Shown here: in pieces, positions 1 to 56,870 of the stretch
Position numbering within the stretch: the stretch's first letter is position 1
Layout: each line of letters starts with the position of its first letter
IMG/VR virus record: IMGVR_UViG_2850796239_000009
DNA from: a virus
Lineage: Duplodnaviria; Heunggongvirae; Uroviricota; Caudoviricetes
Reading direction: 5' to 3' (one strand)
Length of the DNA stretch: 56,870 nucleotides
Notes under the pieces: generated by a model
Database searches by the model: none
The model's input: the letters and a program-made list of their open reading frames with translations, nothing else
What the model was told of the DNA's origin: nothing
Made by a program: the position numbers and the translations under genes

Positions 1-303
1 TTAACGCGTATTTTTCAGCGACTCCTGTGCAAAATACGCTGTTGCTTTTTTTAATATATCTCGCTCAAGGCGAGCTTCATTTAACGCCTTACGCAGTTGC
101 AGAATTTCAGATTCCAGTTCAGCCACCGTGCGGGAACCAGGAGTACAGAGCCCTTTTCTGGCGGCGGTAACCCATTGTCCTAAAGTGCCTTCAGGAAGGG
201 ATAATCGGGAAGCGCCTTCACTGATCGAAAGTTGATTTTCAAGAACCGTTCTGACAGCTTCGGCTTTGAACTCTTTAGAGTAACGTTGGGTTTTTCTGCT
301 CAT
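1..303 (-). CDS. IS3-family transposase OrfA (HTH), IS600-like
   Basis: 100-aa ORF MSRKTQRYSKEFKAEAV...ILKKATAYF, the characteristic IS3 OrfA HTH/leucine-zipper pattern. Confidence 0.75.
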   Translation of the reverse strand: MSRKTQRYSKEFKAEAVRTVLENQLSISEGASRLSLPEGTLGQWVTAARKGLCTPGSRTVAELESEILQLRKALNEARLERDILKKATAYFAQESLKNTR

Positions 304-367
304 TATTAGCTCCTTCTGATGCCATTCTATTTCAGGAAGGAGTGTCCGTTAAACTCAGGCTACCTCA
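1..367 (-). mobile_element. IS3-family insertion sequence, partial (OrfA end; remainder lies left of window)
   Basis: OrfA reads off the window edge; minus-strand terminus TGAGGTAGCCTGAG at 354-367 is typical of IS3-family ends. Confidence 0.6.
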
Positions 368-518
368 ACAGGATGGACTTAGCAATGGCTGCTCCTGGCA
401 CAAAGCGGACAGTGATCACCGTTCTTACGACTACTTTCTGACTTCCTTCGTGACTTGCCCTAAGCATGTTGTAGTGCGATACTTGTAATGACATTTGTAA
501 TTACAAGAGGTGTAAGAC

Positions 519-758
519 ATGGGTAGCATTAACCTGCGTATTGACGATGAACTTAAAGCGCGTTCTTACGCCGCGCTTGAAAAAATGGGTGTAACTCCTT
601 CTGAAGCGCTTCGTCTCATGCTCGAGTATATCGCTGACAATGAACGCTTGCCGTTCAAACAGACACTCCTGAGTGATGAAGATGCTGAACTTGTGGAGAT
701 AGTGAAAGAACGGCTTCGTAATCCTAAGCCAGTACGTGTGACGCTGGATGAACTCTGA
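519..758 (+). CDS. relB: RelB antitoxin
   Basis: 79-aa ORF MGSINLRIDDELKARSYAALEK... matches recalled RelB; stop overlaps relE start (TGATG). Confidence 0.9.
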   Translation: MGSINLRIDDELKARSYAALEKMGVTPSEALRLMLEYIADNERLPFKQTLLSDEDAELVEIVKERLRNPKPVRVTLDEL

Positions 759-1045
759 TGGCGTATTTTCTGGATTTTGACGAGCGGGCACTAAAGGAAT
801 GGCGAAAGCTGGGCTCGACGGTACGTGAACAGTTGAAAAAGAAGCTGGTTGAAGTACTTGAGTCACCCCGGATTGAAGCAAACAAGCTCCGTGGTATGCC
901 TGATTGTTACAAGATTAAGCTCCGGTCTTCAGGCTATCGCCTTGTATACCAGGTTATAGACGAGAAAGTTGTCGTTTTCGTGATTTCTGTTGGGAAAAGA
1001 GAACGCTCGGAAGTATATAGCGAGGCGGTCAAACGCATTCTCTGA
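758..1045 (+). CDS. relE: RelE mRNA interferase toxin
   Basis: 95-aa ORF MAYFLDFDERALKEWRKLGSTVREQLKKKL... matches recalled RelE; translationally coupled to relB. Confidence 0.9.
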   Translation: MAYFLDFDERALKEWRKLGSTVREQLKKKLVEVLESPRIEANKLRGMPDCYKIKLRSSGYRLVYQVIDEKVVVFVISVGKRERSEVYSEAVKRIL

Positions 1046-1116
1046 ACCAAAGCATGACATCTCTGTTTCGCACCGAAGGTGACACTTCTGCTTTGCGTTG
1101 ACAGGAGAAGCAGGCT

Positions 1117-1272
1117 ATGAAGCAGCAAAAGGCGATGTTAATCGCCCTGATCGTCATCTGTTTAACCGTCATAGTGACGGCACTGGTAACGAGGAAAGAC
1201 CTCTGCGAGGTACGAATCCGAACCGGCCAGACGGAGGTCGCTGTCTTCACAGCTTACGAACCTGAGGAGTAA
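1117..1272 (+). CDS. hokD: Hok-family small membrane toxin (HokD/RelF)
   Basis: 51-aa ORF MKQQKAMLIALIVICLTVIVTALVTRKDLCEVRIRTGQTEVAVFTAYEPEE, third gene of the relBEF arrangement; below the ORF-track size cutoff. Confidence 0.8.
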   Translation: MKQQKAMLIALIVICLTVIVTALVTRKDLCEVRIRTGQTEVAVFTAYEPEE

Positions 1273-1342
1273 GAGACCCGGCGAGTGAGAAATCCCTCGC
1301 CACCTCTGATGTGGCAGGCATCCTCAACGCACCCGCACTTAA

Positions 1343-1362
1343 CCCGCTTCGGCGGGTTTTTG
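1343..1362 (+). terminator. Rho-independent terminator after relBE-hokD
   Basis: CCCGC-TTCG-GCGGG hairpin followed by a T run. Confidence 0.5.
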
Positions 1363-1489
1363 TTTTTATTTTCAACGCATTTGAAGTTCTGGATGGTGCC
1401 GGAATAGAATCAAAAATACTTAAGTAGCGCGCAGGGATAAGAGGGATGGACCCCGAACAGGGGAGTGCTATTTATCTGGAAGGATTCTG

Positions 1490-1741
1490 ATGATGAACAT
1501 CGAAGAACTGCGTAAAATTTTTTGTGAAGATGGCCTCTGTGCTGTGTGCGTTGAAAATGGAAATATTGTTAGTCATTACCGCATTGTGTGTTTGCAAAAA
1601 AATGGGGCTGCGTTAATTAATTTTGTGGATGCCCGAGTGACGGACGGATTTATCTTGCGCGACGGTGAGTTTGTCACTTCATTACAGGCATTGAAAGAGA
1701 TCGGAATAAAAGCTGGCTTTTCTGCTTTTTCAGAAGAATAA
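1490..1741 (+). CDS. rem: Rem-like small prophage protein
   Basis: 83-aa ORF MMNIEELRKIFCEDGLCAVC...; position after hokD matches Qin gene order. Confidence 0.65.
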   Translation: MMNIEELRKIFCEDGLCAVCVENGNIVSHYRIVCLQKNGAALINFVDARVTDGFILRDGEFVTSLQALKEIGIKAGFSAFSEE

Positions 1742-1807
1742 ACTCATCTACAATCTTGCGCGGGGCTGAACTCCCGCTGAGTAACACCGTGCCACTGGAG
1801 AAAACCG

Positions 1808-2086
1808 ATGGCACGCAACGCAAAATATTACAATCATGATAATTCGACCGTTCTTGCCCACACGCACGAGCGGTATTCTCATGCATTTAAGTCAGACTGG
1901 TACCAGCATCCCTCATGCACTGAAGAACAGGCCGAATGGCTCATTCAGTGTTACCGCAGGCGCGGATGCGAGGTTAAAAAAGCCCTTAGCCTCGACTACC
2001 GTCACTGGATAATCTCCGTCAGGCTCCCTTACTCCGAACAGCCACCGCGTCCGTCCCGCACATTCCAGCAACGGATCTGGAGGTAA
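1808..2086 (+). CDS. Hypothetical protein
   Basis: 92-aa ORF ending 1 nt before the ydfU start; no recognisable motif. Confidence 0.3.
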   Translation: MARNAKYYNHDNSTVLAHTHERYSHAFKSDWYQHPSCTEEQAEWLIQCYRRRGCEVKKALSLDYRHWIISVRLPYSEQPPRPSRTFQQRIWR

Positions 2087-2087
2087 C

Positions 2088-3137
2088 GTGCGGGTATTAC
2101 TTCGACCTGTTCTGGTTCCGGAACTCGGGCTGGTGGTCCTTAAGCCCGGTCGTGAATCCATGCCGGTATTCCACAATACCCGGTTACTGGTGGAGCCGGA
2201 ACCGAAAAGCATGCGTAATCTGCCGTCCGGGGTCGTTCCTGCCGCTCGCCAGCCGCTGGTGGAAGACAAAACATTGCTGCCGTTTTTCAGTAACGCACGG
2301 GTGATTCGTGCTGCTGGTGGTGCTGGTGCATTGTCTGACTGGCTGTTGCGCCATATTAAATCCTGCCAGTGGCCACACGGCGATTATCATCACAGCGAAA
2401 CCGTCATTCACCGTTATGGTACCGGCGCAATGGTGTTGTGCTGGCACTGCGACAACCAGCTGCGTGACCAGACATCCGAATCACTCGAGCAACTTGCTCA
2501 TCAAAACCTGTCAGCATGGATGATTGACGTCATCGGTCACGCAATAAGCGGTACGCAGGAGCGTGAATTATCTCTGGCTGAATTATCCTGGTGGGCGGTC
2601 CGCAATCAGGTGGCGGACGCGCTACCGGAAGCGGTATTACGTCGTTCGCTGGGGTTGCGTGCGGAAAAAATCCGCTCAATGTACCGTGAAAGCGACATCG
2701 TACCGGGAGAGCAGACCGCCACCAGCATACTGAAACAGCGCACAAAAAATCTTGCGCCGCTGCCTCACGCCCACCAGCAACAGAACCCACCACAGGAAAA
2801 GACGGTGGTCAGCATTGCCGTTGATCCTGAGTCTCCGGAATCTTTCATGAAACGACCTAAACGTCGCCGCTGGGTTAACGAGAAATACACACGCTGGGTG
2901 AAGACACAGCCGTGTGCGTGTTGTGGTAAGCCAGCCGACGATCCCCATCACCTGATTGGTCATGGTCAGGGCGGAATGGGGACAAAATCTCACGATATTT
3001 TCACGCTACCGCTGTGTCGGGAGCATCACAACGAGCTTCATGCGGATCCGCTGGCGTTCGAAGAAAAGCATGGTTCTCAGGTTGATTTAATTTTTCGTTT
3101 TCTTGATCACGCCTTTGCAACTGGCGTGCTTGGGTAA
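2088..3137 (+). CDS. ydfU: YdfU-like prophage protein (DUF968), C-terminal Cys/His cluster
   Basis: 349-aa ORF with CACCGKPADDPHHLIGHGQGGMGTKSHD...CREHHNELH near the C-terminus; length and position match Qin ydfU. Confidence 0.6.
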   Translation: MRVLLRPVLVPELGLVVLKPGRESMPVFHNTRLLVEPEPKSMRNLPSGVVPAARQPLVEDKTLLPFFSNARVIRAAGGAGALSDWLLRHIKSCQWPHGDYHHSETVIHRYGTGAMVLCWHCDNQLRDQTSESLEQLAHQNLSAWMIDVIGHAISGTQERELSLAELSWWAVRNQVADALPEAVLRRSLGLRAEKIRSMYRESDIVPGEQTATSILKQRTKNLAPLPHAHQQQNPPQEKTVVSIAVDPESPESFMKRPKRRRWVNEKYTRWVKTQPCACCGKPADDPHHLIGHGQGGMGTKSHDIFTLPLCREHHNELHADPLAFEEKHGSQVDLIFRFLDHAFATGVLG

Positions 3138-3149
3138 AAGAGGTGACTG

Positions 3150-3524
3150 ATGCTCATAGATTTGGTTTTACCTTACCCGCCGACGGTGAACACTTACTGG
3201 CGACGCCGTGGCAGCACATATTTTATCTCGGAGGAGGGAAAGCGTTATCGCCGGGCTGTGGCGCTTATTGTTCGCCAGCAGCGGCTGAAATTAAGCCTGT
3301 CCGGAAGGCTGGCGATAAAGGTGATTGCAGAGCCACCGGATAAGCGTCGTCGCGACCTGGACAATATCCTGAAAGCACCGCTGGATGCGCTGACGCATGC
3401 GGGAGTGTTAATGGACGATGAGCAGTTTGATGAAATCAATATCGTTCGTGGTCAGCCAGTATCTGGTGGACGTATGGGGGTGAAGATTTACCCCATAATG
3501 CATGAAGAGCAGGTCAAAAAATGA
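3150..3524 (+). CDS. rusA: RusA-family Holliday junction resolvase
   Basis: 124-aa ORF with PPTVNTYWRRRG...KRRRDLDNILKAPLDALTHAGVLMDDEQF, the RusA catalytic-region pattern. Confidence 0.75.
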   Translation: MLIDLVLPYPPTVNTYWRRRGSTYFISEEGKRYRRAVALIVRQQRLKLSLSGRLAIKVIAEPPDKRRRDLDNILKAPLDALTHAGVLMDDEQFDEINIVRGQPVSGGRMGVKIYPIMHEEQVKK

Positions 3525-4342
3525 AACTGGAAGATTTACCGAAATACTACTCCCCAAAATCCCCTGGCCTGACCGATGCATCGGCCTCAACGTCAAAAGA
3601 TGCGCTGAGTATCACTGATGTGATGGCCGCGCAGGGCATGACACAGAATCGGGCTGAGATGGGGTTTTCTGCGTTCCTGGGGAAAATGGGCATCAGTATG
3701 AATGACAGGGCGCGGGCAACAGAATTACTGGCAGATTATGCACTCAGTCGGTGCGATCGTGTGGCGGCGTTGAGAAAACTTCCGGCAGAAATAAAACCGG
3801 TAGTGATGCGCATTATGGCTTCGTACGCTTTTGAGGATTATGCCCGCAGCGCAGCGAGTAAAAAGCAGTGCCCTTGTTGCTATGGGGAAAAATTTATTGA
3901 AAGCGTAGTTTTTACAAACAAGGTCCAGTATCCGGATGGTAAGCCGCCGGTATGGGCAAAGTGTACGAAAGGTGTGTATCCGTCTTACTGGGAAGAATGG
4001 AAAAAAGTCAGGGAGGTGGTAAAAGTTGCCTGTCCGGAGTGTGGCGGAAAGGGTGAGGTTTCCACCGCCTGTAAGGATAGCCGTGGGCGTGGTGTCGCCA
4101 TTCACCGTGAAGAGTCGGTAAAACGTGGTATGCCTGTTATCAGAGACTGCCAGCGTTGTGGTGGTCGTGGCTATGAAAGACTACCATCAACGGAGGTATT
4201 TAATGCTATATGCGAGGTGACAAACCAGATAACACGCGCGTCATGGGAAAAAACAGTTAAGAAATTCTATGATGCGCTGGTGACCCGGTTTGATATTGAA
4301 GAAGCATGGGCTGAGCGGCAGTTAAAAAAGGTAACTAGGTAA
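3521..4342 (+). CDS. Late-gene antitermination protein Q (zinc-binding)
   Basis: 273-aa ORF with three CxxC pairs (CPCCYGEK, CPECGGKG, CQRCGGRG); directly upstream of putative pR'/tR' and the lysis cassette. Confidence 0.6.
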   Translation: MKLEDLPKYYSPKSPGLTDASASTSKDALSITDVMAAQGMTQNRAEMGFSAFLGKMGISMNDRARATELLADYALSRCDRVAALRKLPAEIKPVVMRIMASYAFEDYARSAASKKQCPCCYGEKFIESVVFTNKVQYPDGKPPVWAKCTKGVYPSYWEEWKKVREVVKVACPECGGKGEVSTACKDSRGRGVAIHREESVKRGMPVIRDCQRCGGRGYERLPSTEVFNAICEVTNQITRASWEKTVKKFYDALVTRFDIEEAWAERQLKKVTR

Positions 4343-4347
4343 CAAGG

Positions 4348-4375
4348 TTGATTTTTCCGGAATCTGTGGTAAATT
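4348..4375 (+). promoter_or_regulatory. Putative late promoter pR' (-35 TTGATT, 16-bp spacer, -10 TAAATT)
   Basis: Sigma70-like hexamers immediately downstream of Q, the expected position of pR'/qut. Confidence 0.35.
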
Positions 4376-4424
4376 CGTCATAACGATGGGCTTTTTATGC
4401 CTGACGTTAGAAGAGTTTCTACAA

Positions 4425-4447
4425 CCCGCCGCCGAGCGGGTTTTTTA
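4425..4447 (+). terminator. tR'-like rho-independent terminator
   Basis: CCCGC-CGCCGA-GCGGG hairpin followed by TTTTTT. Confidence 0.5.
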
Positions 4448-4485
4448 TTGCGGAATTAATTACGGACCGTTATTATTCTGCTCCC

Positions 4486-4561
4486 GGCCCTTTAGCTCAG
4501 TGGTGAGAGCGAGCGACTCATAATCGCCAGGTCGCTGGTTCAAATCCAGCAAGGGCCACCA
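4486..4561 (+). tRNA. Phage-borne tRNA, anticodon CAU (Ile2/Met type, ileZ-like)
   Basis: 7-bp acceptor stem GGCCCUU/AAGGGCC, anticodon loop CUCAUAA, T-loop GGTTCAAATCC, encoded CCA. Confidence 0.8.
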
Positions 4562-4662
4562 TCACAAACCGGCATTAGCTTATCAGGAAGAGCAGACGAC
4601 ACGATAACAGGGTTGTTGGTGCGGGGGGCGGGTCCCCGATGGCGGTCCATTATCGGTATTCA

Positions 4663-4739
4663 GCGTTGTTAGCTCAGCCGGACAGAGCAATTGCCTTCTA
4701 AGCAATCGGTCACTGGTTCGAATCCAGTACAGCGCGCCA
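4663..4739 (+). tRNA. Phage-borne tRNA-Arg, anticodon UCU
   Basis: Acceptor stem GCGUUGU/ACAGCGC, D-loop AGCTCAGCCGGACAGAGC, anticodon loop CUUCUAA, T-loop GGTTCGAATCC, encoded CCA. Confidence 0.8.
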
Positions 4740-4849
4740 TATTCATTCTTCCAGATTCCTTCCGGCAGAGCCTTATACTGAAATATACCTGGCTCAGGAT
4801 ATTGTTGAAAATATTATATGTTTGTCAAAAATAAAAGTTCTGTTAAGTA

Positions 4850-5203
4850 TTGATTGAGTATTTGTTATACGGTCTAATGGTTTTTTCAGCATTAAATATT
4901 TATCATTCATATGGTGTGGGTAGAGTGAATATTGATGAGGCGTCGGGGTGTTTCATCCTTAGGCAGCGTATTGATATAGTCAATGCAGCACGAGCAAAGG
5001 CCTTCAGCCGTTTGACAGTTTTGTTCTGTACTCCTGATCGTCTTTCGGGAAGAGACGTTATTATTCTGAATAGTGATGCTATACAGAGGGTTTGCGATGA
5101 GTTCATGGTTGCTAATTCAGAATTATTTGCTCTTGTTCAGGAGTACAACAGAATAGCCAGGACCTGTGGTATGGATGAACTTCGGATTACTCATCTGGGG
5201 TAG
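4850..5203 (+). CDS. Hypothetical protein in AT-rich cargo region
   Basis: 117-aa ORF with no recognisable motif, in low-GC DNA just downstream of the tRNAs. Confidence 0.3.
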   Translation: MIEYLLYGLMVFSALNIYHSYGVGRVNIDEASGCFILRQRIDIVNAARAKAFSRLTVLFCTPDRLSGRDVIILNSDAIQRVCDEFMVANSELFALVQEYNRIARTCGMDELRITHLG

Positions 5204-5650
5204 ATACATATCTGGATTATCACCTGTTACGGTAAAAAGTGATTGCTTACTGTTTTTGTGAATGGCATTGCAGCAGCCGGATAATGTCAGTGCTGGCTGA
5301 CGGTGTGCTGGTGGCGGGTGTGGTGGTTGTTGCTTTCCCGTTGCTGAAAAAGAAAACGCCAGACTGTTAGCCGGGTATCAGTTAGCGGGAGAAATTTTTA
5401 AATACTTCACAATTCAGGCGGTTGACTGTTGTCTGGTTTGCGGGGAGTTTGTTAAAAGAAACTGGCATGGTGAATCCCCCTGTGCGGAGGGGCAATCAGC
5501 GAGTAGGTATATGGGATAATCGCGGATTCAGGTGCTGGTACTGAATTCACCGGGAGGCACCCGGCACCATGCAATGGCACATAGCGCCACTCTCCAGCCC
5601 CTCTCCGGAGGGGCTGTTTATATTGATTTTGTCAGATGTGAGTAAACTCC

Positions 5651-5986
5651 TTATGGACTTTGTTGTTTTAGTCCATAAGGACATATTTGCAGAGTGCAAC
5701 GGTTATTAAAGCATTCATTCAATACGTTATCTGTATTTGTAGGGCATTCCTGGCTGTTTTTGATTAAATTCCAGAATGTTTTATTGAATGGTACTACGTT
5801 GTAAATGGTTACAGGTAGCACTTTGTTATTGAGCATGATGCCTGTGTGAGTCAGTGTAAATATACTTTCAGGAGGTAAGAAAGCATCCGATTGATACCAG
5901 ATTATTAATTTTATTTTACTCCATATGACTGAAAAAGATATTCCGCATGATGGCTGGATAACTGTATCAATCACAATCCACTTCAT
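5651..5986 (-). CDS. Hypothetical protein in AT-rich cargo region
   Basis: 111-aa ORF convergent with 4850-5203; low GC. Confidence 0.25.
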
Positions 5987-6245
5987 TTAGTTTCCTTGTT
6001 TATGCCTTGCTGGTGATGTTCTGAAAAGTATAAATGATATTTTTGAATTAAACCATAGAGCAGAATTATTTTTCTGATATTGTTTATTGTTTATTTAAAT
6101 GCAGGGTGGTTTATATCTCGTCTTGTAGTTTATCCATGCATATCTGCTTGATAATCAGGTTTTTATTTAAGGTATGGTTTTGTGTTTTTTCTGTATTACA
6201 TGTCAGGTATTTTAAAGAATTATTTTTCAGATGGTGGAAAGAACC

Positions 6246-6434
6246 ATGGCATTTAAACACTATGATGTTGTCAGGGCGGCGCCGCCGTCAGATCTTGCGG
6301 AAAAGCTGACACATAAACTGAAAGAGGGCTGGCAGCCGTTTGGTAGTCCGGTGGCCATAACCCCTTATACCCTGATGCAGGCGATTGCAGCAGAAGGTGA
6401 TGTGGTGGTCAGTGGTGCAACTGAGCCGGAGTGA
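6246..6434 (+). CDS. Small conserved lambdoid protein (DUF1737-like)
   Basis: MAFKHYDVVRAAPPSDLAEKLTHKLKEGWQPFGSPVAI...; ORF-track frame starts at 6231, likely start is Met-6. Confidence 0.4.
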   Translation: MAFKHYDVVRAAPPSDLAEKLTHKLKEGWQPFGSPVAITPYTLMQAIAAEGDVVVSGATEPE

Positions 6435-6741
6435 TACTACGTCATCGTACTGGCCCGGCATTCCAGGCCATAAAAGACAGTCTGGCAGTGGGACTAAATG
6501 CACTGACGCTGACGGATATTACCAAAAATGCAACGTATGGCGTTGAGATAGAAAGTCTGGTGCTGGAGATAAATGCACCGGCATCATCATAAAAAGTGAG
6601 CCAGTCAAATGGAAGGTATCGTTAAACTCACCGGTAGTGTCAGTGGGTCGTCTGAGACGCTTGCATGAGTTATCAGAGCCATCAGTAGTTAACTGGTGGC
6701 TTTTTTATTGTTGTCAGCTTCCGGATAACGGGAGACGGGGT

Positions 6742-6957
6742 ATGGACCAGATGGAAAAAATCACAACAGGTGTGTCATACACCACGTCAGCGGTGGGAAC
6801 GGGCTACTGGTTCCTGCAGTTGCTGGACAGGGTTTCCCCGTCTCAGTGGGCGGCAATAGGCGTGCTGGGGAGTCGGCTGTTTGGGCTGCTGACATATCTG
6901 ACTAACCTGTATTTCAAAATCAGAGAGGACCGTCGTAAGGCTGCACGGGGAGAGTAA
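6742..6957 (+). CDS. Class II holin (phage 21 S-type pinholin), dual-start motif
   Basis: 71-aa product [15 protein letters not shown]...[22 protein letters not shown] with two TM segments; GGAGA Shine-Dalgarno upstream; ORF-track frame extends upstream to 6637. Confidence 0.8.
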
Positions 6958-6961
6958 TTCA

Positions 6962-7306
6962 ATGACTCAAAACTATGAACTGATTGTGAAAGGGATCCGC
7001 AATTTTGAGAATAAAGTTACGGTAACTTTAGCGTTACGGGACAAAAAACGCTTTGACGGTGAAATTTTTGACCTGGACATCTCGCTGGACCGTGTTGAAG
7101 GTGCCGCGCTGGAGTTTTATGAGGCAGCAGCCAGAATGAGCATCAGACAGGTCTTCCTGGATGTTGCTGCCGGGTTATGTGAAGGGGATGAACAGTCGCC
7201 GGAAAAGCGCCCCATAATTTTAGAGGCGCAGAATGTGTGGATAACCTACAAAGGAAAGCTACCAGGAAGAATTACTGATTCTCTGAAGACTCCACCGAAA
7301 TGGTAA
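6962..7306 (+). CDS. YdfR-like protein (DUF1327-like)
   Basis: 114-aa ORF between holin and lysozyme, where Qin-type prophages carry ydfR. Confidence 0.45.
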   Translation: MTQNYELIVKGIRNFENKVTVTLALRDKKRFDGEIFDLDISLDRVEGAALEFYEAAARMSIRQVFLDVAAGLCEGDEQSPEKRPIILEAQNVWITYKGKLPGRITDSLKTPPKW

Positions 7307-7544
7307 TTTTACCAGCATATTTTTCTTCCAGTAATGCCGCCAGCCACTTGAAAGAATTTTGTTGTTCCTGGGACCATTTGGGGTTGCGTGATTCAAGCAG
7401 GAGCGATGCCAGTGTTGGTTGCATTTGTTCTCTGGGAATTGATAAGGCCAGAGATGAAAATGCAACAGTGAGGGCATTTACATCATCCCGAAGCCTGGAA
7501 ATGCAGTCGAGCAACTCCTGTAGAGAAATGGTGTTATTGTCCAT
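7272..7544 (-). CDS. Hypothetical protein, convergent with ydfR-like gene
   Basis: 90-aa ORF with AGAGGA Shine-Dalgarno 7 nt upstream of its ATG; no recognisable motif. Confidence 0.3.
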   Translation of the reverse strand: MDNNTISLQELLDCISRLRDDVNALTVAFSSLALSIPREQMQPTLASLLLESRNPKWSQEQQNSFKWLAALLEEKYAGKITISVESSENQ

Positions 7545-7649
7545 AAATAATCCTCTTGATTGTCTTTACCTTTTCCCAGCCTGATTCAACAGGCCGGGAC
7601 AGATAAACATATCCAGGGTTCAGAAACCGATAAATCCTGATAAATATCC

Positions 7650-8677
<1,028 letters not shown>

Positions 8678-9039
8678 ATTAATATTAAATCGGATTATTT
8701 TTAGCGCTGAATGTGAAATTTAAATAAAAAGGACTCTTCCATGAGTCAAAATCCTTGAAATCTTAAGGGTAAGATAAAAGGTCATTAGACAGAATGACAC
8801 GTTTTATTAATAAATAAAGCTATTGTTTCATTCGTGTGTTTTTCTTTACAAAAGTAATCCTTGCTATGGTTGGTTAATCATGCGTTAATGGTGTTCTGGT
8901 TTGTTACAAAATTATCTGAAGCAGTCATTGTTATAATTTTATTATTTGTACCTCTTGAGATTTCCTTGTTGGTTTTTCTCTCTGATATTTTTTTCGGACC
9001 ATTCTGCCCAAGGGCTAACTTCTTCAAAAGGTAATAATA

Positions 9040-9252
9040 ATGTCTAACAAAATGACTGGTTTAGTGAAATGGTTTAACCCTGAAAAAGGTTTTGGTTTCA
9101 TCACGCCGAAAGATGGTAGCAAAGATGTGTTTGTGCATTTCTCAGCTATTCAGAGCAACGATTTCAAAACGTTAACTGAGAATCAGGAAGTCGAATTTGG
9201 TATTGAGAACGGACCTAAAGGCCCTGCAGCTGTTCATGTAGTGGCACTTTGA
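9040..9252 (+). CDS. cspI: Cold-shock protein (CspA family, CspI-like)
   Basis: 70-aa [41 protein letters not shown]... with RNP1/RNP2 motifs. Confidence 0.85.
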
Positions 9253-9459
9253 GGTAGAAAATATTACAAACCATATTCACTTTAGATGCCCGTGTTGCCA
9301 TGGTTCTCAGTATAGAACATCATCTTTTGATGTTTCTGACAGAAATCCTTTCGGGGCAAAATGTATCTTTTGTAAATCAATGATGATTACATTTGATAAT
9401 ATTTCACAATACTTAAATGTTAGCCATCTGTCGCTAGATTTAAGAAAGTGAAAATGAAG

Positions 9460-9479
9460 GCTCCTTCGGGAGCTTTTTT
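9460..9479 (+). terminator. Rho-independent terminator downstream of cspI
   Basis: GCTCC-TTCG-GGAGC hairpin followed by TTTTTT. Confidence 0.5.
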
Positions 9480-9522
9480 GCTTAGTGTCTAGTCGATGGA
9501 TACTCACATATTACGGTAACAT

Positions 9523-9753
9523 ATGAAAAAAATAATAGTTTTTTTTAACTCTGAACCAGCAATGGTAGTGCCAGTGATGACCGGAGTTAACACCATCATG
9601 CGTGAATACCCAAATGGCGAAACAACACACCTCACTGTAATGGCTGCAGGGTTTCCATCTCTGACCGGAGATCATAAAGTCATTTATGTAGCAGCGGATC
9701 GACATGTAACTTCAGAAGAAATTCTGGAAGCAGCAATGAGACTCTTGAATTGA
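9523..9753 (+). CDS. ynfN: YnfN-like small prophage protein
   Basis: 76-aa ORF MKKIIVFFNSEPAMVVPVMTG...; position matches Qin gene order. Confidence 0.5.
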   Translation: MKKIIVFFNSEPAMVVPVMTGVNTIMREYPNGETTHLTVMAAGFPSLTGDHKVIYVAADRHVTSEEILEAAMRLLN

Positions 9754-9925
9754 TTTGATTCTAATGCATTGATAATAAATGATAATCATCTTTATCTGTT
9801 TGTGTGAAATTTAGACCGTCGTATGTTGATTATTGCGATGTTTCATCTTATCTTTTATACGTTTGCTCCATATAATTGACACTACTGTGTACCAGGAAAG
9901 TCATAACAGACTAAAAGAGGAAATG

Positions 9926-10098
9926 ATGAACATTGAAGAGTTAAAAACAAAAACAGAAGCAGATATTTCTGAATATATAACAAAAAAATCATTGAGCTTA
10001 AGAAAAAGACCGGGAAAGAAGTTACCAGTATCCAGTTTACTGCACGGGAAAAAATGACTGGTCTTGAAAGCTATGATATCAAGATTGATTTAATCTAG
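9926..10098 (+). pseudogene. gnsB: GnsB-like small protein, frame broken at an A7 run
   Basis: MMNIEELKTKTEADISEYITKK in one frame, ...KTGKEVTSIQFTAREKMTGLESYDIKIDLI in the next; break lies in the A run near 9983-9990. Confidence 0.5.
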
Positions 10099-10674
10099 TA
10101 TGTTTATAGTATTAGCATCAATTTCTCATCAGATGCTATTCAACAATACAAATTACCCATAAACCTCGTTTTTACGGGGTTTTGTTATATTTAAACATTA
10201 CCGAATAGATATAAATCTCGATTGTCGATGGTATTGGTTGTGTGACAATACCTAGTCTTTCCGGTATGCCTGAAGAGAATACAAACGACAGATTATGTAA
10301 GGGAAACGCGCTGAAACTTTCACTCTTTCATGCTGAGTGATTTGACGTTATATTTTTAGCCGCAAGTGAAGAGCAAACGAATGGAGCGACAAAATGCATA
10401 AAGATCAATACATTGATGCCCCTCCCAGGAGCAGGTTCGTGTAAAAACTATGCTTAATAGCACCATTTCGATGGGTTACCCGGATGTTGTAATTGCATGT
10501 ATAGAACATCAAGTATCTCTGGAAGCATTCAGGGCAATTGAGGCCGCGTTAGTAAAGCACGATAAGAATACGAAGGATTATTCCCTGTTGGTTGACTGAT
10601 CACCATAACTGCTAACCATTCTGACCATTTCACAAGTGACAGAGTCAATATCGTATTCTGTCACTGTCAGGCTA

Positions 10675-11588
10675 GGCTGTGTCCCTTAATTACGTAAGCG
10701 TTGATAAAAGAGTCGGATGCAGCCCAGTTTCACCATCGCCAGGTAATTTCTCGCCGTTTTGTCGTAACGCGTGGCGATGCGGCGATATTCTTTCAGCCGC
10801 CCAAAGCACCGTTCAACGACATTACGATTGCGGTACGCATCACGATCAAGCTGTGCACGTCCATCCGATGCCATTTTCTCATTTGACTTTCGGGGATTAC
10901 TGCCTTTATACCGTTATTTTTCAGCTCGTTGCGCAATGCGCGCCCTGAATACGCTTTATCAGCCAGTACCGCATGTCCACGGCGTTTCATGCTGCCGTTC
11001 TGACGCTGAACGCCAATCCCGTCCAGAAGTCGTTGCGCGAACTGGCTTTCATGAGCTTGTCCGGGGCTTAGCACGATATTTAACGGGAGGCCACTTCCGT
11101 CTGTTGCCAGATGGATTTTGGTGCCAAAACCGCCGCGAGAGCGACCCGGCCCATTATCTCCGTCGATATCGGGATGTTTTTTTGAGCACCGGCGGCACAT
11201 TTCAGCGCCCGGATATTACTGCCATCCAGCGCGGTGGCAGACCAGTCAATAAAGCCGTTTGCATCAAGTAGCGAAAGCAACCTGTTGAAAATAATATTAA
11301 TCACGCCTGACTTTGACCATCGGTTAAAGCGGTTATAAACAGTTTTCCATGACCCATATCGTTCGGGTAAATCGCGCCATGGTGCACCGGAACATAACAC
11401 CCAGAACATGCCATTGATGATTTTACGGTGCTCAGCCCATGGGCGTCCGGCCCGTGGTGTGGCGGGTTCAGGAGGTAACAGGGGCTTGATGATGGTCCAT
11501 GCCTCATCGGGAAGGTCGTAGCGAGCCATAGTTCAATATGTTGTGTAAACAGACAGTTACTATAGCTCAGATGATTAAGGGACACAGC
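10675..11588 (-). mobile_element. IS5-family insertion sequence (IS427-group-like), copy 1, 914 bp
   Basis: Inverted ends GGCTGTGTCCCTTAAT; orfA 11080-11529 (-); orfB split (10793-11200, 10686-10874); differs from copies 2 and 3 only at homopolymer lengths. Confidence 0.8.
11080..11529 (-). CDS. IS5-family transposase OrfA (copy 1)
   Basis: 149-aa ORF MARYDLPDEAWTIIKPLLPPEP..., near-identical to OrfA of copies 2 and 3. Confidence 0.75.
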   Translation of the reverse strand: MARYDLPDEAWTIIKPLLPPEPATPRAGRPWAEHRKIINGMFWVLCSGAPWRDLPERYGSWKTVYNRFNRWSKSGVINIIFNRLLSLLDANGFIDWSATALDGSNIRALKCAAGAQKNIPISTEIMGRVALAAVLAPKSIWQQTEVASR

Positions 11589-12160
11589 CTAATACAGTAC
11601 TGCAATTCAACTACAGCAATGCCTCGTATTTAGGTGAATTTACAATATCGTTCTATTCGGATACCAACTGCATTTCTGAAGATAAGGCATTTATGGCTCA
11701 CATATTGGTCCCTCACGCTCGCCAGTTCTGTGCGGGGAGGGAGGGAAGGTAAAGAAACCGGGATGTTCATCCATCATCACTCTGGATTGATGTATATGCT
11801 CTCTTTTCTGACGTTAGTCTCCGACGGCAGGCTTCAATGACCCAGGCTGAGAAATTCCCGGACCCTTTTTGATCAAGAGCGATGTTAATTTGTTCAATCA
11901 TTTGGTTAGGAAAGCGGATGTTGCGGGTTGTTGTTCTGCGGGTTCTGTTCTTCGTTGACATGAGGTTGTCCCGTATTCTGTGTTGCTGATTTGTATTGTC
12001 TGAAGTTTTTTTTACGTTAAGTTGATGCAGATCAATTAATACGATACCTGCGTCATAATTGATTATTTGACGTGGTTTGATGGCGTAGATGCACGTTGTG
12101 ACATGTAGATGATAATTATTATCATTTTGCGGGTCCTTTCCGGCGATCCGACAGGTTACG

Positions 12161-12172
12161 GGGCGGCGACCT
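12161..12172 (+). other. Helper cosN cohesive-end site (lambda-type GGGCGGCGACCT) with flanking cosQ and cosB
   Basis: 12-mer GGGCGGCGACCT followed by CGCGGGTTTTCGCTATTTATGAAAATTTTCCGG..., the recalled lambda genome left end, ~190 bp upstream of nu1. Confidence 0.85.
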
Positions 12173-12349
12173 CGCGGGTTTTCGCTATTTATGAAAATTT
12201 TCCGGTTTAAGGCGTTTCCGTTCTTCTTCGTCATAACTTAATGTTTTTATTTAAAATACCCTCTGAAAAGAAAGGAAACGACAGGTGCTGAAAGCGAGCT
12301 TTTTGGCCTCTGTCGTTTCCTTTCTCTGTTTTTGTCCGTGGAATGAACA

Positions 12350-12869
12350 ATGGAAGTCAATAAAAAGCAGCTGGCTGACATTTTCGGTGCGAGTATCCGT
12401 ACCATTCAGAACTGGCAGGAACAGGGAATGCCCGTTCTGCGAGGCGGTGGCAAGGGTAATGAGGTGCTTTATGACTCTGCCGCCGTTATAAAATGGTATG
12501 CCGAAAGGGATGCTGAAATTGAGAACGAAAAGCTGCGCCGGGAGGTTGAAGAACTGCGGCGGGCCAGCGAGACAGATCTCCAGCCAGGGACTATTGAGTA
12601 CGAACGCCATCGACTTACGCGTGCGCAGGCCGACGCACAGGAGCTGAAAAATGCCAGAGACTCCGCTGAAGTGGTGGAAACCGCATTCTGTACTTTCGTG
12701 CTGTAGCGGATCGCAGGTGAAATTGCCAGTATTCTCGACGGGATCCCCCTGTCGGTGCAGCGGCGTTTTCCGGAACTGGAAAACCGACATGTTGATTTCC
12801 TGAAACGGGATATCATCAAAGCCATGAACAAAGCAGCCGCGCTGGATGAACTGATACCGGGGTTGCTGA

Positions 12870-12895
<26 letters not shown>
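12350..12895 (+). pseudogene. nu1: Terminase small subunit Nu1 interrupted by an in-frame amber codon
   Basis: [34 protein letters not shown]... runs to TAG at 12704-12706, then continues in the same frame (RIAGEIASILDG...EYIEQSG) to TAA at 12893-12895. Confidence 0.85.
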
Positions 12896-14998
<2,103 letters not shown>

Positions 14999-15026
14999 AA
15001 ACGTCCACCATTCCCACCCTTCTGGG

Positions 15027-16326
15027 CTGAGGGATCCCCACAAAATTACTGCTAATAAACCAGCACCATATTTCGGTAGGTTCTGGACAGATGGTTTAGA
15101 ACTGTGCTCAGTACTGTTCGTCTTAAAATAAGTGGCGAGTGTCGAAGAACATTCTTCGCTAACGTCAGATATGAGATAACCCGCCGGGATTTAATGCTGT
15201 TAGCCTGATATTTCAGGTGTAACCCTTTATTTTCAGCGTGATAACCGAGTAACCACATTACGATAGTGCTCAACGTTGCCAGCAGACTCAGAACCAGAAT
15301 TCTTCCTGTTGAACGACTTTTGCTGGCCCGAAGACCAAATCCGAAGCGCCCGTTCTTTTCATCACGAAAGTTTTGCTCAATCTGCATTCGCCGACTGTAT
15401 AACTTGATGATTTCTCGCGCTCTGAAGTCATTTGTACTGCTGAAGATCAACCAGGCTTCTTTTGCTGATTTGCTCTGTTCTTTGTCTGTTTTGTTTAAAC
15501 CACTCTGACCTTTCGAACGTTTCTTTTTTCGCCCTTTTGCCGATTTCTTATAGGTGTAAAAATGCCCCGGATGCTTTTTTTCCTTTCTTTAACCAGCCTT
15601 CCAGCCCCCATATATTCCGGTGTTTTACATTCAGGGCTATCCGACACTTTTAACCATCTTTCAGGCGCGTTATCGAGGCAATACTGAACGTTATTTCTGA
15701 TCCGACCAATAAAATCCCAGCCCAGAGAAGTAATATGGTGAAACCATGCGCTCTGAAATCCAGCATCCGTGACAATAATAACCCTGGCATCGGGGGGCAG
15801 GGATTGAGCAAGGGAATCAAGGAAATCATGTTGTATCAATGGATTATTTTGTTTTTCAGAAGGAACAACCTTACTCAATAACGGAATGGAACGCCCGTCA
15901 CACAGAAGGCTGGCACGAAGAACATGATGCTCCTGGGAGGGATAGCCACTCCAGTCTACGGCTATTACACATAAAGATAACTGCCGTGTCAGCATTGAAG
16001 TGATATTCCTGAAAATCATTGGAATATCGCGATGGAGCGCCTCATTACCCATGAGGCGATCAATACGTTTGATCTTATTCTTAACTTGTGCATTACCCGG
16101 CAAAAAACGTCCGATACTGGTCAGCGTCAGAGATGCTCCGTTGATTAACGCCACTGTGGCATCCATCAGGGCATTTTGTCGGTACTGATGAAATGGTGCT
16201 AAGGCATCCCGGAAGAAATTCTGACATACTTTATGAACAGGCATAGCAGTGATCTCATTGAATTGTTGGCACAAATCAGTAGATCACATAATGCTATGTC
16301 TGTCTCGTTTTCTGGGGATTCCTCAG
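15027..16326 (-). mobile_element. IS10-like (IS4-family) insertion sequence, copy 1, inserted in portal gene B
   Basis: Inverted ends CTGAGGGATCCCCA / CTGAGGAATCCCCA; 9-bp target duplication CCTTCTGGG at 15018-15026 and 16327-16335. Confidence 0.8.
15052..16274 (-). pseudogene. IS10-like transposase (copy 1), frame broken at a G run
   Basis: Two ORFs (15495-16274, 15052-15450) together match the intact 407-aa copy at 34672-35895; copy 1 has CCGGGG where copy 2 has CCGGGGG. Confidence 0.7.
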
Positions 16327-17133
16327 CCTTCTGGGGCCGGACGGCATGACATCGCTGCGTGAATATGCCGGTTATCACGGCGGTGGCAGCGGATTTGGTG
16401 GGCAGTTGCGGGCGTGGAACCCACCGGGTGAAAGTGTGGATGCAGCCCTGCTGCCCAACTTTACCCGTGGCAATGCCCGCGCAGACGATCTGGTACGCAA
16501 TAACGGCTATGCCGCCAACGCCATCCAGTTGCATCAGGATCATATCGTCGGGTCTTTTTTCCGGCTCAGTCATCGCCCAAGCTGGCGCTATCTGGGCATC
16601 GGGGAGGAAGAAGCCCGTGCCTTTTCCCGCGAGGTTGAAGCGGCATGGAAAGAGTTTGCCGAGGATGACTGCTGCTGCATTGACGTTGAGCGAAAACGCA
16701 CGTTTACCATGATGATTCGGGAAGGTGTGGCCATGCACGCCTTTAACGGTGAACTGTTCGTTCAGGCCACCTGGGATACCAGTCCCTCGCGACTGTTCCG
16801 GACACAGTTCCGGATGGTCAGCCCGAAGCGCATCAGCAACCCGAACAATACCGGCGACAGCCGGAACTGCCGTGCCGGTGTGCAGATTAATGACAGCGGT
16901 GCGGCGCTGGGATATTACGTCAGCGAGGACGGCTATCCTGGCTGGATGCCGCAGAAATGGACATGGATACCCCGTGAGTTACCCGGCGGGCGCGCCTCGT
17001 TCATTCACGTTTTTGAACCCGTGGAGGACGGGCAGACCCGCGGTGCAAATGTGTTTTACAGCGTGATGGAGCAGATGAAGATGCTCGACACACTGCAGAA
17101 CACGCAGCTGCAGAGCGCCATTGTGAAGGCGAT
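16327..17133 (+). pseudogene. B: Portal protein gpB, middle fragment
   Basis: MTSLREYAGYHGGGSGFGGQLRAWNPP...LQNTQLQSAIVKA matches recalled gpB residues ~15-283; N-terminal stub [11 protein letters not shown] at 14995-15026 is cut off by IS10-like; fragment ends at the satellite junction. Confidence 0.85.
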
Positions 17134-17261
17134 TTATGTCTATCATCTCACCGTAGTTGCCCGCATCGTTCGCCAACTCCACTGAAACCCTTGCTGCGTC
17201 TGGAATGTCGTTTTCCATGCTTTTGATGACCGTTCATCACCCTTCCAGTTTTTCGCGGTTT

Positions 17262-17315
17262 TGTGTATTGCAATGTGTATTGCAAATTGGCGATCGGGAT
17301 GGGTGTGTATTGCAA
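17262..17315 (+). repeat. Three direct TGTGTATTGCAA repeats next to attL (putative integrase arm-type sites)
   Basis: TGTGTATTGCAA at 17262-17273, 17274-17285 and 17304-17315, just upstream of int; two related copies lie near attR. Confidence 0.45.
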
Positions 17316-17333
17316 ATCTCTTGAGGGCTTTTA

Positions 17334-18574
17334 ATGGCTATTGAAAACAAACTCAGTGACAAACTGTTAAAGAGTCTTGTCGGAAAACGGCAGGACAAAC
17401 AAAAAACAATAGCGGATGGGCGCGGGTTGTCTGTGCGTGTAAGCATGGTTGGGGGATCAGCTTTGTTTTTTACTATCGTCTTGGTGGCAGGGAATCCCCT
17501 CCGGTATGGCTTACACTTGGTCGCTATCCTGACATGTCTCTTGCAACGGCCAGGCGCATGCGTGATCAGTGCCGTGAATGGCTGGCTGAAAATCTGGACC
17601 CCCGCAGGCAAATAAAACTTGCTGCCGAAAAAACTATGCAACCAGTGACCGTAAGGGATGCGCTGTTTTACTGGTACGACAATCACGCCACAACAGCCAG
17701 AAAAGAGCATGAATATTTAATAAAACGATTTGAAAAGCATATCTTCCCCTATATCGGTGATATGGCTATAGAACAGTGCAAATTACACACATGGCTTACC
17801 GTCTTTGACAGGATCAAAAAAAATGCGCCTGTTATGTCTGGTGCAATTTTTCTTGATATCAAACAGGCGTTGCGTTTTTGTCGCGTCAGGCAATACATCG
17901 CGTGCGATCCCTTTGGAGATATTAACGTAAGTTATGTCGGGCGCTCATCCGGTATAAGGGATCGCGTTCTTAATATCAATGAAACCGCTGATGTATGGTC
18001 TTATGCTTACGGTAATAATTTGCTAACTCTGTCATCAATATATAACCGAAGAATAATGGTTATCTGCCTGGTGTTTGGTTGCCGACAGCAGGAGGCGAGG
18101 CTATCCACCTGGGACGAATGGGATTTAAAAAACTGGGTATGGACAGTCCCAAAAGAGCACAGCAAAAACAAGGAGGCTATAGTAAGGCCTGTTCCTGACG
18201 GAATAAAACAATGGATCGTTAATCTTTACGCAGAAACAAAAAATCGCGGTTATGTTGTCGGTTGTGCTTTGCAAAGGGCGACAATAACAGGGGCTGCAAA
18301 CAGAATATGCAGGCGTCTTGGTCATGATACTAATGGCTTGTGGTGCATACATGATTTCAGGCGCACATTTTCCACTACGCTTAATGATATGGGGGCGGAT
18401 CCTTATATTGTCGAACTTCTTTTAGGTCATAAAGTGAAAGGGGTTGCTGGTGTTTACAATAAAAGCAGGCATATAAAGAAAAAACTTGAGGTGCTTAATA
18501 TGTGGGTTAATTACCTTAATACGATAGCAGGATTTAACAACAACGTTATCGAGCTTAATAAAGAGGTGGTGTGA
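17334..18574 (+). pseudogene. int: Tyrosine integrase (P4/CP4-57 type), frame broken in a T6 run
   Basis: MAIENKLSDKLLKSLVGKRQDKQKTIADGRGLSVRVS... switches frame at TTTTTT (17466-17471) to ...YRLGGRESPPVWLTLGRYPDMSLATARRMR... with catalytic domain (HDFRRTF, LLGH). Confidence 0.8.
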
Positions 18575-18575
18575 T

Positions 18576-18833
18576 ATGGCAATTTATTCTCTTGTTGATG
18601 AAAACGATTTGCGCACAATGAAGGACATTGATCGGTTCATTCGTGAAAAAGAGTGCATAGCACTTACCACGCTGGCAAACTCAACACGCTGGAAAATGGA
18701 GCAGGCAGGTAAATTCCCGCGACGTATCAAGATCGGTGAACGTGCTGCAGGGTATCGACTTTCAGAGGTTCAGGCATGGATCCGTGGTGAGTGGCATCCT
18801 GGATGGAAACCTGGAAAAACAAAACAGCAATAA
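18576..18833 (+). CDS. AlpA-family HTH regulator / excisionase-like
   Basis: 85-aa ORF with ...ALTTLANSTRWKMEQAGKFPRRIKIGERAAGYRLSEVQAWIRG, the AlpA/Xis MerR-like HTH pattern; immediately follows int. Confidence 0.6.
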   Translation: MAIYSLVDENDLRTMKDIDRFIREKECIALTTLANSTRWKMEQAGKFPRRIKIGERAAGYRLSEVQAWIRGEWHPGWKPGKTKQQ

Positions 18834-18846
18834 CCAGTAAATAATG

Positions 18847-18869
18847 CCCCTCATCACGAGGGGTTTTTT
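18847..18869 (+). terminator. Rho-independent terminator after int-alpA
   Basis: CCCCTC-ATCAC-GAGGGG hairpin followed by TTTTTT. Confidence 0.5.
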
Positions 18870-18889
18870 GTCTATAAGGTAAAAACGCG

Positions 18890-19468
18890 ATGAATAAAAA
18901 TATTGCCGTGACGGGCAAGGGGTACGCTCGTCCAGTGAAAAAATTCTGCGATATTCGTGATCTCGTCGTTCTGCGCTTTGATAGTGTGAACGTTCGTGTG
19001 GTGTATCTGAACGGCGATCCGTGGTTTGTTGCAAAAGATGTTTGTGCTGCGCTGGAACTAACCAATTCGCGTACGGCGTTGCAGATGCTTGATGATGATG
19101 AAAAGGGAGTAAATTTAACTTACACCCCAGGAGGAAATCAGAATATGAGAATTATCTCTGAGTCAGGTTTCTACAAACTAATAGCCCGCAGCCGCAAAGC
19201 AACGACGCCTGGCACATTTGCTCATCGTTTCAGTAACTGGGTATTCAGAAATGTGATACCAGGTATCAGAAAAACGGGGACTTATGGTATCCCGTGGGGT
19301 GCATTACAGGATTTTTCCCGCCGTAAAGAGCAATATCAAATAAGTGCCAGCGAGAAGGGGAGGGAGCTACAGGCATGTAAGCGCAAAAAGCGTGAGCTGG
19401 AGGAAGAAGAAAAAACGCTGATACGTGAATATCAGCCTGAGTTTTACTTTGGTAACCGCATTCAGTGA
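18890..19468 (+). CDS. BRO-N / KilA-N domain protein (antirepressor-like)
   Basis: 192-aa ORF with N-terminal ...LNGDPWFVAKDVCAALELTNSRTALQMLDDDEKG..., the Bro-N domain pattern. Confidence 0.6.
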   Translation: MNKNIAVTGKGYARPVKKFCDIRDLVVLRFDSVNVRVVYLNGDPWFVAKDVCAALELTNSRTALQMLDDDEKGVNLTYTPGGNQNMRIISESGFYKLIARSRKATTPGTFAHRFSNWVFRNVIPGIRKTGTYGIPWGALQDFSRRKEQYQISASEKGRELQACKRKKRELEEEEKTLIREYQPEFYFGNRIQ

Positions 19469-19801
19469 CAAAACAAAGGCGACCGCAAAAGGGTCGCCAG
19501 TGGGAACAAGGGAAAACAAAAGCATCACCAACAATGCCACATTTGCGGCTGGTGGGCAATGTGATCAGTCAGATTTGGTTCGTTCCAAGGTTTGCAACGA
19601 GAGCTTTTTCCTGTGCTCTTTAAGGAATTTCTCAAGAGCAAACGAACAAGGTGCGAATCTTTCTGATTCATGTTCATGCGCTATATTTTTGCGTCGTCTC
19701 TTACGAGTTGGTGATGGTGTTTTGGTTGATTCTGTGTCGCTCATGGTGCTGTCCTGTAAAGCAATGCGCCTGCGTTCCTCAAACTATGGCGCTGATATTG
19801 G

Positions 19802-20107
19802 CTATTCATGCTCTTTGACCTTGCGTCGCTGGAGTTCTTCACGCGCGACGGTGACGAGTTGCCCGATCTCCTCGGCTGCTTTGATGCCGATTTGTTCGAC
19901 CTTAGCCAGGGCATCCAGTGACGACACAAGGGGATTTTCTCCGCTGCCTTCTGCTTGGCGGCGGGCTATTTCTCCGCGCATGGCGGTTACGATAAATCCG
20001 GCATTGCTTTCACCGTCCAGCTTAACGGATTCCATCCCTTGCATAACATCTAGTGGGACTCTGACAGTTGTCAGTTGTGATTTTGCGTTTTTGTTAGCCG
20101 TTGCCAT
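19802..20107 (-). CDS. Putative ribbon-helix-helix DNA-binding regulator
   Basis: 101-aa ORF whose N-terminus (TTVRVPLDVMQGMESVKLDGESNAGFIVTAMRGEIARRQ) has an RHH-like strand-helix-helix pattern; divergent from the downstream operon. Confidence 0.35.
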   Translation of the reverse strand: MATANKNAKSQLTTVRVPLDVMQGMESVKLDGESNAGFIVTAMRGEIARRQAEGSGENPLVSSLDALAKVEQIGIKAAEEIGQLVTVAREELQRRKVKEHE

Positions 20108-20168
20108 TTCTGAAACTCCTAATCATCGGTGTGTTTCAGTATACACAAAAAAAGAAATACAAAAAGCC

Positions 20169-20206
20169 TTGACGTGTGTTTCATGCGCTCATAACATGAA
20201 ACACAC
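20169..20206 (+). promoter_or_regulatory. Putative promoter (-35 TTGACG) overlapped by a 12-bp inverted repeat operator
   Basis: GTGTGTTTCATG-n9-CATGAAACACAC perfect inverted repeat at 20174-20206 in the divergent intergenic region. Confidence 0.35.
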
Positions 20207-20348
20207 CGAAAGGATTGTTGAAATACAAAGAGCAACGCCCCGCAGTGCTGGGAACACATACGGGGCGTCTAACCAACAACGTAAACTAGGCTGTGTCCCT
20301 TAATCATCTGAGCTATAGTAACTGTCTGTTTACACAACATATTGAACT

Positions 20349-20798
20349 ATGGCTCGCTACGACCTTCCCGATGAGGCATGGACCATCATCAAGCCCCTGT
20401 TACCTCCTGAACCCGCCACACCACGGGCCGGACGCCCATGGGCTGAGCACCGTAAAATCATCAATGGCATGTTCTGGGTGTTATGTTCCGGTGCACCATG
20501 GCGCGATTTACCCGAACGATATGGGTCATGGAAAACTGTTTATAACCGCTTTAACCGATGGTCAAAGTCAGGCGTGATTAATATTATTTTCAACAGGTTG
20601 CTTTCGCTACTTGATGCAAACGGCTTTATTGACTGGTCTGCCACCGCGCTGGATGGCAGTAATATCCGGGCGCTGAAATGTGCCGCCGGTGCTCAAAAAA
20701 ACATCCCGATATCGACGGAGATAATGGGCCGGGTCGCTCTCGCGGCGGTTTTGGCACCAAAATCCATCTGGCAACAGACGGAAGTGGCCTCCCGTTAA
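20349..20798 (+). CDS. IS5-family transposase OrfA (copy 2)
   Basis: 149-aa ORF MARYDLPDEAWTIIKPLLPP...; A7 slippery run (GCTCAAAAAAAC) near its end feeds into orfB. Confidence 0.8.
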   Translation: MARYDLPDEAWTIIKPLLPPEPATPRAGRPWAEHRKIINGMFWVLCSGAPWRDLPERYGSWKTVYNRFNRWSKSGVINIIFNRLLSLLDANGFIDWSATALDGSNIRALKCAAGAQKNIPISTEIMGRVALAAVLAPKSIWQQTEVASR

Positions 20799-21193
20799 AT
20801 ATCGTGCTAAGCCCCGGACAAGCTCATGAAAGCCAGTTCGCGCAACGACTTCTGGACGGGATTGGCGTTCAGCGTCAGAACGGCAGCATGAAACGCCGTG
20901 GACATGCGGTACTGGCTGATAAAGCGTATTCAGGGCGCGCATTGCGCAACGAGCTGAAAAATAACGGTATAAAGGCAGTAATCCCCCGAAAGTCAAATGA
21001 GAAAATGGCATCGGATGGACGTGCACAGCTTGATCGTGATGCGTACCGCAATCGTAATGTCGTTGAACGGTGCTTTGGGCGGCTGAAAGAATATCGCCGC
21101 ATCGCCACGCGTTACGACAAAACGGCGAGAAATTACCTGGCGATGGTGAAACTGGGCTGCATCCGACTCTTTTATCAACGCTTACGTAATTAA
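20678..21193 (+). CDS. IS5-family transposase OrfB (DDE domain; likely OrfAB fusion by -1 frameshift)
   Basis: 171-aa ORF overlapping orfA in the -1 frame. Confidence 0.75.
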   Translation: MCRRCSKKHPDIDGDNGPGRSRGGFGTKIHLATDGSGLPLNIVLSPGQAHESQFAQRLLDGIGVQRQNGSMKRRGHAVLADKAYSGRALRNELKNNGIKAVIPRKSNEKMASDGRAQLDRDAYRNRNVVERCFGRLKEYRRIATRYDKTARNYLAMVKLGCIRLFYQRLRN

Positions 21194-21215
21194 GGGACAC
21201 AGCCTAGGAGCCGTT

Positions 21216-21413
21216 ATGGTTGCTGTAAATCATATACCACACCTTGTACACACACAAACGGCCTTTGTGTGGCGTTTTCTGGCACTGAGTGCCGGAGAAT
21301 CTCAAATCATCCACGTAACCGCCTGGACGGAACGCGAAGCGCGTAGCCGTTGCCCGTCCGGTTGTGTTGCTGTATTCGCTGCAAAAATCCGCCAGGGAGT
21401 GAGTCATGCTTAA
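21216..21413 (+). CDS. Hypothetical small protein (satellite operon)
   Basis: 65-aa ORF starting right after the IS5-family copy. Confidence 0.25.
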   Translation: MVAVNHIPHLVHTQTAFVWRFLALSAGESQIIHVTAWTEREARSRCPSGCVAVFAAKIRQGVSHA

Positions 21414-21591
21414 AACCTTCCGTGTATTTGCCCGAGCTGTTAACCCAATAGGCCACACAATTGGTATCGCTCAGAATGTGAAGGCTGTTAATGTTCAGAC
21501 GGCTATTGCTGCGGTGAGAAGCGAATCATCAGAATATGGCTTATCACAAGTCATTATTTCAGCAGTGTATGAATTAAAAGAGGTGCATTAA
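21406..21591 (+). CDS. Hypothetical small protein (satellite operon)
   Basis: 61-aa ORF overlapping its neighbours. Confidence 0.3.
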   Translation: MLKTFRVFARAVNPIGHTIGIAQNVKAVNVQTAIAAVRSESSEYGLSQVIISAVYELKEVH

Positions 21592-21782
21592 TGCAGGAAA
21601 TTACATTACACGAAGCCGCTGAACGTGCGCACCAGACAGAAATTATTTGCCGCCTTCTTGAGGTATACCCGAACAAAATTACAGATGCTGATATATCCGC
21701 ACTGGCGAGCCTACTGGCGCGTCTTTCGGGAAGTGTCGCTAGTTTTTTGATTGAGGAAGAAAGTAAGCTGGTGGGGGATTAA
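21591..21782 (+). CDS. Hypothetical small protein (satellite operon)
   Basis: 63-aa ORF with overlapping stop/start. Confidence 0.3.
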   Translation: MQEITLHEAAERAHQTEIICRLLEVYPNKITDADISALASLLARLSGSVASFLIEEESKLVGD

Positions 21783-22004
21783 ATGAATACAGAACGGGAA
21801 GTCTTTTTTAAATTGTTAGCATGTGCAGAAAGTTCATTAACTTTAAATAATTCAGCAAAAGCAATATTAAATATGTGGCTTGATTGCATAAATGACAATG
21901 AAGATGCAAATATTGCTTATGGCCTGTTGTCACTTATTGATGAATCAGCAGAAAAACTCAATGACGCAATAAATAGTGCCCTGCTATCAAATAAGTCGAG
22001 TTAA
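21783..22004 (+). CDS. Hypothetical small protein (satellite operon)
   Basis: 73-aa ORF. Confidence 0.3.
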   Translation: MNTEREVFFKLLACAESSLTLNNSAKAILNMWLDCINDNEDANIAYGLLSLIDESAEKLNDAINSALLSNKSS

Positions 22005-22021
22005 GTCGAGGAATAAATAAT

Positions 22022-22321
22022 ATGGAAATGAAAAATTCTGGCTTTATTGCCAGCGGCCCCGCTCGACCTGAATTTATGAACGGCGATATTTACCGCGATA
22101 AATACGGCGGCACGGTAACGATTAAAGGCGTGGCAGAACGGCGCATCACTTACCGCCGTGAGGGGTATAGCTATGACTGCGTGATGCCTGTTTATCAGTT
22201 CCGGCGTGATTTTTCCCTGGTATATGCCGCACCCCGCAGTAAGCCCATCAGCAGGGAAAAAGCGTGGGGAAATATCCAGAAAATGAAAACCATGATTAAC
22301 GGATTCAGAGGTAAAAAATGA
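22022..22321 (+). CDS. Hypothetical protein (satellite operon)
   Basis: 99-aa ORF whose stop overlaps the pri-rep start. Confidence 0.3.
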   Translation: MEMKNSGFIASGPARPEFMNGDIYRDKYGGTVTIKGVAERRITYRREGYSYDCVMPVYQFRRDFSLVYAAPRSKPISREKAWGNIQKMKTMINGFRGKK

Positions 22322-24071
22322 AACTGGCACCGAACGTAAAACAGCAGTCACGCGGCATAAAACACAAAGGAACAGAAGTAATTATTTTTGCGGGTAGTGA
22401 TGCCTGGGCACACGCGAAACAATGGCAGGAACATGATGCGCGTATGGCCGGAGATAATGAGCCTCCTGTGTGGCTTGGGGAGCAGCAGCTATCCGAACTG
22501 GATAATCTGCAAATTGTGCCGGAAGGCCGAAAATCAGCACGCATATACAGGGCCGGATATCTTGCGCCTGTAATGATAAAGGCGATTGGTCAGAAGCTGG
22601 CGGCAGCAGGCGTACAGGATGCAAATTTTTATCCTGAGGGTATGCACGGCCAGGAGGTGCAGAACTGGCGCGAATATCTGGCCCGTGAACGCCAGAATCT
22701 TTCTGATGGTCTGGTCATTGAGCTTCCGGTAAAGCAAAAGGCGCAACTTTCGCAGATGGCGGACAGTGAGCGCGCGCAGTTGCTTGCCGATCGCTTTGAT
22801 GGCGTTTGCGTACATCCTGAAAGTGAAATCGTTCACGTATGGCGCGGCGGGGTATGGTGTCCGGTCAGCACAATGGAACTTAGCCGCGAAATGGTGGCGA
22901 TCTATTCAGAGCACAGGGCCACTTTCAGCAAGCGCGTAATCAATAACGCCGTGGAAGCGTTAAAAGTTATTGCCGAACCAATGGGCGAGCCGTCTGGCGA
23001 TTTGCTGCCGTTCGCCAATGGTGCGCTTGACCTGAAAACGGGGGAATTTTCCCCGCACACGCCGGAGAACTGGATCACCACGCACAACGGCATTGAGTAC
23101 ACGCCACCAGCACCAGGGGAGAACATCCGCGATAACGCGCCAAACTTTCATAAATGGCTTGAGCACGCAGCCGGAAAAGACCCGCGCAAGATGATGCGTA
23201 TATGTGCCGCGCTGTACATGATTATGGCGAACCGGTACGACTGGCAGATGTTTATTGAGGCCACCGGAGACGGCGGGAGCGGTAAAAGTACATTCACACA
23301 CATAGCCAGCCTTCTGGCAGGGAAACAGAACACGGTAAGCGCTGAAATGACATCGCTTGATGATGCTGGTGGACGTGCGCAGGTTGTCGGGAGTCGTCTT
23401 ATCGTCCTGGCTGACCAGCCGAAATATACAGGCGAAGGAACGGGCATCAAGAAAATCACAGGCGGCGACCCGTGGAAATTAACCCGAAATATGAAAAGCG
23501 TTTCACGGCGGTAATCAGGGCGGTGGTGCTGGCGACCAACAACAACCCGATGATATTCACCGAACGGGCCGGAGGTGTGGCACGTCGTCGCGTGATTTTC
23601 CGTTTCGACAATATCGTCAGTGAGGCCGAAAAAGACAGGGAGCTACCGGAAAAGATTGCGGCTGAAATCCCCGTTATTATCCGCCGATTGCTGGCGAACT
23701 TTACCGACCCTGAGAAGGCACGGGCTTTACTACTGGAACAGCGTGACGGTGATGAAGCACTGGCAATAAAGCAACAGACGGATCCGGTTATTGAGTTTTG
23801 CCAGTTCCTGAATTTTCTGGAGGAAGCGCGCGGCCTGATGATGGGTGGCGGTGGTGATTCAGTGAAGTACACGACCAGGAACAGCCTTTACCGCGTCTAT
23901 CTGGCGTTTATGGCATACGCGGGCAGGAGCAAACCGCTAAACGTGGCTGAGTTCAGCAAGGCCATGAAGCCAGCGGCGAAAGTTTACGGGCATGAATATA
24001 TTACGCGAAAAGTTAAGGGAGTAACGCAGACCAACGCAATTACAACAGACGATTGCGACGCGTTTTTATAA
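22318..24071 (+). pseudogene. Primase-helicase (pri-rep, D5/P4-alpha-like), frame broken near 23470
   Basis: Walker A GDGGSGKST; ...KITGGDP switches frame to VEINPKYEKRF...NNNP (helicase-like C-terminus); two ORFs 22318-23514 and 23472-24071. Confidence 0.7.
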
Positions 24072-24087
24072 TTTTTTGTAAAAGCCA

Positions 24088-24325
24088 TCTACCCCATCTA
24101 CCTGAACGAAATAAACGCATATTATTCAACATGATAAGTGGGTATAGGGCTAGGTAGAAGGCTAATAAAAGCTCTCTACCTCTTCTACCTGATTTTATCA
24201 GTTTCAGGTAGCAGGGTAGACGGCAGGTAGAGGAGTCAAAAAAGCTATCTACCCGCTGAAAGCGGCGCCATTACTGACATGATGAGCATTCGGGTAGATG
24301 GGTAGAGGGGGGAGGCACAACTAAA
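24088..24325 (+). repeat. Iteron cluster / putative satellite replication origin
   Basis: At least ten TCTACC/GGTAGA-type repeats in both orientations with AT-rich spacers, directly downstream of pri-rep. Confidence 0.5.
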
Positions 24326-24355
24326 AACTTTTTAAACGAGGGGGGGTGAAAATAA

Positions 24356-24670
24356 ATGCGCATACATAAAAATCACTTAACAAACATGCCAGCCGAAAAC
24401 ATGAATCAGGGGCGACAAATGACCAAAATTCGCAGAGACAGAACACAGGCAAAATATAAAGCGTTAGACATGACAGAGCTTTCCTTAAAGGTGGCAATCA
24501 AAGCGATAGACCACCACACACGGGCAGGATACGCGAAGGAACATCCCGACCTGATAAGCGCATTCATGACCACAGCAGCGGCAAACTTTGCCACGCTGAC
24601 AGAACGGGAGATTGCCGAAGCGGAACAGGTGACAACCATCAATGTTAAAACCGGAGAGCAGACAGCATGA
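24356..24670 (+). CDS. Hypothetical protein
   Basis: 104-aa ORF; no recognisable motif. Confidence 0.3.
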   Translation: MRIHKNHLTNMPAENMNQGRQMTKIRRDRTQAKYKALDMTELSLKVAIKAIDHHTRAGYAKEHPDLISAFMTTAAANFATLTEREIAEAEQVTTINVKTGEQTA

Positions 24671-25089
24671 CAGCACAGATAGCGGCTTACGGGCGGCTGG
24701 TGGCTGACCCGCAGTTAAAGACCACCAGCAAAGGGACACAAATGGCGATGGCGAGTATGGCGGTTCCCCTGCCGTGCAGCCAGGCAGATGACGGAACGGC
24801 GACGATGTGGTTATCCGTCCTGGCGTTTGGCAGACAGGCCGACGCACTGGCAAAACACCACAAAGGCGAACTGGTGAGCGTGGCGGGTAACATGCAGGTA
24901 AGCCAGTGGACAGGCCAGAACGGCGAAACGCGGCGGGGCTGGCAGGTTATCGCAGACAGCGTAATCAGTGCGCGAACGGCGCGACCGGGCGGCAAAAAAG
25001 GCCAGCAGGGGCAGGCCACTGACGCACTGAACAGGGCAAAACAACAGTCGGGGAATGATGATCCGTACGGCGATAATATACCGTTTTAA
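24667..25089 (+). CDS. SSB-like single-stranded DNA-binding protein
   Basis: 140-aa ORF with Gly/Gln-rich linker and acidic C-terminal tip DDPYGDNIPF resembling the SSB tail DDDIPF. Confidence 0.5.
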   Translation: MTAQIAAYGRLVADPQLKTTSKGTQMAMASMAVPLPCSQADDGTATMWLSVLAFGRQADALAKHHKGELVSVAGNMQVSQWTGQNGETRRGWQVIADSVISARTARPGGKKGQQGQATDALNRAKQQSGNDDPYGDNIPF

Positions 25090-25300
25090 ATTCTGCAAAC
25101 AAAAAGATGCCGGAAAAAAATAGATTTTCCGGCATGCTACATAAATCCCGACCAAAGGAAGTAAATACATTAACACGAATTATCAGCACTGAAGTTGTTA
25201 CGGCATATTTTATACAACATTGCACTTGGTTGCATGTGTTCGCATAGCAGACATCGGTAATAGAATATATTCACAATTATTTGTAATGAATGTAAAGAGG

Positions 25301-26347
25301 ATGAGTATGGTTGATTTATATTCGCCTACACAGCTTGTGCAGGTGGCTAATGCTGAAGATGTGCAAAAAAATTAAATGCGTTGTTTACCAGTTTGTTTTT
25401 CACTCGCTCGGTAATGTTTGAATCGAGAGACATTATTCTTGATACGATCGACGATCCAAATATCCCGATCGCGGCGTTTTGCTCTCCTATGGTGGGCAGT
25501 AAAGTTTCACGAGATGAGGGATACGAATCAAAAACAATTCGTCCAGGTTATATGAAGCCGAAAAGCAGCATTGATCCAAATAAGTTAGCTGTGCAGCCCT
25601 GCTGGTGTGTCACCTGAGCAATACAATGCTTTTGGGGCGCGTAATATTAAAGTTAAACAGGCGATTGTAAATCAGGCTAAAGCTATTCGTGCACGTATTG
25701 AATGGCTTGCTGTTCAGGCAATCACAACGGGGAAAAATATCATTGAGGGCGATGGTATTGAACGTTATGAGCTGGACTGGAATATAAAACCACAAAATAT
25801 CATCACTCAGTCTGGCGGTACTGAGTGGTCAGGTAAGGATAAAGAAACTTTTGATCCAAATGATGATATTGAGAGCTACGCAGAATTTAGTGAGGGCGTC
25901 ACTAATATCATCATTATGGGTGGTAATGTATGGAAGAAATACCGTTCATTCAGAGCGATAAAAGAGGCTTTGGATACCCGTCGTGGTTCTAATTCCGAAC
26001 TGGAAACGGCCCTTAAAGACCTTGGTGATTCGGTGAGTTTTAAAGGGTATATGGGCGATGTTGCGATTGTTGTTTACAGCGGGCGTTATACCGACGAGGA
26101 CGGAACAGAAAAACATTTCCTTGATCCTGATTTGATGGTGCTTGGCAATACGGCTCTTCAGGGGATTGTCGCCTATGGCGGTATTCAGGATCCGGAGCTA
26201 ATCCGAATGGGGCTGACTAAAGCCGAACTTGCACCGAAAAACTATATTGTGCCTGGTGATCCGGCTATTGAATATGTGCAGACACATTCAGCACCACAGC
26301 CAATACCGGCCCGCATCAATCGTTTTGTTACCGTTCGCATTGGCTAA
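25301..26347 (+). pseudogene. Major capsid protein paralog (lambda gpE-like) encoded by the satellite; two homopolymer frame breaks
   Basis: MSMVDLYSPTQLVQVANAEDVQK (compare gpE MSMYTTAQLLAANEQKF), then ...ITQSGGTEWS...DTRRGSNSELETALKDLG...GDVAIVVYSG... alignable with the helper gpE at 31416-32441; breaks at the A7 run 25365-25371 and CCC at 25597-25599. Confidence 0.75.
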
Positions 26348-26356
26348 GGGGGAGCA

Positions 26357-26698
26357 ATGGCTACTCATTACACTGAACTCATGGCTGGCACTGAAGCACT
26401 GGTGACTACGCTGGGGATATTTTCAGCTAATAAAGGGGTAATTCCTGCATTTACGCCACTGATGCAGGAAGATGCAACAGGTGCACTGGTGGTATGGGAT
26501 GGTTCGAGCGTAGGTAAAGCGGTTTATGTTTCCGCTGTACAAATCGACACCGCGAAAAAAACACAGGCTCAGGTCTATAAGACAGGTGTCTTAAATGTTG
26601 ATGCTCTGAACTGGCCTGAGTCTGTTAAAGAACTGTCAGTAAAGGTTGCAGCGTTTGTTGGCTCAGGTATTTCTGTTCAGCCGCTGGCTCGTGTGTAA
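26357..26698 (+). CDS. Head decoration protein paralog (lambda gpD-like) encoded by the satellite
   Basis: 113-aa ORF with ...AFTPLMQEDATGALVVWDGSSVGKAVYVSAVQID... alignable with helper gpD (...[35 protein letters not shown]...). Confidence 0.7.
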   Translation: MATHYTELMAGTEALVTTLGIFSANKGVIPAFTPLMQEDATGALVVWDGSSVGKAVYVSAVQIDTAKKTQAQVYKTGVLNVDALNWPESVKELSVKVAAFVGSGISVQPLARV

Positions 26699-26709
26699 AG
26701 GGGGATACA

Positions 26710-27093
26710 ATGCAGAATGATTACAATGACCTTAAGCCAATTGCCGAAATGATGTACCCGAATCCAGCTGTAGAGGAATTAAAAGCTATCGCTGACAAAA
26801 TGTGTTTAAGCGAGCGCCTTGTTGATATGAATCAGGTGATGGAAATTACAACCCTGAGTCGTCGTACACTGCTAAACCTTGAGGCTAGTGGAGAGTTCCC
26901 GGAGCGTGTGCAGGTTACGGAAGGGCGTAAGGCCTGGTATTTAAGTGAAGTGATCGACTGGATAAATAATATTCCTCGCGCTTCTGAATATTGCCGCGTA
27001 CCTGTCCCAAAAAAGCCAGATGCGGCGCTATGCCTCAAGATTGAGCGTGTACGCCGCAATGCACGGGATGGTCGCTATAAGCTGATTGGTTGA
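26710..27093 (+). CDS. AlpA-like HTH DNA-binding protein
   Basis: 127-aa ORF with ...MEITTLSRRTLLNLEASGEFPERVQVTEGRKAWYLSEVIDWINN, a MerR/AlpA-like HTH pattern. Confidence 0.45.
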   Translation: MQNDYNDLKPIAEMMYPNPAVEELKAIADKMCLSERLVDMNQVMEITTLSRRTLLNLEASGEFPERVQVTEGRKAWYLSEVIDWINNIPRASEYCRVPVPKKPDAALCLKIERVRRNARDGRYKLIG

Positions 27094-27149
27094 TGAAATT
27101 AGGGCCCGCTCTGGCTGGCGGGTCCTTTCCGGTGATCCGGTAGGCTACG

Positions 27150-27161
27150 GGGCGGCGACCT
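27150..27161 (+). other. Satellite cos site (cosN GGGCGGCGACCT, helper-like cosQ, divergent cosB)
   Basis: GGGTCCTTTCCGGTGATCCGGTAGGCTACGGGGCGGCGACCTCGCGGGTTTTCGCTATTTATGA matches the helper cos at 12131-12195 almost base for base, then diverges. Confidence 0.75.
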
Positions 27162-27282
27162 CGCGGGTTTTCGCTATTTATGAGCCTTTTTCGGGTGCTG
27201 GTGGTGGTTTTGTTGTTCGCTCTATCTCTATGAATAAAAAGGAAAAGATAAAGCCAATACACCAACCTGAAACATTACTTAA

Positions 27283-27837
27283 GTGGGGATATTGATGAAA
27301 TCGCACCTGATGAACAAAAAAAACATGGCGCAAAGCTGCCGTGTAAGTGCGACAGCGTTCGACAAGTGGGGAGTGACTCCCGTTGAACGTAAAGGCCGCG
27401 AGGCGTTTTATGATGTTGCCAGCGTAATAGACAATCGGGTTAGCAATGCAATTAACCAGATTACAGACGACAAAGGCGAGATTGATGATGATGAACTCCT
27501 ACGAGTCAGGATCAGATTGCTGACAGCACAGGCAGAGGCGCAGGAGCTTAAAAACGAGCGCGAACGCGGCGACGTTATTGATACAGCGTTTTGTATATAC
27601 GTGCTTTCAAAATTGGCGAGTCAGATTTCTTCAATCATGGACAGCCTGCCGCTTGCCATGACAAGGAAGTTTCCCGACATGAAGCCGTCTATGCTGGATG
27701 GACTGAAAAAAGAAGTTATCAGAGCCTGTAACGCATGCGCAAAACTTGACGAAAACATACCGCTGATGCTGTCCGATTATCTGATGGAAACTGCCGGAAA
27801 CGTACCGGATAAGTTGCAGCCGAATAAAGATAAGTAA
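27283..27837 (+). CDS. Satellite terminase small subunit (Nu1-like; divergent N-terminal domain)
   Basis: C-terminal part ...LTAQAEAQELKNERERGDVIDTAFCIYVLSKLASQISSIMDSLPL... parallels Nu1 ...[46 protein letters not shown]...; true start may be Met-10 (27310). Confidence 0.7.
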   Translation: MGILMKSHLMNKKNMAQSCRVSATAFDKWGVTPVERKGREAFYDVASVIDNRVSNAINQITDDKGEIDDDELLRVRIRLLTAQAEAQELKNERERGDVIDTAFCIYVLSKLASQISSIMDSLPLAMTRKFPDMKPSMLDGLKKEVIRACNACAKLDENIPLMLSDYLMETAGNVPDKLQPNKDK

Positions 27838-27848
27838 CGTAGTACGCT

Positions 27849-28130
27849 ATGACTGAATCCGAAATACTGCGATTAATCCGCCGTGCTTGTGGAATCAGCA
27901 AGCAGCATGACGAACAGGCCACGCAGCCGGACAGCGTGACCGCAGATAATTATGTGCGTGTAGTGGCTGAGGTGATGCGCCGTGACGGTATTGAGCTTAA
28001 CGGCGTGGATATGCGCAACATACGAACAAGAGTCCTTGAGTTGCTGGCATATCGTCGCCGTTCTCAACAACGGAGGGAGAGCGCGAAAAATACTTACCAG
28101 TGGAAGAAGCCGGAACGATTGCGGCGGTAA
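27849..28130 (+). CDS. Hypothetical protein
   Basis: 93-aa basic ORF after terS. Confidence 0.3.
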   Translation: MTESEILRLIRRACGISKQHDEQATQPDSVTADNYVRVVAEVMRRDGIELNGVDMRNIRTRVLELLAYRRRSQQRRESAKNTYQWKKPERLRR

Positions 28131-28560
28131 CTTGCTGATATTCCCGATAACGCAAAATTGCGCTGGCTGACTTGTTGCATTGCAAAAAGTTAAGCAGGAA
28201 GGCACGGCCTGTAAGATGGGATGCAGTAAGTAGTTCAAGGCTACCTTGTGCTGGCACGCACAGTTAAGCCGTCGGTGCTGGATATCCCCCACTGGGGAAA
28301 AGCTGGCTACATCCCTCACATCTGAGGACTGATAACGCGACATTGCGCTGGCTGGCAAAGTGCAAAATTGCACGATGGCCTAACCCATTGATTATTTCGA
28401 AAACCTGCAATGCAGGAAATCGGGGAAGTAAGCCTAAGCTATTGATTGTTTCGAAAACCCCCATTGGGGGATGTCGGGAAAGTAAGACTAACCCATTGAT
28501 TCTTCCACAATCCTCAATTTGAGGAGGCCGGAACGTCTACATAGCTGCATCGCCGTAATG
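28130..28560 (+). repeat. Array of direct repeats each containing a different perfect palindrome (covarying stems)
   Basis: Three tandem ~54-bp units (28383-28545) share ATTGATTnTTyC...TCGGGrAAGTAAG and hold CCTGCA-A-TGCAGG, CCCCCA-T-TGGGGG, CCTCAA-T-TTGAGG; related pair GATAACGCnAnATTGCGCTGGCTG at 28146 and 28331 with CGCAA-AA-TTGCG, TTGCA-T-TGCAA, GTGCAA-AA-TTGCAC. Confidence 0.6.
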
Positions 28561-28843
28561 ATGATTCAGCCCACCAGCCAAATCAGCACAGCAACGACAG
28601 AATAGCCCGACACAGAAAAACCACGAATATGGGGTTTTTGTTATGACATGGTCATGATGACCACTCATACAAAACAGGTAAAGCCCACCAGCCTGATTAA
28701 AGGTTAACCGGAAAAAAGCCAGGTATCCAATCTCGATATGGGGATCCCTATATCGACATTAACGCCCACTAAAACTGTGCATATATGCATAGAAAAAGCA
28801 TCCACCAGCTTTATGACGGATGCCGCTCATCTTATAAATAATC

Positions 28844-28866
28844 GTGTATTGCAGTGTGTATTGCGA
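28844..28866 (+). repeat. Two GTGTATTGC repeats next to attR (arm-type-like)
   Basis: CGTGTATTGCAGTGTGTATTGCGA, related to the TGTGTATTGCAA repeats at attL. Confidence 0.4.
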
Positions 28867-28946
28867 CTCCTTTAAACGATAGGTCTGAGCATTCGTAATG
28901 TACTGTTTTTAAATTTTATTTTTTCCTGTCTTTTCATAAAGGCGAT

Positions 28947-29718
28947 GTATGCCGCCACCATTGAGAGTGAGCTGGATACGCAGTCAGCGATGGATTTTAT
29001 TCTGGGCGCGAACAGTAAGGAGCAGCGGGACAAGCTGACCGGCTGGATTGGTGAAATTGCCGCGTATTACGCCGCAGCACCGGTCCGTCTGGGAGGCGCA
29101 AAAGTGCCGCACCTGATGCCGGGGGACTCACTGAACCTGCAGACGGCTCAGGACACGGATAACGGCTACTCCGTGTTTGAGCAGTCACTGTTGCGGTATA
29201 TCGCTGCCGGGCTGGGTGTCTCGTATGAGCAGCTTTCCCGGAATTACGCCCAGATGAGCTACTCCACGGCACGGGCCAGTGCGAACGAGTCGTGGGCGTA
29301 CTTTATGGGGCGGCGAAAATTCGTCGCATCCCGTCAGGCGAGCCAGATGTTTCTGTGCTGGCTGGAAGAGGCCATCGTTCGCCGCGTGGTGACGTTACCT
29401 TCAAAAGCGCGTTTCAGCTTTCAGGAAGCCCGCAGCGCCTGGGGGAACTGTGACTGGATAGGCTCCGGTCGTATGGCCATCGATGGTCTGAAAGAAGTAC
29501 AGGAAGCGGTGATGCTGATAGAAGCCGGACTGAGTACCTACGAGAAAGAGTGCGCAAAACGCGGTGACGACTATCAAGAAATTTTTGCCCAGCAGGTCCG
29601 TGAAACGATGGAGCGCCGTGCAGCCGGTCTTAAACCGCCCGCCTGGGCGGCTGCGGCATTTGAATCCGGACTGCGACAATCAACAGAGGAGGAGAAGAGT
29701 GACAGCAGAGCTGCGTAA
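28947..29718 (+). pseudogene. B: Portal protein gpB, C-terminal fragment
   Basis: MYAATIESELDTQSAMDFILGANSKEQRDKLTGW...LRQSTEEEKSDSRAA matches recalled gpB residues ~284-533; resumes exactly where 16327-17133 stops. Confidence 0.85.
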
Positions 29719-31018
29719 TCTCCCGCATATTGCCAGCATGGCTTTTAATGAGCCGCTGATGCTTGAACCCGCCTATGCGCGGGTTTTCTTTTGTGCGCTT
29801 GCAGGCCAGCTTGGGATCAGCCGCCTGACGGATGCGGTGTCCGGTGACAGCCTGACTGCCGGAGAGGCACCCGCGACGCTGGCGTTATCCGTTAATGATG
29901 ACGGACCACGACAGGCCCGCAGTTATCAGGTCATGAACGGCATCGCCGTGCTGCCGGTTTCCGGCACGCTGGTCAGCCGGACGCGGGCGCTGCAGCCGTA
30001 TTCGGGGATGACCGGTTACAACGGCATTATCGCCCGTCTGCAACAGGCTGCCAGCGACCCGATGGTGGACGGCATTCTGCTGGATATGGACACGCCCGGC
30101 GGAATGGTGGCAGGGGCATTTGACTGCGCTGACATCATCGCCCGTGTGCGTGACATAAAGCCGGTATGGGCGCTGGCCAATGACATGAACTGCAGCGCAG
30201 GTCAGCTGCTTGCCAGTGCCGCCTCCCGGCGTCTGGTCACGCAGACCGCCCGGACAGGCTCCATCGGCGTCATGATGGCTCACAGTAATTACGGTGCTGC
30301 GCTGGAGAAACAGGGCGTGGAAATCACGCTGATTTACAGCGGCAGCCATAAGGTGGATGGCAACCCCTACAGCCATCTACCGGATGATGTCCGGGAAACA
30401 CTGCAGTCCCGGATGGATGCAACCCGCCGGATGTTTGCACAGAAGGTGTCGGCATATACCGGCCTGTCCGTGCAGGCTGTGCTGGATACCGAGGCTGCAG
30501 TGTACAGCGGTCAGGAGGCCATTGATGCCGGACTGGCTGATGAACTTGTTAACAGTACCGATGCGATCACCGTCATGCGTGATGCACTGGATGCACGTAA
30601 ATCCCGTCTCTCAGGAGGGCGAATGACCAAAGAGACTCAATCAACAACTGTTTCAGCCACTGCTTCGCAGGCTGACGTTACTGGCGTGGTGCAAGCGACG
30701 GAGGGCGAGAACGCCAGCGCTGCGCAGCCGGACGTGAACGCGCAGATCACCGCAGCGGTTGCGGCAGAAAACAGTCGCATTATGGGGATCCTCAACTGTG
30801 AGGAGGCTCACGGACGCGAAGAACAGGCACGCGTGCTGGCCGAAACCCCTGGTATGACCGTGGAAACGGCCCGCCGCATTCTGGCAGCTGCACCACAGAG
30901 TGCACAGGCGCGCAGTGACACTGCGCTGGATCGTCTGATGCAGGGGGCACCGGCACCGCTGGCTGCAGGTAACCCGGCATCTGATGCCGTTAACGATTTG
31001 CTGAACACACCAGTGTAA
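29699..31018 (+). CDS. C: Minor capsid protein C / prohead protease (with nested scaffold Nu3 frame)
   Basis: GTG start; (M)TAELRNLPHIASMAFNEPLMLEPAYARVFF...DLLNTPV, 439 aa, matches recalled lambda gpC. Confidence 0.9.
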   Translation: MTAELRNLPHIASMAFNEPLMLEPAYARVFFCALAGQLGISRLTDAVSGDSLTAGEAPATLALSVNDDGPRQARSYQVMNGIAVLPVSGTLVSRTRALQPYSGMTGYNGIIARLQQAASDPMVDGILLDMDTPGGMVAGAFDCADIIARVRDIKPVWALANDMNCSAGQLLASAASRRLVTQTARTGSIGVMMAHSNYGAALEKQGVEITLIYSGSHKVDGNPYSHLPDDVRETLQSRMDATRRMFAQKVSAYTGLSVQAVLDTEAAVYSGQEAIDAGLADELVNSTDAITVMRDALDARKSRLSGGRMTKETQSTTVSATASQADVTGVVQATEGENASAAQPDVNAQITAAVAAENSRIMGILNCEEAHGREEQARVLAETPGMTVETARRILAAAPQSAQARSDTALDRLMQGAPAPLAAGNPASDAVNDLLNTPV

Positions 31019-31027
31019 GGGATGTTT

Positions 31028-31360
31028 ATGACGAGCAAAGAAACCTTTACCCATTACCAGCCGCTGGGCAACAGTGACCCGGCTCATACCGCAACCGCGC
31101 CCGGCGGATTGAGTGCGAAAGCGCCTGCAATGACCCCGCTGATGCCGGACACCTCCACCCGTAAGCTGGTTGCGTGGGATGGCACCACCGACGGTGCTGC
31201 CGTTGGCATTCTTGCGGTTGCTGCTGACCAGACCAGCACCACGCTGACGTTCTACAAGTCCGGCACGTTCCGTTATGAGGATGTGCTCTGGCCGGAGGCT
31301 GCCAGCGATGAGACGAAAAAACGGACCGCGTTTGCCGGAACGGCAATCAGCATCCTTTAA
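31028..31360 (+). CDS. D: Head decoration protein gpD
   Basis: [27 protein letters not shown]...; followed by a GCCGCCTGTGCGGC hairpin. Confidence 0.9.
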
Positions 31361-31415
31361 CCTTACCCTTCATCACTAAAGGCCGCCTGTGCGGCTTTTT
31401 TTACGGGATTTTTTT

Positions 31416-32441
31416 ATGTCGATGTACACAACCGCCCAGCTGCTGGCGGCAAATGAGCAGAAATTTAAGTTTGATCCGCTGTTTCTGCGTCTCTTTTTCC
31501 GTGAGAGCTATCCCTTCACCACGGAGAAAGTCTATCTCTCACAAATTCCGGGACTGGTAAACATGGCGCTGTACGTTTCGCCGATTGTTTCCGGTGAGGT
31601 TATCCGTTCCCGTGGCGGATCCACCTCTGAATTTACACCGGGATATGTCAAGCCCAAGCATGAGGTGAATCCGCAGATGACCCTGCGTCGCCTGCCGGAT
31701 GAAGATCCGCAGAATCTGGCGGACCCGGCTTACCGCCGCCGTCGCATCATCCTGCAGAACATGCGAGACGAAGAGCTGGCCATTGCTCAGGTCGAAGAGA
31801 TGCAGGCCGTTTCTGCCGTGCTCAAGGGCAAATACACCATGACCGGTGAAGCCTTCGATCCGGTTGAGGTGGATATGGGCCGCAGTGCGGCGAACAACAT
31901 CACGCAGTCCGGCGGCACGGAGTGGAGCAAGCGTGACAAGTCCACGTATGACCCGACCGACGATATCGAAGCCTACGCGCTGAACGCCAGCGGCGTGGTG
32001 AATATCATCGTGTTTGACCCGAAAGGCTGGGCGCTGTTCCGTTCCTTCAAAGCCGTCAGGGAGAAGCTGGATACCCGTCGCGGCTCTCATTCCGAACTGG
32101 AGACAGCGGTAAAAGACCTGGGCAAAGCGGTGTCTTATAAGGGAATGTATGGCGATGTGGCCATCGTCGTGTATTCCGGACAGTACGTGGAAAACGGCGT
32201 CAAAAAGAACTTCCTGCCGGACAACACGATGGTGCTGGGTAACACTCATGCACGCGGTCTGCGCTCCTATGGCTGTATTCAGGATGCGGATGCATTGAGT
32301 GAGGGTATTAATGCGTCTCCCCGTTATCCGAAAAACTGGAAGACATCCGGCGATCCGGCGCGAGAGTTCACCATGATTCAGTCAGCACCGCTGATGCTGC
32401 TGGCTGATCCTGATGAGTTCGTGGCCGTTCAACTGGCGTAA
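31416..32441 (+). CDS. E: Major capsid protein gpE
   Basis: MSMYTTAQLLAANEQKFKFDPLFLRLFFRESYPFTTEKVY..., 341 aa, matches recalled lambda gpE. Confidence 0.95.
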   Translation: MSMYTTAQLLAANEQKFKFDPLFLRLFFRESYPFTTEKVYLSQIPGLVNMALYVSPIVSGEVIRSRGGSTSEFTPGYVKPKHEVNPQMTLRRLPDEDPQNLADPAYRRRRIILQNMRDEELAIAQVEEMQAVSAVLKGKYTMTGEAFDPVEVDMGRSAANNITQSGGTEWSKRDKSTYDPTDDIEAYALNASGVVNIIVFDPKGWALFRSFKAVREKLDTRRGSHSELETAVKDLGKAVSYKGMYGDVAIVVYSGQYVENGVKKNFLPDNTMVLGNTHARGLRSYGCIQDADALSEGINASPRYPKNWKTSGDPAREFTMIQSAPLMLLADPDEFVAVQLA

Positions 32442-32523
32442 TCATGGCCCTTCGGGGCCATTTTCTCTCTGTGGAGGAGTCCATGACGAAAGTAAGCGCT
32501 CCGAGAAGTACGTAGCGTAAGGA

Positions 32524-34124
32524 TTATTTTACAGACGAGAAGTTCCAGGGCAGCAGTTCATGCACTTGGTTCGACGGCCAGTCATTGAGCTTCTCGATCA
32601 CTTCGCGCAACCAGTCCTCCGGCTCCACTTCGTTCTGTTTGCAGGTGACCAGCAGACTGTAGATGATCGCCGCACTTTCTCCTCCCTTGTCTGAGCCGAA
32701 AAAGAGATAATTTTTTCTTCCAACCGCCACCGATCGTAACGCGTTTTCACCGATGTTGTTGTCTATTTCCACCCAGCCGTCACGACAGAACTCGTTCAGC
32801 GCATTCCAGTGATTCAGGATATAGTCGAACGCCTTCGCCATCTCCGCATGTTTCGACAGCGTTTTCCTCTGCAACTGTATCCAGTCGTACAACGACTGCA
32901 TCAACTGGACGCTTCTGGCTTTTCTGACTGCAAGCCGTTCCTCTGCCGGACTGCCACGTATCTCCGCTTCTATGTCGTATAACTCTGCTATCCGTCTGAG
33001 CGCTTCCTGAGTCATTTCTGTCGGACGGCGCACATCCTCGTCATGGATTTTTCGGCGGGCGTGGGCCAGGCACCCGGCTTCCTTCACCCGGCCCGTTTCG
33101 TACAGTACGTTATAACCTGCATAGGCATCAGCCTGCAGTACGCCCTGATACTTTGCCAGGTGGAGCTGCGGATGTTCTCCTTTGCGATCTGCCGAATACG
33201 CGAACCAGACGGCTGCCGGCAGGGATGAACCCGCATTACGATCATCCCTGACGTATACCCACAGACGACCCGTTTTCGTCTTTCCGTTCCCCGGGGCCAG
33301 TACTTTCACCGGAGTGTCATCTGCGTGCACCTTTCCTGCCTCCAGAACATAGTCATTCAGCGCTATATACAGAGGACGGAGTTTGTCTGCCATTTCTGAT
33401 ACCCAGCGCACCATGGTATTACGGCTCAGCTCCACGCCCTGTCGCGCGTATATTTCTGACTGGCGATATAAAGGGATATGTTCCATATATTTGCTGACCA
33501 GGATCCGTGCAAGTAACCCTGCACTGGCATAACCGCGTTCGATCGGTTTAGGGGAAGTGGTGCCTGAACGATGACATCACACCGGCTACAGGCCAGTTTG
33601 GGACGTATGGTTTCGATAACTTTAAAGGCGGTATTAATGATATCCAGTTGCTCTGAGATTGTTTCCCCCATTTCTTTCAGAACACCTCCACAGGCCGGGC
33701 AACTGGTTTCAGCAGGCAGAAGGCGATGTGTCTCCCGGGGAAGTTCTGCCGGCAGCGGTTTTCGTGAAGATTTTCGTCCCGGGGATTCAGGCTTACTGGC
33801 GATCGGGTTTTCTGACGGGGGACTGGTGTCAGGTGAATCTGTGACTGACGATGCATCTTCCAGAAGATTTCTGGCTGTGTTCAGCCGGTTTTCCAGTTCC
33901 GACAGTCGTTTTTCTGCCTGTCGGATCTGATTTTCAAGCTTATGACGCTTTTTCTCTGAACTCTGGCCGAACAACATACGACGCAACCTGTCGAGTTGCG
34001 CTTTCAGCCGTTCAATTTCCTGCTCATAGCCCGCGACCTGACAGGCATACTGTCGAAGCCGACTCTGTTGCTTACGCAACATGGCTTTAAGCAGCTCAAT
34101 ATCATCGGGGAGTTCATTGTTCAT
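32524..34124 (-). pseudogene. IS66-family transposase TnpC, frame broken near 33520
   Basis: N-terminal zinc-finger part (CPACGG...CSRCDV) at 33426-34124 and C-terminal DDE part ([17 protein letters not shown]...) at 32524-33486 lie in different frames. Confidence 0.75.
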
Positions 34125-34143
34125 TCCCTTGTTTTATCACGGG

Positions 34144-34491
34144 TTATATCCGGATGCCAGGCCGTTCTGTCCGTTTGGGATGTTGCCACGCGATCCCCTC
34201 CAGTAGCATGGATAACTGAGCTGGCGTCAGGTGCACTTTCCCTTCCCGGGTCACCGGCCAGACGAAGCGGCCCCGTTCCAGGCGTTTGGCGAACAGGCAT
34301 AACCCGTCACGATCGGCCCACAGTATTTTCACCATTTTGCCACTGCGGCCCCGGAAGACGAAGATATGCCCGGAGAACGGGTCATCTTTCAGCGTGTTCT
34401 GCACCTTCGAAGCCAGGCCATTGAAGCCACAACGCATATCTGTGATGCCAGCGATGATCCAGATTTTGGTACCGGTCGGCAGCGTTATCAT
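34144..34491 (-). CDS. IS66-family TnpB
   Basis: 115-aa ORF MITLPTGTKIWIIAGITDMRCGFNGLASKVQ..., the IS66 Orf2 pattern. Confidence 0.8.
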   Translation of the reverse strand: MITLPTGTKIWIIAGITDMRCGFNGLASKVQNTLKDDPFSGHIFVFRGRSGKMVKILWADRDGLCLFAKRLERGRFVWPVTREGKVHLTPAQLSMLLEGIAWQHPKRTERPGIRI

Positions 34492-34619
34492 CGGATACCC
34501 CCTTTCATTTCGCGGATTAGCGCCCGTAACAGTTCCGGAGTGAGAGGGTCAAACAGTTTTACCACACCTGATTTAAGATGCAGCTCGCACCGTGGGACGT
34601 TTCCGGGAGCCCCCTCAGG

Positions 34620-35920
34620 CTGAGGAATCCCCAGAAAACGAGACAGACATAGCATTATGTGATCTACTGATTTGTGCCAACAATTCAATGAGATCACTGC
34701 TATGCCTGTTCATAAAGTATGTCAGAATTTCTTCCGGGATGCCTTAGCACCATTTCATCAGTACCGACAAAATGCCCTGATGGATGCCACAGTGGCGTTA
34801 ATCAACGGAGCATCTCTGACGCTGACCAGTATCGGACGTTTTTTGCCGGGTAATGCACAAGTTAAGAATAAGATCAAACGTATTGATCGCCTCATGGGTA
34901 ATGAGGCGCTCCATCGCGATATTCCAATGATTTTCAGGAATATCACTTCAATGCTGACACGGCAGTTATCTTTATGTGTAATAGCCGTAGACTGGAGTGG
35001 CTATCCCTCCCAGGAGCATCATGTTCTTCGTGCCAGCCTTCTGTGTGACGGGCGTTCCATTCCGTTATTGAGTAAGGTTGTTCCTTCTGAAAAACAAAAT
35101 AATCCATTGATACAACATGATTTCCTTGATTCCCTTGCTCAATCCCTGCCCCCCGATGCCAGGGTTATTATTGTCACGGATGCTGGATTTCAGAGCGCAT
35201 GGTTTCACCATATTACTTCTCTGGGCTGGGATTTTATTGGTCGGATCAGAAATAACGTTCAGTATTGCCTCGATAACGCGCCTGAAAGATGGTTAAAAGT
35301 GTCGGATAGCCCTGAATGTAAAACACCGGAATATATGGGGGCTGGAAGGCTGGTTAAAGAAAGGAAAAAAAGCATCCGGGGGCATTTTTACACCTATAAG
35401 AAATCGGCAAAAGGGCGAAAAAAGAAACGTTCGAAAGGTCAGAGTGGTTTAAACAAAACAGACAAAGAACAGAGCAAATCAGCAAAAGAAGCCTGGTTGA
35501 TCTTCAGCAGTACAAATGACTTCAGAGCGCGAGAAATCATCAAGTTATACAGTCGGCGAATGCAGATTGAGCAAAACTTTCGTGATGAAAAGAACGGGCG
35601 CTTCGGATTTGGTCTTCGGGCCAGCAAAAGTCGTTCAACAGGAAGAATTCTGGTTCTGAGTCTGCTGGCAACGTTGAGCACTATCGTAATGTGGTTACTC
35701 GGTTATCACGCTGAAAATAAAGGGTTACACCTGAAATATCAGGCTAACAGCATTAAATCCCGGCGGGTTATCTCATATCTGACGTTAGCGAAGAATGTTC
35801 TTCGACACTCGCCACTTATTTTAAGACGAACAGTACTGAGCACAGTTCTAAACCATCTGTCCAGAACCTACCGAAATATGGTGCTGGTTTATTAGCAGTA
35901 ATTTTGTGGGGATCCCTCAG
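34620..35920 (+). mobile_element. IS10-like (IS4-family) insertion sequence, copy 2, 1301 bp, nested in the IS66-family element
   Basis: Ends CTGAGGAATCCCCA...TGGGGATCCCTCAG; 9-bp target duplication CCCCTCAGG at 34611-34619 and 35921-35929. Confidence 0.85.
34672..35895 (+). CDS. IS10-like (IS4-family) transposase, intact copy
   Basis: 407-aa ORF with DDE-type architecture similar to the IS10 transposase. Confidence 0.8.
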   Translation: MCQQFNEITAMPVHKVCQNFFRDALAPFHQYRQNALMDATVALINGASLTLTSIGRFLPGNAQVKNKIKRIDRLMGNEALHRDIPMIFRNITSMLTRQLSLCVIAVDWSGYPSQEHHVLRASLLCDGRSIPLLSKVVPSEKQNNPLIQHDFLDSLAQSLPPDARVIIVTDAGFQSAWFHHITSLGWDFIGRIRNNVQYCLDNAPERWLKVSDSPECKTPEYMGAGRLVKERKKSIRGHFYTYKKSAKGRKKKRSKGQSGLNKTDKEQSKSAKEAWLIFSSTNDFRAREIIKLYSRRMQIEQNFRDEKNGRFGFGLRASKSRSTGRILVLSLLATLSTIVMWLLGYHAENKGLHLKYQANSIKSRRVISYLTLAKNVLRHSPLILRRTVLSTVLNHLSRTYRNMVLVY

Positions 35921-36541
35921 CCCCTCAGGGCGCTCATCATGCTTGTTACGCCAGAAGGGATTTGTAACTGGTCTGGTCGGCTCCGGCGTATCAGTCAGTG
36001 CCACCGGGACAGGCATGCATTCCTGTATGTCATCATCGCTCAGTAAGCCGTCCTCGTACTGGCTTTTCCATTTAAACAGCAGGTTATCATTGATATCGTG
36101 TTCTCTGGCGATCCGGGCAACAACAGCCCCAGGCTGTAACGCCTGCTTAGCCAGACGGACCTTAAATTCACGGCTATAGCTGGTTCGCCGTTCTTTTCGC
36201 CATGAGCCTTCTCTGATTTGAGGCTCTGTTAATTCCTTCTTTCTGTTGGCATAAAGGATGGCGTCAAGTTGAGCGAATGAAACTGAATCGGGCAATGGCC
36301 ATGCGATACCGGATGCAAGAAATCGCTGAAAAAGCGTATGTATTGTGGAATGACTGAGACCCAGACGCTGAGCGATGGCCCGGATGGTCAGTTTATCTTC
36401 AAATCTTAAACGCAGGGCATCAGGCAAATAAGAACGGAAGCAGGGAATATCTTTTGTTGTCTGGGAATTCATCGTTCGTGTCCATCAATATAGATGGGCG
36501 CGATTGTTGCCAGACAGGACAATTTTCACAAGACGTCGCTG

Positions 36542-36949
36542 ATGGGGCGCTTACTGACGAAAGATGAACTGATTGCCCGTCTTCAGGTGCTGGGTGAGCA
36601 ACTGAACCGTGATGTCAGCCTGACGGGGACGAAAGAAGAACTGGCGCTCCGTGTGGCAGAGCTGGAAGAGGAGCTTGATGACACGGATGACGCAGCCGGT
36701 CAGGACACGTCTGTCAGCCCGGAAAATGCGCTGACCGGACATGAAAATGAGGTGGTATCAGAACAGACGGATACCGTGACTGATACGGCTGCTCTGGTCA
36801 CGGTCGTGGCACTGGTGACGCTGCATACCGATGCACTTCACGCCACGCGGGATGAACCTGTGGCATTTGTGCTGCCGGGAACGGCGTTTCGTGTCTCTGC
36901 CGGTGTGGCAGCCGAAATGACAGAACGTGGTCTGGCCAGAATGCAATAA
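36542..36949 (+). CDS. FI: DNA-packaging protein FI, native start displaced by IS66-family insertion
   Basis: Native ATG-ACG-AAA lies at 32483-32491 left of the IS; after the IS the frame continues TKDELIARLQVLGEQLNRDV...; an in-frame ATG inside the IS end (36542) would give MGRLL-TKDEL... Confidence 0.6.
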   Translation: MGRLLTKDELIARLQVLGEQLNRDVSLTGTKEELALRVAELEEELDDTDDAAGQDTSVSPENALTGHENEVVSEQTDTVTDTAALVTVVALVTLHTDALHATRDEPVAFVLPGTAFRVSAGVAAEMTERGLARMQ

Positions 36950-36960
36950 CGGGAGGCGCT

Positions 36961-37314
36961 GTGGCTGATTTCGATAACCTGTTCGATGCTGCCATTGCCC
37001 GCGCCGATGAAACGATACGCGGGTACATGGGAACGTCAGCCACCATGACATCCGGTGAGCAGTCCGGCGCAGTAATACGTGGTGTTTTTGATGACCCTGA
37101 AAATATCAGCTATGCCGGACAGGGCGTGCGCGTTGAAGGCTCCAGCCCGTCCCTGTTTGTCCGGACTGATGATGTGCGGCAACTGCGGCGTGGAGACACG
37201 CTGACCATCGGTGAGGAAAACTTCTGGATAGACCGGGTTTCGCCGGATGATGGTGGAAGCTGTCATCTCTGGCTTGGGCGGGGCGTACCGCCTGCCGTTA
37301 ACCGTCGCCGCTGA
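36961..37314 (+). CDS. FII: Head-tail joining protein FII
   Basis: 117-aa ORF (GTG start) MADFDNLFDAAIARADETIRGYMG... Confidence 0.9.
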   Translation: MADFDNLFDAAIARADETIRGYMGTSATMTSGEQSGAVIRGVFDDPENISYAGQGVRVEGSSPSLFVRTDDVRQLRRGDTLTIGEENFWIDRVSPDDGGSCHLWLGRGVPPAVNRRR

Positions 37315-37325
37315 AAGGGGGATGT

Positions 37326-37904
37326 ATGGCCATAAAAGGTCTTGAGCAGGCCGTTGAAAACCTCAGCCGTATCAGCAAAACGGCGGTGCCTGGTGCCGCC
37401 GCAATGGCCATTAACCGCGTTGCTTCATCCGCGATATCGCAGTCGGCGTCACAGGTTGCCCGTGAGACAAAGGTACGCCGGAAACTGGTAAAGGAAAGGG
37501 CCAGGCTGAAAAGGGCCACGGTAAAAAATCCGCAGGCCAGAATCAAAGTTAACCGGGGGGATTTGCCCGTAATCAGGCTGGGTAACGCGCGGATTGTCCT
37601 GTCCCGACGCAGGCGTCGTAAAAAGGGGCAGCGTTCAGCCCTGAAAGGTGGCGGCAGCGTGCTTGTGGTGGGAAACCGTCGTATTCCCGGCGCGTTTATT
37701 CAGCAACTGAAAAATGTCCGGTGGCATGTCATGCAGCGTGTGGCCGGGAAAAACCGTTACCCCATTGATGTGGTGAAAATCCCGATGGCGGTGCCGCTGA
37801 CCACGGCGTTTAAACAGAATATTGAGCGGATACGGCGTGAACGTCTTCCGAAAGCGCTGGACTATGCGCTGCAGCATCAACTGAGGATGGTAATAAAGCG
37901 ATGA
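37326..37904 (+). CDS. Z: Tail completion protein Z
   Basis: 192-aa ORF MAIKGLEQAVENLSRISKTAVPG... Confidence 0.9.
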   Translation: MAIKGLEQAVENLSRISKTAVPGAAAMAINRVASSAISQSASQVARETKVRRKLVKERARLKRATVKNPQARIKVNRGDLPVIRLGNARIVLSRRRRRKKGQRSALKGGGSVLVVGNRRIPGAFIQQLKNVRWHVMQRVAGKNRYPIDVVKIPMAVPLTTAFKQNIERIRRERLPKALDYALQHQLRMVIKR

Positions 37905-38296
37905 AACATACTGAACTCCGTGCAGCCGTACTGGATGCACTGGAGAAGCATGACACCGGGGCGACGTTTTTTGATGGTCGCCCCGCTGTTTTTGATGAGG
38001 CGGATTTTCCGGCAGTTGCCGTTTATCTCACCGGCGCTGAATACACGGGCGAAGAGCTGGACAGCGATACCTGGCAGGCGGAGCTGCATATCGAAGTTTT
38101 CCTGCCTGCTCAGGTGTCGGATTCAGAGCTGGATGCGTGGATGGAGTCCCGGATTTATCCGGTGATGAGTGATATCCCGGCACTGTCAGATTTGATCACC
38201 AGTATGGTGGCCAGCGGCTATGACTACCGGCGCGACGATGATGCGGGCCTGTGGAGTTCAGCCGATCTGACTTATGTCATTACCTATGAAATGTGA
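37901..38296 (+). CDS. U: Tail terminator protein U
   Basis: 131-aa [29 protein letters not shown]... Confidence 0.9.
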
Positions 38297-38303
38297 GGAC
38301 GAT

Positions 38304-39044
38304 ATGCCAACACCAAATCCTCTGGCACCGGTGAAAGGGGCCGGGACCACCCTGTGGGTTTATAACGGGAGCGGCGACCCTTATGCAAACCCGCTTTCAG
38401 ACAATGACTGGTCGCGTCTGGCAAAGGTTAAAGACCTGACGCCCGGCGAACTGACCGCTGAGTCCTATGACGACAGTTATCTCGATGATGAAGATGCGGA
38501 CTGGGCCGCGACCGGACAGGGGCAGAAATCTGCCGGAGATACCAGCTTCACGCTGGCGTGGATGCCCGGAGAGCAGGGGCAGCAGGCGCTGCTGGCGTGG
38601 TTTAATGAAGGTGATACCCGTGCCTATAAAATCCGCTTCCCGAACGGCACGGTCGATGTGTTCCGCGGCTGGGTCAGCAGTATCGGTAAGGCGGTGACGG
38701 TGAAGGAAGTGATCACCCGCACGGTGAAAGTCACCAACGTGGGACGTCCGTCGATGGCAGAAGATCGCAGCACGGTAACAGCGGCAACCGGCATGACCGT
38801 GACGCCTGCCAGCACCTCGGTGGTGAAAGGACAGAGCACTACGCTGACCGTGGCATTCCAGCCGGAAGGCGCAACCGACAAGAGCTTCCGTGCGGTGTCT
38901 GCGGATAAAACAAAAGCCACCGTGTCGGTCAGTGGTATGACCATCACCGTGAAAGGTGTTGCTGCAGGCAAGGTCAACATTCCGGTCGTATCCGGTAATG
39001 GTGAACTTGCTGCGGTTGCAGAAATCAACGTCACCGCCCGTTAA
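38304..39044 (+). CDS. V: Major tail protein V
   Basis: [33 protein letters not shown]...; ORF-track frame starts at 38274. Confidence 0.9.
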
Positions 39045-39059
39045 TCCGGAGAGTCAGCG

Positions 39060-39482
39060 ATGTTCCTGAAAACCGAATCATTTGAACATAACGGTGTGAC
39101 CGTCACGCTTTCTGAACTGTCAGCCCTGCAGCGTATTGAGCATCTTGCCTGGTTGAAAGAGCAGGAAAAAAAGGCTGAATCCAGTGGCAACCTGCAGGTG
39201 TCTGTAGAGGAGCTTATCAGAGGCGGGGCGTTTCTGGTGGCGATGTCTCTGTGGCATAACCATCCACAGAAGACAAAGCTGCCGTCCATGAATGAAGCCA
39301 TTACGCAGATTGAGCAGGAAGTGCTTACCACCTGGCCCACGGAGGCAATTGCTCAGGCTGAAAACGTGGTGTTACGTCTGTCCGGAATGTCTGAGTTTGT
39401 GGTGAATGATGCTCCTGAACAGACAGAGGACGCCGGGCCTGCAGAGCCTGTTTCTGCGGGAAAGTGTTCGACGGTGAGCTGA
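39060..39482 (+). CDS. G: Tail assembly chaperone G
   Basis: 140-aa ORF MFLKTESFEHNGVTVTLSELSALQRIEHLAWL...; slippery GGGAAAG near its 3' end. Confidence 0.9.
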   Translation: MFLKTESFEHNGVTVTLSELSALQRIEHLAWLKEQEKKAESSGNLQVSVEELIRGGAFLVAMSLWHNHPQKTKLPSMNEAITQIEQEVLTTWPTEAIAQAENVVLRLSGMSEFVVNDAPEQTEDAGPAEPVSAGKCSTVS

Positions 39483-39898
39483 GTTTTGCCCTGAAACTGG
39501 CGCGTGAGATGGGGCGACCCGACTGGCGTGCCATGCTTGCCGGGATGTCATCCACGGAGTATGCCGACTGGCACCGCTTTTACAGTACCCATTATTTTCA
39601 TGATGTTCTGCTGGATATGCACTTTTCCGGGCTGACATACACCGTCCTCAGCCTGTTTTTCAGCGATCCGGATATGCATCCGCTGGATTTCAGTCTGCTT
39701 AACCGGCGCGAGGCTGACGAAGAGCCTGAAGATGATGTGCTGATGCAGAAAGCGGCAGGGCTTGCCGGAGGCGTCCGCTTTGGCCCGGACGGGAATGAAG
39801 TTATCCGCGCTTCCCCGGATGTGGCGGATATGACGGAGGATGACGTAATGCTGATGACAGTATCAGAAGGGATCGCAGGAGGAGTCCGGTATGGCTGA
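39464..39898 (+). CDS. T: T portion of the G-T tail assembly chaperone (made by -1 programmed frameshift from G)
   Basis: 144-aa -1 frame ORF overlapping the G 3' end: ...LKLAREMGRPDWRAMLAGMSSTEYADWHRFYS... Confidence 0.8.
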   Translation: MFDGELSFALKLAREMGRPDWRAMLAGMSSTEYADWHRFYSTHYFHDVLLDMHFSGLTYTVLSLFFSDPDMHPLDFSLLNRREADEEPEDDVLMQKAAGLAGGVRFGPDGNEVIRASPDVADMTEDDVMLMTVSEGIAGGVRYG

Positions 39899-42466
39899 AC
39901 CGGTAGGCGATCTGGTCGTTGATTTGAGTCTGGATGCGGCCAGATTTGACGAGCAGATGGCCAGAGTCAGGCGTCATTTTTCCGGTACGGAAAGTGATGC
40001 GAAAAAAACAGCGGCAGTCGTTGAACAGTCGCTGAGCCGACAGGCGCTGGCTGCACAGAAAGCGGGGATTTCCGTCGGGCAGTATAAAGCCGCCATGCGT
40101 ATGCTGCCTGCGCAGTTCACCGACGTGGCCACGCAGCTTGCAGGCGGGCAAAGTCCGTGGCTGATCCTGCTGCAACAGGGTGGTCAGGTTAAGGACTCCT
40201 TCGGCGGGATGATCCCCATGTTCAGGGGGCTTGCCGGTGCGATCACCCTGCCGATGGTCGGGGCCACCTCGCTGGCGGTGGCGATCGGTGCGCTGGCGTA
40301 TGCCTGGTATCAGGGGGACTCAACCCTGTCCAGTTTCAATAAAACGCTGGTCCTTTCCGGTAATCAGGCAGGACTGACGGCAGATCGTATGCTGGTCCTG
40401 TCCAGAGCCGGGCAGGCGGCAGGGCTGACGTTTAACCAGACCAGCGAGTCACTGACGGCGCTGGTGAATGCAGGTGTGCGTGGTGGTGAGCAGTTTGAGG
40501 CGATCAGCCAGAGTGTGGCGCGTTTCTCCTCTGCATCCGGCGTGGAGGTGGACAAGGTCGCTGAAGCCTTCGGGAAGCTGACCACAGACCCGACGTCGGG
40601 ACTGACAGCGATGGCACGTCAGTTCCATAACGTGACGGCGGAGCAGATTGCGTATGTTGCTCAGTTGCAGCGTTCCGGAGATGAAGCCGGGGCATTGCAG
40701 GCGGCGAACGAGGCCGCAACGAAAGGGTTTGATGACCTGACCCGCCGCCTGAAAGAGAACATGGGCACGCTGGAGACCTGGGCAGACAGGACAGCGCGGG
40801 CATTCAAATCCATGTGGGATTCGGTGCTGGATATTGGTCGCCCGGACACTGCCCGGGAAATGCTGGAGAAAGCAGAAAAGGCTTTTGATGAGGCGGACAA
40901 AAAATGGCAGTGGTATCAGAGCCGGAGCCACCGGCGCGGTAAAACATCCGCATTTCTTGCCAATCTCCGGGGAGCATGGGAGGACAGAGCGAATGCGCAA
41001 CTTGGGCTTTCAGCCGCCACGTTGCAGGCCGATCTTGAAAAGGCCAGAGAGATGGCAGCAAAGGACTGGGCCGAGTCTGAGGCATCACGGCTGAAATATA
41101 CCGAAGAGGCGCAGAAGGCTTATGAACGCCTGCAGACGCCGCTGGAGAAATATACCGCCCGTCAGGAAGAACTGAACAAGGCACTGAAGGACGGGAAAAT
41201 TCTGCAGGCAGATTACAACACGCTGATGGCGGCGGCGAAAAAGGATTATGAAGCGACGCTGAAAAAGCCGAAACAGTCCGACGTGAAGGTGTCTGCGGGC
41301 GATCGTCAGGAAGACAGTGCTCATGCTGCCCTGCTGACGCTTCAGGCTGAACTCCGGACGCTGGAGAAGCATGCCGGAGCAAATGAGAAAATCAGCCAGC
41401 AGCGCCGGGATTTGTGGAAGGCGGAGAGTCAGTTCGCGGTACTGGAGGAGGCGGCGCAACGTCGCCAGCTGTCTGCACAGGAGAAATCCCTGCTGGCGCA
41501 TAAAGATGAGACGCTGGAGTACAAACGCCAGCTGGCTGCACTTGGCGACAAGGTTACGTATCAGGAGCACCTGAACGCGCTGGCGCAGCAGGCGGATAAA
41601 TTCGCACAGCAGCAACGGGCAAAACGGGCCGCTATTGATGCGAAAAGCCGGGGCTGACTGACCGGCAGGCAGAACGGGAAGCCACGGAACAGCGCCTGAA
41701 GGAACAGTATGGCGATAATCCTCTGGCGCTGAATAACGTCATGTCAGAGCAGAAAAAGACCTGGGCGGCTGAAGACCTGCTTCGCGGGAGCTGGATGGCA
41801 GGCCTCAGGTCCGGCTGGAGCGAGTGGAAAGAGAGTGCCACGGACAGTATGTCGCAGGTTAAAAGTGCTGCCACGCAGACCTTTGATGGTATTGCGCAGA
41901 ATATGGCGGCGATGCTGACCGGCAGTGAACAGAACTGGCGCAGCTTCACCCGCTCCGTGCTGTCCATGATGACAGAAATTCTGCTTAAGCAGGCAATGGT
42001 GGGGATTGTCGGGAGTATCGGCAGCGCCATTGGCGGGGCTGTTGGTGGCGGCTCATCCGCGTCAGGCGGTACAGCCATTCAGGCAGCTGCGGCGAAATTC
42101 CATTTTGCGACCGGAGGATTTACGGGAACCGGCGGCAAATATGAGCCAGCGGGGATTGTTCATCGTGGTGAATTTGTCTTCACGAAGGAGGCAACCAGCC
42201 GGATTGGTGTCGGCAACCTGTACCGCCTGATGCGGGGCTATGCGGAAGGTGGTTATGTGGGCGGTGCCGGAAGTCCGGCGCAGATGCGGCGGGCTGAAGG
42301 CATTAATTTTAATCAGAACAACAACGTGGTGATTCAGAACGACGGTACGAATGGTCTGCCAGGTCCACAGATGATGAAGGCAGTGTATGACATGGCCCGC
42401 AAGGGTGCCCGTGATGAAATTCAGGCACAGATGCGCGATGGTGGTCTGTTCTCCGGAGGTGGATGA
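39891..42466 (+). pseudogene. H: Tail tape measure protein H, frame broken at a G4 run
   Basis: MAEPVGDLVVDLSLDAARFDEQMARV... runs to a stop at 41657 (...AIDAKSRG*); remainder LTDRQAEREATEQ...MRDGGLFSGGG continues in the +2 frame to 42466; break at CCGGGGCTGA 41648-41657. Confidence 0.8.
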
Positions 42467-42795
42467 TGAAAACCTTCCGCTGGAAAGTGAAACCCGGTAT
42501 GGATGTGGCTTCGGCCCCTTCCGTAAGAAAGGTGCGCTTTGGTGATGGCTATTCCCAGCGAGCGCCTGCCGGGCTGAATGCCGACCTGAAAACGTACAGC
42601 GTGACGCTTTCTGTTCCCCGTTGGGAGGCCACGGCGCTTGAGTCGTTTCTGGCTGAGCACGGGGGCTGGAAATCCTTTCTGTGGACGCCGCCTTATGAGT
42701 GGCGGCAGATAAAGGTGACCTGCGCAAAATGGTCGTCGCGGGTCAGTATGCTGCGTGTTGAGTTCAGCGCAGAGTTTGAACAGGTGGTGAACTGA
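42463..42795 (+). CDS. M: Minor tail protein M
   Basis: 110-aa ORF MMKTFRWKVKPGMDVASAPSVRKVRFGDGYSQ... Confidence 0.9.
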   Translation: MMKTFRWKVKPGMDVASAPSVRKVRFGDGYSQRAPAGLNADLKTYSVTLSVPRWEATALESFLAEHGGWKSFLWTPPYEWRQIKVTCAKWSSRVSMLRVEFSAEFEQVVN

Positions 42796-43493
42796 TGCAG
42801 GATATCCGGCAGGAAACACTGAATGAATGCACCCGTGCGGAGCAGTCGGCCAGCGTGGTGCTCTGGGAAATCGATCTGACAGAGGTCGGTGGAGAACGTT
42901 ATTTTTTCTGTAATGAGCAGAACGAAAAAGGTGAGCCGGTCACCTGGCAGGGGCGACAGTATCAGCCGTATCCCATTCAGGGGAGTGGTTTTGAACTGAA
43001 TGGCAAAGGCACCAGTACGCGCCCCACGCTGACGGTTTCTAACCTGTACGGTATGGTCACCGGGATGGCGGAAGATCTGCAGAGTCTGGTCGGCGGAACG
43101 GTGGTCCGGCGTAAGGTTTACGCCCGTTTTCTGGATGCGGTGAACTTCGTCAACGGAAACAGTGACGCCGATCCGGAGCAGGAGGTGATCAGCCGCTGGC
43201 GCATTGAGCAGTGCAGCGAACTGAGCGCGGTGAGTGCCTCTTTTGTACTGTCCACGCCGACGGAAACAGACGGCGCTGTTTTTCCGGGACGTATCATGCT
43301 GGCCAACACCTGCACCTGGACCTATCGCGGCGATGAGTGCGGTTATCACGGTCCGGCGGTCGCGGATGAATATGACCAGCCAACGTCCGATATCACGAAG
43401 GATAAATGCAGCAAATGCCTGAGCGGTTGTAAGTTCCGCAATAACGTCGGCAACTTTGGCGGCTTCCTTTCCATTAACAAACTTTCGCAGTAA
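42795..43493 (+). CDS. L: Minor tail protein L
   Basis: 232-aa ORF MQDIRQETLNECTRAEQSASVVLWEIDLTEV... Confidence 0.9.
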   Translation: MQDIRQETLNECTRAEQSASVVLWEIDLTEVGGERYFFCNEQNEKGEPVTWQGRQYQPYPIQGSGFELNGKGTSTRPTLTVSNLYGMVTGMAEDLQSLVGGTVVRRKVYARFLDAVNFVNGNSDADPEQEVISRWRIEQCSELSAVSASFVLSTPTETDGAVFPGRIMLANTCTWTYRGDECGYHGPAVADEYDQPTSDITKDKCSKCLSGCKFRNNVGNFGGFLSINKLSQ

Positions 43494-43498
43494 ATCCC

Positions 43499-44240
43499 AT
43501 GACACAGACAGAATCAGCGATTCTGGCGCACGCCCGGCGATGTGCGCCAGCGGAGTCGTGCGGCTTCGTGGTAAGCACGCCGGAGGGGAAAGATATTTTC
43601 CCTGCGTGAATATTTCCGGTGAGCCGGAGGATTATTTCCGGATGTCGCCGGAAGACTGGCTGCAGGCAGAGATGCAGGGTGAGATTGTGGCACTGGTCCA
43701 CAGTCATCCCTGTGGTCTGCCCTGGCTGAGTGAGGCTGACCGGCGGCTGCAGGTGCAGAGTGATTTGCCGTGGTGGCTGGTCTGCCGGGGGCGATTCACA
43801 AGTTCCGCTGTGTGCCGCATCTCACCGGGCGGCGCTTTGAGCACGGGGTGACGGACTGTTACACGCTGTTCCGGGATGCTTATCATCTGGCGGGGATTGA
43901 GATGCCGGATTTTCATCGCGGGGATGACTGGTGGCGTCACGGTCAGAATCTCTATCTTGACAATATGGAGGTGACGGGTTTTTACCGTGTCGCACTGACA
44001 GAGGCACAGCCGGGCGATGTGCTGCTGTGCTGTTTTGGTTCATCGGTGCCGAATCATGCCGCCATTTACTGCGGTGACGGCGGGCTGCTGCACCATATTC
44101 CTGAACAACTGAGCAAACGAGAGAGGTATACCGACAAATGGCAGCGACGCACACACTCCCTCTGGCGTCACCGGGCATGGCGCGCATCTGCCTTTACGGG
44201 GATTTACAACGATTTGGCCGCCGCATCGACCTTCGTGTGA
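43499..44240 (+). pseudogene. K: Tail tip assembly protein K, two frame breaks
   Basis: MTQTESAILAHARRCAPAESCGFVVSTPEG in frame 2 (break at GAGGGGAAAG ~43585), ERYFPCVNISGEPE...LVCRG in frame 1 (break near 43787-43795), IHKFRCVPHLTGRRFEHG...AASTFV in frame 0. Confidence 0.8.
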
Positions 44241-44809
44241 AAACGGGGGCTGAAGCCATTCGGGCGCTGGCCACACAGCTCCCGGCGTATCGTCAGAAAC
44301 TGAGCGACGGCTGGTATCAGGTACGGATTGCCGGGCGGGACGTCAGCACGTCCGGGTTAACGGCGCAGTTACATGAGACTCTGCCTGATGGCGCTGTGAT
44401 TCATATTGTTCCCAGAGTCGCCGGGGCCAAGTCAGGTGGCGTATTCCAGATTGTCCTGGGGGCTGCCGCCATTGCCGGATCATTCTTTACCGCCGGAGCC
44501 ACCCTTGCAGCATGGGGGGCAGCCATTGGGGCCGGTGGTATGACCGGCATCCTGTTTTCTCTCGGTGCCAGTATGGTGCTCGGTGGTGTGGCGCAGATGC
44601 TGGCACCGAAAGCCAGGACGCCCACGGCAGCAAGTACAGATGACGGCAAACAGAACACCTATTTCTCCTCACTGGATAACATGGTTGCCCAGGGCAATGT
44701 TCTGCCTGTTCTGTACGGTGAAATGCGCGTGGGGTCACGTGTGGTTTCTCAGGAGATCAGCACGGCAGACGAAGGGGATGGTGGTCAGGTTGTGGTGATT
44801 GGTCGTTGA
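44138..44809 (+). CDS. I: Tail tip assembly protein I
   Basis: 223-aa ORF MAATHTLPLASPGMARICLYGDLQRFGRRIDL... Confidence 0.9.
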   Translation: MAATHTLPLASPGMARICLYGDLQRFGRRIDLRVKTGAEAIRALATQLPAYRQKLSDGWYQVRIAGRDVSTSGLTAQLHETLPDGAVIHIVPRVAGAKSGGVFQIVLGAAAIAGSFFTAGATLAAWGAAIGAGGMTGILFSLGASMVLGGVAQMLAPKARTPTAASTDDGKQNTYFSSLDNMVAQGNVLPVLYGEMRVGSRVVSQEISTADEGDGGQVVVIGR

Positions 44810-44830
44810 TGCAAAATGTTTTATGTGAAA

Positions 44831-44849
44831 CCGCCTGCGGGCGGTTTTG
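44831..44849 (+). terminator. Hairpin plus T run between I and J
   Basis: ACCGCC-TGCG-GGCGGT followed by TTTT. Confidence 0.4.
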
Positions 44850-44869
44850 TCGTTTATGGAGCGTGAGGA

Positions 44870-48267
<3,398 letters not shown>

Positions 48268-48285
48268 ATTTTATAACCCAGAACG

Positions 48286-48309
48286 GGCGTCAGAAATGAC
48301 GCCTTTTTT
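48286..48309 (+). terminator. Rho-independent terminator after J
   Basis: GGCGTCA-GAAA-TGACGCC followed by TTTTTT. Confidence 0.5.
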
Positions 48310-48333
48310 ATTGCAGAAAAGCGAGAGGTAATT

Positions 48334-48933
48334 ATGCGTAAACTTTATGCCGCCATTTTGTCCGCAGCCATTTGTCTGGCCGTATCCGGTGCGCCTGCAT
48401 GGGCGTCTGAACATCAGTCCACGCTGAGCGCGGGGTATCTTCATGCCCGGACGAACGTTCCCGGCAGTGATGATCTGAACGGGATTAACGTGAAATACCG
48501 TTATGAGTTTACGGACACACTGGGGATGGTGACGTCTTTCAGCTATGCAGGAGACAAGAATCGCCAGCTGACCCATTACAGCGATACCCGCTGGCATGAA
48601 GATTCCGTTCGTAACCGCTGGTTCAGCGTAATGGCGGGGCCGTCTGTGCGCGTGAATGAATGGTTCAGCGCGTATGCGATGGCGGGTGTGGCTTACAGCC
48701 GTGTGTCGACTTTCTCCGGGGATTATCTTCGCGTAACTGACAGCAAGGGGAAAACGCACGATGTGCTGACCGGAAGTGATGACGGTCGCCACAGCAACAC
48801 GTCTCTGGCGTGGGGAGCTGGCGTGCAGTTTAACCCGACCGAATCCGTGGCCATTGATATTGCTTATGAAGGCTCCGGCAGTGGCGACTGGCGCACTGAC
48901 GGTTTCATCGTGGGTGTCGGTTATAAGTTCTGA
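48334..48933 (+). CDS. lom: Lom outer-membrane protein (Ail/OmpX/PagC family)
   Basis: 199-aa ORF with signal peptide MRKLYAAILSAAICLAVSGAPAWA and beta-barrel pattern ending ...GFIVGVGYKF. Confidence 0.9.
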   Translation: MRKLYAAILSAAICLAVSGAPAWASEHQSTLSAGYLHARTNVPGSDDLNGINVKYRYEFTDTLGMVTSFSYAGDKNRQLTHYSDTRWHEDSVRNRWFSVMAGPSVRVNEWFSAYAMAGVAYSRVSTFSGDYLRVTDSKGKTHDVLTGSDDGRHSNTSLAWGAGVQFNPTESVAIDIAYEGSGSGDWRTDGFIVGVGYKF

Positions 48934-48960
48934 TTAGCCAGGTAACACAGTGTTATGACA

Positions 48961-48986
48961 GCCCGCCGGTTCAGGCGGGCTTTTTT
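48961..48986 (+). terminator. Rho-independent terminator after lom
   Basis: GCCCGCC-GGTTCA-GGCGGGC followed by TTTTTT. Confidence 0.5.
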
Positions 48987-48997
48987 GTGGGGTGAAT

Positions 48998-51900
48998 ATG
49001 GCAGTAAAGATTTCAGGTGTACTGAAAGACGGCACAGGAAAACCGGTACAGAACTGCACAATCCAGCTGAAAGCAAAACGTAACAGCACCACGGTGGTGG
49101 TGAACACGGTGGCCTCAGAAAATCCGGATGAAGCCGGGCGTTACAGCATGGACGTTGAGTACGGTCAGTACAGCGTTATTCTGTTGGTGGAAGGCTTCCC
49201 GCCATCGCATGCCGGGACCATCACCGTGTATGAAGACTCACAACCGGGTACGCTGAATGATTTTCTTGGTGCCATGACGGAGGATGATGCCCGTCCGGAG
49301 GCACTGCGCCGCTTTGAACTGATGGTGGAAGAGGTGGCGCATAACGCGTCCGCAGTGGCACAGAACACGGCAGCCGCAAAGAAGTCAGCCAGCGATGCCG
49401 GCACATCTGCCCGTGAGGCGGCAACCCATGCAACCGATGCTGCAGGCTCAGCACGTGCCGCCAGCACGTCAGCCGGACAGGCTGCATCATCTGCTCAGTC
49501 AGCATCTTCCAGCGCAGGAACGGCATCAACAAAGGCCACTGAAGCATTAAAAAGTGCTGCCGCTGCAGAGTCCTCAAAAAGCGCGGCAGCCACCAGTGCC
49601 GGTGCGGCGAAAACGTCAGAAACGAATGCCGCAGCATCACAACTATCAGCAGCCACTTCTGCATCCACCGCGACCACGAAAGCGTCAGAAGCTGTCACCT
49701 CAGCCAGGGATGCGTCGGCTTCAAAAGAAGCGGCAAAATCATCAGAAACGAACGCATCATCAAGCGCCAGTAGTGCAGCTTCCTCGGCAACGGCGGCAGG
49801 AAATTCCGCGAAGGCGGCAAAAACGTCCGAGACGAACGCTAGGCTGTGTCCCTTAATCATCTGAGCTATAGTAACTGTCTGTTTACACAACATATTGAAC
49901 TATGGCTCGCTACGACCTTCCCGATGAGGCATGGACCATCATCAAGCCCCTGTTACCTCCTGAACCCGCCACACCACGGGCCGGACGCCCATGGGCTGAG
50001 CACCGTAAAATCATCAATGGCATGTTCTGGGTGTTATGTTCCGGTGCACCATGGCGCGATTTACCCGAACGATATGGGTCATGGAAAACTGTTTATAACC
50101 GCTTTAACCGATGGTCAAAGTCAGGCGTGATTAATATTATTTTCAACAGGTTGCTTTCGCTACTTGATGCAAACGGCTTTATTGACTGGTCTGCCACCGC
50201 GCTGGATGGCAGTAATATCCGGGCGCTGAAATGTGCCGCCGGTGCTCAAAAAAACATCCCGATATCGACGGAGATAATGGGCTGGGTCGCTCTCGCGGCG
50301 GTTTTGGCACCAAAATCCATCTGGCAACAGACGGAAGTGGCCTCCCGTTAAATATCGTGCTAAGCCCCGGACAAGCTCATGAAAGCCAGTTCGCGCAACG
50401 ACTTCTGGACGGGATTGGCGTTCAGCGTCAGAACGGCAGCATGAAACGCCGTGGACATGCGGTACTGGCTGATAAAGCGTATTCAGGGCGCGCATTGCGC
50501 AACGAGCTGAAAAATAACGGTATAAAGGCAGTAATCCCCCGAAAGTCAAATGAGAAAATGGCATCGGATGGACGTGCACAGCTTGATCGTGATGCGTACC
50601 GCAATCGTAATGTCGTTGAACGGTGCTTTGGGCGGCTGAAAGAATATCGCCGCATCGCCACGCGTTACGACAAAACGGCGAGAAATTACCTGGCGATGGT
50701 GAAACTGGGCTGCATCCGACTCTTTTATCAACGCTTACGTAATTAAGGGACACAGCCTAGGTCTTCTGAGACGGCAGCGGGACAGAGCGCCTCAGCTGCG
50801 GCAGGCTCAAAAACAGCGGCTGCGTCGTCTGCCAGTGCCGCGTCAACAAGTGCCGGGCAGGCCTCAGCCAGTGCCACCGCAGCCGGAAAATCGGCAGAAA
50901 GCGCCGCATCATCCGCTTCAACAGCCACAACGAAGGCTGGCGAAGCCACTGAACAGGCCAGCGCAGCAGCGAGGTCTGCTTCCGCAGCGAAGACATCCGA
51001 AACGAACGCGAAAGCGTCGGAAACCCGTGCAGAATCCTCAAAAACGGCTGCCGCATCGTCCGCCAGTTCGGCGGCGTCATCGGCATCATCGGCGTCTGCT
51101 TCAAAAGATGAGGCGACCAGACAGGCGTCAGCAGCGAAGGGCAGCGCCACGACGGCATCCACAAAGGCGACAGAGGCAGCTGGCAGTGCGACGGCGGCAG
51201 CACAGAGCAAAAGTACGGCAGAAACCGCGGCAACGCGCGCCGAGACAGCGGCAAAACGGGCAGAGGATATTGCATCCGCCGTGGCGCTTGAGGATGCGAG
51301 CACGACGAAAAAGGGGATAGTCCAGCTCAGTAGTGCAACCAACAGCACATCTGAAACGCTTGCCGCGACACCGAAGGCAGTTAAAGCAGCGAATGACAAT
51401 GCGAATGGCAGGGTACCATCTAACCGAAAAGTTAACGGGAAAGCACTGACTGCGGATATAACATTAACACCGAAAGATATTGGCACTTTAAATTCAGTAA
51501 CGATCTCTTTCTCTGGCGGGGCAGGGTGGTTCAAACTGGCAACGGTTACCATGCCACAAGCGAGTTCCATCGTTTACATCGCATTGATTGGTGGCGCTGG
51601 TTACAACGTCGGCTCCCCACAGCCGTCGGATTAACGAATTTCGCCTGGATCAACACATCCGGCGATACATATGATATTTACGTTGAGATTGGCAATTATG
51701 CGACGAGTGTAAATATCCATTGGGATTGTACTACAAATGCGTCAGTTTCTATTTATACCTCGCCAACATATTCAGCGAGTAAGCCTTCCAGCGTTACCGA
51801 TGGTGTTGTTTATACGATGTATAGCTCACATCAGAAACCTACACCATCAGATATTGGAGCGCTGCCAACGACTGGAGGGACTATTTCAGGTCCGTTGTCT

Positions 51901-52989
51901 GTTACTGATGGGATCACCGGGGCACTGAAGGGGAACGCCGATACCGCGACGAAACTTGCGGCAGCCCCAAAAATTAACGGTGTTAAGTTTGATGGCTCGG
52001 CGGATATTAACCTCACGCCGGAAAATATTGGTGCATTTGCCCGACGTTCGACGGGGGCTTATGCGGATTCGGATGGAGCCGTTCCCTGGAATGCCGAATC
52101 AGGCGCTTACAATGTCACCCGCTCTGGCGACAGCTATATTCTGGTTAACTTCTATACCGGAGTCGGAAGTTGCCGGACCCTGCAGATGAAGGCGCATTAC
52201 AGAAATCGTGGTCTGTTCTACCGTTCTTCAAGAGACGGTTATGGTTTTGAGGAAGACTGGGCAGAAGTTTATACCTCGAAAAATCTTCCACCAGAAAGCT
52301 ACCCAGTCGGCGCACCAATCCCGTGGCCATCAGATACCGTTCCGTCTGGTTATGCCCTGATGCAGGGGCAGACTTTTGACAAATCTGCATACCCGAAACT
52401 TGCAGCGGCTTATCCGTCAGGCGTGATCCCTGATATGCGTGGCTGGACGATTAAGGGCAAACCTGCCAGTGGTCGGGCCGTATTGTCTCAGGAACAGGAC
52501 GGCATTAAATCGCATACCCACAGCGCCAGCGCATCCAGTACGGATTTGGGGACGAAAACCACATCGTCGTTTGATTACGGCACTAAATCCACGAATAACA
52601 CTGGTGCGCATACCCATAGTTTAAGTGGCAGCACGAATGCAGCTGGTAATCACAGCCATAGAGATGGCCGTCGATTTAACCCCAGTGTTTTTAAAGATAC
52701 TTATCAATATGGTTATACAAGCTCAGGTCAAAATACCTGGGGTGTACAAGGCTCAGTAGGTATGTCTACGGGGTGGTTAGCTAATACCAGTACAGATGGT
52801 AATCATAGCCACTCACTGTCCGGCACAGCAGCATCTGCAGGTGCACACGCGCATACTGTCGGTATTGGTGCTCATACGCACTCCGTTGCGATTGGTTCAC
52901 ATGGACACACCATCACCGTTAACGCTGCTGGTAACGCGGAAAACACCGTCAAAAACATCGCATTTAACTATATTGTGAGGCTTGCATAA
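48998..52989 (+). pseudogene. stf: Side tail fibre protein Stf, interrupted by IS5-family copy 3 and by an internal frame break
   Basis: MAVKISGVLKDGTGKPVQNCTIQLKA... with Ala/Ser-rich repeats up to 49841; resumes in frame after the 918-bp IS plus duplication; repeat frame stops at 51634 (...GSPQPSD*) while the His-rich C-terminal domain continues in another frame from ~51600 to 52989. Confidence 0.8.
49842..50757 (+). mobile_element. IS5-family insertion sequence (IS427-group-like), copy 3, 916 bp, inside stf
   Basis: Same ends as copy 2; flanked by CTA|...|TAG; orfA 49902-50351, orfB 50231-50746. Confidence 0.85.
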
Positions 52990-53564
52990 TGGCATTCAGA
53001 ATGAGTGAACAACCACGGACCATAAAAATTTATAATCTGCTGGCCGGAACTAATGAATTTATTGGTGAAGGTGATGCATATATTCCGCCTCATACAGGTC
53101 TGCCAGCAAACAGTACCGATATTGCACCGCCAGATATTCCGGCTGGCTTCGTGGCTGTTTTCAACAGTGATGAGTCATCGTGGCATCTCGTTGAAGATCA
53201 TCGGGGTAAAACAGTTTATGACGTGGCGTCAGGGGACGCGTTATTTATTTCTGAACTCGGTCCGTTACCGGAAAATGTTACCTGGTTATCGCCGGAAGGG
53301 GAGTTTCAGAAGTGGAACGGCACAGCCTGGGTGAAGGATACGGAAGCAGAAAAACTGTTCCGGATCCGGGAGGCGGAAGAAACAAAAAACAACCTGATGC
53401 AGGTAGCCAGTGAGCATATTGCGCCGCTTCAGGATGCTGCAGATCTGGAAATTGCAACGGAGGAAGAAATCTCGTTGCTGGAAGCATGGAAAAAGTATCG
53501 GGTATTGCTGAACCGTGTTGATACGTCAACTGCACAGGATATTGAATGGCCAGCACTGCCGTAG
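52989..53564 (+). CDS. tfa: Tail fibre assembly protein Tfa
   Basis: 191-aa [61 protein letters not shown]..., directly after stf. Confidence 0.85.
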
Positions 53565-53661
53565 GGTAAAACATATAAATTCTATAATTAGATGTATCTT
53601 TCCATTTACGGCAAGGAAGGGGGCTTGGAAGACGTAAAGCATCTCACACCGAGATTATTTT

Positions 53662-54252
53662 TTATATGTCAGGTGTCTGAAGTTTTGCTTTGGCTCTTAA
53701 AATGGTTTGCCGCGAGGTTTTGAATTCCCGGGCAATGGCACTTATACTTACACCTGACTTAATTCGTTCGAATACCACCTGTTTCTGTTCTTCATTTAAC
53801 ACAGGTGGTCGACCAAAACGTTTCCCTGCGCCGCGGGCTCTTACTATCCCGGAATGAGTGCGTTCAAGTAAAAGGTCTCGTTCAAATTCAGCGACTGCTG
53901 AAATTACTTGCATCATCATTTTTCCTGTTGGACTGGTCAGGTCAATGCCCCCCAATGCTAAGCAATGCACTCTGATACCTGTTTCGGTCAGTTGTTCCAC
54001 TGTTTTCCTGATATCCATTGCATTACAACCAAGGCGATCCAGTTTTGTCACAATCAATTGATCACCACATTTCAGGCGAGCAAGCAACCGGTTAAAACCA
54101 GGACGCTCACTGGTTGCTGCTGAGCCGCTAATGTGTTCTTCGATTATTTGCTGAGGTTTGATTTTAAAACCTGCACTTTCGATTTCCCGGCGTTGATTTT
54201 CGGTGGTCTGATCCAGCGTTGATATCCGACAGTAAGCAAAAATTCGAGACAT
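53662..54252 (-). CDS. pinQ: Serine recombinase / DNA invertase (Pin/Hin/Gin family)
   Basis: 196-aa [32 protein letters not shown]... with catalytic Ser in CRISTLDQ and C-terminal HTH. Confidence 0.9.
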
Positions 54253-54568
54253 AGTGAGACTCTATACGAAATTGGTGTTCATATCATAATGCATCTCAGA
54301 CAATAATTATGATTATTTTTGTGCATATTTGTATGTACACGTTCGAAAATAAACGAATGCGTATGCAACCCCGTAATTTTGGTGAGACCCAAAATCGATT
54401 TTGTGAAAAATGGCTTTAACTCGGTTTGTTTTTCGAGTTCCGGGCGGACTCAAGGAAGAAGAATAGTGTTGCGTGTTATTTTAACCAGATTTCAAGTTGT
54501 TTGGTCGTGGAAAAGTGGAGCAAAATGTTGTTAAAGTGGAAAAATGATAAAAAAGTAAGTTTATTATA

Positions 54569-54802
54569 TTACATTTTACCATTTAAATTTTGGTTGTCTT
54601 TAAGAACTGATATCGCTGTTTGTAATAAATCTTTGTTATCCAGCCATGATTTTTTCTTTATGTTTCCTTCAATGTAATCAAGCAATGTTCTGGTATTGAT
54701 AGGTCTTCCCTGTTTTGCTACTTCCACTATAGCATCCCCTAGGATAATTCTTACTTCAGGAAGCTGCGCAGGGAACCACTTTAGGGTGTCTTTTGATTTC
54801 AT
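54569..54802 (-). CDS. ydfK: YdfK/YnaE-like small prophage protein
   Basis: MKSKDTLKWFPAQLPEVRIILGDAIVEVAKQGRPINTRTLLDYIEG...; ORF-track frame extends upstream to 54835. Confidence 0.65.
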   Translation of the reverse strand: MKSKDTLKWFPAQLPEVRIILGDAIVEVAKQGRPINTRTLLDYIEGNIKKKSWLDNKDLLQTAISVLKDNQNLNGKM

Positions 54803-55586
54803 GAAGATATTCCTTAAAATATTATTGATTTTCATTGCGATATTGTATGTCTGATTCAGGATATGTTGACTTATACATCGGTTTTGTCTGGGTTATTGGA
54901 TATGCCAATCCCTAATTTTATTAGGGCATGACTAAAAATGCTGAATATGATAAGGAGAGATGTGATTATCAGTATGCTGTTCATATAGCCTCGAATTAGT
55001 AATGTGTTATATATGATATAGTTGACAATTTTTATCTTGGGTGTTCTTAAAGTTCGTAGATAAACATTGTCGTTTCAGGTATACAGGAATGCTAACAGGT
55101 GGCAGCAAAAATCAGGCGGTTTATGGCGCAAGCTGAAGCGGCAACTGCAAACTATCTTATGCAGAGACTCTACACGGATTGGGTTTAAAAGTATACATAG
55201 ATAACAGTTTTTATCTGAAAAAGAAAAATATCAAGGTGATATAGCCTATATTCCTTTGATGCGGAGGAATGAATGTGATGGGAGTGATGTATCTGAATAG
55301 TTGAAAAACCGCAGACACGCCTTATGCAGGAACGTGCTGCGGCTGGCTGATGCACTTTCGAGAGTGCATGTATTGAATTATTTCCAGCTATTATCGATTT
55401 TACGCATAAATCCATGAAAAAACTACTTATCTGTTGGGGAGTTTTTTTGGGGCATATATGGGACAGAAATAGGCCCCAGATAGACACTGAGATCGAACTT
55501 AGGATGCTTTTTAAAAAATGCAACTATCTGAAAAAACCTAGAAAACGCCAAGGAAACCACAGGATGGGAAAAAATACCTGTGAATT

Positions 55587-56870
55587 ATGGATTTCCAGTT
55601 ATATTCGCTCGGCGCAGCGTTAGTGTTTCATGAAATATTTTTTCCTGAATCATCAACGGCAATGGCGTTAATTCTGGCAATGGGAACCTATGGTGCAGGT
55701 TATGTGGCGCGTATTGTCGGAGCATTTATTTTCGGCAAAATGGGCGACAGAATAGGGCGTAAAAAAGTGCTCTTTATTACCATCACCATGATGGGGATCT
55801 GTACCACCTTAATTGGAGTGTTACCGACCTATGCACAGATTGGTGTTTTTGCACCCATCTTGCTGGTGACGCTGCGTATTATTCAGGGGTTGGGTGCAGG
55901 TGCGGAAATTTCCGGTGCCGGTACGATGCTGGCGGAATATGCGCCAAAAGGTAAGCGCGGAATTATCTCCTCATTTGTAGCTATGGGAACTAACTGCGGA
56001 ACCTTGAGCGCAACGGCAATCTGGGCCTTTATGTTCTTCATTCTCAGTAAAGAGGAACTGCTGGCGTGGGGATGGAGTATACCGTTCCTGGCGAGCGTTG
56101 TCGTGATGGTCTTTGCTATCTGGTTGCGTATGAATCTGAAAGAAAGCCCGGTCTTTGAGAAGGTTAACGACAGCAACCAACCGACAGCAAAACCTGCACC
56201 TGCTGGTAGCATGTTCCAGAGCAAATCCTTCTGGCTGGCAACAGGGCTGCGTTTTGGTCAGGCGGGTAACTCCGGGTTAATTCAGACTTTCCTTGCAGGC
56301 TATTTAGTACAGACGTTATTGTTTAACAAAGCAATTCCAACAGATGCATTGATGATCAGTTCGATTCTCGGCTTTATGACCATTCCGTTCCTTGGTTGGT
56401 TATCCGATAAAATTGGTCGCCGGATCCCGTATATTATTATGAATACCTCTGCGATTGTGCTGGCATGGCCAATGCTTTCTATCATCGTAGATAAAAGCTA
56501 TGCCCCGAGCACCATTATGGTTGCACTGATTGTGATTCATAACTGTGCGGTGCTGGGATTATTTGCTCTGGAAAATATTACCATGGCAGAAATGTTCGGC
56601 TGTAAAAACCGCTTTACCCGGATGGCTATTTCTAAAGAAATTGGTGGTCTTATCGCTTCCGGTTTTGGTCCTATCCTTGCGGGTATTTTCTGCACCATGA
56701 CGGAATCCTGGTATCCGATCGCCATTATGATCATGGCATATTCAGTGATTGGTTTAATCTCTGCGCTGAAAATGCCAGAAGTGAAAGACCGTGATTTAAG
56801 TGCGCTGGAAGACGCTGCGGAAGAACAACCGCGTGTTGTAAGAGCTGCGCAACCTTCCAGAAGTCTGTAA
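55587..56870 (+). CDS. ydfJ: MFS transporter (metabolite:H+ symporter family), N-terminally truncated by the prophage junction
   Basis: 427-aa ORF with 10 or more predicted TM helices; begins inside the first conserved MFS motif region (DFQLYSLGAALVF...GDRIGRKK), so roughly 25-40 N-terminal residues are missing. Confidence 0.7.
   Translation: MDFQLYSLGAALVFHEIFFPESSTAMALILAMGTYGAGYVARIVGAFIFGKMGDRIGRKKVLFITITMMGICTTLIGVLPTYAQIGVFAPILLVTLRIIQGLGAGAEISGAGTMLAEYAPKGKRGIISSFVAMGTNCGTLSATAIWAFMFFILSKEELLAWGWSIPFLASVVVMVFAIWLRMNLKESPVFEKVNDSNQPTAKPAPAGSMFQSKSFWLATGLRFGQAGNSGLIQTFLAGYLVQTLLFNKAIPTDALMISSILGFMTIPFLGWLSDKIGRRIPYIIMNTSAIVLAWPMLSIIVDKSYAPSTIMVALIVIHNCAVLGLFALENITMAEMFGCKNRFTRMAISKEIGGLIASGFGPILAGIFCTMTESWYPIAIMIMAYSVIGLISALKMPEVKDRDLSALEDAAEEQPRVVRAAQPSRSL

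Follow-up and report, generated by a model that had tools for sequence, protein, structure and literature searches.

IraL of the uropathogenic E. coli strain CFT073 (c1429; Hryckowian et al. [quoted passage not shown] In CFT073, iraL responds when Fur is lost and when the temperature is shifted to 37 C (PMC7157518, PMC12890032). Small RNAs of the STnc100 family have been described from many lambdoid prophages, and the EDL933 copies have been detected by RNA-seq, one of them being confirmed by Northern blot (PMC5331693).

Here we describe a block at positions 4760-6230 of a 56,870-nucleotide stretch of Caudoviricetes DNA, the whole of which is called the window below. The sequence-only reading had taken this block for cargo in the toxin-equivalent position, with two convergent open reading frames (ORFs) of no recognisable family, expressed from the late promoter and candidates for an uncharacterised fitness, virulence or defence factor. 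We find that the block is already known and ordinary, and that one gene in it, designated orf92, is a small residual lead. With high confidence, we identify the block as the "moron" (accessory region) in a lambdoid prophage of the CFT073-potB type, a four-part and partly decayed mosaic of iraL, STnc100, a truncated gene designated tciB', and orf92. The features of the region are as follows.

3521..4342, plus strand: late-gene antiterminator Q, the upstream boundary (Pfam PF03589 Antiterm, 1.8e-53)
4348..4449, plus strand: putative pR' and tR'-like intrinsic terminator (terminator hairpin 4423-4442 plus T-run)
4486..4561, plus strand: tRNA with anticodon CAT, ileZ-like (ARAGORN; Rfam tRNA 72.5 bits; homologous to the 933W ileZ block)
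4562..4662, plus strand: degenerate argN-like pseudo-tRNA (homologous at its ends to the middle tRNA-Arg of CFT073, centre replaced)
4663..4739, plus strand: tRNA-Arg (TCT), argO-like (ARAGORN; Rfam 68 bits)
4925..5203, plus strand: orf92, probable GTG start, 92 aa, PHROG 2873 (frame open upstream to TTG 4850, 117 aa)
5211..5238, plus strand: remnant of the 3' end of tciA, a TerB-domain gene (28-nt match, 85.7%, E 4e-4)
5239..5370, plus strand: tciB', a DUF3927/TciB-like small membrane-protein gene with its N-terminal part lost (Pfam DUF3927, 1.7e-27)
5436..5625, plus strand: sRNA gene STnc100 (RF02076; Rfam 132.4 bits against a gathering score of 47, E 1.3e-29)
5651..5986, minus strand: iraL, RssB anti-adaptor of the IraM family (111/111 residues identical to CFT073 IraL WP_000871291.1)
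5987..6032, minus strand: iraL 5'UTR (33 nt), transcription start 6019 and -10 element TATACT (6027-6032), by match to published 5'-RACE
6231..6592, plus strand: remnants of a NanS-p-type esterase gene, the downstream boundary (N-terminal 6231-6434, C-terminal 6431-6592)

The Toxin Slot and Its Boundaries

The block is indeed AT-rich, with a GC content of 39.2% as against 50.5% in the whole window (4.5th percentile among equal-sized windows), and the two convergent ORFs lie where they had been placed, at 4850-5203 (plus strand, TTG start, 117 aa) and 5651-5986 (minus strand, ATG start, 111 aa). The GC content is uneven inside the block, being 0.387 at 4760-5235, 0.506 at 5236-5640 and 0.319 at 5641-6230.

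Upstream of the block, Q, a tR'-like terminator and ileZ/argO-type tRNAs follow one another. The homologue of Q is annotated as "antitermination protein" in the prophages of strains 042, MS6198 and CFT073, and in the same homologous prophages the CAT tRNA bears the PGAP label tRNA-Ile. The putative pR' (TTGATT-16-TGgTAAATT) was read by eye and scores under the threshold of the promoter scan, and the tR'-like hairpin at 4423-4442 folds with a z-score of only -1.8. The pseudo-tRNA received no call from either ARAGORN or Rfam. At the other boundary, the NanS-p remnants match Pfam DUF1737 (4.2e-17) and cover positions 1-58 and 582-632 of the 634 in the phrog_143 profile; their homologue is a pseudogene in the PGAP annotation of the three prophages.

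An alignment with Stx phage 933W fixes the position of the block. Window 4446-4747 corresponds to the pT/ileZ-argN-argO block (86.6%), 5407-5573 to the STnc100 copy directly after stx2B (71%), 6245-6353 to the 5' end of nanS-p (84% identical), and 6673-6957 to the holin. Because these flanking segments align, window 4748-5406 is the place of stx2AB and 5574-6244 the place of AsxR. The block is thus bounded by the tRNAs on one side and by the lysis genes on the other, and its flanks are homologous to those of 933W, as in a late-region moron; the toxin-equivalent slot proposed after Q, tR' and the tRNAs is confirmed.

IraL on the Strand Opposite to the Late Operon

Pfam gave nothing for either ORF, and both were identified only through NCBIfam and PHROGs. 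The 111-aa ORF matches NCBIfam NF007393/PRK09919 over residues 1-110 with 162 bits (cutoff 121, E 4.7e-48), and together with the complete identity to CFT073 IraL this places it in a well-known family, contrary to the sequence-only reading; for the other ORF that reading was right in part, as it is a real uncharacterised gene, but one already included in PHROG 2873. Residues 1-78 of IraL align gap-free to chain A of the IraM structure PDB 8TWD (E 9.1e-32). A PmrD-like beta-barrel core, as in residues 1-78 of IraM, is suggested for IraL from the sequence. Over the whole protein, IraL is 59.5% identical to K-12 IraM, with a dN/dS of 0.15. From the identity with the CFT073 protein, we infer that IraL acts on RssB and sigma-S in this strain as well.

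The published 5'-RACE sequence of iraL, ACATCACCAGCAAGGCATAAACAAGGAAACCA (PMC4045071), agrees with the minus-strand sequence of 5988-6019 in 31 of its 32 nucleotides, and TATACT is found 7 nt upstream of the start site; the -35 element, judged by eye, is poor. The late operon is read from the other strand, and iraL starts at a mapped sigma-70-type site of its own, so that it does not count as a gene of the late promoter. Expression from the late promoter, as previously proposed for both ORFs, therefore fails for iraL, and by orientation it fits orf92, tciB' and STnc100.

No canonical intrinsic terminator was found for iraL on its own strand, and the hairpin of STnc100 was considered as a bidirectional terminator and rejected, as it has no U-tract on the minus strand. 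In the region upstream of iraL, the best Fur-box candidate does no better than chance (287 of 500 shuffles were as good), and a PhoP-box-like sequence at 6081-6097, TGTTTA-N5-TATTTA, stands out only marginally (27 of 500).

It might be thought that both ORFs are uncharacterised, belong to no known family and are read from the late promoter upon induction, and that they encode a new factor for virulence, fitness or defence at the toxin site. The slot is truly stx-equivalent by the 933W alignment, and orf92 is a real gene on the late-operon strand. On the contrary, the 111-aa ORF is a characterised anti-adaptor (PMC4045071), by which the proposal is already refuted for that ORF; its gene has a promoter of its own and runs in the opposite direction to the late operon, orf92 had been grouped in a PHROG, and neither ORF matches a PADLOC model. 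A search of PADLOC-DB v2 at E <= 0.01 returned nothing for orf92, tciB', IraL or the DUF1737 remnant, nor for TciA and the AraC-like protein of a related locus (L010, see below). We regard such a new factor as improbable.

STnc100 and the Mosaic Structure of the Block

Two features between the ORFs were absent from the sequence-only reading, namely STnc100 (5436-5625) and the damaged DUF3927/TciB gene (5239-5370). The match of STnc100 to its covariance model is full-length (positions 1-206 of 206), and the gene ends in an intrinsic terminator, in which a GC-rich stem of 9 bp at 5595-5616 precedes TTTATATTGATTTT. It is homologous to the copy located directly after stx2B in 933W. It should be mentioned that the records examined show a pseudo "hypothetical protein" at this gene.

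Among 5426 complete E. coli genomes, 863 contain the whole block at 98-99.6% identity. Its parts are more widespread in the same set: orf92 is in 1186 genomes (~22%), iraL in 1446 and STnc100 in 2860. Phage mEp460_ev081 matches 4760-5573 at 99.3%, and phage vB_EcoS-640R1 matches 5271-6230 at 91%. A mosaic breakpoint is located inside the 3' part of STnc100.

Remnants of tciA and tciB

The 28-nt trace of tciA aligns to the overlap between the end of tciA and the start of tciB in phage JLK-2012, and the rest of tciA is deleted. The following gene, tciB', scores 95.6 bits against DUF3927 (PF13064; gathering score 25) over profile positions 7-53 only, and it covers only positions 23-51 of 54 in phrog_1470 ("TciB-like"). 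Its homology to intact TciB begins at SSRIM (window 5271); the first hydrophobic segment has been replaced, so that the N-terminus reads VIAYCFCEWHC where TciB of JLK-2012 has VTVKMRLAVVALLLFLVVMVDF. A full-length TciB with its N-terminal hydrophobic segment, paired with TciA, is not present in the window.

In fuller relatives, orf92 is the first gene of a conserved cassette, orf92-TciA(TerB)-TciB, which lies just before the holin and often follows an AraC-like regulator, and the arrangement is intact in the related loci L010/L011 and L020-L022. The cassette is largely deleted in the window. A literature search on tciA/tciB returned only unrelated papers on Trypanosoma.

A Small Conserved Gene in the Place of stx2AB

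The match of orf92 to phrog_2873 (5.6e-58) extends over residues 1-92 and profile positions 17-108 of 108, and the same PHROG was matched by all nine members of the orf92 alignment (A4). The gene has a dN/dS of 0.22 against its relative in L010 and 0.27 against that in locus L006, and its third-position identity is 0.53-0.54 as compared with 0.74-0.79 at codon positions 1 and 2. The frame is intact in all four homologous loci checked (042, MS6198, mEp460 and CFT073), and the other five frames of the segment are rich in stop codons. By these measures of its sequence, orf92 is a real protein-coding gene.

That the block is a non-coding AT-rich spacer whose ORFs are open by chance would agree with the low GC content, with the TTG start of the 117-aa ORF and with the absence of both ORFs from Pfam. 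However, the dN/dS values of orf92 (0.22-0.27) and of iraL, the divergence at third positions, the stops in the other frames, and the strong NCBIfam and PHROG matches all speak against it, and a protein identical to IraL has been characterised experimentally (PMC4045071). This explanation is already refuted, and we consider it extremely improbable.

The length of 117 aa first given to this ORF is probably wrong, and translation probably starts at GTG 4925 (92 aa) rather than at TTG 4850. The 24 codons 5' of GTG 4925 have a dN/dS of 0.86, family members of 91-95 aa have their starts at, or at most three residues from, this GTG, and the homologue in L010 has AGGAG 4 nt before its GTG, where the window copy has only GTGGGT. 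An AF2 model of the 92-aa form (pLDDT 88) predicts a helical hairpin, and in the model of the 117-aa form residues 1-23 fall below a pLDDT of 50 as a disordered N-terminus. Foldseek searches of PDB and BFVD with the model gave no match at E <= 1e-3, and what they returned were generic helical hairpins (prefoldin, efflux adaptors, BAR domains).

Nothing was found for orf92 in Pfam, NCBIfam or PADLOC, and tblastn against 50,697 phage records gave a single match, mEp460_ev081. A locus search from a further alignment (A5) among species-representative genomes gave two loci only. The remotest "relative", P0030, which is 21% identical and lies within a Mu-like tail region, showed no coherent context, and neither did P0025/P0027, close to fimbrial and GerE-type regulator genes. 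The promoter scan gave six sites as against 6.2 in shuffled sequence, and a candidate orf92 promoter at 4805-4832 is not evidence because the scan is no richer than shuffled sequence.

Two views of the gene may be compared. Since the window lacks tciA and its tciB has lost the N-terminal segment, orf92 may be no more than a decaying leftover of the orf92-tciA-tciB cassette, functionless here, so that iraL and STnc100 would be the sole working cargo. The Shine-Dalgarno sequence, AGGAG in L010 and only GTGGGT here, points the same way; the segment has no CDS in the annotated CFT073, 042 and MS6198 records, nor in 11 of 12 sampled genomes, and the E. coli copies of orf92 are 95-99.7% similar, too close to reveal selection. 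Against this view, the frame is unbroken in every homologous locus checked, 1186 genomes carry the gene, a metagenome collection contains hundreds of predicted proteins that are identical or nearly so, and relatives in L006/L007 (55-60% identical), which have no recognisable tciAB, keep the frame at a dN/dS of 0.27. We hold a relic to be a realistic possibility, though with somewhat less than an even chance. Alternatively, orf92 may encode a functional small helical protein in the exact stx slot. It might act as a regulator or as a partner within a lysogenic-conversion module of the prophage connected with the membrane or with stress, and orf92 would then have been kept here as an orphan that has its own role; this we propose tentatively and think rather unlikely.

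A Model of the Region

Returning to the region as a whole, which we take to be a moron mosaic of the CFT073-potB type, we suggest that two cargo slots are filled: the argO-STnc100 interval, which holds stx2AB in Stx2 phages, and the STnc100-nanS-p interval, which holds AsxR in Stx2 phages. In the lysogen, iraL would be transcribed from its own sigma-70-type promoter, against the late operon. IraL would bind the N-terminal receiver domain of RssB, so that RssB could not hand sigma-S to ClpXP, and RpoS would therefore be stabilised in exponential growth. STnc100 is a structured, terminator-ended sRNA common to many lambdoid prophages, tciB' represents a truncated DUF3927 gene remaining after the deletion of tciA, and orf92 encodes a conserved protein, probably of 92 aa and predicted to be a helical hairpin, and is the first gene of the cassette in fuller relatives. 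From their orientation, orf92, tciB' and STnc100 might also be read by Q-modified late transcription, and late read-through would run antisense through iraL.

The value of the region as a discovery is small: iraL was characterised in 2014 in a 98%-identical prophage, STnc100 is an Rfam family, and the block is present in hundreds of sequenced E. coli. What is gained is mainly a correction, in that what looks like "hypothetical cargo" at the toxin site is in fact a known modulator of the host stress response, transcribed against the late operon. The slot also has annotation gaps in the records examined, at both orf92 and STnc100. The recurring orf92-TciA-TciB cassette beside the holin is a small, testable lead on non-toxin lambdoid cargo at the Stx toxin site.

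Comparison with Known Systems

The CFT073 iraL locus shares with the window Q, the tRNAs, DUF3927, STnc100, iraL on the minus strand, the DUF1737 remnant and the holin, and window 4444-6700 is 98.3% identical to it in DNA. The two differ in that CFT073 has IS200C between Q and the tRNAs, three intact tRNAs where the window has two and a degenerate middle one, and a different nucleotide at one position in the iraL 5'UTR.

K-12 IraM (b1160; PDB 8TWD, PMC10844676) is, like IraL, an RssB anti-adaptor of the PRK09919 family, with 51 of 78 residues identical in the crystallised core. At the DNA level only the coding regions are homologous, and a shared genomic context of iraM and iraL was rejected because their flanks are unrelated. 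IraM is described as induced by Mg2+ starvation and contacts both RssB domains (PMC10844676), whereas IraL acts in log phase through the N-terminal domain only (PMC4045071), and the interface cluster III of IraM, I61-Y62-H63-I64, is I-Y-N-V in IraL.

STnc100 (RF02076) and the related PasD sRNAs (Zhu, Shabalina and Storz 2026, bioRxiv 10.64898/2026.05.13.724894) have in common with the present copy a full-length covariance match, a place in the prophage late region and a terminal intrinsic terminator. They differ in the 3' third, which varies among copies; the recombination breakpoint here is at ~5573.

With the TciA (phrog_632)/TciB (phrog_1470) moron pair of JLK-2012, the window shares the part of tciB' from SSRIM to the C-terminus and the trace of the end of tciA; unlike JLK-2012, it has no tciA, and its tciB lacks the first hydrophobic segment. 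Relatives of orf92 sit immediately upstream of TciA-TciB, and JLK-2012 itself has no orf92.

Finally, the Stx2 phage 933W shares the backbone and insertion points, that is, the tRNA block, cargo, STnc100, a convergent minus-strand element, the nanS-p 5' end and the holin. Its Q is of another family (157 aa, as against the 273-aa PF03589 type in the window), and nanS-p is internally deleted in the window. Where 933W carries stx2AB the window has orf92 and tciB', and where 933W carries AsxR the window has iraL.

Layout of the block between the tRNAs and the holin

The AT-rich block at 4760-6230 contains two convergent ORFs, at the coordinates given in the sequence-only reading; Q, a terminator-like hairpin, and two tRNAs are found upstream.

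3521-4342, Q antiterminator, upstream of both ORFs (Pfam Antiterm, 1.8e-53)
4423-4442, terminator-like hairpin and T-run, upstream of both ORFs
4486-4561, tRNA with anticodon CAT, tRNA-Ile by annotation in homologous prophages
4663-4739, tRNA-Arg (TCT)
4850-5203, plus strand, 117-aa ORF with a TTG start
5651-5986, minus strand, 111-aa ORF with an ATG start

Each end of the segment between the two tRNAs (4562-4662) can be aligned with the middle, argN-like tRNA-Arg of uropathogenic Escherichia coli CFT073 and of the Stx2 phage 933W; its central part is replaced and neither ARAGORN nor Rfam calls it, so it is a pseudo-tRNA. The block is indeed AT-rich, with a GC content of 0.392 versus 0.505 window-wide (4.5th percentile among equal-sized windows), and this composition is uneven: two AT-rich arms, 4760-5235 (0.387) and 5641-6230 (0.319), surround a central segment of normal composition, 5236-5640 (0.506).

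The 111-aa ORF is iraL

Both ORFs had been described as uncharacterised and of no recognisable family. Database searches show that this does not apply to the 111-aa ORF, which is iraL. No Pfam model matches it; its product matches NCBIfam PRK09919, “anti-adapter protein IraM” (162 bits, cutoff 121), and the crystallised IraM core (PDB 8TWD, 9.1e-32), and is identical at 111/111 residues to WP_000871291.1 of CFT073. The CFT073 prophage at potB is homologous, has the same architecture, and is 98.3% identical to window 4444-6700.

[quoted passage not shown] 2014, PMC4045071). Later studies report that iraL is expressed more strongly when CFT073 carries a fur mutation and when it is shifted to 37 C (PMC7157518, PMC12890032). 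The published 5'-RACE start sequence (PMC4045071) is present on the minus strand at 5988-6019 (31/32 positions), with TATACT 7 nt upstream of the start site and a 5'UTR of 33 nt. Expression from the late promoter, as had been proposed for both ORFs, therefore does not hold for iraL: since it opposes the late operon, it would be expressed in the lysogen from its own promoter rather than from pR'. A PhoP-box-like direct repeat, TGTTTA-N5-TATTTA, lies at 6081-6097, 62-78 nt upstream of the start site; it is marginal, being equalled by 27/500 shuffles, and is mentioned because iraM has been described as Mg2+-starvation-induced.

The 117-aa ORF contains a shorter gene, orf92

The 117-aa frame does hold a gene, though a shorter one than first delimited. 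Its segment has no annotated CDS in strains 042, MS6198, and CFT073 or in phage mEp460_ev081, and no annotated feature in 11 of 12 matching RefSeq genomes (a spread sample). That it might be non-coding spacer is contradicted by its relatives, in which the frame is kept at 55-63% amino-acid identity with a dN/dS of 0.22-0.27, and in which third codon positions are the less conserved (nucleotide identity 0.53-0.54, versus 0.74-0.79 at positions 1 and 2). The remaining five frames contain stop codons throughout. In a relative at 42% identity, synonymous sites are saturated. The gene is intact in 4/4 homologous loci checked, copies too alike to reveal selection.

The gene is likely to be 4925-5203, with a GTG start at 4925 and 92 aa, because (i) the 24 codons upstream of this GTG lack the coding signature (dN/dS 0.86); (ii) among the 21 family members found in an exhaustive profile search, the complete ones are 91-95 aa long and start at the equivalent of this GTG or within 3 residues of it; (iii) the homologue in comparison locus L010 has AGGAG 4 nt ahead of its GTG; and (iv) residues 1-23 of the 117-aa form have pLDDT <50 in AlphaFold.

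The orf92 product belongs to PHROG 2873 (5.6e-58), related to PHROG 4827, neither family having an assigned function, and it has no match in Pfam, NCBIfam, or PADLOC. AlphaFold models the 92-aa form confidently (pLDDT 88) as a hairpin of two helices, 3-33 and 50-81, whose loop carries a conserved TPDR; fold searches with this model returned only generic hairpins.

In comparison loci L010/L011 (63% identity) and L020-L022 (38%), the orf92 relative lies directly upstream of TciA (TerB) and TciB (DUF3927), followed by the holin. An AraC-like regulator precedes it in L006/L007/L010/L011, and in L009 it comes after Q and a tRNA. These contexts make orf92 the opening gene of a late-region cassette that recurs among relatives; all that the window keeps of it is orf92 and a damaged tciB. 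The orf92-TciA-TciB triad is preserved down to 38% identity. A fuller cargo is seen at L010 3006-6038 and L020 5001-6063, where the order is DNA methyltransferase, AraC-like regulator (phrog_1450), orf92, TciA, TciB, and holin.

STnc100 and gene remnants

Between the two ORFs lies a full-length sRNA gene, STnc100 (5436-5625, plus strand; Rfam 132.4 bits, gathering score 47), whose 3' end is an intrinsic terminator (5595-5616). EDL933 has 11 transcribed copies, one confirmed by Northern blot (PMC5331693), and a common ancestry of STnc100 and PasD sRNAs has been proposed (bioRxiv 10.64898/2026.05.13.724894). In homologous genomes, PGAP annotates an incomplete pseudo “hypothetical protein” antisense to it, a 42-aa ORF (5452-5580, minus strand) that is most likely an artefact of annotation across the STnc100 gene.

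Upstream, 5239-5370 encodes a 43-aa DUF3927/TciB-like peptide, tciB' (Pfam 1.7e-27), whose profile matches are partial (Pfam, positions 7-53; PHROG, 23-51 of 54). It is homologous to intact TciB from SSRIM (window 5271) onwards, which means that it has lost the first hydrophobic segment; of the preceding tciA, just 28 nt are left (5211-5238). Downstream of the block, a NanS-p-type esterase of ~634 aa survives as two stumps, N-terminal at 6231-6434 (DUF1737) and C-terminal at 6431-6592 (phrog_143 positions 1-58 and 582-632), ~520 codons having been deleted internally. From the tRNAs to the holin, the whole stretch is thus accessory DNA in decay, with iraL, STnc100, and orf92 still intact.

Mosaicism and distribution

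Phage mEp460_ev081 matches window 4760-5573 at 99.3% and phage vB_EcoS-640R1 matches 5271-6230 at 91%, the mosaic joint being located within the 3' part of STnc100. The latter phage carries a tandem STnc100 pair ahead of iraL (L004 3665-3858 and 4134-4322), and its second copy is near-identical to that of the window through the terminator.

Occurrence in 5426 complete E. coli genomes
Whole block (at least 80% of query covered): 863
orf92: 1186
iraL: 1446
STnc100 (up to 12 copies per genome): 2860

The original observation was correct and its positional insight good; the block itself is common and already described, and the residual lead is orf92 with its TciA/TciB cassette.

Other features in the window

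Upstream of the DUF968-RusA-Q genes are relB (519-758), relE (758-1045), and hokD (1117-1272), and an IS3-family orfA fragment (1-303, minus strand) runs off the window start. A 90-aa ORF (7272-7544, minus strand), opposite to the lysis genes, overlaps the end of a YdfR-family gene; in CFT073 its counterpart carries a hypothetical-protein annotation. The Rz gene is followed immediately by a cspA-type thermoregulator 5'UTR (Rfam 111.6 bits, within 8883-9298) and, behind it, a cold-shock protein gene (9040-9252), another AT-rich accessory gene. Near the far end, Rfam IS009 is matched over its full length at 53332-53530 (220.9 bits, gathering score 117).

Proposed working

As shown for an identical gene elsewhere, iraL in the lysogen would be transcribed leftward from its own promoter, and IraL would sequester RssB, raising sigma-S during growth. 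STnc100, judging from its family membership and structure, may be produced as a terminator-ended sRNA. Upon induction, Q-modified polymerase from pR' could, given the gene orientations, read through tR', the tRNAs, orf92, tciB', and STnc100, and then cross iraL antisense towards the lysis genes.

Comparison with IraM and with phage 933W

IraL of the window and K-12 IraM share 59.5% identity (dN/dS 0.15), and DNA homology between their genes ends at the CDS boundaries. In IraM, interface cluster III (I61 Y62 H63 I64) contacts the linker and C-terminal domain of RssB (PMC10844676); the corresponding residues of IraL are I-Y-N-V, which, in our reading of the alignment, is consistent with its reported binding to the N-terminal domain only.

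Direct alignment with 933W confirms the toxin-slot position that had been suggested for the block, the flanks and STnc100 being matched.

4446-4747, 933W pT / ileZ-argN-argO block, 86.6% identity
5407-5573, 933W STnc100, immediately past stx2B, 71% identity
6245-6353, 933W nanS-p esterase gene, 5' end, 84% identity
6673-6957, 933W holin, 93% identity

In Stx2 phages, STnc100 is reported 75 nt downstream of stx2 (PMC12370729), and its location downstream of stx2 in 933W was confirmed here. The alignment blocks therefore define two cargo slots: window 4748-5406 occupies the place of stx2AB, and 5574-6244 that of the minus-strand sRNA AsxR. AsxR (L012 3485-3537, minus strand, in 933W) converges on STnc100 as iraL (5651-5986) does in the window; therefore, one junction takes different leftward-transcribed cargo.

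Follow-up and report, generated by a model that had tools for sequence, protein, structure and literature searches.

The small-terminase gene (Nu1) of a lambdoid prophage carries a single in-frame amber codon, which most probably arose as a spontaneous C-to-A substitution that pseudogenised the gene in the course of neutral decay of the resident element; a probability of about 85% is given to this reading. The window, i.e. the whole stretch of DNA analysed here (56,870 nucleotides; IMG/VR record IMGVR_UViG_2850796239_000009, with the 5.16-Mb chromosome CP026875.1 as its source), contains a Qin-type cryptic prophage remnant that adjoins ydfJ and is grounded. A second amber codon interrupts the lysozyme gene of the same element. 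An earlier note on this DNA had named three possible origins of the pair: coincidence in a decaying prophage, passage through an amber-suppressing host, and a laboratory-derived or engineered source. The first of them is supported by the IS-riddled state of the remnant, by relatives with TCG and TGG at the two sites, and by TAG being the commonest nonsense outcome. The features at and around Nu1 are as follows.

12350-12895, plus strand: pseudogene of Nu1 (small terminase, TerS) with a single premature stop in its 181 codons, from translation and a match to PF07471 (Phage_Nu1).
12704-12706, plus strand: amber TAG at Nu1 codon 119, formerly TCG (Ser), through C-to-A at 12705, from alignments and outgroups.
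12350-12706, plus strand: truncated Nu1 product of 118 aa, from the ORF list; the exact product occurs in at least six contigs.
12870-14795, plus strand: gpA (large terminase, TerL), an intact ORF of 641 codons that overlaps the 3' end of Nu1 and is free of stops and indels.
12161-12349, plus strand: cos of the prophage (cosN and cosB; helper cos in the following), upstream of Nu1, from alignment to lambda.

Translation confirms the frame as the earlier note had described it, with a single internal stop at 12704-12706 and the terminal TAA at 12893-12895. The note was also right that the residues flanking the TAG match lambda Nu1 and that the original codon was likely TCG. All 546 bases align with nu1 of lambda J02459 (98.4% nucleotide identity, 9 substitutions), and nu1 of phage PhiR63_1 and of E. 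coli LH09-a are 99.3% identical to the window copy (4 substitutions). Codon 119 is TCG (Ser119) in these three references, and six outgroups show C at the position equivalent to 12705. Homology over the whole protein, a position directly 3' of cosN and cosB, and the start of A at 12870, inside Nu1, are all features of the Nu1/TerS family, and PF07471 is recorded on the 118-aa product. The C-terminal TerL-binding region is absent, residues 119-181 being gone, and the gene is thus a pseudogene member of the family. The cos region starts at window 12161, corresponding to lambda base 1, with a 37-nt exact match to the lambda left end. The uninterrupted gpA frame differs from the references by 31-40 synonymous and 3-6 non-synonymous codon changes. 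An antisense ORF overlapping Nu1 (12251-12790, 179 aa) was set aside, since its conservation is explained by the Nu1 frame.

Published domain mapping assigns DNA binding to Nu1 residues 1-68, a soluble dimer to residues 1-98, and TerL binding to residues 100-181, mainly the last ~40 (PMC6739421, PMC9026076). By this mapping, Nu1(1-118) would retain the N-terminal winged-HTH domain and linker and lose the C-terminal 63 residues with the region that binds TerL (gpA). Such a product should still bind cosB and be unable to recruit gpA, so that no terminase holoenzyme would form on the helper cos. The gene corresponds to that of lambda gpNu1, with the same cos-Nu1-A layout, in which the start of A overlaps the 3' end of Nu1. 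E. coli K-12 harbors cryptic-prophage homologues of this protein, NohA (Qin) and NohD (DLP12), and annotations of E. coli genomes call the Nu1 homologues nohA or nohD. From gpNu1, NohA and NohD alike, the window copy differs by the C-terminal truncation at codon 119.

The A at 12705 is genuine, a point that the earlier note had wished to see verified. A sequencing error was rejected because the identical allele recurs in at least six independent assemblies, short-read ones among them. Carriers include the Logan assemblies SRR4787083, DRR015921 and SRR3793777 as well as the NCBI drafts GCA_014021235.1 and GCA_012668945.1; their DNA is 100% identical to the window across 2.9-3.4 kb (3.4 kb in the two drafts). 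Gene calls of the exact 118-aa product come from the Logan assemblies, whose three SRA accessions are unrelated. Several carriers of the allele have neither the IS in gene B nor the IS in the satellite described below, so these are distinct strains and the amber is older than those insertions. Both TAGs together were observed only in CP026875.1, the other carriers supporting each allele singly. Neither of the TAG-containing 61-mers (Nu1, lysozyme) has an exact match among 5,426 complete E. coli genomes, and the Nu1-TAG 42-mer has none in GTDB species representatives or JGI metagenome contigs. One related draft (L030) has no Nu1 protein product on record; the NCBI pipeline evidently leaves the amber gene without a product in such drafts. 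Three sister-strain Logan contigs all start at window 12165, 4 bases into the helper cos. These starts likely reflect a ~60-nt cos repeat common to helper and satellite that breaks the assembly graph, and no real DNA end.

The element as a whole shows the organization of a Qin-type prophage. Its right end is formed by pin-ydfK-ydfJ (98.8% identity to E. coli), and its left end by IS3-relBE-hokD-rem-DUF968-rusA-Q, followed by two tRNAs and a lysis cassette (holin, truncated ydfR, rrrQ-type lysozyme, Rz). After this come cspI-ynfN-gnsB and, beyond the gnsB region, cos-Nu1-A-W-B...J-lom-stf-tfa. The place beside ydfJ/ydfK, pin-tfa-stf at one end and relBE-hokD-rem-ydfU(DUF968)-Q at the other are those of a Qin-type element. 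The layout matches that of the Qin cryptic prophage of K-12, with the same ydfJ/ydfK/pin/tfa surroundings, except that it includes a complete lambda-like module for head and tail. Helper genes for integration, immunity and replication are lost: int, cI, O and P are absent from the DNA covered, which comprises the window plus 2.2 kb on its left side. In that leftward DNA (positions 1-2183 of locus L011), an IS3-family element abuts relB, followed by non-phage genes. The left arm (window 1-1272) holds the relBE-hokD toxin-antitoxin cluster next to this IS3-family element. Downstream of Q lie a tRNA(CAU), annotated as tRNA-Ile in a relative, and a tRNA-Arg(UCU). Rfam matches at gathering score comprise the STnc100 sRNA, a cspA thermoregulator upstream of cspI, and IS009 RNA in the tail-fibre assembly gene.

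4486-4739, 5436-5625, 8883-9298 and 53332-53530, strand not given: RNA features (tRNAs and Rfam matches).

The relatives that have this lysis cassette include CP049278, i.e. Shigella boydii 600690 of clade 1b. Because this relative is S. boydii and ISSfl7-like IS are present, the host presumably belongs to a Shigella boydii-type lineage.

These surroundings bear directly on a laboratory origin. Lambda vectors and genetic stocks often carry ambers, and the classical laboratory alleles Sam7, Aam and Bam are likewise single-base TAG mutations in late genes. A laboratory derivative would be expected to show a backbone near 100% identical to lambda, the S/R/Rz genes, and attB(gal-bio) or a vector context, none of which was found. 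The Nu1 gene differs from that of lambda at 9 bases, head and tail genes share 88-99% identity with lambda in a mosaic backbone, the lysis cassette is not lambda's, and the insertion lies at ydfJ among Shigella-type IS elements. The allele, furthermore, is carried by independent natural isolates, unlike the laboratory ambers, from which backbone, lysis genes and integration site also differ. The proposal that part of the region was engineered or laboratory-derived thus finds no backing, and this reading, like that of a sequencing or assembly error at 12705 (the allele being present in at least six independent assemblies), is effectively refuted.

The second amber, a single-base change in the endolysin gene that had been reported together with the first, is real as well.

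7650-8183, plus strand: lysozyme (rrrQ-type endolysin) pseudogene with TGG-to-TAG at codon 49 (7794-7796), from translation and alignments.

The TAG sits in the conserved motif GSGIWTICRG, and ten outgroups have G at the position equivalent to 7795. The intact protein has 177 aa, belongs to the Phage_lysozyme family (PF00959), is annotated rrrQ in E. coli, and is not lambda R. The draft GCA_003572355.1 carries a lysozyme gene 100% identical to that of the window, TAG included. Other genomes have inactivated the gene on their own: a CAG-to-TAG change at codon 29 (L016) and a frameshift (L013) were found in unrelated genomes, and five S. boydii-type relatives (L019, L020, L023, L025 and L026) share a 1-bp deletion at the equivalent of window 8152. 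A 121-aa lysozyme product present in ~190 collection blocks was considered as a widespread truncation and rejected, since the loci have an intact TGG and the gene caller used an internal ATG. In seven loci (L007-L010, L012, L014 and L015; near position 10001 of each), the intact 177-aa protein is called as 121 aa with the N-terminal hydrophobic segment omitted, a start-site artefact that could pass for truncation.

The polarity and relative age of the two changes are given by two relatives with the same prophage, L019 (CP026845.1) and L023 (GCA_031665755.1). Their Nu1 differs from the window at 12705 only, and their lysozyme gene at 7795 only, besides its own 1-bp deletion at 8152. Both carry the relBE-to-rusA left-arm segment beside an IS3-family element, with the part equivalent to window 1-3347 inverted, which indicates IS-mediated rearrangement in the clade, and both are free of the IS5-family copy at 10672. 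As these relatives share the left arm and have TCG and TGG, the prophage was probably already a grounded remnant when the ambers arose; grounding probably also preceded the 10672 IS copy and the gnsB deletion. Decay of the sister branch took a separate course: an IS3-family element inserted after Rz, the lysozyme gene was frameshifted, and in L019 gene A was shortened to 421 aa.

A polarised comparison of 10,427 positions (10.4 kb) between the window and L019/L023, with outgroups for polarity, assigns 7 derived substitutions to the window branch. Four of the seven lie in genes, and two of these four are the ambers. TGG-to-TAG is a G:C-to-A:T transition and TCG-to-TAG a G:C-to-T:A transversion; three of the five other window-derived substitutions are also G:C-to-A:T. 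For the other ~35 kb (head and tail), exact look-ups with the L and C proteins, which are too widespread, recovered no comparator of at least 99% identity.

The earlier note had called a pair of ambers striking. To gauge this, every single-base change in the surveyed genes was enumerated, with transition bias and GC-to-AT bias varied. Stops account for 3.3-4.1% of single-base substitutions, and TAG for 46-58% of stops, so that two nonsense events out of two would both be TAG with a probability of about 0.2-0.34. Both stops are amber because about half of the single-base routes to a stop in these genes give TAG; two TAGs out of two lie within chance and reflect the mutational target, and 'striking' was an overstatement.

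The same numbers weigh on the idea of conditional-lethal ambers kept in, or inherited from, an amber-suppressing host. Both premature stops are indeed TAG, as this idea would have it, but TAG is the expected majority outcome anyway. No tRNA with a CUA anticodon is present in the window, which encodes only the CAU and UCU tRNAs, and a relaxed Rfam search yields no third. A suppressor-adapted or recoded phage would combine many in-frame TAGs with avoidance of TAG as terminator; here, only two premature stops, both TAG, were found in the 32 gene segments surveyed (22.6 kb). Natural terminators of the surveyed genes are TAA in 15 cases, TGA in 13 and TAG in 1, which is taken to be ordinary stop usage for E. 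coli-type genes. Passage through a suppressor host therefore has no support in the window, with no CUA tRNA and only two in-frame TAGs, and is considered highly improbable.

A separate question is whether nonsense as such is in excess. Two of four coding substitutions on the window branch are nonsense against ~4% expected, a nominal binomial P of 0.007-0.035 (0.007-0.011 for n=4, 0.02-0.035 for n=7), although the 10.4-kb region was effectively chosen since it contains both stops, i.e. it is subject to ascertainment. With ambiguous sites counted, P becomes 0.07-0.11, and by our own estimate ~0.15 with both branches pooled. The earlier note had made its reading depend on whether TAG stops exceed their background rate: the two-out-of-two amber pattern fits chance, whereas the nonsense excess on the branch remains weakly suggestive, a weak caveat in favour of selection.

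Selection would have acted if endolysin and terminase expression from a grounded prophage that still contains Q were harmful to the host, the terminase cutting the chromosomal cos in situ; both nonsense mutations would then have disarmed the element adaptively. This is consistent with two of the four branch-derived coding substitutions being nonsense, with the open reading frames of the Q antiterminator, holin and gpA, and with the independent inactivation of lysozyme in the sister branch and in other genomes. Both ambers fall in late functions that may harm the host (lysis, cos cutting), a placement that fits selection as well as drift. On the other side, the numbers are tiny, the stops themselves determined which region was compared, P increases to the values just given once ambiguous sites or both branches are counted, and the holin, the lethal component of lysis, is untouched. 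Adaptive disarming is accordingly judged unlikely.

Neutral decay, the preferred reading, fits the larger lesions of the prophage. A lesion census against lambda, PhiR63_1 and LH09-a yielded as clear large lesions three IS5-family, two IS4-family and one IS66 insertion, and one 11.8-kb element that splits gene B. The insertions are:

10672-11591, minus strand: ISSfl7-like IS5-family copy between a ybcW-like gene and cos, shared with sister assemblies and absent from the TCG/TGG relatives.
15027-16326, minus strand: IS4-family element in portal gene B, near codon 10, flanked by a 9-bp target duplication; sisters L004, L005 and L030 do not have it.
20286-21208: IS5-family copy in the satellite, ISSfl7-like.
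32493-36554, no strand assigned: 4.06-kb insertion at the FI start codon, IS66-family, holding a second IS4-family copy (34620-35920).
49839-50761, plus strand: third ISSfl7-like IS5-family copy, in the side-tail-fibre gene (stf).

The IS5-type element has 921 bp and is rare, occurring in 45 of 5,426 complete E. coli genomes, but a few that possess large plasmids have it in abundance, with 36 places in strain FDAARGOS_943. The IS4-family element (1.3 kb) is present in two copies with 9-bp target duplications, one of them nested in the IS66-family element.

Small lesions are to be read with more reserve. About ten 1-bp indels (at 9989, 10423, 17455, 23469, 25372, 25595, 41650, 43589, 43791 and 46195) disrupt the reading frames of gnsB and ybcW, of three satellite genes (int, primase and capsid) and of H, K and J among the tail genes; nearly all of them lie in homopolymers. 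The int and ybcW indels are missing from short-read sister contigs, the truncated H and J products occur in this assembly only, and the gnsB deletion is the sole 1-bp indel confirmed by another independent assembly. The homopolymer frameshifts are thus probably, at least in part, errors of long-read assembly, and their use as proof of heavy decay was withdrawn; given this uncertainty, decay in the sister strains may be less advanced than the present assembly would imply. A CGA-to-TGA change at the penultimate H codon (42464-42466) was rejected as a lesion as well: it costs one residue, the 852-aa H is also found in another locus (L047), and the change is regarded as a polymorphism.

Taken together, the course of decay may have been the following. 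The prophage would have been grounded before the mutation, its left arm ending at relBE against the IS3-family element. With late genes no longer under selection, one sublineage would have gained the Nu1 amber, the lysozyme G-to-A amber, the IS5 beside cos and the gnsB deletion, and this strain would later have gained further IS copies.

The element that splits B is itself a mobile element with a packaging module of its own.

17139-28938, plus strand: helper-embedded satellite (PICI-like), inserted in and co-oriented with portal gene B, from gene content and the equivalent in LH09-a.
27150-27186, plus strand: satellite cos, with cosN identical to that of the helper and a divergent cosB downstream.
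27295-27837, plus strand: intact satellite Nu1-family TerS, 180 aa, matching PF07471.

The satellite (11.8 kb) encodes an integrase, AlpA, Bro-N, primase, SSB, a gpE-like and a gpD-like protein, and a second AlpA-like regulator, with int and alpA on the plus strand at the left end. Where B is split, at lambda 3658-3670, its two flanks overlap by 13 bp, of which 8 bp, AAGGCGAT, form an identical core. Helper-embedded satellites are a described class, with 491 elements mapped to 14 late-gene sites including B (bioRxiv 10.1101/2022.07.18.500453). The elements described by Tommasini, Mageeney and Williams show the same zones, i.e. integrase and AlpA, Bro-N, primase/SSB, and a late zone with capsid, decoration and terminase genes (bioRxiv 10.1101/2022.07.18.500453). 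The present copy shares with this class the late-gene site in B, the co-orientation and the int/alpA pair at the left, and differs by an IS5-family copy that has inserted into it and by 1-bp indels in three genes (int, primase and capsid), the latter maybe assembly artefacts. E. coli LH09-a harbors a 99.8% identical, apparently intact copy in the same arrangement at the same site; only 7 substitutions but 4 homopolymer indels separate the two. In related prophages at two further loci (L045 and L049; about positions 11724-21250 of each), a similar satellite (int, AlpA, primase, SSB, gpE-like, gpD-like) lies in the major capsid gene E, not in B, an example of the other late-gene sites known from this class.

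The satellite TerS is 38% identical to Nu1 across the whole of Nu1 (E 8e-37), including the C-terminal region, and has 100% identity to a gene of LH09-a whose annotation reads 'terminase small subunit'. The Ser lost in the helper Nu1 is conserved in it, and the satellite cos lies 145 bp upstream of its gene. Rpp proteins of PICIs (RppA/B/C) steer the helper TerS to the PICI cos, have 135-154 aa, are devoid of the TerL-binding C-terminus, and depend on full-length helper TerS (PMC6739421, PMC9026076). As in the PICI Rpp systems, a satellite winged-HTH protein is encoded just downstream of a cos with helper-like cosN and differing cosB (PMC6739421, PMC9026076). The Rpp proteins are shorter, whereas the satellite protein has 180 aa and aligns to the last Nu1 residues. 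By its sequence, this protein resembles a complete TerS more than an Rpp, and the alignment suggests that it may recruit helper gpA directly.

A satellite with its own small terminase invites the thought of a packaging hand-over, in which loss of the helper Nu1 leaves the satellite TerS as the sole small terminase and gpA acts only on the satellite cos. The intact, full-length Nu1 homologue, the separate cos with identical cosN and divergent cosB, and the intact gpA agree with it. Against these stand the absence from the window of helper early genes for induction and replication, the dead lysozyme, and indels of the satellite integrase, primase and capsid genes and of the tail genes H, K and J in this assembly. 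LH09-a, moreover, has the satellite alongside an intact helper Nu1, so the satellite does not need the loss of the helper gene. A hand-over is very unlikely on balance. A broader variant of the selection argument holds that the ambers disarmed a grounded helper that has Q, holin, gpA, and a satellite with its own cos and complete TerS; they would have stopped in-situ cos cutting and lysis and could have left gpA to the satellite TerS only. This is a shade less likely than adaptive disarming in its simple form.

The Nu1 amber is therefore best seen as a product of neutral decay, and it resembles the nonsense- and IS-mediated pseudogenisation of Shigella prophages in general, with multiple IS families in phage genes, a truncated arm, independent lesions in sister lineages, and S. 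boydii as the nearest named relative. Nothing material sets it apart from this typical pattern. The finding in itself matters little: it adds one more nonsense pseudogene, of an already known kind, to a decaying Shigella prophage. An amber pair does not mark a laboratory ancestor or a suppressing host, because in enterobacterial genes of balanced GC content a single base change that creates a stop most often creates TAG. Apparent frameshifts in long-read assemblies should be verified with short reads before the word 'decayed' is applied to a prophage. More interesting than the amber is the neighbouring satellite with its full-length Nu1-type TerS, a member of a class that has already been described.

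Follow-up and report, generated by a model that had tools for sequence, protein, structure and literature searches.

A probable helper-embedded PICI within the portal gene B of a lambda-type prophage

The portal gene B of the lambda-type prophage in our window, the 56,870-nucleotide virus record IMGVR_UViG_2850796239_000009, is broken in mid-frame, which raises the question of what kind of DNA separates its two parts and how the helper could regain a portal protein. The gpB reading frame ends with ...LQSAIVKA at 17133 and picks up with MYAATIESE at 28947, and the 8-bp core AAGGCGAT lies at both ends (17126-17133 and 28939-28946), as the original prediction had placed the junctions. The 5' fragment (14995-17133, + strand) comprises codons 1-278 and, in an intact relative, corresponds to positions 2-239 of the Pfam profile Phage_portal_2; the 3' fragment (28947-29718, + strand) comprises codons 279-533 and corresponds to positions 235-354, the break falling at about profile position 239. 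Past 17133 the frame enters non-portal sequence, IYVYHLTVVARIVRQLH, and meets a stop 17 codons beyond the core at attL; it leaves the portal at the core, and the satellite carries no replacement sequence. Joining 14995-15026, 16336-17133 and 28947-29718 in silico, which removes the satellite and an IS in the 5' fragment, yields an ORF of 533 aa that aligns over residues 1-533 with residues 1-533 of the lambda portal protein B (PDB 8K38; 1209.8 bits), so that the flanks are colinear with an uninterrupted portal gene. The rebuilt 132-bp attB is 100% identical to intact E. coli portal genes among the matches listed and 99.2% identical to lambda B, and the corresponding attP reads TTTCATAAAGGCGATTTATGTC. 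The DNA from 17134 to 28946 forms a discrete integrative element, with B divided at AAGGCGAT, and an exact exchange between attL and attR would restore an intact B allele, as judged from these reconstructions.

Helper-embedded PICIs (HE-PICIs) were catalogued by Tommasini, Mageeney and Williams in 2023, including a site group named B:Phage_portal_2:241 (PMC10111431). Our element very probably belongs to this group, as a 10.9-kb lambda-dependent satellite with an integrase that targets codon 278/279 of lambda-type portal genes. The identity block aaggcgat, present at attL and attR (both on the + strand), and the attR excerpt agree with the entry B_Phage_portal_2_241 in Supplementary File 1 of that study, and the attL excerpt is off by one base; the order of the Integration, Bro, Replication and Late zones also agrees with PMC10111431. 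The group represented by Eco10269.11.B_Phage_portal_2_241 shares the insertion codon, aaggcgat, the 10.9-kb length, the doubled TGTATTGC motif and the four-zone order, whereas our copy adds a 913-bp IS, an IS10-like element in the portal gene and frameshifts that are possibly technical. Both the element and its insertion site are already published, as is the idea of a portal withheld until excision (2023; PMC10111431). Every part of the interpretation as a site-specific integrative satellite of PICI or P4 size in a helper structural gene was upheld, and what did not stand was the view that integration into such a gene is unusual, since it defines a catalogued group.

The ends of the element carry the arms expected for site-specific recombination. 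Repeat searches found three copies of TGTGTATTGCAA next to attL, two of them doubled (17262-17273 and 17274-17285) and the third at 17304-17315, together forming the P' arm (17262-17315, + strand), and two related copies at the far end, where a doubled TGTATTGC motif forms the P arm (28843-28866, + strand). Of the seven occurrences of the 8-mer TGTATTGC in the window, where 2.05 would be expected, five fall in the arms; the P' arm spacing of 12 and 30 bp is maintained in three diverged relatives. The upstream pair of the reconstructed attP lies at -98 to -78, its downstream pair starts at +134 and the third copy is at +176. A doubled tgTGTATTGCantgTGTATTGCa motif has been described at 81 ± 2 and 132 ± 2 from the attP centre, with the counting convention unstated (PMC10111431), and our element agrees with this description in having the doubled tgTGTATTGCantgTGTATTGCa on both sides of the centre. 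Between the P' arm and alpA lies a tyrosine integrase gene (17334-18574, + strand), for which Arm-DNA-bind_3, Phage_int_M and Phage_integrase were identified by Pfam on an intact copy, the gene being broken here by a one-base contraction of a G run at 17451. Coordinates and Pfam domains thus agree with the predicted arrangement of three arm-like repeats and an integrase at the start and two related repeats at the far end. The nearest integrase relative found by searching E. coli DNA was 46% identical in a pairwise match and belonged to a PICI adjoining yhdJ, a location that we take to be the fis site. This fits the published description of fis integrases as close relatives of HE-PICI integrases (PMC10111431); the membership of our element is based on the att match.

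The gene content is that of a Gram-negative PICI, with a length of about 10-15 kb, int, alpA, pri-rep and an origin, and neither lysis nor tail genes; the intact element measures 10,899 bp in relatives, in line with the predicted 10.9 kb without the nested IS, and strains EC93 and 210205630 are examples that have intact copies. The element has the orientation of the helper late operon and is placed between Nu1-A-W-B' and B''-C-D-E; with a single exception, its annotated genes are on the late-operon strand. Downstream of int are alpA, of the excisionase/activator family (18576-18833; Pfam Phage_AlpA, E 5e-14), and the BRO-N domain gene of the Bro zone (18890-19468; Bro-N, E 5e-20), followed by the sole annotated gene on the opposite strand, encoding a YlcI/YnfO-like small protein (19802-20107; RefSeq annotation of relatives L001 and L002, phrog_6522). 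The replication block begins with an icd-like gene, three small genes without assigned function and a DUF4222 gene (21216-22321, + strand; annotation and profile matches) and continues with a D5-type primase-helicase gene, pri-rep (22318-24071, + strand; D5_N, DUF5906 and Pox_D5), which is broken here by a one-base C-run contraction at 23469. Immediately 3' of pri-rep, YCTACC(TGA) iterons in direct and inverted orientation (24079-24310) mark a putative origin, as predicted, and match the position reported for PICI origins (PMC10111431). A small gene and an SSB gene follow (24419-25089, + strand; Pfam SSB, E 5.5e-16, phrog_1231).

The late zone encodes a major capsid protein paralogous to lambda E (25307-26347, + strand; Phage_cap_E, E 3e-41) that is 42% identical in amino acids by blastp to the helper E of EC93 and close to PDB 3BQW, entitled 'putative capsid protein of prophage' (E 1e-121); the gene has lost one base at 25365 and gained one at 25595. 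Next to it are a head decoration protein paralogous to lambda D (26357-26698, + strand; HDPD), 38% identical to the helper D of EC93 by blastp, and a second AlpA-like HTH regulator (26710-27093, + strand; Phage_AlpA, E 8e-9, phrog_2790). The satellite cos (27118-27294, + strand) contains, at 27150-27161, the cohesive end of lambda, GGGCGGCGACCT, bearing out the claim that the element has a cos of its own. When aligned to the helper cos and to the lambda left end, its cosN matches both and its rightward cosB-equivalent is diverged; a 66-bp match joins the region to helper positions 12129-12194, and there are also matches to the annotated lambda cos. Immediately downstream is a Nu1-like small terminase gene (27295-27837, + strand; Phage_Nu1 profile 80-162), 37% identical to the helper Nu1 of EC93 in a full-length blastp alignment, and then a gene for a 93-aa protein without assigned function (27849-28130, + strand; phrog_1561, E 1e-55). 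The diverged cosB appears as a private site paired with the satellite's own small terminase. Pfam searches of the element genes, which backed the predicted set of alpA, BRO-N, pri-rep, SSB, capsid and decoration paralogs and small terminase, detected no portal, protease, head-tail adaptor, large terminase, tail or lysis gene.

This inventory suggests a cycle in which the portal gene would time the satellite's release. Upon prophage induction, the composite of helper and satellite would excise and replicate as one unit, the first of three steps, before late read-through and satellite excision, that have been demonstrated by experiment for 11capE only, where the composite was excised and replicated first and satellite excision came later; induction data exist for 11capE alone, and no virions were recovered even there (PMC10111431). 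Eco567.11capE, the founding HE-PICI at E:Phage_cap_E:80, is of the same class and has the same cis-regulatory logic, but it targets a capsid gene and was reported without terS, whereas our element has a portal target, a Nu1-like terS and a diverged cosB. Helper late transcription would run through Nu1-A-W-B' into int and alpA, a read-through favored by a + strand that shows no terminator-like site from the junction through alpA. The arm-binding domain of Int on the five TGTATTGC sites, together with AlpA, would then excise the satellite, and portal protein would be made only afterwards. The excised satellite may replicate from its iteron origin by means of its primase-helicase and SSB, and its diverged E and D paralogs could form a shell of its own on the helper's portal, scaffold/protease and tails, although the reported tolerance of a PICI capsid gene knockout counts against this shell-building step. 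The Nu1-like small terminase is predicted to recognize the private cosB beside the lambda-identical cosN and to recruit the helper large terminase, a scheme favored by the conserved cosN, the diverged cosB and the 37% identity between the two small terminases. Induction and packaging by a helper phage would have indirect support in the match of cosN to the helper and in the Nu1-like small terminase. Dependence on the helper follows from the missing portal, protease, large terminase and tail genes.

Whether the composite in this particular genome could still run such a cycle is a separate matter, which concerns the state of the copy and not the kind of element; we give slightly better than even chances to its being an inert fossil, in which IS insertions, and possibly frameshifts as well, have put both satellite and helper out of action. 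An IS10-like element of the IS4 family (15027-16326, - strand; 1300 bp, DDE_Tnp_1), recognized by its ends and a 9-bp duplication, CCTTCTGGG, and absent from L001 and L002, sits in the 5' portal fragment outside the satellite, so that satellite excision alone would not restore B here; a second copy is at 34620-35920. Within the satellite, a nested IS5-family element (20291-21203, + strand; 913 bp, CTAGG at both ends, DUF4096 and DDE_Tnp_1), present in three copies in the window and found at this place in none of the 52 near-full-length relatives, has inserted 8 bp before the icd-like gene that opens the replication block, cutting this block off from the upstream region. With these two insertions, the composite is probably unable to complete its cycle. 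Helper FI also has, at its start, an element of the IS66 family into which another IS is nested, and many HE-PICI helpers look truncated (PMC10111431). Compared with intact copies, int, primase and capsid are each disrupted by single-base changes, and helper tail genes H and J are frameshifted in the same way; if those in int, primase and capsid were real, this copy would be dead. However, four of the five changes in the three satellite genes are one-base homopolymer contractions, the fifth being an added A, outside any run, in capsid. In satellite and helper alike, nearly all frameshifting differences are one-base contractions of G, C or A runs, a pattern typical of sequencing error, and most of the frameshifts look like homopolymer errors of this kind. 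Furthermore, the IS in the satellite is intergenic, and an incoming helper could still mobilize the satellite in trans.

The integrated state leaves the helper without an intact portal, and satellites commonly lower helper yield, both of which would be consistent with an anti-phage or anti-helper device, which would mainly serve the cell by disabling its prophage instead of timing the satellite's own transfer. We nevertheless consider such a role unlikely, because PADLOC identified no known defence genes in the element, a full set of integration, replication and packaging genes is retained with cos, and a satellite that lacks a portal needs B as much as its helper does, which makes restoration of B a requirement. 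Near-identical copies in diverged helpers further indicate active spread, which also favors the HE-PICI reading. Between the window and EC93, the satellite has three substitutions over 10.9 kb and the flanking portal DNA 12 differences over 798 bp and 67 over 2954 bp, the shift falling at the att boundaries, and four left ends that are 96.5-100% identical to that of the window are found in portal genes of only about 66% DNA identity. The original prediction that the element holds helper morphogenesis hostage stands in so far as the published model for the class makes portal protein available only after excision, but a timing device is a better reading than pure antagonism. Comparable switches interrupt cellular genes, such as skin in sigK of B. 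subtilis and the comK phage of Listeria, with excision rebuilding the gene at a defined time. Such excision-timed rebuilding has been termed 'regulated gene integrity' (PMC10111431). In contrast to the skin and comK switches, the gene interrupted here is one of a different mobile element, and it is the satellite, not the cell, that gains from the timing.

It is very improbable that the element is a capsid-forming PICI (cf-PICI) or a P4-like satellite that merely happens to sit in a prophage. Like cf-PICIs, it encodes a major capsid protein and a small terminase, in addition to a decoration protein, but cf-PICIs have genes for every capsid and packaging protein and borrow nothing but tails from their helper (10.1101/2022.09.08.507074), whereas the absence of portal, protease, adaptors and large terminase leaves our element short of the full set. 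With P4 it shares a size of about 11 kb, the int-alpA-primase layout with a primase-helicase, a cos matching that of the helper, and an integrase reported to be of the same broad clade (PMC10111431). Unlike P4, its helper is lambda-type and not P2, and it supplies a capsid protein of its own where P4 re-sizes that of its helper; Pfam found no Sid, Psu or Delta homologs in the element, and no CI/C4-type RNA matched in Rfam at E up to 0.1. The Gram-negative cos-type PICIs, EcCICFT073 among them, likewise combine an int-alpA-Bro-primase-ori arrangement with a cos of lambda type and a lambdoid helper; they integrate into chromosomal genes and contact the helper in trans only, in contrast to the location inside a helper gene seen here, and their attP is without the doubled TGTATTGC motif (PMC10111431).

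Comparison of B genes with and without the insert covered 5426 complete E. coli genomes, of which about 64 carry the satellite (by its left end) and 63 the same portal attL junction, with the uninterrupted site found in 3120 and in phage lambda. An assembly joint or random rearrangement, in favor of which nothing was found beyond the caution raised by evident homopolymer errors in the window, is refuted by these 63 independent junctions, their recurrence in IMG/VR contigs, the precise empty site and the published att sequences (PMC10111431), all of which argue for site-specific integration as originally predicted. A search of viral and metagenome contig collections for an excised attP junction found none, which counts against the proposed cycle.

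Between the last gene and the P arm lies an unannotated non-coding module (28131-28842). It includes three tandem 54-nt hairpin units with variable stems (28378-28539) and three Chi sites in the same orientation (28571, 28685 and 28802), Chi sites being numerous overall. A PICI adjacent to clpS carries a related module at its right end.

In the lambda-type prophage, Nu1, A and W precede the portal gene B (from 14995), whose frame reads ...LQSAIVKA to 17133, beyond which it runs into unrelated sequence and a stop 17 codons on; the frame resumes at 28947 with MYAATIESE. The 8-bp core AAGGCGAT is present at both borders (17126-17133 and 28939-28946), in agreement with the shared core of the original prediction. 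In-silico removal of the insert, together with a separate insertion sequence (IS) in the 5' fragment, yielded an ORF of 533 aa that is colinear over its full length with the lambda portal protein B (PDB 8K38, 1209.8 bits). The reconstructed 132-bp empty site matches intact portal genes among the E. coli genomes listed at 100% identity and phage lambda gene B (J02459) at 99.2%, and it was found in 3120 of 5426 complete E. coli genomes at a coverage of at least 80%. The repaired lambda-B-like ORF and the widespread empty site show that the interruption of the portal gene is real and its coordinates are right. As read from the sequence, the integrated satellite precludes production of B, and precise recombination between the two satellite-portal junctions, attL and attR, would restore it (restored junction GTGAAGGCGATGTATGCC).

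Related genomes with and without the insert bear out the proposed site-specific integration. The satellite left end was found in 64 complete E. coli genomes and the portal-satellite attL in 63. Compared with the copy in E. coli EC93, the satellite has 3 substitutions in 10.9 kb, whereas the flanking portal DNA differs at 12 of 798 bp on one side and 67 of 2954 bp on the other, which places the shift in divergence at the att sites. An assembly joint or one-off rearrangement is excluded. In IMG/VR, satellite left ends 96.5-100% identical to that of the window lie in portal DNA of only ~66% identity (L003, L009, L011, L018), more distant satellites with integrases of 76-89% identity also adjoin portal sequence on the left (L022, L024), and a further relative (L021) is joined to a portal 3' fragment. 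In the divergent portals of L018 (~9790-9800) and L022 (~3615-3625), the core at attL has AAAGCCAT or CGCGCCAT as its left half in place of AAGGCGAT, so the 8-bp identity block is not strictly required, and strand exchange may in fact take place further right, around AT-N-TATG. The excised circular junction, attP (TTTCATAAAGGCGATTTATGTC), had no exact match in viral or metagenome contigs. Identity to the best complete E. coli genomes is only ~96.5% for the tail half of the window (38000-56870), compared with 99.9% for the satellite. The prophage end adjoins pinQ-, ydfK- and ydfJ-type genes (53662-56870), a neighbourhood interpreted as the E. coli Qin prophage locus.

The element class and its insertion site are already known. 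Tommasini, Mageeney and Williams (NAR Genomics and Bioinformatics 2023; PMC10111431) defined helper-embedded PICIs (HE-PICIs), which map to 14 sites within cognates of lambda late genes, three of them in B, including one named B:Phage_portal_2:241. The break in the present portal gene falls at Pfam profile position ~239, and the supplementary table of that study describes 11-kb E. coli elements at B:Phage_portal_2:241 with the identity block 'aaggcgat'; the published attR excerpt is identical to that of the window and the attL excerpt is one base off. The doubled motif tgTGTATTGCantgTGTATTGCa, unique to HE-PICI attP, was reported at 81 +/- 2 bp on the upstream side of the centre and at 132 +/- 2 bp on the downstream side (PMC10111431); in our reconstructed attP, one motif pair spans -98 to -78 and the other starts at +134. 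The arm 8-mer occurs 7 times in the window (2.05 expected), five of them in the arms. The published four-zone order of Integration, Bro, Replication and Late (PMC10111431) also fits. The satellite is assigned to the HE-PICI group B:Phage_portal_2:241 by its site and core, its arm motif and gene order, and the absence of a replacement sequence. No later experimental work on this group was found in the literature beyond PMC10111431.

Membership of the cf-PICIs is rejected because the satellite does not have a complete head module, and it is not a P4-like satellite, as no Sid, Psu or Delta genes were found with Pfam; likewise, Rfam gave no match across 17000-29100 at E up to 0.1, leaving a P4-type CI/C4 immunity RNA unsupported. 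The integrase has 46% identity to that of a PICI adjoining yhdJ, a locus that is presumably the fis site, and a DNA-level search in E. coli for other HE-PICI integrases returned only short, weak matches to chromosomal PICI integrases.

Gene content was determined with Pfam from the intact copies in EC93 (L002) and strain 210205630 (L001), where the element is 10,899 bp long. On the helper late-operon strand it encodes a tyrosine integrase with an arm-binding domain, AlpA, a BRO-N protein, an icd-like gene and several small genes with no assigned function, DUF4222, a D5-type primase-helicase, SSB, a capsid protein (Phage_cap_E), a decoration protein (HDPD), a second AlpA-like HTH protein and a Nu1-family small terminase; one gene, YlcI/YnfO-like, lies on the opposite strand. 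Direct and inverted YCTACC iterons directly follow the primase gene (24079-24310). The inventory of integration, replication and head genes agrees with that first read from the window. The capsid, decoration and small terminase proteins have 42%, 38% and 37% identity to helper E, D and Nu1, respectively, in EC93. No portal, protease, large terminase, tail or lysis genes were found in the intact copies with Pfam, and PADLOC identified no defence systems among ten accessory proteins. The satellite also has its own cos, as predicted: the cosN region, with cohesive end GGGCGGCGACCT at 27150-27161, is common to helper and lambda, and the sequence diverges directly to its right, at the position of lambda cosB.

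The satellite carries ten Chi sites (GCTGGTGG; 19548, 21767, 23104, 23365, 24696, 24722, 27197, 28571, 28685 and 28802), and the ~33 kb of helper late DNA in the window has none; the whole window has 17, compared with 2.1 expected. One site is 47 bp from cosN, and three that are oriented alike lie close together ~1.4 kb rightward of the satellite cosN, inward from the cos left end; the sites nearest each cos end are mostly oriented for recognition by RecBCD entering there. The Chi sites could shield linear or concatemeric satellite DNA, which is Gam-less, from RecBCD. The triplet is not conserved in diverged relatives (L021 has no Chi at its right end), so this cluster does not define the group. 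Elsewhere in the window, five Chi sites fall within 650 bp (2129-2778; three on one strand and two on the other) in the region of a DUF968 (ydfU-like) gene.

At the right end, three tandem 54-nt units (28378-28539) each contain a short hairpin whose stem varies while pairing is kept (CCTGC/GCAGG, CCCCC/GGGGG and CCTCA/TGAGG) between conserved flanks, CTAACCCATTGATT and CGGGGAA. Outside the window the repeats were noted at L031 5100-5400; related units carrying further stem variants occur in L017 and in a chromosomal PICI next to clpS, again at its right end. A type III toxin-antitoxin system, suggested by the three repeats beside a 166-aa minus-strand ORF (27873-28373), was rejected, as this ORF has no Pfam or PHROG match, overlaps a well-supported plus-strand gene and is split into 139 and 74 aa in the intact EC93 copy. 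The repeats had no Rfam match and no supported ORF, and the module could be an unrecognised cis element or RNA.

The published model rests on induction of 11capE, the founding HE-PICI, which resides in a capsid gene: the helper-satellite composite was excised and replicated first, and the interrupted gene was made whole by subsequent excision of the satellite. Virions were not obtained (PMC10111431). In the portal-site element, int and alpA lie directly 3' of the 5' part of B on the same strand, with no terminator-like site found before the alpA end, and late read-through from the helper would supply Int and AlpA. The arm domain of the integrase would bind the TGTATTGC sites and the satellite would replicate from its own origin. 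Its E and D paralogs would then form a shell on the helper portal with helper scaffold/protease and tails, making the satellite what may be a partial head former that uses the very portal whose gene it interrupts. The Nu1-like subunit would read the private cosB and bring the helper large terminase to the shared cosN, so that this enzyme may be redirected. The original prediction, which our analysis supports overall, held that the satellite could take helper morphogenesis hostage; it is right that no B can be made during integration, but the satellite has no portal gene of its own and restoration of B serves satellite and helper alike, so that 'timing lock' fits the arrangement better than pure hostage-taking does. 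That all these parts act together (E/D shell on the helper portal, cosB and small terminase redirection, Chi shielding and a right-end cis element or RNA) is a tentative reading that we consider rather unlikely to hold in full.

The lifestyle is that of a virus parasite inside an essential virus gene, which thereby controls when that gene is usable. It was recovered here independently from sequence alone, and no novel type of system is added. How the portal-site group packages its DNA and survives has yet to be described, and its private cosB and small terminase, high Chi content and right-end hairpin module are features untreated for this group in PMC10111431. Since phage lambda has the target site, the group is a convenient model for late excision, for possible small capsids of satellite E and D proteins and for redirection of lambda terminase by the satellite small subunit.

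Comparison with 52 near-full-length relatives revealed an extra 913-bp IS5-family element in the window copy (20291-21203, plus strand), which has CTAGG at each end and precedes by 8 bp the icd-like gene at the head of the replication block. Also, the 5' portal fragment contains a 1300-bp IS10-like (IS4-family) insertion (15027-16326) whose transposase frame is broken and which is accompanied by the 9-bp duplication CCTTCTGGG, and a 4062-bp IS66-family element (32493-36554) that carries an IS10-like copy lies at the first codons of helper FI. These insertions are real, and the composite is therefore unlikely to complete its cycle unaided. Relative to close relatives, frameshifts affect int (17451), the primase (23469) and the capsid gene (25365 and 25595). 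These might be read as decay, which we set aside: with a single exception, the one-base differences each shorten a G, C or A run (at 17451, 23469, 24307, 25365, 28294, 41650, 43585 and 46191), and the helper tail genes H and J are broken in the same way. Shared by satellite and helper, the frameshifts are probably sequencing errors from systematic homopolymer under-calling in the assembly.

The IS5-family element, with DUF4096 and DDE domains in two overlapping ORFs, occurs three times at 99.9-100% identity (10676-11587, minus strand; 20291-21203 and 49844-50756, plus strand), all within the single prophage-satellite composite, and both plus-strand copies checked have CTAGG at both ends. The IS66-family element has GTAAGCG... 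ends and a 9-bp duplication, TGACGAAAG, and the ~1.3-kb IS10-like copy nested in it (34620-35920) is intact (407 aa). In EC93 (L002, 18377-19402), the helper capsid gene E has an internal stop and the embedded satellite capsid paralog is intact.

What the first reader, a model, noticed from the sequence alone, without database searches (positions are those of the whole stretch)
20169..21215. IS5-family copy sits between the satellite's operator-bearing promoter and its replication operon
The divergent intergenic region between the putative RHH regulator (minus strand) and the rightward operon contains a promoter-like TTGACG...TAACAT overlapped by a perfect 12-bp inverted repeat (GTGTGTTTCATG-n9-CATGAAACACAC), plus a second 8-bp inverted repeat (ACGCCCCG-n18-CGGGGCGT). 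The 916-bp IS is inserted about 80 bp downstream of this, before the first operon gene at 21216, so the operon leading to pri-rep is physically separated from its likely promoter/operator. This would immobilise the satellite's replication module, or put it under IS-derived outward transcription.
Basis: partly seen in the sequence, partly recalled or inferred. Interest (0 to 1): 0.5.

Follow-up and report, generated by a model that had tools for sequence, protein, structure and literature searches.

The report
Insertion sequence splits satellite control region
A 916-bp insertion sequence sits 11 bases ahead of the first gene of a phage satellite's replication operon, cutting the operon off from its repressor-controlled promoter and splitting a conserved antisense RNA that I could not find described; the insertion itself is an ordinary, strain-specific event.

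Summary
An ISSfl7-like IS5-family element (20289-21204, + strand, TA duplication in a CTAG target) lies between a promoter (TTGACG-17-TAACAT, 20169-20197) and the icd-like first gene (ATG 21216) of the operon that ends in the primase gene. IS-free alleles, 99.8-100% identical, occur in 48 complete E. coli genomes. None of 5,426 genomes has this junction, so the insertion is recent and private.

The host element is a known type: a helper-embedded PICI inside a lambdoid prophage portal gene.

Comparison with diverged homologues supports the operator reading. Three half-sites change together between elements, and the -35 and -10 hexamers are conserved.

The "second inverted repeat" needs a different reading. 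It is the terminator hairpin of a leftward RNA. All 60 wobble pairs fall on the minus strand and none on the plus strand, and a U-rich tail follows. Upstream lie a second hairpin that exposes an anti-Shine-Dalgarno loop and a conserved -10 inside icd. Together they predict an ~83-nt cis-antisense RNA that matches no Rfam family.

The IS landed in that RNA's loop, at one of five CTAG sites in the satellite. Silencing by polarity is the likeliest outcome but is untested, because the IS is co-oriented and the ribosome-binding site is intact.

The parts
17138..28935 (+). Helper-embedded PICI satellite, including the IS: int, alpA, bro, <ylcI-like, icd-like, 4 small ORFs, DUF4222, primase, ssb, capsid, decoration, alpA2, terS. 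It lies between the two halves of a lambdoid portal gene. Bounds are approximate.
   Evidence: Colinear with the annotated IS-free locus L001. Same gene order in 10 other genomes. This type is described in PMC10111431.
19802..20107 (-). YlcI/YnfO-family gene (101 aa), the putative RHH-like repressor, transcribed divergently from the operon.
   Evidence: NCBIfam NF041551, E=1.6e-17. Its N-terminal strand residues vary together with the operator sequence. Fold not confirmed.
20126..20143 (-). Operator copy O1 (TCGGTGTGTTTCA, 20126-20138) overlapping the predicted -10 of the ylcI promoter (TATACT on the minus strand, 20143->20138).
   Evidence: I9. CAGTATACAC is nearly invariant in 7 diverged homologues. 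The promoter assignment is inference.
20169..20209 (+). Operon promoter: -35 TTGACG 20169-20174 and -10 TAACAT 20192-20197. It is overlapped by operator copies O2 (20174-20185) and O3 (inverted, 20195-20209).
   Evidence: TTGA of the -35 and TA...T of the -10 are invariant, while the operator core co-varies in all copies.
20220..20288 (-). 3' two-thirds of the predicted antisense RNA, left behind by the IS: the 3' arm of stem-loop 1, the terminator hairpin (20235-20269) and the U-rich tail (to about 20222).
   Evidence: Covariance model hit, 50.3 bits, E=3.4e-10, with stem-loop 1 broken. Hairpin statistics.
20287..20288 (.). Left copy of the TA target duplication (target CTAG, 20286-20289).
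   Evidence: Comparison with the IS-free allele. The other two IS copies in the window are also flanked by TA.
20289..21204 (+). ISSfl7-like IS5-family insertion sequence, 916 bp. orfA 20349-20798, orfB 20678-21193, A7 slippery run 20695-20701 consistent with a -1 frameshift.
21205..21206 (.). Right copy of the TA target duplication. It regenerates the TAGGAG ribosome-binding site.
21205..21257 (-). Promoter and first ~18 nt of the predicted antisense RNA, now cut off from its body. -35 TTGTGT 21257->21252, -10 TATGAT 21234->21229, start predicted near 21222. The 5' arm covers the anti-AUG and anti-SD.
   Evidence: It is the only minus-strand promoter-like site in 21200-21340. A TAnnnT hexamer is kept in all 29 distinct upstream sequences although the overlapped codons change. 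Transcription is inferred.
21216..21413 (+). icd-like gene (65 aa), first gene of the rightward operon. SD AGGAG at 21206-21210.
   Evidence: NCBIfam NF033153, E=1.2e-17. Annotated the same way in IS-free genomes.
21406..24071 (+). Rest of the operon: three small ORFs, a DUF4222 gene (22022-22321) and the primase/helicase gene (22318-24071). The primase gene has a 1-nt deletion at 23468 relative to the intact 584-aa allele.
   Evidence: The deletion lies in a C4 run and may be an assembly error.

Best explanation
Shown:
- A copy of an ISSfl7-like IS5-family element transposed into a CTAG tetranucleotide in the 190-bp control region of a helper-embedded PICI.
- In intact elements that region holds two back-to-back promoters. 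One drives a small YlcI/YnfO-family protein. The other drives the icd-like ... primase operon. Three copies of an element-specific operator accompany them.

Inferred:
- The YlcI-like protein is the repressor, probably with a ribbon-helix-helix fold.
- Intact elements also encode an ~83-nt leftward antisense RNA. It starts inside the first codons of icd. Its first hairpin shows an anti-Shine-Dalgarno loop and pairs over the start codon. It ends at a GC-rich terminator hairpin.

Where the IS went: into the loop of that first hairpin, 8 bp before the ATG. It therefore does two things at once. It moves the promoter and operators 918 bp away from the operon, and it separates the antisense promoter from the RNA body and terminator.

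Most likely outcome (inferred): strong polarity. The roughly 400 nt between the orfA stop and the IS end is translated only after a rare frameshift, which favours Rho-dependent termination. The operon in this copy would then be largely silent, and the transposase would become the first cistron of the repressor-controlled transcript.

The choice of site is explained by target preference rather than selection.
For: IS identity, ends and target.

Precise IS-free alleles: 48 complete genomes, 99.8-100% identical, each 917-918 bp shorter. No genome among 5,426 has the junction, and no hit was found in species-representative genomes or viral contigs.

Promoter and operators: conserved TTGA/TAnnnT, and an operator core that co-varies in all three copies across Escherichia, Enterobacter, Superficieibacter, Intestinirhabdus and Pectobacterium.

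Antisense RNA:
- 34 distinct sequences, 13 hairpin pairs, 98.4% paired, 8 pairs with compensatory changes, 0 of 500 shuffles as good.
- Of 67 non-Watson-Crick cells, 60 are G.U on the minus strand and 0 on the plus strand.
- Mean hairpin energy -21.3 kcal/mol (minus) against -16.9 (plus).
- The two-hairpin fold recurs in nearly all 34 sequences, always more stable on the minus strand, and the loop carries the anti-SD in most.
- 42 distinct sequences, 23 pairs, 97.5% paired, 13 compensatory.
- The model finds an intact copy in 97 of 100 loci, all on the minus strand overlapping the icd start. Only a broken copy is found in the window.
- The tail averages 6.1 U in 12 nt.
- The -10 is retained across His/Tyr/Ser codon changes.

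Target choice: only 5 CTAG sites in 10.9 kb, against 41 expected from base composition.
Against: - No expression data of any kind were available. The promoter, the operators, the antisense RNA and the polarity are all sequence inference.
- The antisense -35 is weak and not conserved, and the U-tract is interrupted.
- The IS is co-oriented, has no + strand terminator-like site and leaves the SD and ATG intact, so read-through could keep the operon expressed.
- Helper late transcription has been proposed to read through such satellites (PMC10111431), which could bypass the block.
- The covariance-model alignment is fitted to the structure, which inflates the pairing counts. The MAFFT-based counts do not share this bias.
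Confidence: 0.62

Rival explanations
1. The IS does not silence the operon but deregulates it. Read-through from the native promoter and from the transposase promoter, or from a promoter inside the IS, gives low constitutive expression of icd to primase. The antisense brake is lost at the same time.
For: The IS is co-oriented and its transposase stop (21193) lies 22 nt before an intact AGGAG-N5-ATG. The IS has no + strand terminator-like site. Internal promoter-like sites exist at 20559-20587 (9/12) and 21063-21092 (8/12, with extended TG). The antisense RNA is split.
Against: The promoter-like sites are no better than chance expectation. A constitutively expressed Icd-like division inhibitor would probably be counter-selected; this assumes it shares the activity of P1 Icd, which is my own knowledge and not tested here. 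Classical IS insertions in leaders are usually polar.
Confidence: 0.2
2. The insertion has little consequence, because in a helper-embedded satellite the operon is driven mainly by antiterminated late transcription of the helper prophage, which would read through the IS.
For: The satellite is co-oriented with the helper late genes. Late read-through into such satellites is hypothesised in PMC10111431.
Against: The promoter, three operators and the antisense RNA are conserved from Escherichia to Pectobacterium, including elements for which no prophage embedding was established, so the local control region is under selection. In this window the helper is itself damaged: an ISSfl1 copy sits 29 nt into the portal gene.
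Confidence: 0.13
3. The IS at this position is an assembly artefact, caused by three near-identical IS copies in the window.
For: Three copies at 99.8-100% identity lie within 57 kb. The assembly shows systematic 1-nt homopolymer deletions.
Against: Both junctions are exact. They carry a TA duplication inside a CTAG, the same as the other copies, and removing IS plus duplication restores the IS-free allele base for base.
Confidence: 0.03

Closest known systems
Polar IS insertions in operon leaders (classical IS1/IS2/IS5 mutations in gal, lac, bgl; my own knowledge)
   Same: A transposable element sits between promoter and first cistron. It has a short target duplication, and the outcome depends on orientation (polarity or read-through).
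   Different: Here the same insertion also bisects a convergent antisense RNA gene. It also places the transposase under a satellite's repressor-controlled promoter.
Helper-embedded PICIs (Tommasini, Mageeney & Williams 2023, PMC10111431)
   Same: int-alpA, Bro zone, primase/DUF5906 replication zone and late zone. Integrated in, and co-oriented with, the portal (lambda B) gene of a lambdoid prophage.
   Different: In the two sections I read (gene content and discussion), that paper reports C4/isrK-type immunity RNAs in Bro zones. Those sections do not mention the ylcI-operator-antisense module described here. This copy carries an IS.
Phage P22 immI region: mnt / Pant-arc-(sar)-ant (my own knowledge)
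   Same: A small repressor gene is transcribed divergently from the operon it controls. Operators overlap the promoter. A ~70-nt cis-antisense RNA from the opposite strand covers the ribosome-binding site of the controlled gene.
   Different: No detectable sequence homology. hhalign aligns the R-x-P-x-(E/D)-V strand-helix motif with Arc and Mnt in register, but at a probability of 5% or less. The target gene is icd-like, not ant.
P1/P7 immI c4-icd-ant and the P4 CI RNA (Rfam C4 RF01695, isrK RF01394; my own knowledge)
   Same: An RNA regulator placed immediately upstream of an icd gene and acting on its ribosome-binding site.
   Different: C4 and CI are processed from the same strand as their target and act through loop complementarity. 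Here the RNA is on the opposite strand, and nothing matches any Rfam model, even at E<=10.
Type I toxin-antitoxin pairs with an RBS-overlapping antisense RNA, such as SymR/SymE (my own knowledge)
   Same: A cis-antisense RNA covers the SD and AUG of a small, potentially toxic protein.
   Different: icd-like is the first gene of a long replication operon, so the RNA could control the whole operon. Toxicity of this Icd-like protein is not established.

Membership tests
IS5 family (ISSfl7-like) | DDE transposase with the IS4/IS5-type N-terminal domain | tested here: met
   PF13340 DUF4096 E=1.6e-30 in orfA; PF01609 DDE_Tnp_1 E=4.9e-22 in orfB.
IS5 family (ISSfl7-like) | Terminal inverted repeats and a short target duplication at a YTAR/CTAG site | tested here: met
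   The terminal ~16 bp are perfect inverted repeats, extending imperfectly to 28 nt at 86%. TA flanks all three copies, in CTAG/CTAA targets. The IS-free allele has a single CTAG.
IS5 family (ISSfl7-like) | Near identity to a named reference element | tested here: met
   100% identity over query positions 4-927 to a copy annotated 'IS5-like element ISSfl7 family transposase' (H4).
IS5 family (ISSfl7-like) | Transposase made by a -1 programmed frameshift | not testable with these tools
   The A7 run at 20695-20701 and the orfA/orfB frames fit a -1 shift. Frameshifting itself was not tested.
Helper-embedded PICI | int plus alpA at the upstream end, a Bro zone, a primase/DUF5906 replication zone and a late zone | tested here: met
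   Annotation of IS-free loci and precomputed Pfam hits.
Helper-embedded PICI | [quoted passage not shown] | tested here: met
   Portal gene fragments flank the element at 14995-17137 and 28936-29718.
Helper-embedded PICI | Induction and excision with the helper | not testable with these tools
   Needs experiment. In this window the helper portal gene also carries an ISSfl1 copy.
Ribbon-helix-helix repressors (Arc/Mnt/CopG type) | N-terminal beta-strand followed by two helices, forming a dimeric fold | tested here: inconclusive
   - NCBIfam places it only in YlcI_YnfO_N.
- No Pfam hit above threshold; PF07704 scores E~0.02.
- The single-sequence AlphaFold model gives helices at 19-23, 34-52 and 59-100, but the N-terminus has pLDDT<50.
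- hhalign aligns the strand motif with Arc and Mnt in register, at a probability of 5% or less.
- No PDB sequence match.
Ribbon-helix-helix repressors (Arc/Mnt/CopG type) | Repeated operator sites overlapping the controlled promoter, with specificity residues in the strand | tested here: met
   Three copies per element. The core differs between elements and changes together with the strand residues. Binding itself was not tested.
Cis-encoded antisense RNA over a ribosome-binding site (P22 sar-like) | Conserved RNA structure on the strand opposite the target gene | tested here: met
   60 G.U cells on the minus strand against 0 on the plus strand. Covariation. Minus-strand folds are more stable in 34 of 34 whole-RNA folds and in 21 of 25 hairpin-only folds.
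Cis-encoded antisense RNA over a ribosome-binding site (P22 sar-like) | Own promoter and intrinsic terminator | tested here: inconclusive
   A TAnnnT -10 is conserved in 29 of 29 distinct sequences, but the -35 is weak. The terminator is a GC-rich hairpin with a U-rich but interrupted tail. No transcript data.
C4 / isrK / P4 CI immunity RNAs | Match to Rfam RF01695 or RF01394; same strand as the target | tested here: not met
   No hit at gathering score in the window. None at E<=1 in 1 kb, and none at E<=10 in 131 nt, of the IS-free region. The structure lies on the opposite strand.

The most novel reading that the evidence does not exclude
The divergent ylcI-like repressor, its three operators and the antisense RNA together could form the maintenance-of-repression ('immunity') switch of Gram-negative PICIs. 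It would be functionally parallel to P22 immI and would keep the icd-to-primase operon off until the helper is induced. The copy in this window would then be a natural mutant in which one IS uncouples both layers and puts a transposase under satellite control.
Probability: 0.35. Interest if true: 0.65.

Novelty: new member of a known kind. Interest (0 to 1): 0.42.

Why it matters
The IS insertion is routine genome decay in an IS-rich, Shigella-like background. It matters only as a marker that this satellite copy is probably disabled.

Checking it exposed something more useful. The replication operon of a very widespread group of enterobacterial phage satellites lies behind a conserved control region. 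One icd allele alone is indexed in 9,749 blocks of the assembly collection. That region contains a small divergent repressor, co-varying operators and a structured antisense RNA over the first gene's ribosome-binding site.

For Gram-negative PICIs the activator AlpA is known, as cited in PMC11773190. To my knowledge no repressor equivalent to the staphylococcal Stl has been defined. If confirmed, this module gives a concrete, testable model of how these elements stay silent.

Tried and rejected
1. C4/isrK/CI-type immunity RNA upstream of icd: rejected. No Rfam match and the structure is on the other strand.
2. Second inverted repeat as a + strand leader attenuator: rejected. The + strand shows 67 mismatched cells against 7 on the minus strand, and no U-tract follows on the + strand.
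3. Finding the same insertion elsewhere or identifying the source genome: junction searches in species-representative genomes, viral contigs and complete E. coli genomes found nothing.
4. Isogenic IS-free comparator: CFSAN029787 carries both the satellite and ISSfl7, but its flanks are only 94-99% identical, so it is not the same lineage.
5. Outward promoter at the IS right end: nothing better than 8/12, and that site lies 110 bp inside the IS.
I ran no further search on it.
7. Frameshifts in int (17450) and primase (23468) as evidence of decay: not relied on. Most 1-nt gaps in the window relative to the references, and all four within the satellite part compared with L001, are deletions in G/C or A homopolymers, which suggests assembly error.
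8. Literature on an antisense RNA at icd-like genes of satellites: two full-text searches found nothing relevant. That is not proof of absence.
Full report
**1. The observation**

- TTGACG-17-TAACAT lies at 20169-20197. It is the only native + strand promoter-like site found by the consensus scan.
- The perfect 12-bp inverted repeat lies at 20174-20185 and 20195-20206 (I3).
- ACGCCCCG-n18-CGGGGCGT lies at 20235-20268.
- A 916-bp element spans 20289-21204, with terminal inverted repeats (I1).
- The repeat search also showed a third copy of the half-site, TCGGTGTGTTTCA, at 20126-20138 (I9, D16).

**2. The insertion sequence**

- orfA (20349-20798) carries DUF4096 and orfB (20678-21193) carries DDE_Tnp_1.
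- The two frames overlap at an A7 run (20695-20701) in the arrangement expected for a -1 frameshift.
- The element is 99-100% identical to copies that RefSeq annotates as ISSfl7-family IS5-like elements. These are rare in E. coli: 45 of 5,426 genomes, with up to 36 places in one.
- The window holds two further copies, at 10675-11589 (minus strand) and 49842-50757. All three are flanked by TA inside CTAG or CTAA.
- The window also holds two copies of a 1.3-kb ISSfl1.
- This IS load points to a Shigella flexneri-like or enteroinvasive E. coli background. I could not identify the source record.

**3. The IS-free state**

- A 4.8-kb query around the site matched 48 complete E. coli genomes at 99.8-100% identity. 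Coverage was always 81%, in two pieces that abut.
- The IS-free sequence reads ...CGTAAACTAGGAGCCGTTATGG. Removing the IS plus one TA from the window restores it exactly.
- No complete E. coli genome contains the junction.
- The insertion is therefore recent and private.
- Only 8 native bases lie between the target CTAG and the ATG.

**4. The host element**

- Annotation of IS-free loci gives this order: int, alpA, bro, a leftward YlcI/YnfO-family gene, then rightward icd-like, four small ORFs, DUF4222, a D5_N/DUF5906 primase, ssb, capsid, decoration, a second alpA-like gene and terS.
- The whole element lies between two halves of a lambdoid portal gene.
- This is the helper-embedded PICI described by Tommasini, Mageeney and Williams (PMC10111431).
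- It is extremely common. The exact 65-aa Icd-like protein is indexed in 9,749 blocks of the assembly collection.

**5. Promoter and operators**

I aligned the 190-bp spacer of seven homologues that are 70-97% identical, and read the same region in other genera.
- TTGA of the -35 and TA...T of the -10 are invariant.
- The 10-12-nt core after the -35 differs between elements. Examples are GTGTGTTTCA, GTGCGATTCA, GTGTAAGACA, GTGCTATTCA and GTGTGGCCGCAC.
- Within each element the same core recurs next to the ylcI start and again, usually inverted, just after the -10.
- The residues of the predicted N-terminal strand of the YlcI-like protein differ in step with the core.
- Repeats conserved within an element but divergent between elements are the signature of specific operators.
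- CAGTATACAC, which reads TATACT on the minus strand at 20143->20138, is nearly invariant. It is the likely -10 of the ylcI promoter and is overlapped by O1. This is inference.

Whether the protein is a ribbon-helix-helix remains open.
- It matches only the NCBIfam YlcI_YnfO_N model.
- It gives sub-threshold hits to PF07704.
- It has no PDB sequence match.
- The single-sequence model is poor at the N-terminus.
- It aligns in register with the strand-helix motif of Arc and Mnt, but without significance.

**6. The second inverted repeat is a minus-strand RNA hairpin**

The repeat is conserved immediately upstream of icd-like genes from Escherichia to Rahnella, Pectobacterium and Rosenbergiella.
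- In 21 of 25 variants the hairpin is more stable when folded from the minus strand, with a mean of -21.3 against -16.9 kcal/mol.
- On a MAFFT alignment of 34 distinct sequences the 13-pair helix is 98.4% paired. Eight pairs show compensatory changes, no shuffle in 500 reached the observed values, and pairing collapses to 38-56% when partners are slid.
- Of the 67 cells that are not Watson-Crick, 60 are G.U on the minus strand and none is G.U on the plus strand. This is the decisive point, because a DNA palindrome or a plus-strand RNA would not show that asymmetry.
- On the minus strand the hairpin is followed by a U-rich tail, with a mean of 6.1 U in 12 nt. The flanking sequence is otherwise unconserved.

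**7. A two-hairpin antisense RNA**

- Folding the minus strand from just inside icd to the tail gives the same architecture in nearly all 34 homologues.
- The 5' hairpin has 10-14 pairs. Its 5' arm contains CAU, opposite the start codon, and its loop carries CUCC/CCUC, opposite the Shine-Dalgarno sequence, in most homologues. The terminator hairpin follows.
- In the 21 distinct first-hairpin sequences, the first hairpin contains 43 G.U pairs that would be mismatches on the plus strand.
- The 86-nt RNA of the IS-free allele folds at -33.6 kcal/mol, z = -3.6.
- A covariance model built from 13 sequences finds a full-length match in 97 of 100 loci. Every match is on the strand opposite icd and overlaps its first codons.
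- On the resulting alignment, 23 pairs are 97.5% paired and 13 have compensatory changes. This alignment is fitted to the model, which favours the structure.
- The only promoter-like site on the minus strand is TTGTGT-17-TATGAT at 21257->21229.
- Its -10 is TAnnnT in all 29 distinct upstream sequences (TATGAT, TATGCT, TATAAT or TAGACT). The overlapped codons encode His, Tyr or Ser and Asn, Gln or Lys. The three key -10 bases are thus kept while the amino acids change, which argues for a constraint at the nucleotide level.
- The -35 is weak and variable.
- No Rfam family matches, and two literature searches found no description.
- That the RNA is made, and that it represses icd translation, is inference.

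**8. What the IS did**

- The CTAG target lies in the loop of the first hairpin (GCUC-CUAG-UUUA).
- In the window the model finds only the 3' part, at 20220-20293, with the first helix broken.
- The antisense promoter and about 18 nt of the RNA are stranded at 21205-21257.
- The sense promoter and its operators are now about 1.0 kb from the ATG instead of about 100 bp.
- The target duplication regenerates TAGGAG, so the ribosome-binding site and the ATG are intact.
- The transposase reading frame points the same way as the operon and ends 22 nt before the ATG. No + strand terminator-like site lies in the IS.
- No convincing outward promoter exists at the right end.

I consider Rho-dependent polarity across the largely untranslated second half of the IS the most likely result. 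It would silence the operon and make the transposase the first cistron of a repressor-controlled transcript. Deregulated read-through, or bypass by helper late transcription (hypothesised in PMC10111431), cannot be excluded without RNA data.

**9. Why this site**

CTAG is strongly under-represented. The 10.9-kb satellite has 5 sites against 41 expected from base composition, and only 2 of the 5 are intergenic. Given the element's target preference, hitting this site needs no selective explanation.

**10. State of the rest of the element**

- int (17450) and the primase gene (23468) each carry a 1-nt deletion relative to intact alleles.
- Within the satellite stretch compared with L001 (17138-24400) the window shows no substitutions and only 1-nt deletions in G or C runs. 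In the wider comparison with L111, most 1-nt gaps lie in G/C or A homopolymers.
- That pattern looks like sequencing error, so I do not count these deletions as decay.
- The helper prophage is genuinely damaged. An ISSfl1 copy sits 29 nt into the portal gene, so satellite excision could not restore that gene.

**11. Verdict**

The finding is real, and its core reading is right: the IS stands between an operator-bearing promoter and the replication operon. The insertion itself is ordinary. The functional claim is untested. The second repeat needs a new reading as part of a conserved antisense RNA. Together with the co-varying operators, that RNA is the more interesting result.

Noticed in passing
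window 15024-16329 and 34617-35923: Two inverted copies of a 1.3-kb ISSfl1 (IS4-like), 99.9% identical. The first sits 29 nt into the helper prophage portal gene, with a 3-bp TCT duplication. The stretch 32492-36555 is not colinear with the reference prophages, so a rearrangement between the copies is possible.
   Followed up: partly
window 10675-11589 (minus strand) and 49842-50757 (plus strand): Two more copies of the same ISSfl7-like element, each flanked by TA. The first has a 1-nt deletion at IS position 695 that would break orfB.
   Followed up: partly
window 17450, 23468, 24306, 24339, 25364, 28293, 41649, 43786, 46190: The window has 1-nt deletions in G/C or A homopolymer runs relative to closely related genomes. 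Two of them frameshift the satellite integrase and primase genes. The pattern suggests long-read assembly error rather than real pseudogenes.
   Followed up: partly
window 12129-12194 and 27118-27183: A 66-bp stretch upstream of the helper's nohD (small terminase) gene recurs at 94% identity in the satellite, just before its own terS. It may be a shared cos or packaging site, as reported for such satellites in PMC10111431.
   Followed up: no
window 21251-21280: A + strand hairpin followed by a T-run (CACACAAACGGCCTTTGTGTG GCGTTTTCTG) lies inside the icd-like coding sequence and overlaps the predicted antisense -35. It is conserved in Escherichia-type alleles but not in other genera.
   Followed up: no
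L007 (GCA_045573345.1), locus 676-2319: A sister satellite with the same ylcI-icd control region is integrated in the helper's major capsid gene instead of the portal gene. It has a 411-aa integrase and lacks the bro gene.
   Followed up: no
window 19565-19744 (minus strand): A 59-aa ORF lies directly downstream of the ylcI-like gene on the same strand. Similar small ORFs are annotated in diverged homologues (L012, L013, L017). It matches no family.
   Followed up: no
window 4486-4736, 5436-5625, 8883-9298, 53332-53530: Rfam hits elsewhere in the prophage: two tRNAs, STnc100, a cspA-type 5' UTR and IS009.
   Followed up: no

Follow-up and report, generated by a model that had tools for sequence, protein, structure and literature searches.

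The DNA analysed here (the window) is a stretch of 56,870 nucleotides from a Caudoviricetes virus, IMG/VR record IMGVR_UViG_2850796239_000009. Reading frames are broken at homopolymers in several places, and the original prediction was that two frame breaks between positions 20349 and 39898 are of a different nature, namely canonical programmed -1 frameshift signals, one in the orfA/orfB overlap of an IS5-family insertion sequence and the other in the overlap of the tail-chaperone genes G and T. Are these two sites biological, and how can they be told from the accidental breaks? Our analysis suggests that both are genuine and belong to known kinds of programmed -1 recoding signal, a reading to which we assign a probability of roughly 85%.

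The ISSfl7 element and its slip site

The insertion sequence is present in three copies, of which copy B lies in the region of the prediction:

20289..21204, + strand: ISSfl7 copy B, insertion sequence (IS5 family, IS427-like), 916 bp
20349..20798, + strand: ISSfl7 orfA, 149 aa, with a DUF4096 domain at the N terminus and the first part of the DDE_Tnp_1 match
20663..21193, + strand: ISSfl7 orfB, in the frame -1 to orfA and open from 20663, with the remainder of the DDE domain
20696..20702, + strand: A_AAA_AAC, slippery heptamer read in the orfA frame, an exact in-frame match within the orfA/orfB overlap
10675..11589, - strand: ISSfl7 copy A, 915 bp, A_AAA_AAC at 11182-11176
49842..50757, + strand: ISSfl7 copy C, 916 bp, one substitution, A_AAA_AAC at 50249-50255

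Copy B is 99-100% identical to elements annotated as "IS5-like element ISSfl7 family transposase", and we take the name from this NCBI annotation. Its terminal inverted repeats, GGCTGTGTCCCTTAAT, match at 16 of 16 positions, with a TA/TA duplication within a CTAG target; TA flanks both ends in all three copies of the window, and the insertion site of copy B is empty in an E. coli relative (L004). In copy A, a contraction from C5 to C4 at 10891 breaks orfB. Some genomes hold 30+ copies of ISSfl7.

The two ORFs of copy B overlap over 136 nt (20663-20798). With their frames joined, the 281-aa OrfAB product exhibits a match to NF033580 in a single stretch over residues 3-275 (317.7 bits, against a cut-off of 110), and this end-to-end match is obtained only with the joined frames; PF13340 and PF01609 of Pfam also match. 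The DDE_Tnp_1 match (residues 99-271) begins in orfA, where it takes in the LDGSN segment, and crosses the junction (about residue 118); neither ORF alone therefore codes for the whole DDE domain. Copies identical to that of the window are annotated by NCBI as a two-piece CDS with a "programmed frameshift". According to PMC3281130, members of the IS427 group have two overlapping ORFs, a conserved motif for frameshifting and a duplication of 2 bp; they are about 800-1000 bp in size, with terminal inverted repeats and direct repeats of 2 bp (Table 2 there). All of these are found in the window element, together with an IS5-family DDE transposase encoded by 0/-1 overlapping ORFs. On these sequence features, the element is classified as ISSfl7, of the IS5 family and IS427-like. 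Placement of its product in the IS1 family was considered and rejected: no IS1 model is among the NCBIfam or Pfam matches, and only the heptamer is common to both.

The predicted slippery run is present: CAAAAAAAC lies at 20694-20702 on the + strand, within the overlap, and its heptamer is in the orfA frame (codons CAA AAA AAC), the A7 run itself occupying 20695-20701. The window contains four occurrences of CAAAAAAAC against 0.98 expected (at least four in 0 of 100 shuffles), three of which belong to the three ISSfl7 copies. By our own estimate, an in-frame A_AAA_AAN would occur by chance in 45 codons with a probability of about 0.01. As a window-wide control, we took the places where two open frames in 0/-1 relation, each 80 codons or longer, overlap; among about 57 such overlaps, A_AAA_AAN or G_GGA_AAG in frame is found only in the three ISSfl7 copies and in G/T. 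A stimulatory structure 3' of the ISSfl7 heptamer is unsupported by the single-sequence fold (z = -0.54). The consensus fold of 11 downstream sequences has -8 kcal/mol and essentially no covariation (one compensatory pair), its nearest hairpin beginning about 25 nt downstream of the heptamer. The literature on ISSfl7 amounts to three incidental mentions, none about its frameshift.

The G/T site and the other slip sites of the window

The second site lies in the tail module:

39060..39482, + strand: gene G, tail assembly chaperone, 140 aa (TIGR01674, PF06894); length and position as in lambda G
39458..39464, + strand: G_GGA_AAG, slippery heptamer read in the G frame, six codons 5' of the G stop
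39419..39898, + strand: T, in the frame -1 to G and open from 39419 (TIGR01715, PF06223 on the fused product)

GGGAAAG is thus retained in the G/T overlap as predicted, read in the G frame as GCG GGA AAG, and window and phage lambda are identical for about 60 nt around it. The two parts belong to the G and T protein families (TIGR01674, 189 bits; TIGR01715, 185 bits), and the predicted G-T fusion is 279 aa long. The ORFs are placed between the major tail protein and tape-measure genes, the order V (38274-39044), G, T, H (39891-) being that annotated in lambda and in E. coli prophages. T follows in the -1 frame, and an X_XXY_YYZ motif stands close to the end of G. Motif counts were rejected as support for this site, since GGGAAAG is not enriched in the window (10 against 7.6 expected); it is frame and position that hold the signal, an exact in-frame G_GGA_AAG being expected by chance in the 21-codon overlap with a probability of about 0.001, again by our own estimate. 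The fold downstream of the heptamer is not significant (z = -1.86). The tape-measure gene H, downstream of T, is broken at 41650, so that the assembled sequence would not give a functional tail module.

The count of two signals holds for 20349-39898; the whole window exhibits five such slip sites, including those of ISSfl7 copies A and C and the following:

1..367, - strand: left part of IS600 (IS3 family), cut by the window edge, matching an IS600 annotated "programmed frameshift" in L087

In this fragment orfA runs from 303 to 1, with an in-frame A_AAA_AAA(G) at 53-47, and no stop interrupts the -1 frame before the window edge. Further IS elements were sought in the unmatched segments 368-1102, 1360-1797 and 8184-10277, which contain phage accessory genes and no transposases.

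Conservation of the ISSfl7 split and its alternative readings

Comparison with near-identical references bears out the homopolymer nature of the breaks elsewhere. Every accidental break that can be checked in this way is a 1-2-nt homopolymer contraction, such as A8 to A7 at 25365, and no proven slippery heptamer is found in the overlaps of these breaks; the contrast with the slip sites holds. Frame breaks of the accidental kind lie at 10891, 15568, 17451, 23469, 24307, 25365, 28294, 33551 and 41650. Their pattern suggests systematic under-calling of homopolymers more than random decay. The same explanation might be extended to ISSfl7, its split then being an unprogrammed 1-nt loss from A8, accidental or sequencing-derived, and a copy on the Shigella sonnei plasmid CP104417.1 does possess A8 and one intact 281-aa ORF. 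However, A7 is present in all three ISSfl7 copies of the window, 100% identical copies annotated as programmed frameshift occur in independent assemblies, more than 20 diverged relatives from other genera have the -1 split at the very same place, and 171-aa OrfB products have been called separately by gene callers on unrelated metagenome contigs. These comparative sequence data effectively refute an accidental split, which we consider extremely improbable.

A_AAA_AAC is found at the same position and in frame in 21 of 21 frameshifted Enterobacterales relatives with an intact overlap (61-90% amino acid identity; Klebsiella, Symbiopectobacterium, Xenorhabdus, Photorhabdus, Serratia and Phytobacter). 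CAAAAAAAC is also retained in Erwinia (L007) and Pectobacterium (L019) copies in which orfA has a premature stop, and in a Klebsiella copy (L005), the one close relative that seems to be single-frame. We rejected the latter as a true fused single-ORF version, an upstream compensating indel scrambling about 30 residues including LDGSN. Distant relatives (33-47% identity) are mostly single-ORF. Across the relatives the A run is 7-9 long and the flanking codons differ; its 3' edge is fixed in frame (AAA AAC/T), and its 5' edge and length drift with the upstream codons. A Dickeya relative has A_AAA_AAT and a relative in an Isosphaeraceae (planctomycete) MAG A_AAA_AAA. In one Serratia relative (L086) the A7G stands in another register, T_AAA_AAA_G, and is still annotated as making the fusion. 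Because of this register, and because ISBugl2 and IS402 have only A5, what is conserved may be an A run at that position, perhaps not the strict heptamer.

An A run could also act during transcription: RNA polymerase adding one A on A7 would join the orfA and orfB frames and yield the fusion with no slipping of the ribosome. Slippage of this kind on A/T runs is used by other IS elements and by Shigella mxiE, yet the documented IS cases have runs of at least 9 (PMC1088944), and the ISSfl7 run is of 7. One survey, as far as it is cited in PMC4066793, found transcriptional realignment possible in place of ribosomal frameshifting in 22 of 47 IS clusters; against this stands the proof in IS1 that the same heptamer is ribosomal (PMC4066793). 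The runs of A7 to A9 among relatives, the annotated fusion in the Serratia copy despite a register that spoils the tandem heptamer, and the exactly fused 281-aa ORF of the A8 DNA variant would all suit the polymerase, but a fixed 3' edge with drifting 5' edge and length fits a ribosomal heptamer and not a length-dependent polymerase signal. On balance we regard transcriptional slippage as unlikely. More speculative still is a role of the A run at several levels at once: ribosomes would slip on it weakly, RNA polymerase would slip on it too, and in the DNA it would switch between A7 and A8. If so, the S. sonnei A8 copy would be a real "unlocked" transposase able to drive bursts of ISSfl7 expansion, of which the genomes with 30+ copies would be examples.

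Programmed ribosomal frameshifting would proceed as follows. At A_AAA_AAC, the P-site Lys and A-site Asn tRNAs of ribosomes translating orfA would move back by one base and pair with AAA AAA, leading to the 281-aa OrfAB transposase, whereas ribosomes that do not slip would give the 149-aa OrfA. This shifting is expected to be rare, keeping transposition low, because the motif is that of IS1 and no stimulatory structure is evident; for ISSfl7 the sequences show position, frame, homology, conservation and annotation, and we infer the slipping, its ribosomal nature, its efficiency and any regulatory role of OrfA. Ribosomes translating G would reach G_GGA_AAG, where Gly-Lys is encoded in both frames, and a small fraction (about 4% in lambda) would slip back one base, bypass the G stop six codons on and produce the 279-aa G-T fusion, which would work with G in tail assembly.

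For annotation, both sites should be joined as functional coding sequences, not given as pseudogenes, and so should ISSfl7 copies A and C and the fragment of IS600. A simple rule worked window-wide: a programmed break combines a proven in-frame slippery heptamer with the same split in diverged relatives, whereas accidental breaks show neither of these and do not occur in near-identical references. The signals of ISSfl7 and G/T are of already known kinds and imply no new biology.

Comparison with lambda, IS427-group and IS1 systems

The G/T region resembles the lambda G/G-T system in its gene families, the V-G-T-H order, the lengths (140 aa and 279 aa) and the frame and place of the heptamer. 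The slip site is base-for-base the same as that of lambda, with no relevant difference; a short divergent patch of G at 39182-39214 was seen against one E. coli relative. As the lambda GGGAAAG site is read about 96% in the zero frame (PMC3296357), the identity of the sites suggests that the window G-T fusion would be made at a low fixed ratio.

Comparison of ISSfl7 with the IS427 group (ISBugl2, IS402, IS1248 and the ISPa elements of Paracoccus) also agrees with what had been proposed. ISSfl7 shares with the group its small size, 2-bp target duplication, 0/-1 overlapping ORFs and a DDE domain complete only in the fusion; its 916 bp slightly exceed the 832-865 bp of the Paracoccus members. Residues 1/8-280 of ISSfl7 are matched in two pieces, at only about 33% identity, by IS402 and by ISBugl2, which PMC13260241 lists as IS5/IS427. 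The 0/-1 junction is at the same protein position in ISSfl7, ISBugl2, IS402, ISLpl3 and a Rhizobium element, just after the conserved ...AAGA-KK... segment, the homologous site of ISBugl2 and IS402 being ...GAG-(Q/E)K.... The slip motif differs by member: A_AAA_AAC in the ISSfl7 clade, A5 in ISBugl2 and IS402, A_AAA_AAA in ISLpl3 and A_AAA_AAG in the Rhizobium element. Frameshifting in this group was inferred rather than demonstrated as of PMC3281130.

The description of the ISSfl7 signal as canonical stands in part: A_AAA_AAC is the proven -1 site of IS1 (PMC4066793), but in E. coli it is far less shift-prone than A_AAA_AAG (PMC5009743). IS1 InsA/InsAB' shares with ISSfl7 the identical heptamer and a short upstream ORF joined to a catalytic ORF, with no known downstream stimulator (PMC4066793), as none is evident in ISSfl7. 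The two transposase families are unrelated, so that ISSfl7 resembles IS1 in mechanism and not in membership.

Slip sites within their frame overlaps

The original prediction placed two canonical programmed -1 frameshift signals between 20349 and 39898, one in the orfA/orfB overlap of an IS5-family transposase and one in the overlap of the lambda-type tail assembly chaperone genes G and T, both intact among accidental homopolymer frame breaks. Pattern searches of the window, the ORF table and direct translation confirm the observation: both coordinates were right and no other programmed site occurs in this span. The accompanying interpretation is supported, with minor qualifications.

20349-20798 (+), orfA of ISSfl7 copy B
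20663-21193 (+), orfB, in the -1 frame relative to orfA, open from 20663 to its stop at 21193
20694-20702 (+), CAAAAAAAC
39060-39482 (+), G (ORF table and translation)
39419, T frame open from here
39458-39464, GGGAAAG

The 136-nt orfA/orfB overlap includes the A7 run (20695-20701) and, since the orfA-frame codons are CAA AAA AAC, the X_XXY_YYZ heptamer is A_AAA_AAC at 20696-20702. The G-frame codons GCG GGA AAG give G_GGA_AAG, six codons upstream of the G stop.

GGGAAAG is not enriched in the window (10 observed against 7.6 expected), and the motif alone is therefore uninformative. CAAAAAAAC occurs four times against 0.98 expected, a count reached by none of the shuffles, because three of the four occurrences sit in three copies of one insertion sequence. 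As a control, we considered all pairs of overlapping open frames on both strands, each frame of at least 80 codons, with the downstream member in the -1 frame. Among about 57 such pairs in the window, any in-frame X_XXY_YYZ heptamer is found in eight, and A_AAA_AAN or G_GGA_AAG only in the three ISSfl7 copies and G/T. The same control finds no in-frame heptamer at the accidental -1 breaks that affect the primase, the ISSfl3 transposase and the tape-measure gene H, and just one, A_AAG_GGC, in the broken ISSfl1 copy, about 30 nt from the true indel.

Other mobile elements and accidental frame breaks

The whole window contains five programmed sites, namely the three ISSfl7 copies, G/T and a fragment of IS600. 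The insertion sequences are the following.

1-367 (-), IS600 (IS3 family) fragment; the window begins inside the element
10675-11589 (-), ISSfl7 copy A, in-frame A_AAA_AAC
15024-16329 (-), second copy of ISSfl1, interrupting the portal gene
20289-21204 (+), ISSfl7 copy B, 916 bp
32492-36555, ISSfl3 (IS66 family), between the major capsid gene E and FI, interrupted by ISSfl1
34617-35923, ISSfl1 (IS4 family), nested in ISSfl3
49842-50757 (+), ISSfl7 copy C, in-frame A_AAA_AAC, one substitution

The IS600 fragment adds a programmed -1 site of a third kind: in its orfA (303-1, minus strand), A_AAA_AAA stands at 53-47 with a G after it, and the -1 frame stays open as far as the window edge. The only mobile elements besides ISSfl7 within 20349-39898 are ISSfl3 and the nested ISSfl1; neither contains an in-frame slippery heptamer, and neither is known to use frameshifting. 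The substitution in ISSfl7 copy C, proline to leucine, agrees with the family consensus GLGRSRGG.

Frame breaks were located against an E. coli prophage (L004; 98-99% identical to the window) or against other copies of the same insertion sequence.

10891, ISSfl7 copy A: one C short in a C5 run (C5 to C4) relative to the other window copies, breaking orfB
15568, ISSfl1 copy 1: one G short in a G5 run, the sole difference from copy 2 in 1307 nt
17451: G6 to G5 relative to L004
23469, primase: C4 to C3 relative to L004
24307: G8 to G6 relative to L004
25365, satellite capsid gene: A8 to A7 relative to L004
28294: G5 to G4 relative to L004
33551, ISSfl3 transposase: one G short in a G5 run relative to a plasmid copy
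41650, H: G5 to G4 relative to L004

All nine frame-breaking indels relative to a near-identical reference or paralogous copy are homopolymer contractions of 1-2 nt, mostly in G/C runs, with no expansion. Because all are contractions, they suggest systematic homopolymer under-calling in the assembly rather than random decay or pseudogenisation. In the satellite capsid gene, the -1 indel at 25365 is followed 230 nt on by a +1 insertion at 25595, outside any homopolymer; the two jointly restore the frame, but a stop lies in the shifted stretch. This gene belongs to a satellite-like island of about 11 kb that lies within the lambdoid prophage's portal gene and runs from the integrase to the small terminase (about 16318-28940). 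Besides an integrase and a primase, the island has genes for major capsid and decoration proteins of its own and for a small terminase subunit; several E. coli genomes, such as that of L004, share this arrangement.

The orfA/orfB split among relatives

We compared 80 fetched loci encoding relatives of the ISSfl7 transposase. Among close Enterobacterales relatives that retain the junction region (61-90% protein identity), the frame changes in the same way at query residues of about 117-120, except in L009, which has a deletion in the junction region, a frame difference of +1 and no heptamer. In their DNA, all 21 of the frameshifted Enterobacterales relatives whose overlap is intact carry A_AAA_AAC at one and the same position, in frame with orfA; the flanking codons differ, and the run length (A7, A8 or A9) depends on the upstream codon. 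Elements from Erwinia (L007) and Pectobacterium (L019) have premature stops in orfA, yet keep CAAAAAAAC. This pattern excludes an accident or sequencing error as the origin of the split in the window copy, and the A7 of ISSfl7 is therefore not a homopolymer artefact.

A Dickeya element has A_AAA_AAT, with the other asparagine codon, and an element from an Isosphaeraceae (planctomycete) MAG has A_AAA_AAA. In Serratia sp. (L086) the A7G is read in another register, as T_AAA_AAA_G, so not quite every member of the ISSfl7 clade has the tandem heptamer. In more distant IS427-group members the position of the junction is retained but the motif is not, with A5 in ISBugl2 and IS402, A_AAA_AAA in ISLpl3 and A_AAA_AAG in a Rhizobium element. 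Relatives at 33-47% identity are mostly single-ORF. A Klebsiella sp. WOUb02 locus (L005) was rejected as a single-ORF version: its one continuous ORF results only from an upstream indel, which throws about 30 residues into the wrong frame and destroys the LDGSN segment, while CAAAAAAAC is still present. An ISSfl7 copy on a Shigella sonnei plasmid (CP104417.1, 128703-130145) has A8 in place of A7 and encodes the entire 281-aa transposase as a single ORF with the junction QKKH; either the copy is "unlocked" by nature or that assembly contains a homopolymer error.

A_AAA_AAC is the IS1 heptamer, "a proven case of frameshifting" with "no established stimulator" (PMC4066793), and it shifts much less readily in E. 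coli than A_AAA_AAG does (PMC5009743). No significant structure was found downstream of the ISSfl7 heptamer in a single-sequence fold (z = -0.54), nor any conserved structure in an 11-sequence consensus (-8 kcal/mol, covariation almost nil), whose first hairpin is about 25 nt from the heptamer. On these grounds a weak, unstimulated, IS1-like ribosomal -1 slip is the best reading of the fusion; it would yield mostly OrfA and little OrfAB transposase. The principal alternative is transcriptional slippage on the A run, a mechanism used by insertion sequences on A9/T9 runs (PMC1088944), although the ISSfl7 run is only seven long. The A5 elements and the Serratia relative with its shifted register suit an A run at this spot better than a strict heptamer, whereas a run with its 3' edge fixed in frame and its length drifting, as seen among the relatives, is what a ribosomal heptamer predicts. 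A literature search found no experiments on ISSfl7, and trans-frame products had been demonstrated only for the IS1 and IS3 families at the time of PMC3281130.

Comparison with IS427-group elements and lambda

ISSfl7 copy B is 99-100% identical to elements annotated by NCBI as "IS5-like element ISSfl7 family transposase", with a two-piece CDS and the note "programmed frameshift". Its terminal inverted repeats match at 16/16 positions; TA flanks all three window copies on both sides, and the uninterrupted site in an E. coli relative reads CTAGG. NF033580, an IS5-family model, aligns with the fused 281-aa product end to end in a single stretch (317.7 bits), and the product's Pfam DDE_Tnp_1 match (residues 99-271) crosses the junction at about residue 118, neither ORF alone containing the whole catalytic domain. 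Members of the IS427 group are described as 832-865 bp long with a 2-bp duplication; they have a conserved frameshift motif and two overlapping ORFs, and only their fusion contains a complete DDE motif (PMC3281130). ISBugl2, listed as IS5/IS427 (PMC13260241), and IS402 each match the ISSfl7 product over its full length in two pieces, with the 0/-1 junction at the same protein position. By its sequence features, ISSfl7 fits the published description of the group.

The G/T region differs from lambda by 3 mismatches in a 101-nt alignment, with none from about 17 nt upstream of the heptamer to the downstream end. G (140 aa), the fusion (279 aa) and the T-frame coordinates map one-to-one onto lambda's annotated G and T, and the fused product matches both families. 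In lambda, GGGAAAG encodes Gly-Lys in both frames, about 96% of reading stays in frame and the G stop lies just downstream (PMC3296357); the window allele has nothing distinctive at the slip site. The ISSfl7 and G/T sites are both of already known kinds and carry such annotations in public genomes.

Follow-up and report, generated by a model that had tools for sequence, protein, structure and literature searches.

The window (the whole stretch of 56,870 nucleotides that we analysed) is E. coli DNA. It is collinear with EC93, to which it is 99.9% identical in this region. In EC93, a 10.9-kb unit whose genes all point rightward interrupts the portal gene of a lambdoid prophage, with one half of that gene on either side. 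The 5' part of this island encodes an integrase (int), a regulator of the AlpA type, Bro-N, YlcI-like and Icd-like proteins, three small ORFs, DUF4222, and pri-rep, whose product is labelled "DNA primase family protein" (584 aa) in EC93. After a gap come a small ORF (annotated as a hypothetical protein), a single-stranded DNA-binding protein (SSB), the major capsid protein, a head decoration protein, an AlpA-like HTH protein, and a Nu1-like small terminase. As in other Gram-negative PICIs, which measure about 10-15 kb and carry packaging genes of phage origin, int, alpA, and pri-rep are co-oriented, and the repeat array that is our subject lies directly 3' of pri-rep. [quoted passage not shown] Helper-embedded PICIs have been described and their portal-gene sites listed (PMC10111431). 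In 11capE, the one such island that was followed experimentally, the excised island replicated weakly or not detectably in two out of three repeats (PMC10111431). The island is co-oriented with the portal gene, and a split portal gene is common to many E. coli genomes.

Relative to EC93, the window has three additional insertions (Table 1). The island also has a cos site, and the 66-bp stretch that it shares with the prophage carries lambda cosQ/cosN sequence (GGGCGGCGACCT). Right after this stretch, in cosB, the copies of island and prophage diverge, beside the genes for the island's AlpA-like HTH and Nu1-like TerS proteins. Just inside both ends of the island are copies of TGTGTATTGCAA, which are likely to be arm-type sites for the integrase. 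Near the right end (28380-28525), a 54-bp unit (CTAACCCATTGATT...) is present in three tandem copies, and a small GC-rich hairpin closes each copy. These units have no match in Rfam, and neither does anything else in the island at E ≤ 0.1.

Table 1. Features of the island and of its putative origin, in window coordinates.
Feature	Coordinates	Strand	Remarks
Island	17137-28940		portal fragments at about 16303-17136 and 28945-29718
pri-rep	22318-24071	+	P4-alpha-family SF3 helicase and origin-binding protein; 584 aa if intact
Putative origin region	24072-24355		non-coding gap from pri-rep to the next gene; 284 bp; no conserved ORF
Exact TCTACC sites	24088, 24097, 24175, 24184, 24248	+
Exact TCTACC sites	24153, 24215, 24226, 24293, 24301	-
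One-mismatch sites	24141 (TATACC), 24207 (GCTACC)	-	in addition to the 10 exact sites
Module A (crr-like)	24088-24189		six sites; >> [AT-rich] << >>
Module A, first three sites	24088-24093, 24097-24102, 24141-24146	+, +, -	third site degenerate (TATACC)
Module A, last three sites	24153-24158, 24175-24180, 24184-24189	-, +, +
AT-rich spacer of module A	24104-24139		36 bp; candidate for the first strand opening
Module B (P4-ori-like)	24207-24306		six sites; <<< > [45] <<
Module B, first three sites	24207-24212, 24215-24220, 24226-24231	-, -, -	first site GCTACC
Module B, last three sites	24248-24253, 24293-24298, 24301-24306	+, -, -
Conserved block GCGCCATTACTG	24265-24276	+	non-iteron; in the long spacer of module B
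Conserved block AAAACTTTTTAAACGA, G-run and ATG	24324-24358	+	from conservation and ORFs
Island cos	27118-27183		62 of 66 bases identical to the prophage cosQ/cosN at 12129-12194
TGTGTATTGCAA repeats	17262, 17274, 17304, 28855		just inside both island ends
Insertion absent from EC93	15026-16318		IS4-family element at the start of the portal gene; transposase frameshifted
Insertion absent from EC93	20290-21204		IS5-family element in the island, between the YlcI-like and Icd-like genes
Insertion absent from EC93	32492-36555		IS66 element in the head genes of the prophage; an IS4-family element is nested in it
Single-base contractions	23468, 24306, 25364, 28293, 17450		in pri-rep and elsewhere

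Pri-Rep matches D5_N, DUF5906, and Pox_D5 in Pfam, as well as TIGR01613 (P4-family primase C-terminal domain; 109 bits, with a cutoff of 108.7). Residues 141-573 are 40% identical to residues 324-756 of the alpha protein of phage P4 (434 aa; BLASTP E = 8e-112). For the helicase ATPase core there is a match to PDB chain 7OLA (E = 3.7e-15), which was deposited under the name "DNA primase", and residues 488-576 match the origin-binding winged helix of P4 alpha (PDB 1KA8; E = 8e-6). Pri-Rep thus has the C-terminal winged-helix origin-binding domain of an initiator of the P4 alpha family. The N-terminal zinc-finger/TOPRIM primase domain of alpha is absent, and there is an unrelated 140-aa N-terminus in its place: the BLASTP match to alpha spans residues 141-573 only, residues 1-150 have no match in Pfam, and comparing the N-terminal 140 residues to the P4/Morganella primase domain with hhalign gave a probability of 0.1%. 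(The AlphaFold single-sequence model of this N-terminus had a pLDDT of 41, which is too low for a fold search.) This domain does not detectably resemble the primase domain of alpha, so calling this protein Pri-Rep may mislead. A search for homologues with the Pri-Rep protein returned near-identical E. coli proteins only. Pri-rep is also a mosaic: as seen in loci L074, L070, and L079 from the scan described below, the part encoding the N-terminal 140 residues (22318-22740) recombines separately from the parts for the helicase and the winged helix.

Alignment to the intact copy in EC93 shows that pri-rep is split in the window into two ORFs (22318-23514 and 23472-24071), because a run of four Cs at about 23468 has lost one base. 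Homopolymer contractions of 1 bp make up five of the nine gap positions relative to EC93 over 16318-32492; they also break the island's capsid gene and int, and one of them (G7 to G6) lies just after the last iteron. Given this share of contractions, the frameshift in pri-rep is more likely to be a sequencing or assembly error than gene decay. If the frameshift is real, then the origin would fire only with Pri-Rep provided in trans, from another island.

The original prediction was that a dense cluster of short repeats in both orientations, just downstream of the primase-helicase gene, is the origin of a satellite. Exact copies of TCTACC or its complement GGTAGA number 15 in the window, which is about the number expected from shuffling (mean 14). 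Ten of these 15 copies are at 24088-24306, and the other 56.6 kb contain five. In first-order Markov simulations of the window (n = 200), no 240-bp stretch had more than three copies. Similarly, shuffles of the 284-bp gap (n = 5,000) had 0.13 copies on average and three at most, versus the ten that we observed. So the cluster is genuine: its density is well over chance by the very comparison to a shuffled background that had been proposed as a check. If one mismatch is allowed, then the gap contains exactly 12 sites. Across 170 sites from 16 variants, the consensus of the iteron is YYNTCTACCY; the repeats had been described as being of the CATCTACC type, which is true of just a few copies. The cluster begins 17 bp past the stop codon of pri-rep (24071), so its location relative to the primase-helicase gene was also correct. 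AT-rich spacers had been claimed as well. The gap as a whole is 43% G+C; AT-richness is clear in the spacer at 24104-24139 (20-bp windows with 75-80% A+T) and moderate in three other, short spacers, but the 45-bp spacer at 24254-24292 is not AT-rich.

The repeats do not lie within a gene, so neither of the two findings that would have refuted the original prediction was obtained. All six frames of the gap are interrupted by stop codons, variants of the gap differ by 1-nt indels, and the position and frame of the longest open stretch vary from one variant to another, mostly with no start codon. Nor is any feature annotated there in RefSeq (12 of the 12 E. coli records listed). We considered a minus-strand open stretch of 66 codons that covers the iterons and rejected it as coding, as its single ATG is late and its position and frame vary among the variants. 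Downstream of the iterons, the conserved block at 24324-24358 is probably the ribosome-binding region and the start of the next gene (ORF 24356-24670), which is followed by ssb (24667-25089; Pfam SSB, E = 5.5e-16). Pattern scans of 24041-24370 for DnaA boxes, IHF sites, and GATC found none, so none of these sites supports the involvement of host factors.

The long spacer of module B contains a conserved block that is not an iteron. Among 14 representatives with mutual identity below 95%, CATTACTG is invariant and the whole of GCGCCATTACTG is nearly so. GCGTCATTACTGG is present in the equivalent spacer of L079, despite the different iteron (TGTTCAC) of that locus, and CATTACTG is found within the ori of P4 as well. 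E. coli DnaG prefers CTG as a template triplet, and the GCGCCATTACTG block contains a CTG; to call it a priming site on that account would be only a guess.

An alignment-based scan of viral contigs identified 80 loci with 53-100% identity in Pri-Rep, and a scan of genome contigs with a single Pri-Rep protein identified 3 more. In the 68 loci of the TCTACC type, the 300 bp past the stop codon contain 10.5 copies of TCTACC on average (range 6-12), while the rest of each locus (about 4.4 kb) contains 0.26 copies on average, which is a roughly 580-fold difference in density. In 14 variants with pairwise identities below 95% and with identities to the window as low as 57%, iteron columns were 93% conserved and other columns were 72% conserved (p = 1.5e-12, Mann-Whitney test). 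The region 22000-25200 matches 1,765 of 5,426 complete E. coli genomes, almost always on the chromosome, and the gap alone matches 543 of them. A megablast search of phage genomes with the same region (22000-25200) gave no match.

The 12 sites fall into two groups of six, which we call modules A and B (Table 1). (We write > for sites on the plus strand and < for sites on the minus strand.) The pattern of module A, with gaps of 9-10, 41-56, 20-23, and 9-11, recurs in 46 variants of the TCTACC type and also in loci L003, L004, and L074, which are of the TGTTCAC/TTCACC type. Its AT-rich spacer separates the first pair of sites from the other ten, which is the layout of iterons and AT-rich DNA expected of a Gram-negative PICI origin; an AT-rich spacer of equal length is found at the same place in all of the variants and in the crr of P4. 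By analogy with PICI and SaPI origins (PMC6092414, PMC9371898), this spacer would be the melting site. In module B, the start-to-start gaps are 8, 11, 22, 45, and 8, as compared to 8, 11, 22, 44, and 8 in L070 and 10, 11, 23, 42, and 8 in L074. Both modules recur with other iterons, namely TGTTCAC (L003), TTCACC (L074), and TGTTCAT (L004). In L068-L071 and L079 the order of the modules is reversed, with the ori-like module preceding the crr-like one and about 90 bp between the two, within the first 300 bp after the stop codon of pri-rep.

Which part of Pri-Rep would recognize the iterons? Alleles with a P4-like winged helix have repeats of the TGTTCAC/TTCACC type in place of TCTACC. In L068 and L070, the C-terminal domain is only 53-55% identical to that of the window, and TCTACC is retained. 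The N-terminal domain of L074 is 95% identical to the window's while its C-terminal domain is just 29% identical, and its iteron is TTCACC. Similarly, L070 and L079 are 96% identical in the N-terminal domain and 30% identical in the C-terminal domain, and their iterons are TCTACC and TGTTCAC, respectively. Conversely, L003 and L079 are 48% identical in the N-terminal domain and 73% identical in the C-terminal domain, and both have TGTTCAC. Across these alignments, the sequence of the iteron tracks the C-terminal winged helix of Pri-Rep and not the other genes of the island. These natural domain swaps are strong, if indirect, evidence that the winged helix is the reader of the repeats.

The origins described for Gram-negative PICIs have iterons that surround AT-rich DNA and lie right after the 3' end of pri-rep (Fillol-Salom et al. 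2018, ISME J, PMC6092414), and the predicted satellite origin matches these in both position and layout. Furthermore, the replicon of EcCICFT073, whose Pri-Rep is 97.8% identical to ours, has been tested. It drives the replication of a plasmid only if both pri-rep and the ori region are present: pKO3-blue with the pri-ori fragment formed colonies at the restrictive temperature, and the delta-pri construct formed none (PMC6092414). Deleting the ori significantly lowered the number of colonies, yet not to zero, and deleting pri-rep reduced transfer of the island by about 100-fold (PMC6092414). A deletion primer in the supplement of PMC6092414 confirms the CFT073 sequence that adjoins pri. Because there is a 12-site non-coding array after pri-rep, because its specificity is linked to the winged helix, and because a near-identical replicon has been tested, we conclude that the cluster is very probably the vegetative replication origin of an EcCICFT073-type Gram-negative PICI that lies within a lambdoid prophage's portal gene. 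That replication from this particular allele would depend on Pri-Rep is suggested by kinship. Points against are that its gap is only 71.5% identical to the tested one and that 11capE, likewise helper-embedded, replicated so poorly after excision.

We considered other roles for the array. In P4, crr rather than ori is found directly after the alpha gene, and ori is 4.7 kb away (NC_001609); as module A resembles a crr unit, the array could be an accessory site that is bound by Pri-Rep and stimulates replication that starts elsewhere in the island. This seems quite unlikely, as the six sites of module B are patterned and spaced like those of P4 ori, and as the pri-ori fragment of EcCICFT073 replicated a plasmid by itself (PMC6092414). 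Also, the island (17137-28940) contains no copy of TCTACC outside of the cluster, which implies that there is no second cluster for Pri-Rep to bind. The array might instead be mainly an operator from which Pri-Rep, or the AlpA-like or Bro-N protein, controls pri-rep or the ssb-capsid-terS genes. Iteron origins often double as regulatory sites, as in iteron plasmids. The array does lie between co-oriented genes and just upstream of a conserved ribosome-binding region, and P4 ori is just upstream of the sid late operon. However, we found neither a sigma-70-like promoter nor an intrinsic terminator in 23800-24700, the site sequence tracks the winged helix of Pri-Rep instead of other genes of the island, and a replication phenotype was shown for the homologue from CFT073 (PMC6092414). 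We therefore consider a mainly regulatory array to be very unlikely; the array might have a regulatory role that is secondary.

Satellites carry repeated sites for packaging and for recombination, and this island does use a cos site, so the repeats could also be imagined to be packaging signals (cos or pac) or integrase arm sites, or else to be part of a gene or due to chance. We find these ideas hardly credible. The island's cos is elsewhere (Table 1), so the iteron cluster is not the packaging site, and the repeats that resemble arm-type sites are the copies of TGTGTATTGCAA at the island's ends. Chance and coding are refuted by the shuffles, by the stop codons in six frames, and by the absence of annotation.

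If the cluster is the origin, then replication might proceed as follows. Induction of the helper phage would switch on the rightward operon of the island, and Pri-Rep would bind the 12 sites via its winged helix. The two six-site groups, which face each other, would each gather the subunits of one hexamer of the SF3 helicase, and the 36-bp AT-rich spacer in module A would open. The hexamers would load themselves and unwind the DNA, as has been proposed for the Rep proteins of SaPIs (PMC9371898), and the island's SSB, which is encoded two genes downstream, would coat the single strands. Since P4 alpha's primase domain is missing from Pri-Rep, priming could be due to the host's primase or to the N-terminal domain of Pri-Rep. 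We infer where the DNA would melt, the stoichiometry, and how primers would be supplied.

In practical terms, a satellite's origin can be recognized from raw sequence alone. For a replicon that is widespread in E. coli, we have pinned down the consensus (YYNTCTACCY), the positions of 12 sites, and the domain that would read them. This should be useful for annotating a gap that is now blank, for predicting which islands can activate each other's origins, and for designing experiments on origin cloning or incompatibility.

Among known origins, the closest is that of EcCICFT073. The C-terminal domains of the two Pri-Rep proteins are 96.9% identical; in both islands the array begins about 17 bp past the stop codon of pri-rep and has a TCTACC core (11 copies in EcCICFT073); and in both the genes downstream are a small ORF, ssb, capsid, and head decoration. 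The order of the sites is also shared (>> < >>(>) <<(<) > <<), except that one site has switched groups: it is >> (<)< >> | <<< > << in the window and >> < >>> | (<)<< > << in CFT073. The gaps are just 71.5% identical, as compared to 93% for the last 600 nt of pri-rep. The islands also differ in location, as EcCICFT073 lies between roxA and phoQ and ours is inside a prophage portal gene, and pri-rep is frameshifted in the window. Given this kinship of both the origin and the initiator to those that were tested, the feature is a close allele of a type of origin that was already described and tested, and is not a new kind of element.

The SaPI origins are similar in layout: they have 6-12 short iterons right after rep, which flank an AT-rich stretch in equal numbers, and the iterons are read by a C-terminal winged helix, with two hexamers proposed to load on either side (PMC9371898). 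Our array shares the short iterons directly after the rep gene, the AT-rich stretch, and the C-terminal winged helix as the likely reader. It differs in the host lineage and in the iteron sequences, and the SaPI Rep proteins are distant relatives of Pri-Rep whose similarity is confined to the ATPase core.

The comparison to P4, which had been proposed as a check, was informative about the architecture of the origin. Our account of P4 draws on its GenBank annotation, on PMC2777425, and on general background. The initiators are homologous, with a helicase and a winged helix in common, although Pri-Rep lacks alpha's zinc-finger/TOPRIM primase domain. The ori of P4 (9310-9413; NC_001609) has six annotated type-1 repeats in the pattern <<< > <<, with gaps of 10, 11, 22, 43, and 10. 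Module B has this same pattern, with the same number and orientation of sites and with similar spacing (8, 11, 22, 45, and 8). The 120-bp unit of P4 crr has the pattern >> [43] << >, which module A resembles, and like crr, module A is directly after the initiator gene. The P4 type-1 repeats are reportedly bound by the alpha protein, in work by Ziegelin et al. in 1993 and by Flensburg & Calendar in 1987. The iterons are similar at the core (TCTACC in the window and TTCACC in P4), but the array in the window has YYNTCTACCY rather than the type-1 iteron TGTTCACC. As judged from these patterns, the array in the window would work like the P4 origin while belonging to a distinct specificity class. 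Also, P4 has two crr units, and its ori and crr, which are both needed in cis, are split by 4.7 kb; the window has one of each module, adjacent and fused into about 220 bp, with no other cluster in the island. Some relatives (L068-L071 and L079) have the modules in the reverse order, unlike P4.

In the papers available to us, we found no statement that the ori and crr of P4 are equivalent to a PICI origin. We tentatively suggest, as a reading that is possible rather than probable, that the PICI origin unites, by fusion, both halves of P4's split origin, with module B corresponding to ori and module A to a crr unit; the fusion would exist in either order, and its geometry would have stayed constant while the iteron changed along with the winged helix. 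If so, then each six-site group would be a template for one SF3 hexamer, the array would be a loading pad for a double hexamer, and P4's need for a distant crr, a puzzle of long standing, would reflect the same two-hexamer mechanism acting through DNA looping. The correspondence with P4 ori and crr thus offers a simple and testable structural reading of both origins.

Follow-up and report, generated by a model that had tools for sequence, protein, structure and literature searches.

The stretch of DNA analysed here (the window, 56,870 nucleotides) contains a lambdoid prophage whose portal gene is interrupted by a satellite element, and within this satellite lie two adjacent genes, here called E' and D', that are related respectively to the genes for the major capsid protein (gpE) and the head decoration protein (gpD) of the prophage itself. 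The features on which the following discussion depends are these:

16346–17185, + strand: portal gene B, 5' part, cut by the satellite (ORF translation; blastn to the intact portal gene)
17134–28946, + strand: satellite (a helper-embedded PICI), 11.8 kb in total, made up of about 10.9 kb and a 0.9-kb IS (split portal gene; collinearity with CFSAN018748; synteny with EcCICFT073)
25307–26347, + strand: E', PICI-type major capsid protein gene (gpE family), with two frameshifts in the window (PF03864; prophage E; EcCICFT073 c1499; PDB 3BQW/7VI9)
26357–26698, + strand: D', PICI-type head decoration protein gene (gpD family), intact (PF02924; prophage D; EcCICFT073 c1500; PDB 1TD0/1C5E/7VII)
26710–27093, + strand: second AlpA-family HTH regulator, directly 3' of D' (PF05930)
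27118–27194, no strand assigned: satellite cos, lambda-type cosQ/cosN (89.6% identical to the prophage cos at 12129–12205)
27295–27837, + strand: TerS', a paralog of Nu1 (the lambda small terminase) that is full-length but diverged in its N-terminal, DNA-binding part (PF07471 profile positions 80–162)
27849–28130, + strand: conserved 93-aa hypothetical protein, the final satellite gene (75% identical to the last EcCICFT073 gene)
28945–29718, + strand: portal gene B, 3' part (ORF translation; blastn to the intact portal gene)
31028–31360, + strand: prophage gpD (decoration), upstream of E (ORF translation; alignment with D')
31416–32441, + strand: prophage gpE, major capsid protein (ORF translation; alignment with E')

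The limits of the satellite are set by the gene it interrupts. It cuts the lambdoid portal gene at 17133/28946, between ...VKA and MYAAT..., and blastn comparison with the intact portal gene places a common core, AAGGCGAT, at both junctions. Between these the genes follow the order int, alpA, Bro-N, ylcI, icd-like, DUF4222, pri, SSB, E', D', alpA-like, cos, TerS' and the hypothetical gene, and the whole is collinear, at 98.8–99.7% identity, with an element of E. coli CFSAN018748. In the intact relative the integrase has the domains PF00589 and Arm-DNA-bind_3 and the AlpA regulator matches PF05930; the gene order in the window agrees with this, and the genes are co-oriented. The replication module, the primase-helicase pri, has D5_N, DUF5906 and Pox_D5 domains and is frameshifted in the window. 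Compared with EcCICFT073, the identities are 97.6% for Pri, 69% for SSB, 55% for E', 54% for D' and 40% for the integrase. The alpA-like gene beside D' is kept in loci L001, L002, L005 and L006, and the block comprising E', D', this alpA-like gene, cos and TerS' is the late or packaging block of the element. The terminal 93-aa protein had no Pfam match.

All genes between 17134 and 28946 are accounted for; genes for portal, protease, large terminase, tail and lysis are absent, in agreement with the original prediction as to the first three of these. Classification of the satellite as a cf-PICI was considered and is ruled out, since it lacks the portal, protease, connectors and TerL. The features of a Gram-negative PICI of the EcCICFT073 type are present, namely int and AlpA at the left end, pri, a size of about 10–15 kb, homologs of E' and D' in the late zone, and cos with TerS'. 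It can thus be held with very little doubt that E' and D' are the conserved capsid module of a PICI of this type, which lies within portal gene B of a decayed lambdoid prophage and runs in the same direction as that gene.

For E', the evidence of family membership comes from several kinds of comparison. Profile search with the 246-aa C-terminal ORF (25607–26347) matched Pfam Phage_cap_E (PF03864) with E=1.7e-31, at 109.9 bits as against a curated cut-off of 22.9, while a separate 78-aa piece (25381–25617) covers profile positions 19–85. The same 246-aa ORF is 47% identical to the prophage E protein (31416–32441) over 239 aa (E=5e-71), E' is 55% identical to c1499 of EcCICFT073, and the intact form of E' matches two solved structures, 3BQW (E=1e-121) and lambda gpE in 7VI9 (E=9e-78). 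Approximately 90 strongly conserved positions are common to E' and phage E, and the N-terminal region of E' is full-length; there are also motifs fixed in E' and specific to it, for example AFCSPMVGS and EYVQTHSAPQP. For D', the 113-aa product matches the HDPD family of Pfam (PF02924, lambda gpD) with E=4.5e-15 (56.3 bits, cut-off 29.1), is 38% identical to prophage D (E=5e-18) and 54% identical to EcCICFT073 c1500, and has structural matches in the head decoration protein of entry 1TD0 and in lambda gpD (1C5E/7VII). Because of the sequence matches to 3BQW, 7VI9, 1TD0 and 1C5E the folds can be taken as settled, and the predicted products are an HK97-fold coat protein of the lambda gpE family and a gpD-type cement protein. 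The claim that the satellite has diverged paralogs of both gpE and gpD is thereby upheld, by the profile search that had been proposed as a check of the two families as well as by the alignments with prophage E and D.

Where that claim needs amending is in its description of two adjacent ORFs aligning with their helper counterparts: the homology stands, but E' is not a single ORF in the window. When it is compared with its intact counterpart in E. coli CFSAN018748 (346 aa, WP_000228106.1, 99.9% identical), two single-base indels are apparent, one a loss (a missing A in an A-run at about 25364) and the other a gain (an additional A at 25595), as a result of which reading from the start codon ends after 22 codons. 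The start itself is likely to be the ATG at 25307 rather than position 25301, judging from the Shine-Dalgarno sequence AAAGAGGA at 25294–25301. With its frame broken in this way the window copy may produce no coat protein, and unless the indels arose in assembly it is probably inactive. Six single-base indels in all separate the satellite from the CFSAN018748 element (at 17450, 23468, 24306, 25364, 25595 and 28293); those at 24306 and 28293 are intergenic, while the remaining four disrupt int and pri (by one 1-nt deletion each) and E'. Of the six, five shorten a homopolymer run by 1 nt, and they could represent either real decay by slippage or errors of assembly. Elsewhere E' is intact, in hundreds of E. 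coli genomes.

It may also be mentioned that the stop codon of E' and the start codon of D' are in the same frame with 9 nt between them (window 26345–26359), and that there is in the databases a 463-aa protein (P0005) having both Pfam domains and resembling a read-through E'-D' fusion, although as a single sequence this may be an error.

Immediately beyond the alpA-like gene the satellite and prophage cos sequences resemble one another closely, as listed above, and then diverge after cosN; GGGCGGCGACCTCGCGGGTTTTCGCTATTTATGA is present in the cos sequences read. TerS' is 37% identical to the intact prophage Nu1 of locus L001. Comparison with the EcCICFT073 proteins found no homolog of RppA in the satellite; EcCICFT073 itself carries a 144-aa RppA in place of TerS'. 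For E. coli PICIs there seems to be no study of the variant of packaging hijack that employs TerS'.

As to the surrounding prophage, its own condition must be borne in mind whenever it is spoken of as a helper. The satellite lies inside the portal gene of this presumed helper, so that excision would be needed before portal could be made at all. Beyond this, the prophage Nu1 (12350–12706) stops early, at 118 aa as against 181, even though the stretch aligns gap-free with locus L001; the tape-measure and J genes are split; a 923-bp IS is present in three copies (10672–11591, 20286–21208, which is inside the satellite, and 49839–50761); an IS4-like element lies at the start of the portal gene (15026–16318, seen as a gap in the collinearity map); and a block of IS66 and IS4 lies 3' of prophage gene E (32492–36555). 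The "helper" prophage in the window is therefore itself defective, and the decay is real.

The original prediction had gone further than the presence of the two genes, suggesting that a satellite with its own shell and cement proteins differs from P4, the classical PICIs and the cf-PICIs and may use a distinct strategy of capsid hijacking. This does not survive comparison with the literature. In EcCICFT073, the prototype Gram-negative PICI, the syntenic genes c1499 and c1500 were described as capsid and head decoration genes by Fillol-Salom et al. in 2018 (PMC6092414), and the entry 3BQW ("putative capsid protein of prophage") aligns at residues 11–350 with c1499 of CFT073. A capsid gene was reported in 21 of 29 reference Gram-negative PICIs by Mageeney et al. 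in 2023, who also described helper-embedded PICIs in the late genes A, B, C and E (PMC10111431), and the PICI model of SatelliteFinder treats "Capsid morphogenesis" as a core component (PMC10085698). A further precedent is Ccm of SaPIbov5 (Hawkins et al. 2021, PMC8569155), a coat protein paralog encoded by a satellite; it redirects assembly, making up the pentamers in T=4 shells. Since the gene pair (described in E. coli PICIs from 2018 onwards), the type of element and the embedded configuration have all been published already, the claim of a new hijack strategy is unsupported; what is added here is the satellite-only E' clade, the reversed E-D order and the dN/dS values of 0.05–0.13, all of which are considered below.

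The relationship to these published systems can be stated more closely. Like EcCICFT073, the window PICI has the pair placed after pri-SSB and followed by packaging genes, has a lambda-type cos, and is without portal, protease and TerL. It differs in having another allele of E'/D', a different integrase, a Nu1-like TerS' instead of RppA and a frameshifted E', and also in its attachment site, which lies in the portal gene of the prophage and not, as there, on the chromosome beside phoQ. Like the helper-embedded PICIs of the 11capE type (PMC10111431), it is inserted in one of the four main target genes, in this case B, but unlike them it is, together with its prophage, degraded by IS elements and frameshifts. 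Since the target is the portal gene, the E' and D' that it carries are not duplicates of the gene interrupted. The likeness to SaPIbov5 is that in each case an HK97-fold paralog of the helper coat protein occurs in a cos-packaged satellite without portal or TerL; the differences are that Ccm acts alone and turns prolate heads into T=4 shells, whereas the window PICI has both coat and cement proteins, and that Ccm changes capsid size, whereas the prototype of the window PICI packages phage-sized DNA and has no known effect on size. With the cf-PICIs, of which EcCIEDL933 is an example and which encode portal, protease, head-tail connectors, HNH, TerS and TerL (10.1101/2022.09.08.507074), it has in common the int-alpA-pri backbone and a coat protein of its own, but of their head set it possesses only a TerS. 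Finally, lambda gpE and gpD (7VI9, 1C5E) belong, by sequence, to the same families and folds, with identities of 42% (E) and 38% (D), but in lambda the two genes stand in the opposite order and, unlike the satellite pair, have portal, protease and scaffold genes adjacent.

How widely the pair occurs was established by searching complete E. coli genomes by megablast. Matches to the E'-D' pair were found in 758 of 5,426, and in 366 of these 5,426 (approximately 7%) the allele of the window was present at 95% identity or more over the full length. A survey of whether the pair recurs beside int and pri-rep, which had been suggested as a check, found it in PICIs with several different integrases and sites. 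Portal-embedded carriers are those of the window, E. coli CFSAN018748, APEC O2-211 (the prophages of these last two being apparently more complete) and Edwardsiella tarda; E. coli IAI39 (L005) has an element embedded in E; and chromosomal PICIs with the block were found next to phoQ, at abgR-smrA, at cspD-clpS and at fis. The E'-D' block is thus modular, occurring in PICIs that differ in integrase and in site. The integrase of the window satellite is, in pairwise comparison, 50% identical to that of the E-embedded PICI of IAI39 and 88% identical to that of the portal-embedded PICI of Edwardsiella (L008), whereas between E. coli and Edwardsiella the identity of E' is only 59%. Similarly, D' is approximately 95% identical between the PICIs of L001 and L007, while E' is only 85% identical. 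Unequal identities of this kind between neighbouring modules imply recombination breakpoints between adjacent satellite genes.

The database matches of E' fall into two groups, at 52% identity or more and at 44% or less, and among 50,697 phage records there was no match above 42%. When a neighbour-joining tree was built without P0043, a phage/PICI chimera, 45 E' proteins (Escherichia, Salmonella, Serratia, Cedecea, Edwardsiella and Lelliottia) separated as one clade from phage-type E in 200 of 200 bootstraps. In the three contexts sampled, members of the E' clade were in PICIs with the order E-D, and a match of 43% identity was in a phage head operon with the order D-E. The same reversal is seen within the window itself, the satellite having E-D and the prophage, like phages, D-E. 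Had the satellite pair been a near-identical duplication of the helper head genes, one would have expected extensive similarity at the nucleotide level, but the two pairs, that of the satellite and that of the prophage, resemble one another over no more than 136 bp, at 73%. E' and D' belong to an old, satellite-only lineage and are not recent copies of helper genes. The chimera P0043 just mentioned, which is from an ENA metagenome contig, has its first 225 or so residues identical to phage-type E and its last 100 or so to PICI-type E', and may have arisen either by natural recombination between helper and satellite or by misassembly.

The pair also shows the marks of selection. For informative pairs, dN/dS by the Nei-Gojobori method was 0.05–0.09 for E' and 0.05–0.13 for D', similar to that of the PICI SSB gene, and approximately 98% of the database sequences of close alleles are full-length. 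Values as low as these imply that the genes are selected for some function. In one lineage a third paralog is present: the PICI at fis in Lelliottia sp. (L009 9001–11752) has, directly 3' of D', a gene for a 447-aa S49 protease/scaffold, C', which is 52% identical to prophage C and less than 60% identical to any phage record, and in its predicted gene content this PICI is intermediate between a classical and a capsid-forming PICI. The same element has a gene with a head-completion-protein domain near alpA. Another variation is seen in the E-embedded PICI of IAI39 (L005 11886–13028), where a gene for a TIR-domain protein lies on the opposite strand in place of the TerS' region and is probably defence cargo.

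What the function might be is a separate matter. None has been assigned to the E'/D' pair in the literature found up to mid-2026, in which there is likewise nothing on the function of 3BQW; the Tai defence paper and the EcCIMP1 paper are both silent on these genes. The experiments that bear on the question most directly were made with EcCICFT073. With c1499 or c1500 deleted, both transfer by the resident helper and interference with lambda stayed as before and lambda plaques were not recovered, a marker could take the place of c1499 without cost, and the DNA packaged with lambda was entirely phage-sized (PMC6092414); in his 2019 review Dokland noted that EcCICFT073 has a capsid homolog and yet gives capsids of normal size.

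Taking all of this together, the explanation we prefer has two parts, that E' and D' are a PICI capsid module and, much less securely, that they have a structural role in co-assembly, and to this explanation as a whole we would assign a probability of about 0.55. On induction of the helper and excision of the PICI, E' and D' would be produced together with the helper head proteins and would enter heads assembling on the helper portal, scaffold and protease; there they would co-assemble with helper gpE and gpD, or locally replace them, in the particles that receive PICI DNA by way of cos and TerS'. In the laboratory such a role would be redundant with helper E and D, while in nature the genes would be kept by selection, for instance for compatibility with varied helpers or for stability of the particle. 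In lambda, gpD binds only to expanded gpE lattices. Given this, that a cognate D' has been kept points to the presence of E' in mature heads filled with DNA. The full-length N-terminal region of E', the positions it has in common with phage E and the C' of the Lelliottia PICI likewise speak for a part in the structure. The particular proposition that E' and D' are incorporated into heads on helper components, with a role that is redundant under laboratory conditions, is put forward tentatively and at rather less than even odds. Against any structural role stands the lack of phenotype of the c1499 and c1500 deletions in EcCICFT073. The allele tested there is only 55% identical to the E' of the window, and the latter is frameshifted.

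A stronger form of the same idea, which we regard as possible but somewhat improbable, is that E' and D', joined in some lineages by C', build a satellite-specific or chimeric shell on the helper portal and scaffold, so that the element would be a "partly capsid-forming" PICI. Its effect on size, stability or helper range would then be visible only with natural helpers or under other conditions, and this reading would account for strong purifying selection without a laboratory phenotype.

Rather unlikely, in our estimation, is a redirection of capsid size of the kind brought about by Ccm, the small-shell idea of the original prediction, in which E' (with D') would occupy positions such as the pentamers and give T=4 or T=3 shells with room for one or two PICI genomes but not for that of the helper. 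The T=4 shells of SaPIbov5 are the natural model for this, PmCI172 has a capsid homolog and makes small capsids, and a PICI of about 10.9 kb is roughly one quarter of a lambdoid genome. This last figure can be read in the opposite sense, however, as four PICI units (approximately 43.6 kb) would about fill a lambda-sized head, a matter of arithmetic only and not of packaging limits; moreover, the idea is contradicted for the prototype, which gave only phage-sized DNA with lambda and kept its interference when c1499 or c1500 was deleted, and the full-length N-terminal region of E' is unlike that of Ccm.

It is less probable again that the pair serves for interference, with E' or D' or both acting as decoys in the assembly of heads, whether the helper's or those of other lambdoid phages, by poisoning it or competing in it, redundantly with Rpp or TerS'. 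PICIs do use several layered mechanisms against their helpers, and redundancy with Rpp would explain why single deletions kept interference, but purifying selection, the conservation of positions of assembly type and the retention of a cognate cement protein all suit a building block better than they suit a poison.

A proposal made in the literature for helper-embedded PICIs (PMC10111431) is that they bring with them an intact version of the interrupted late gene, which would still allow the helper head to be made, and the element embedded in E in IAI39 is of this description. It is very improbable here, and as a general explanation it is ruled out: the gene interrupted in the window and in L001, L002 and L008 is portal B, while the PICI carries E' and D' and no portal; the pair also occurs in the chromosomal PICIs (at phoQ, abgR-smrA, cspD-clpS and fis), where nothing is interrupted; and E' belongs to an old and separate clade. 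That the pair is non-functional cargo, or debris of a recent recombination with the helper head operon, would fit its dispensability in the laboratory and the frameshifted E' of the window, but is scarcely credible in view of the very limited nucleotide similarity, the reversed gene order, the monophyly of the satellite clade, the low dN/dS and the intactness of nearly all copies, and recombination debris in particular is ruled out by the first of these together with selection and phylogeny.

What is left, then, is a coat and cement pair that is found in a large share of enterobacterial PICIs, is under selection and is confined to satellites, and yet can be deleted without phenotype in the one system in which this has been tried. 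To find the role of E' and D' would be to bridge the classical PICIs, which steal whole heads, and the capsid-forming PICIs, which build their own.
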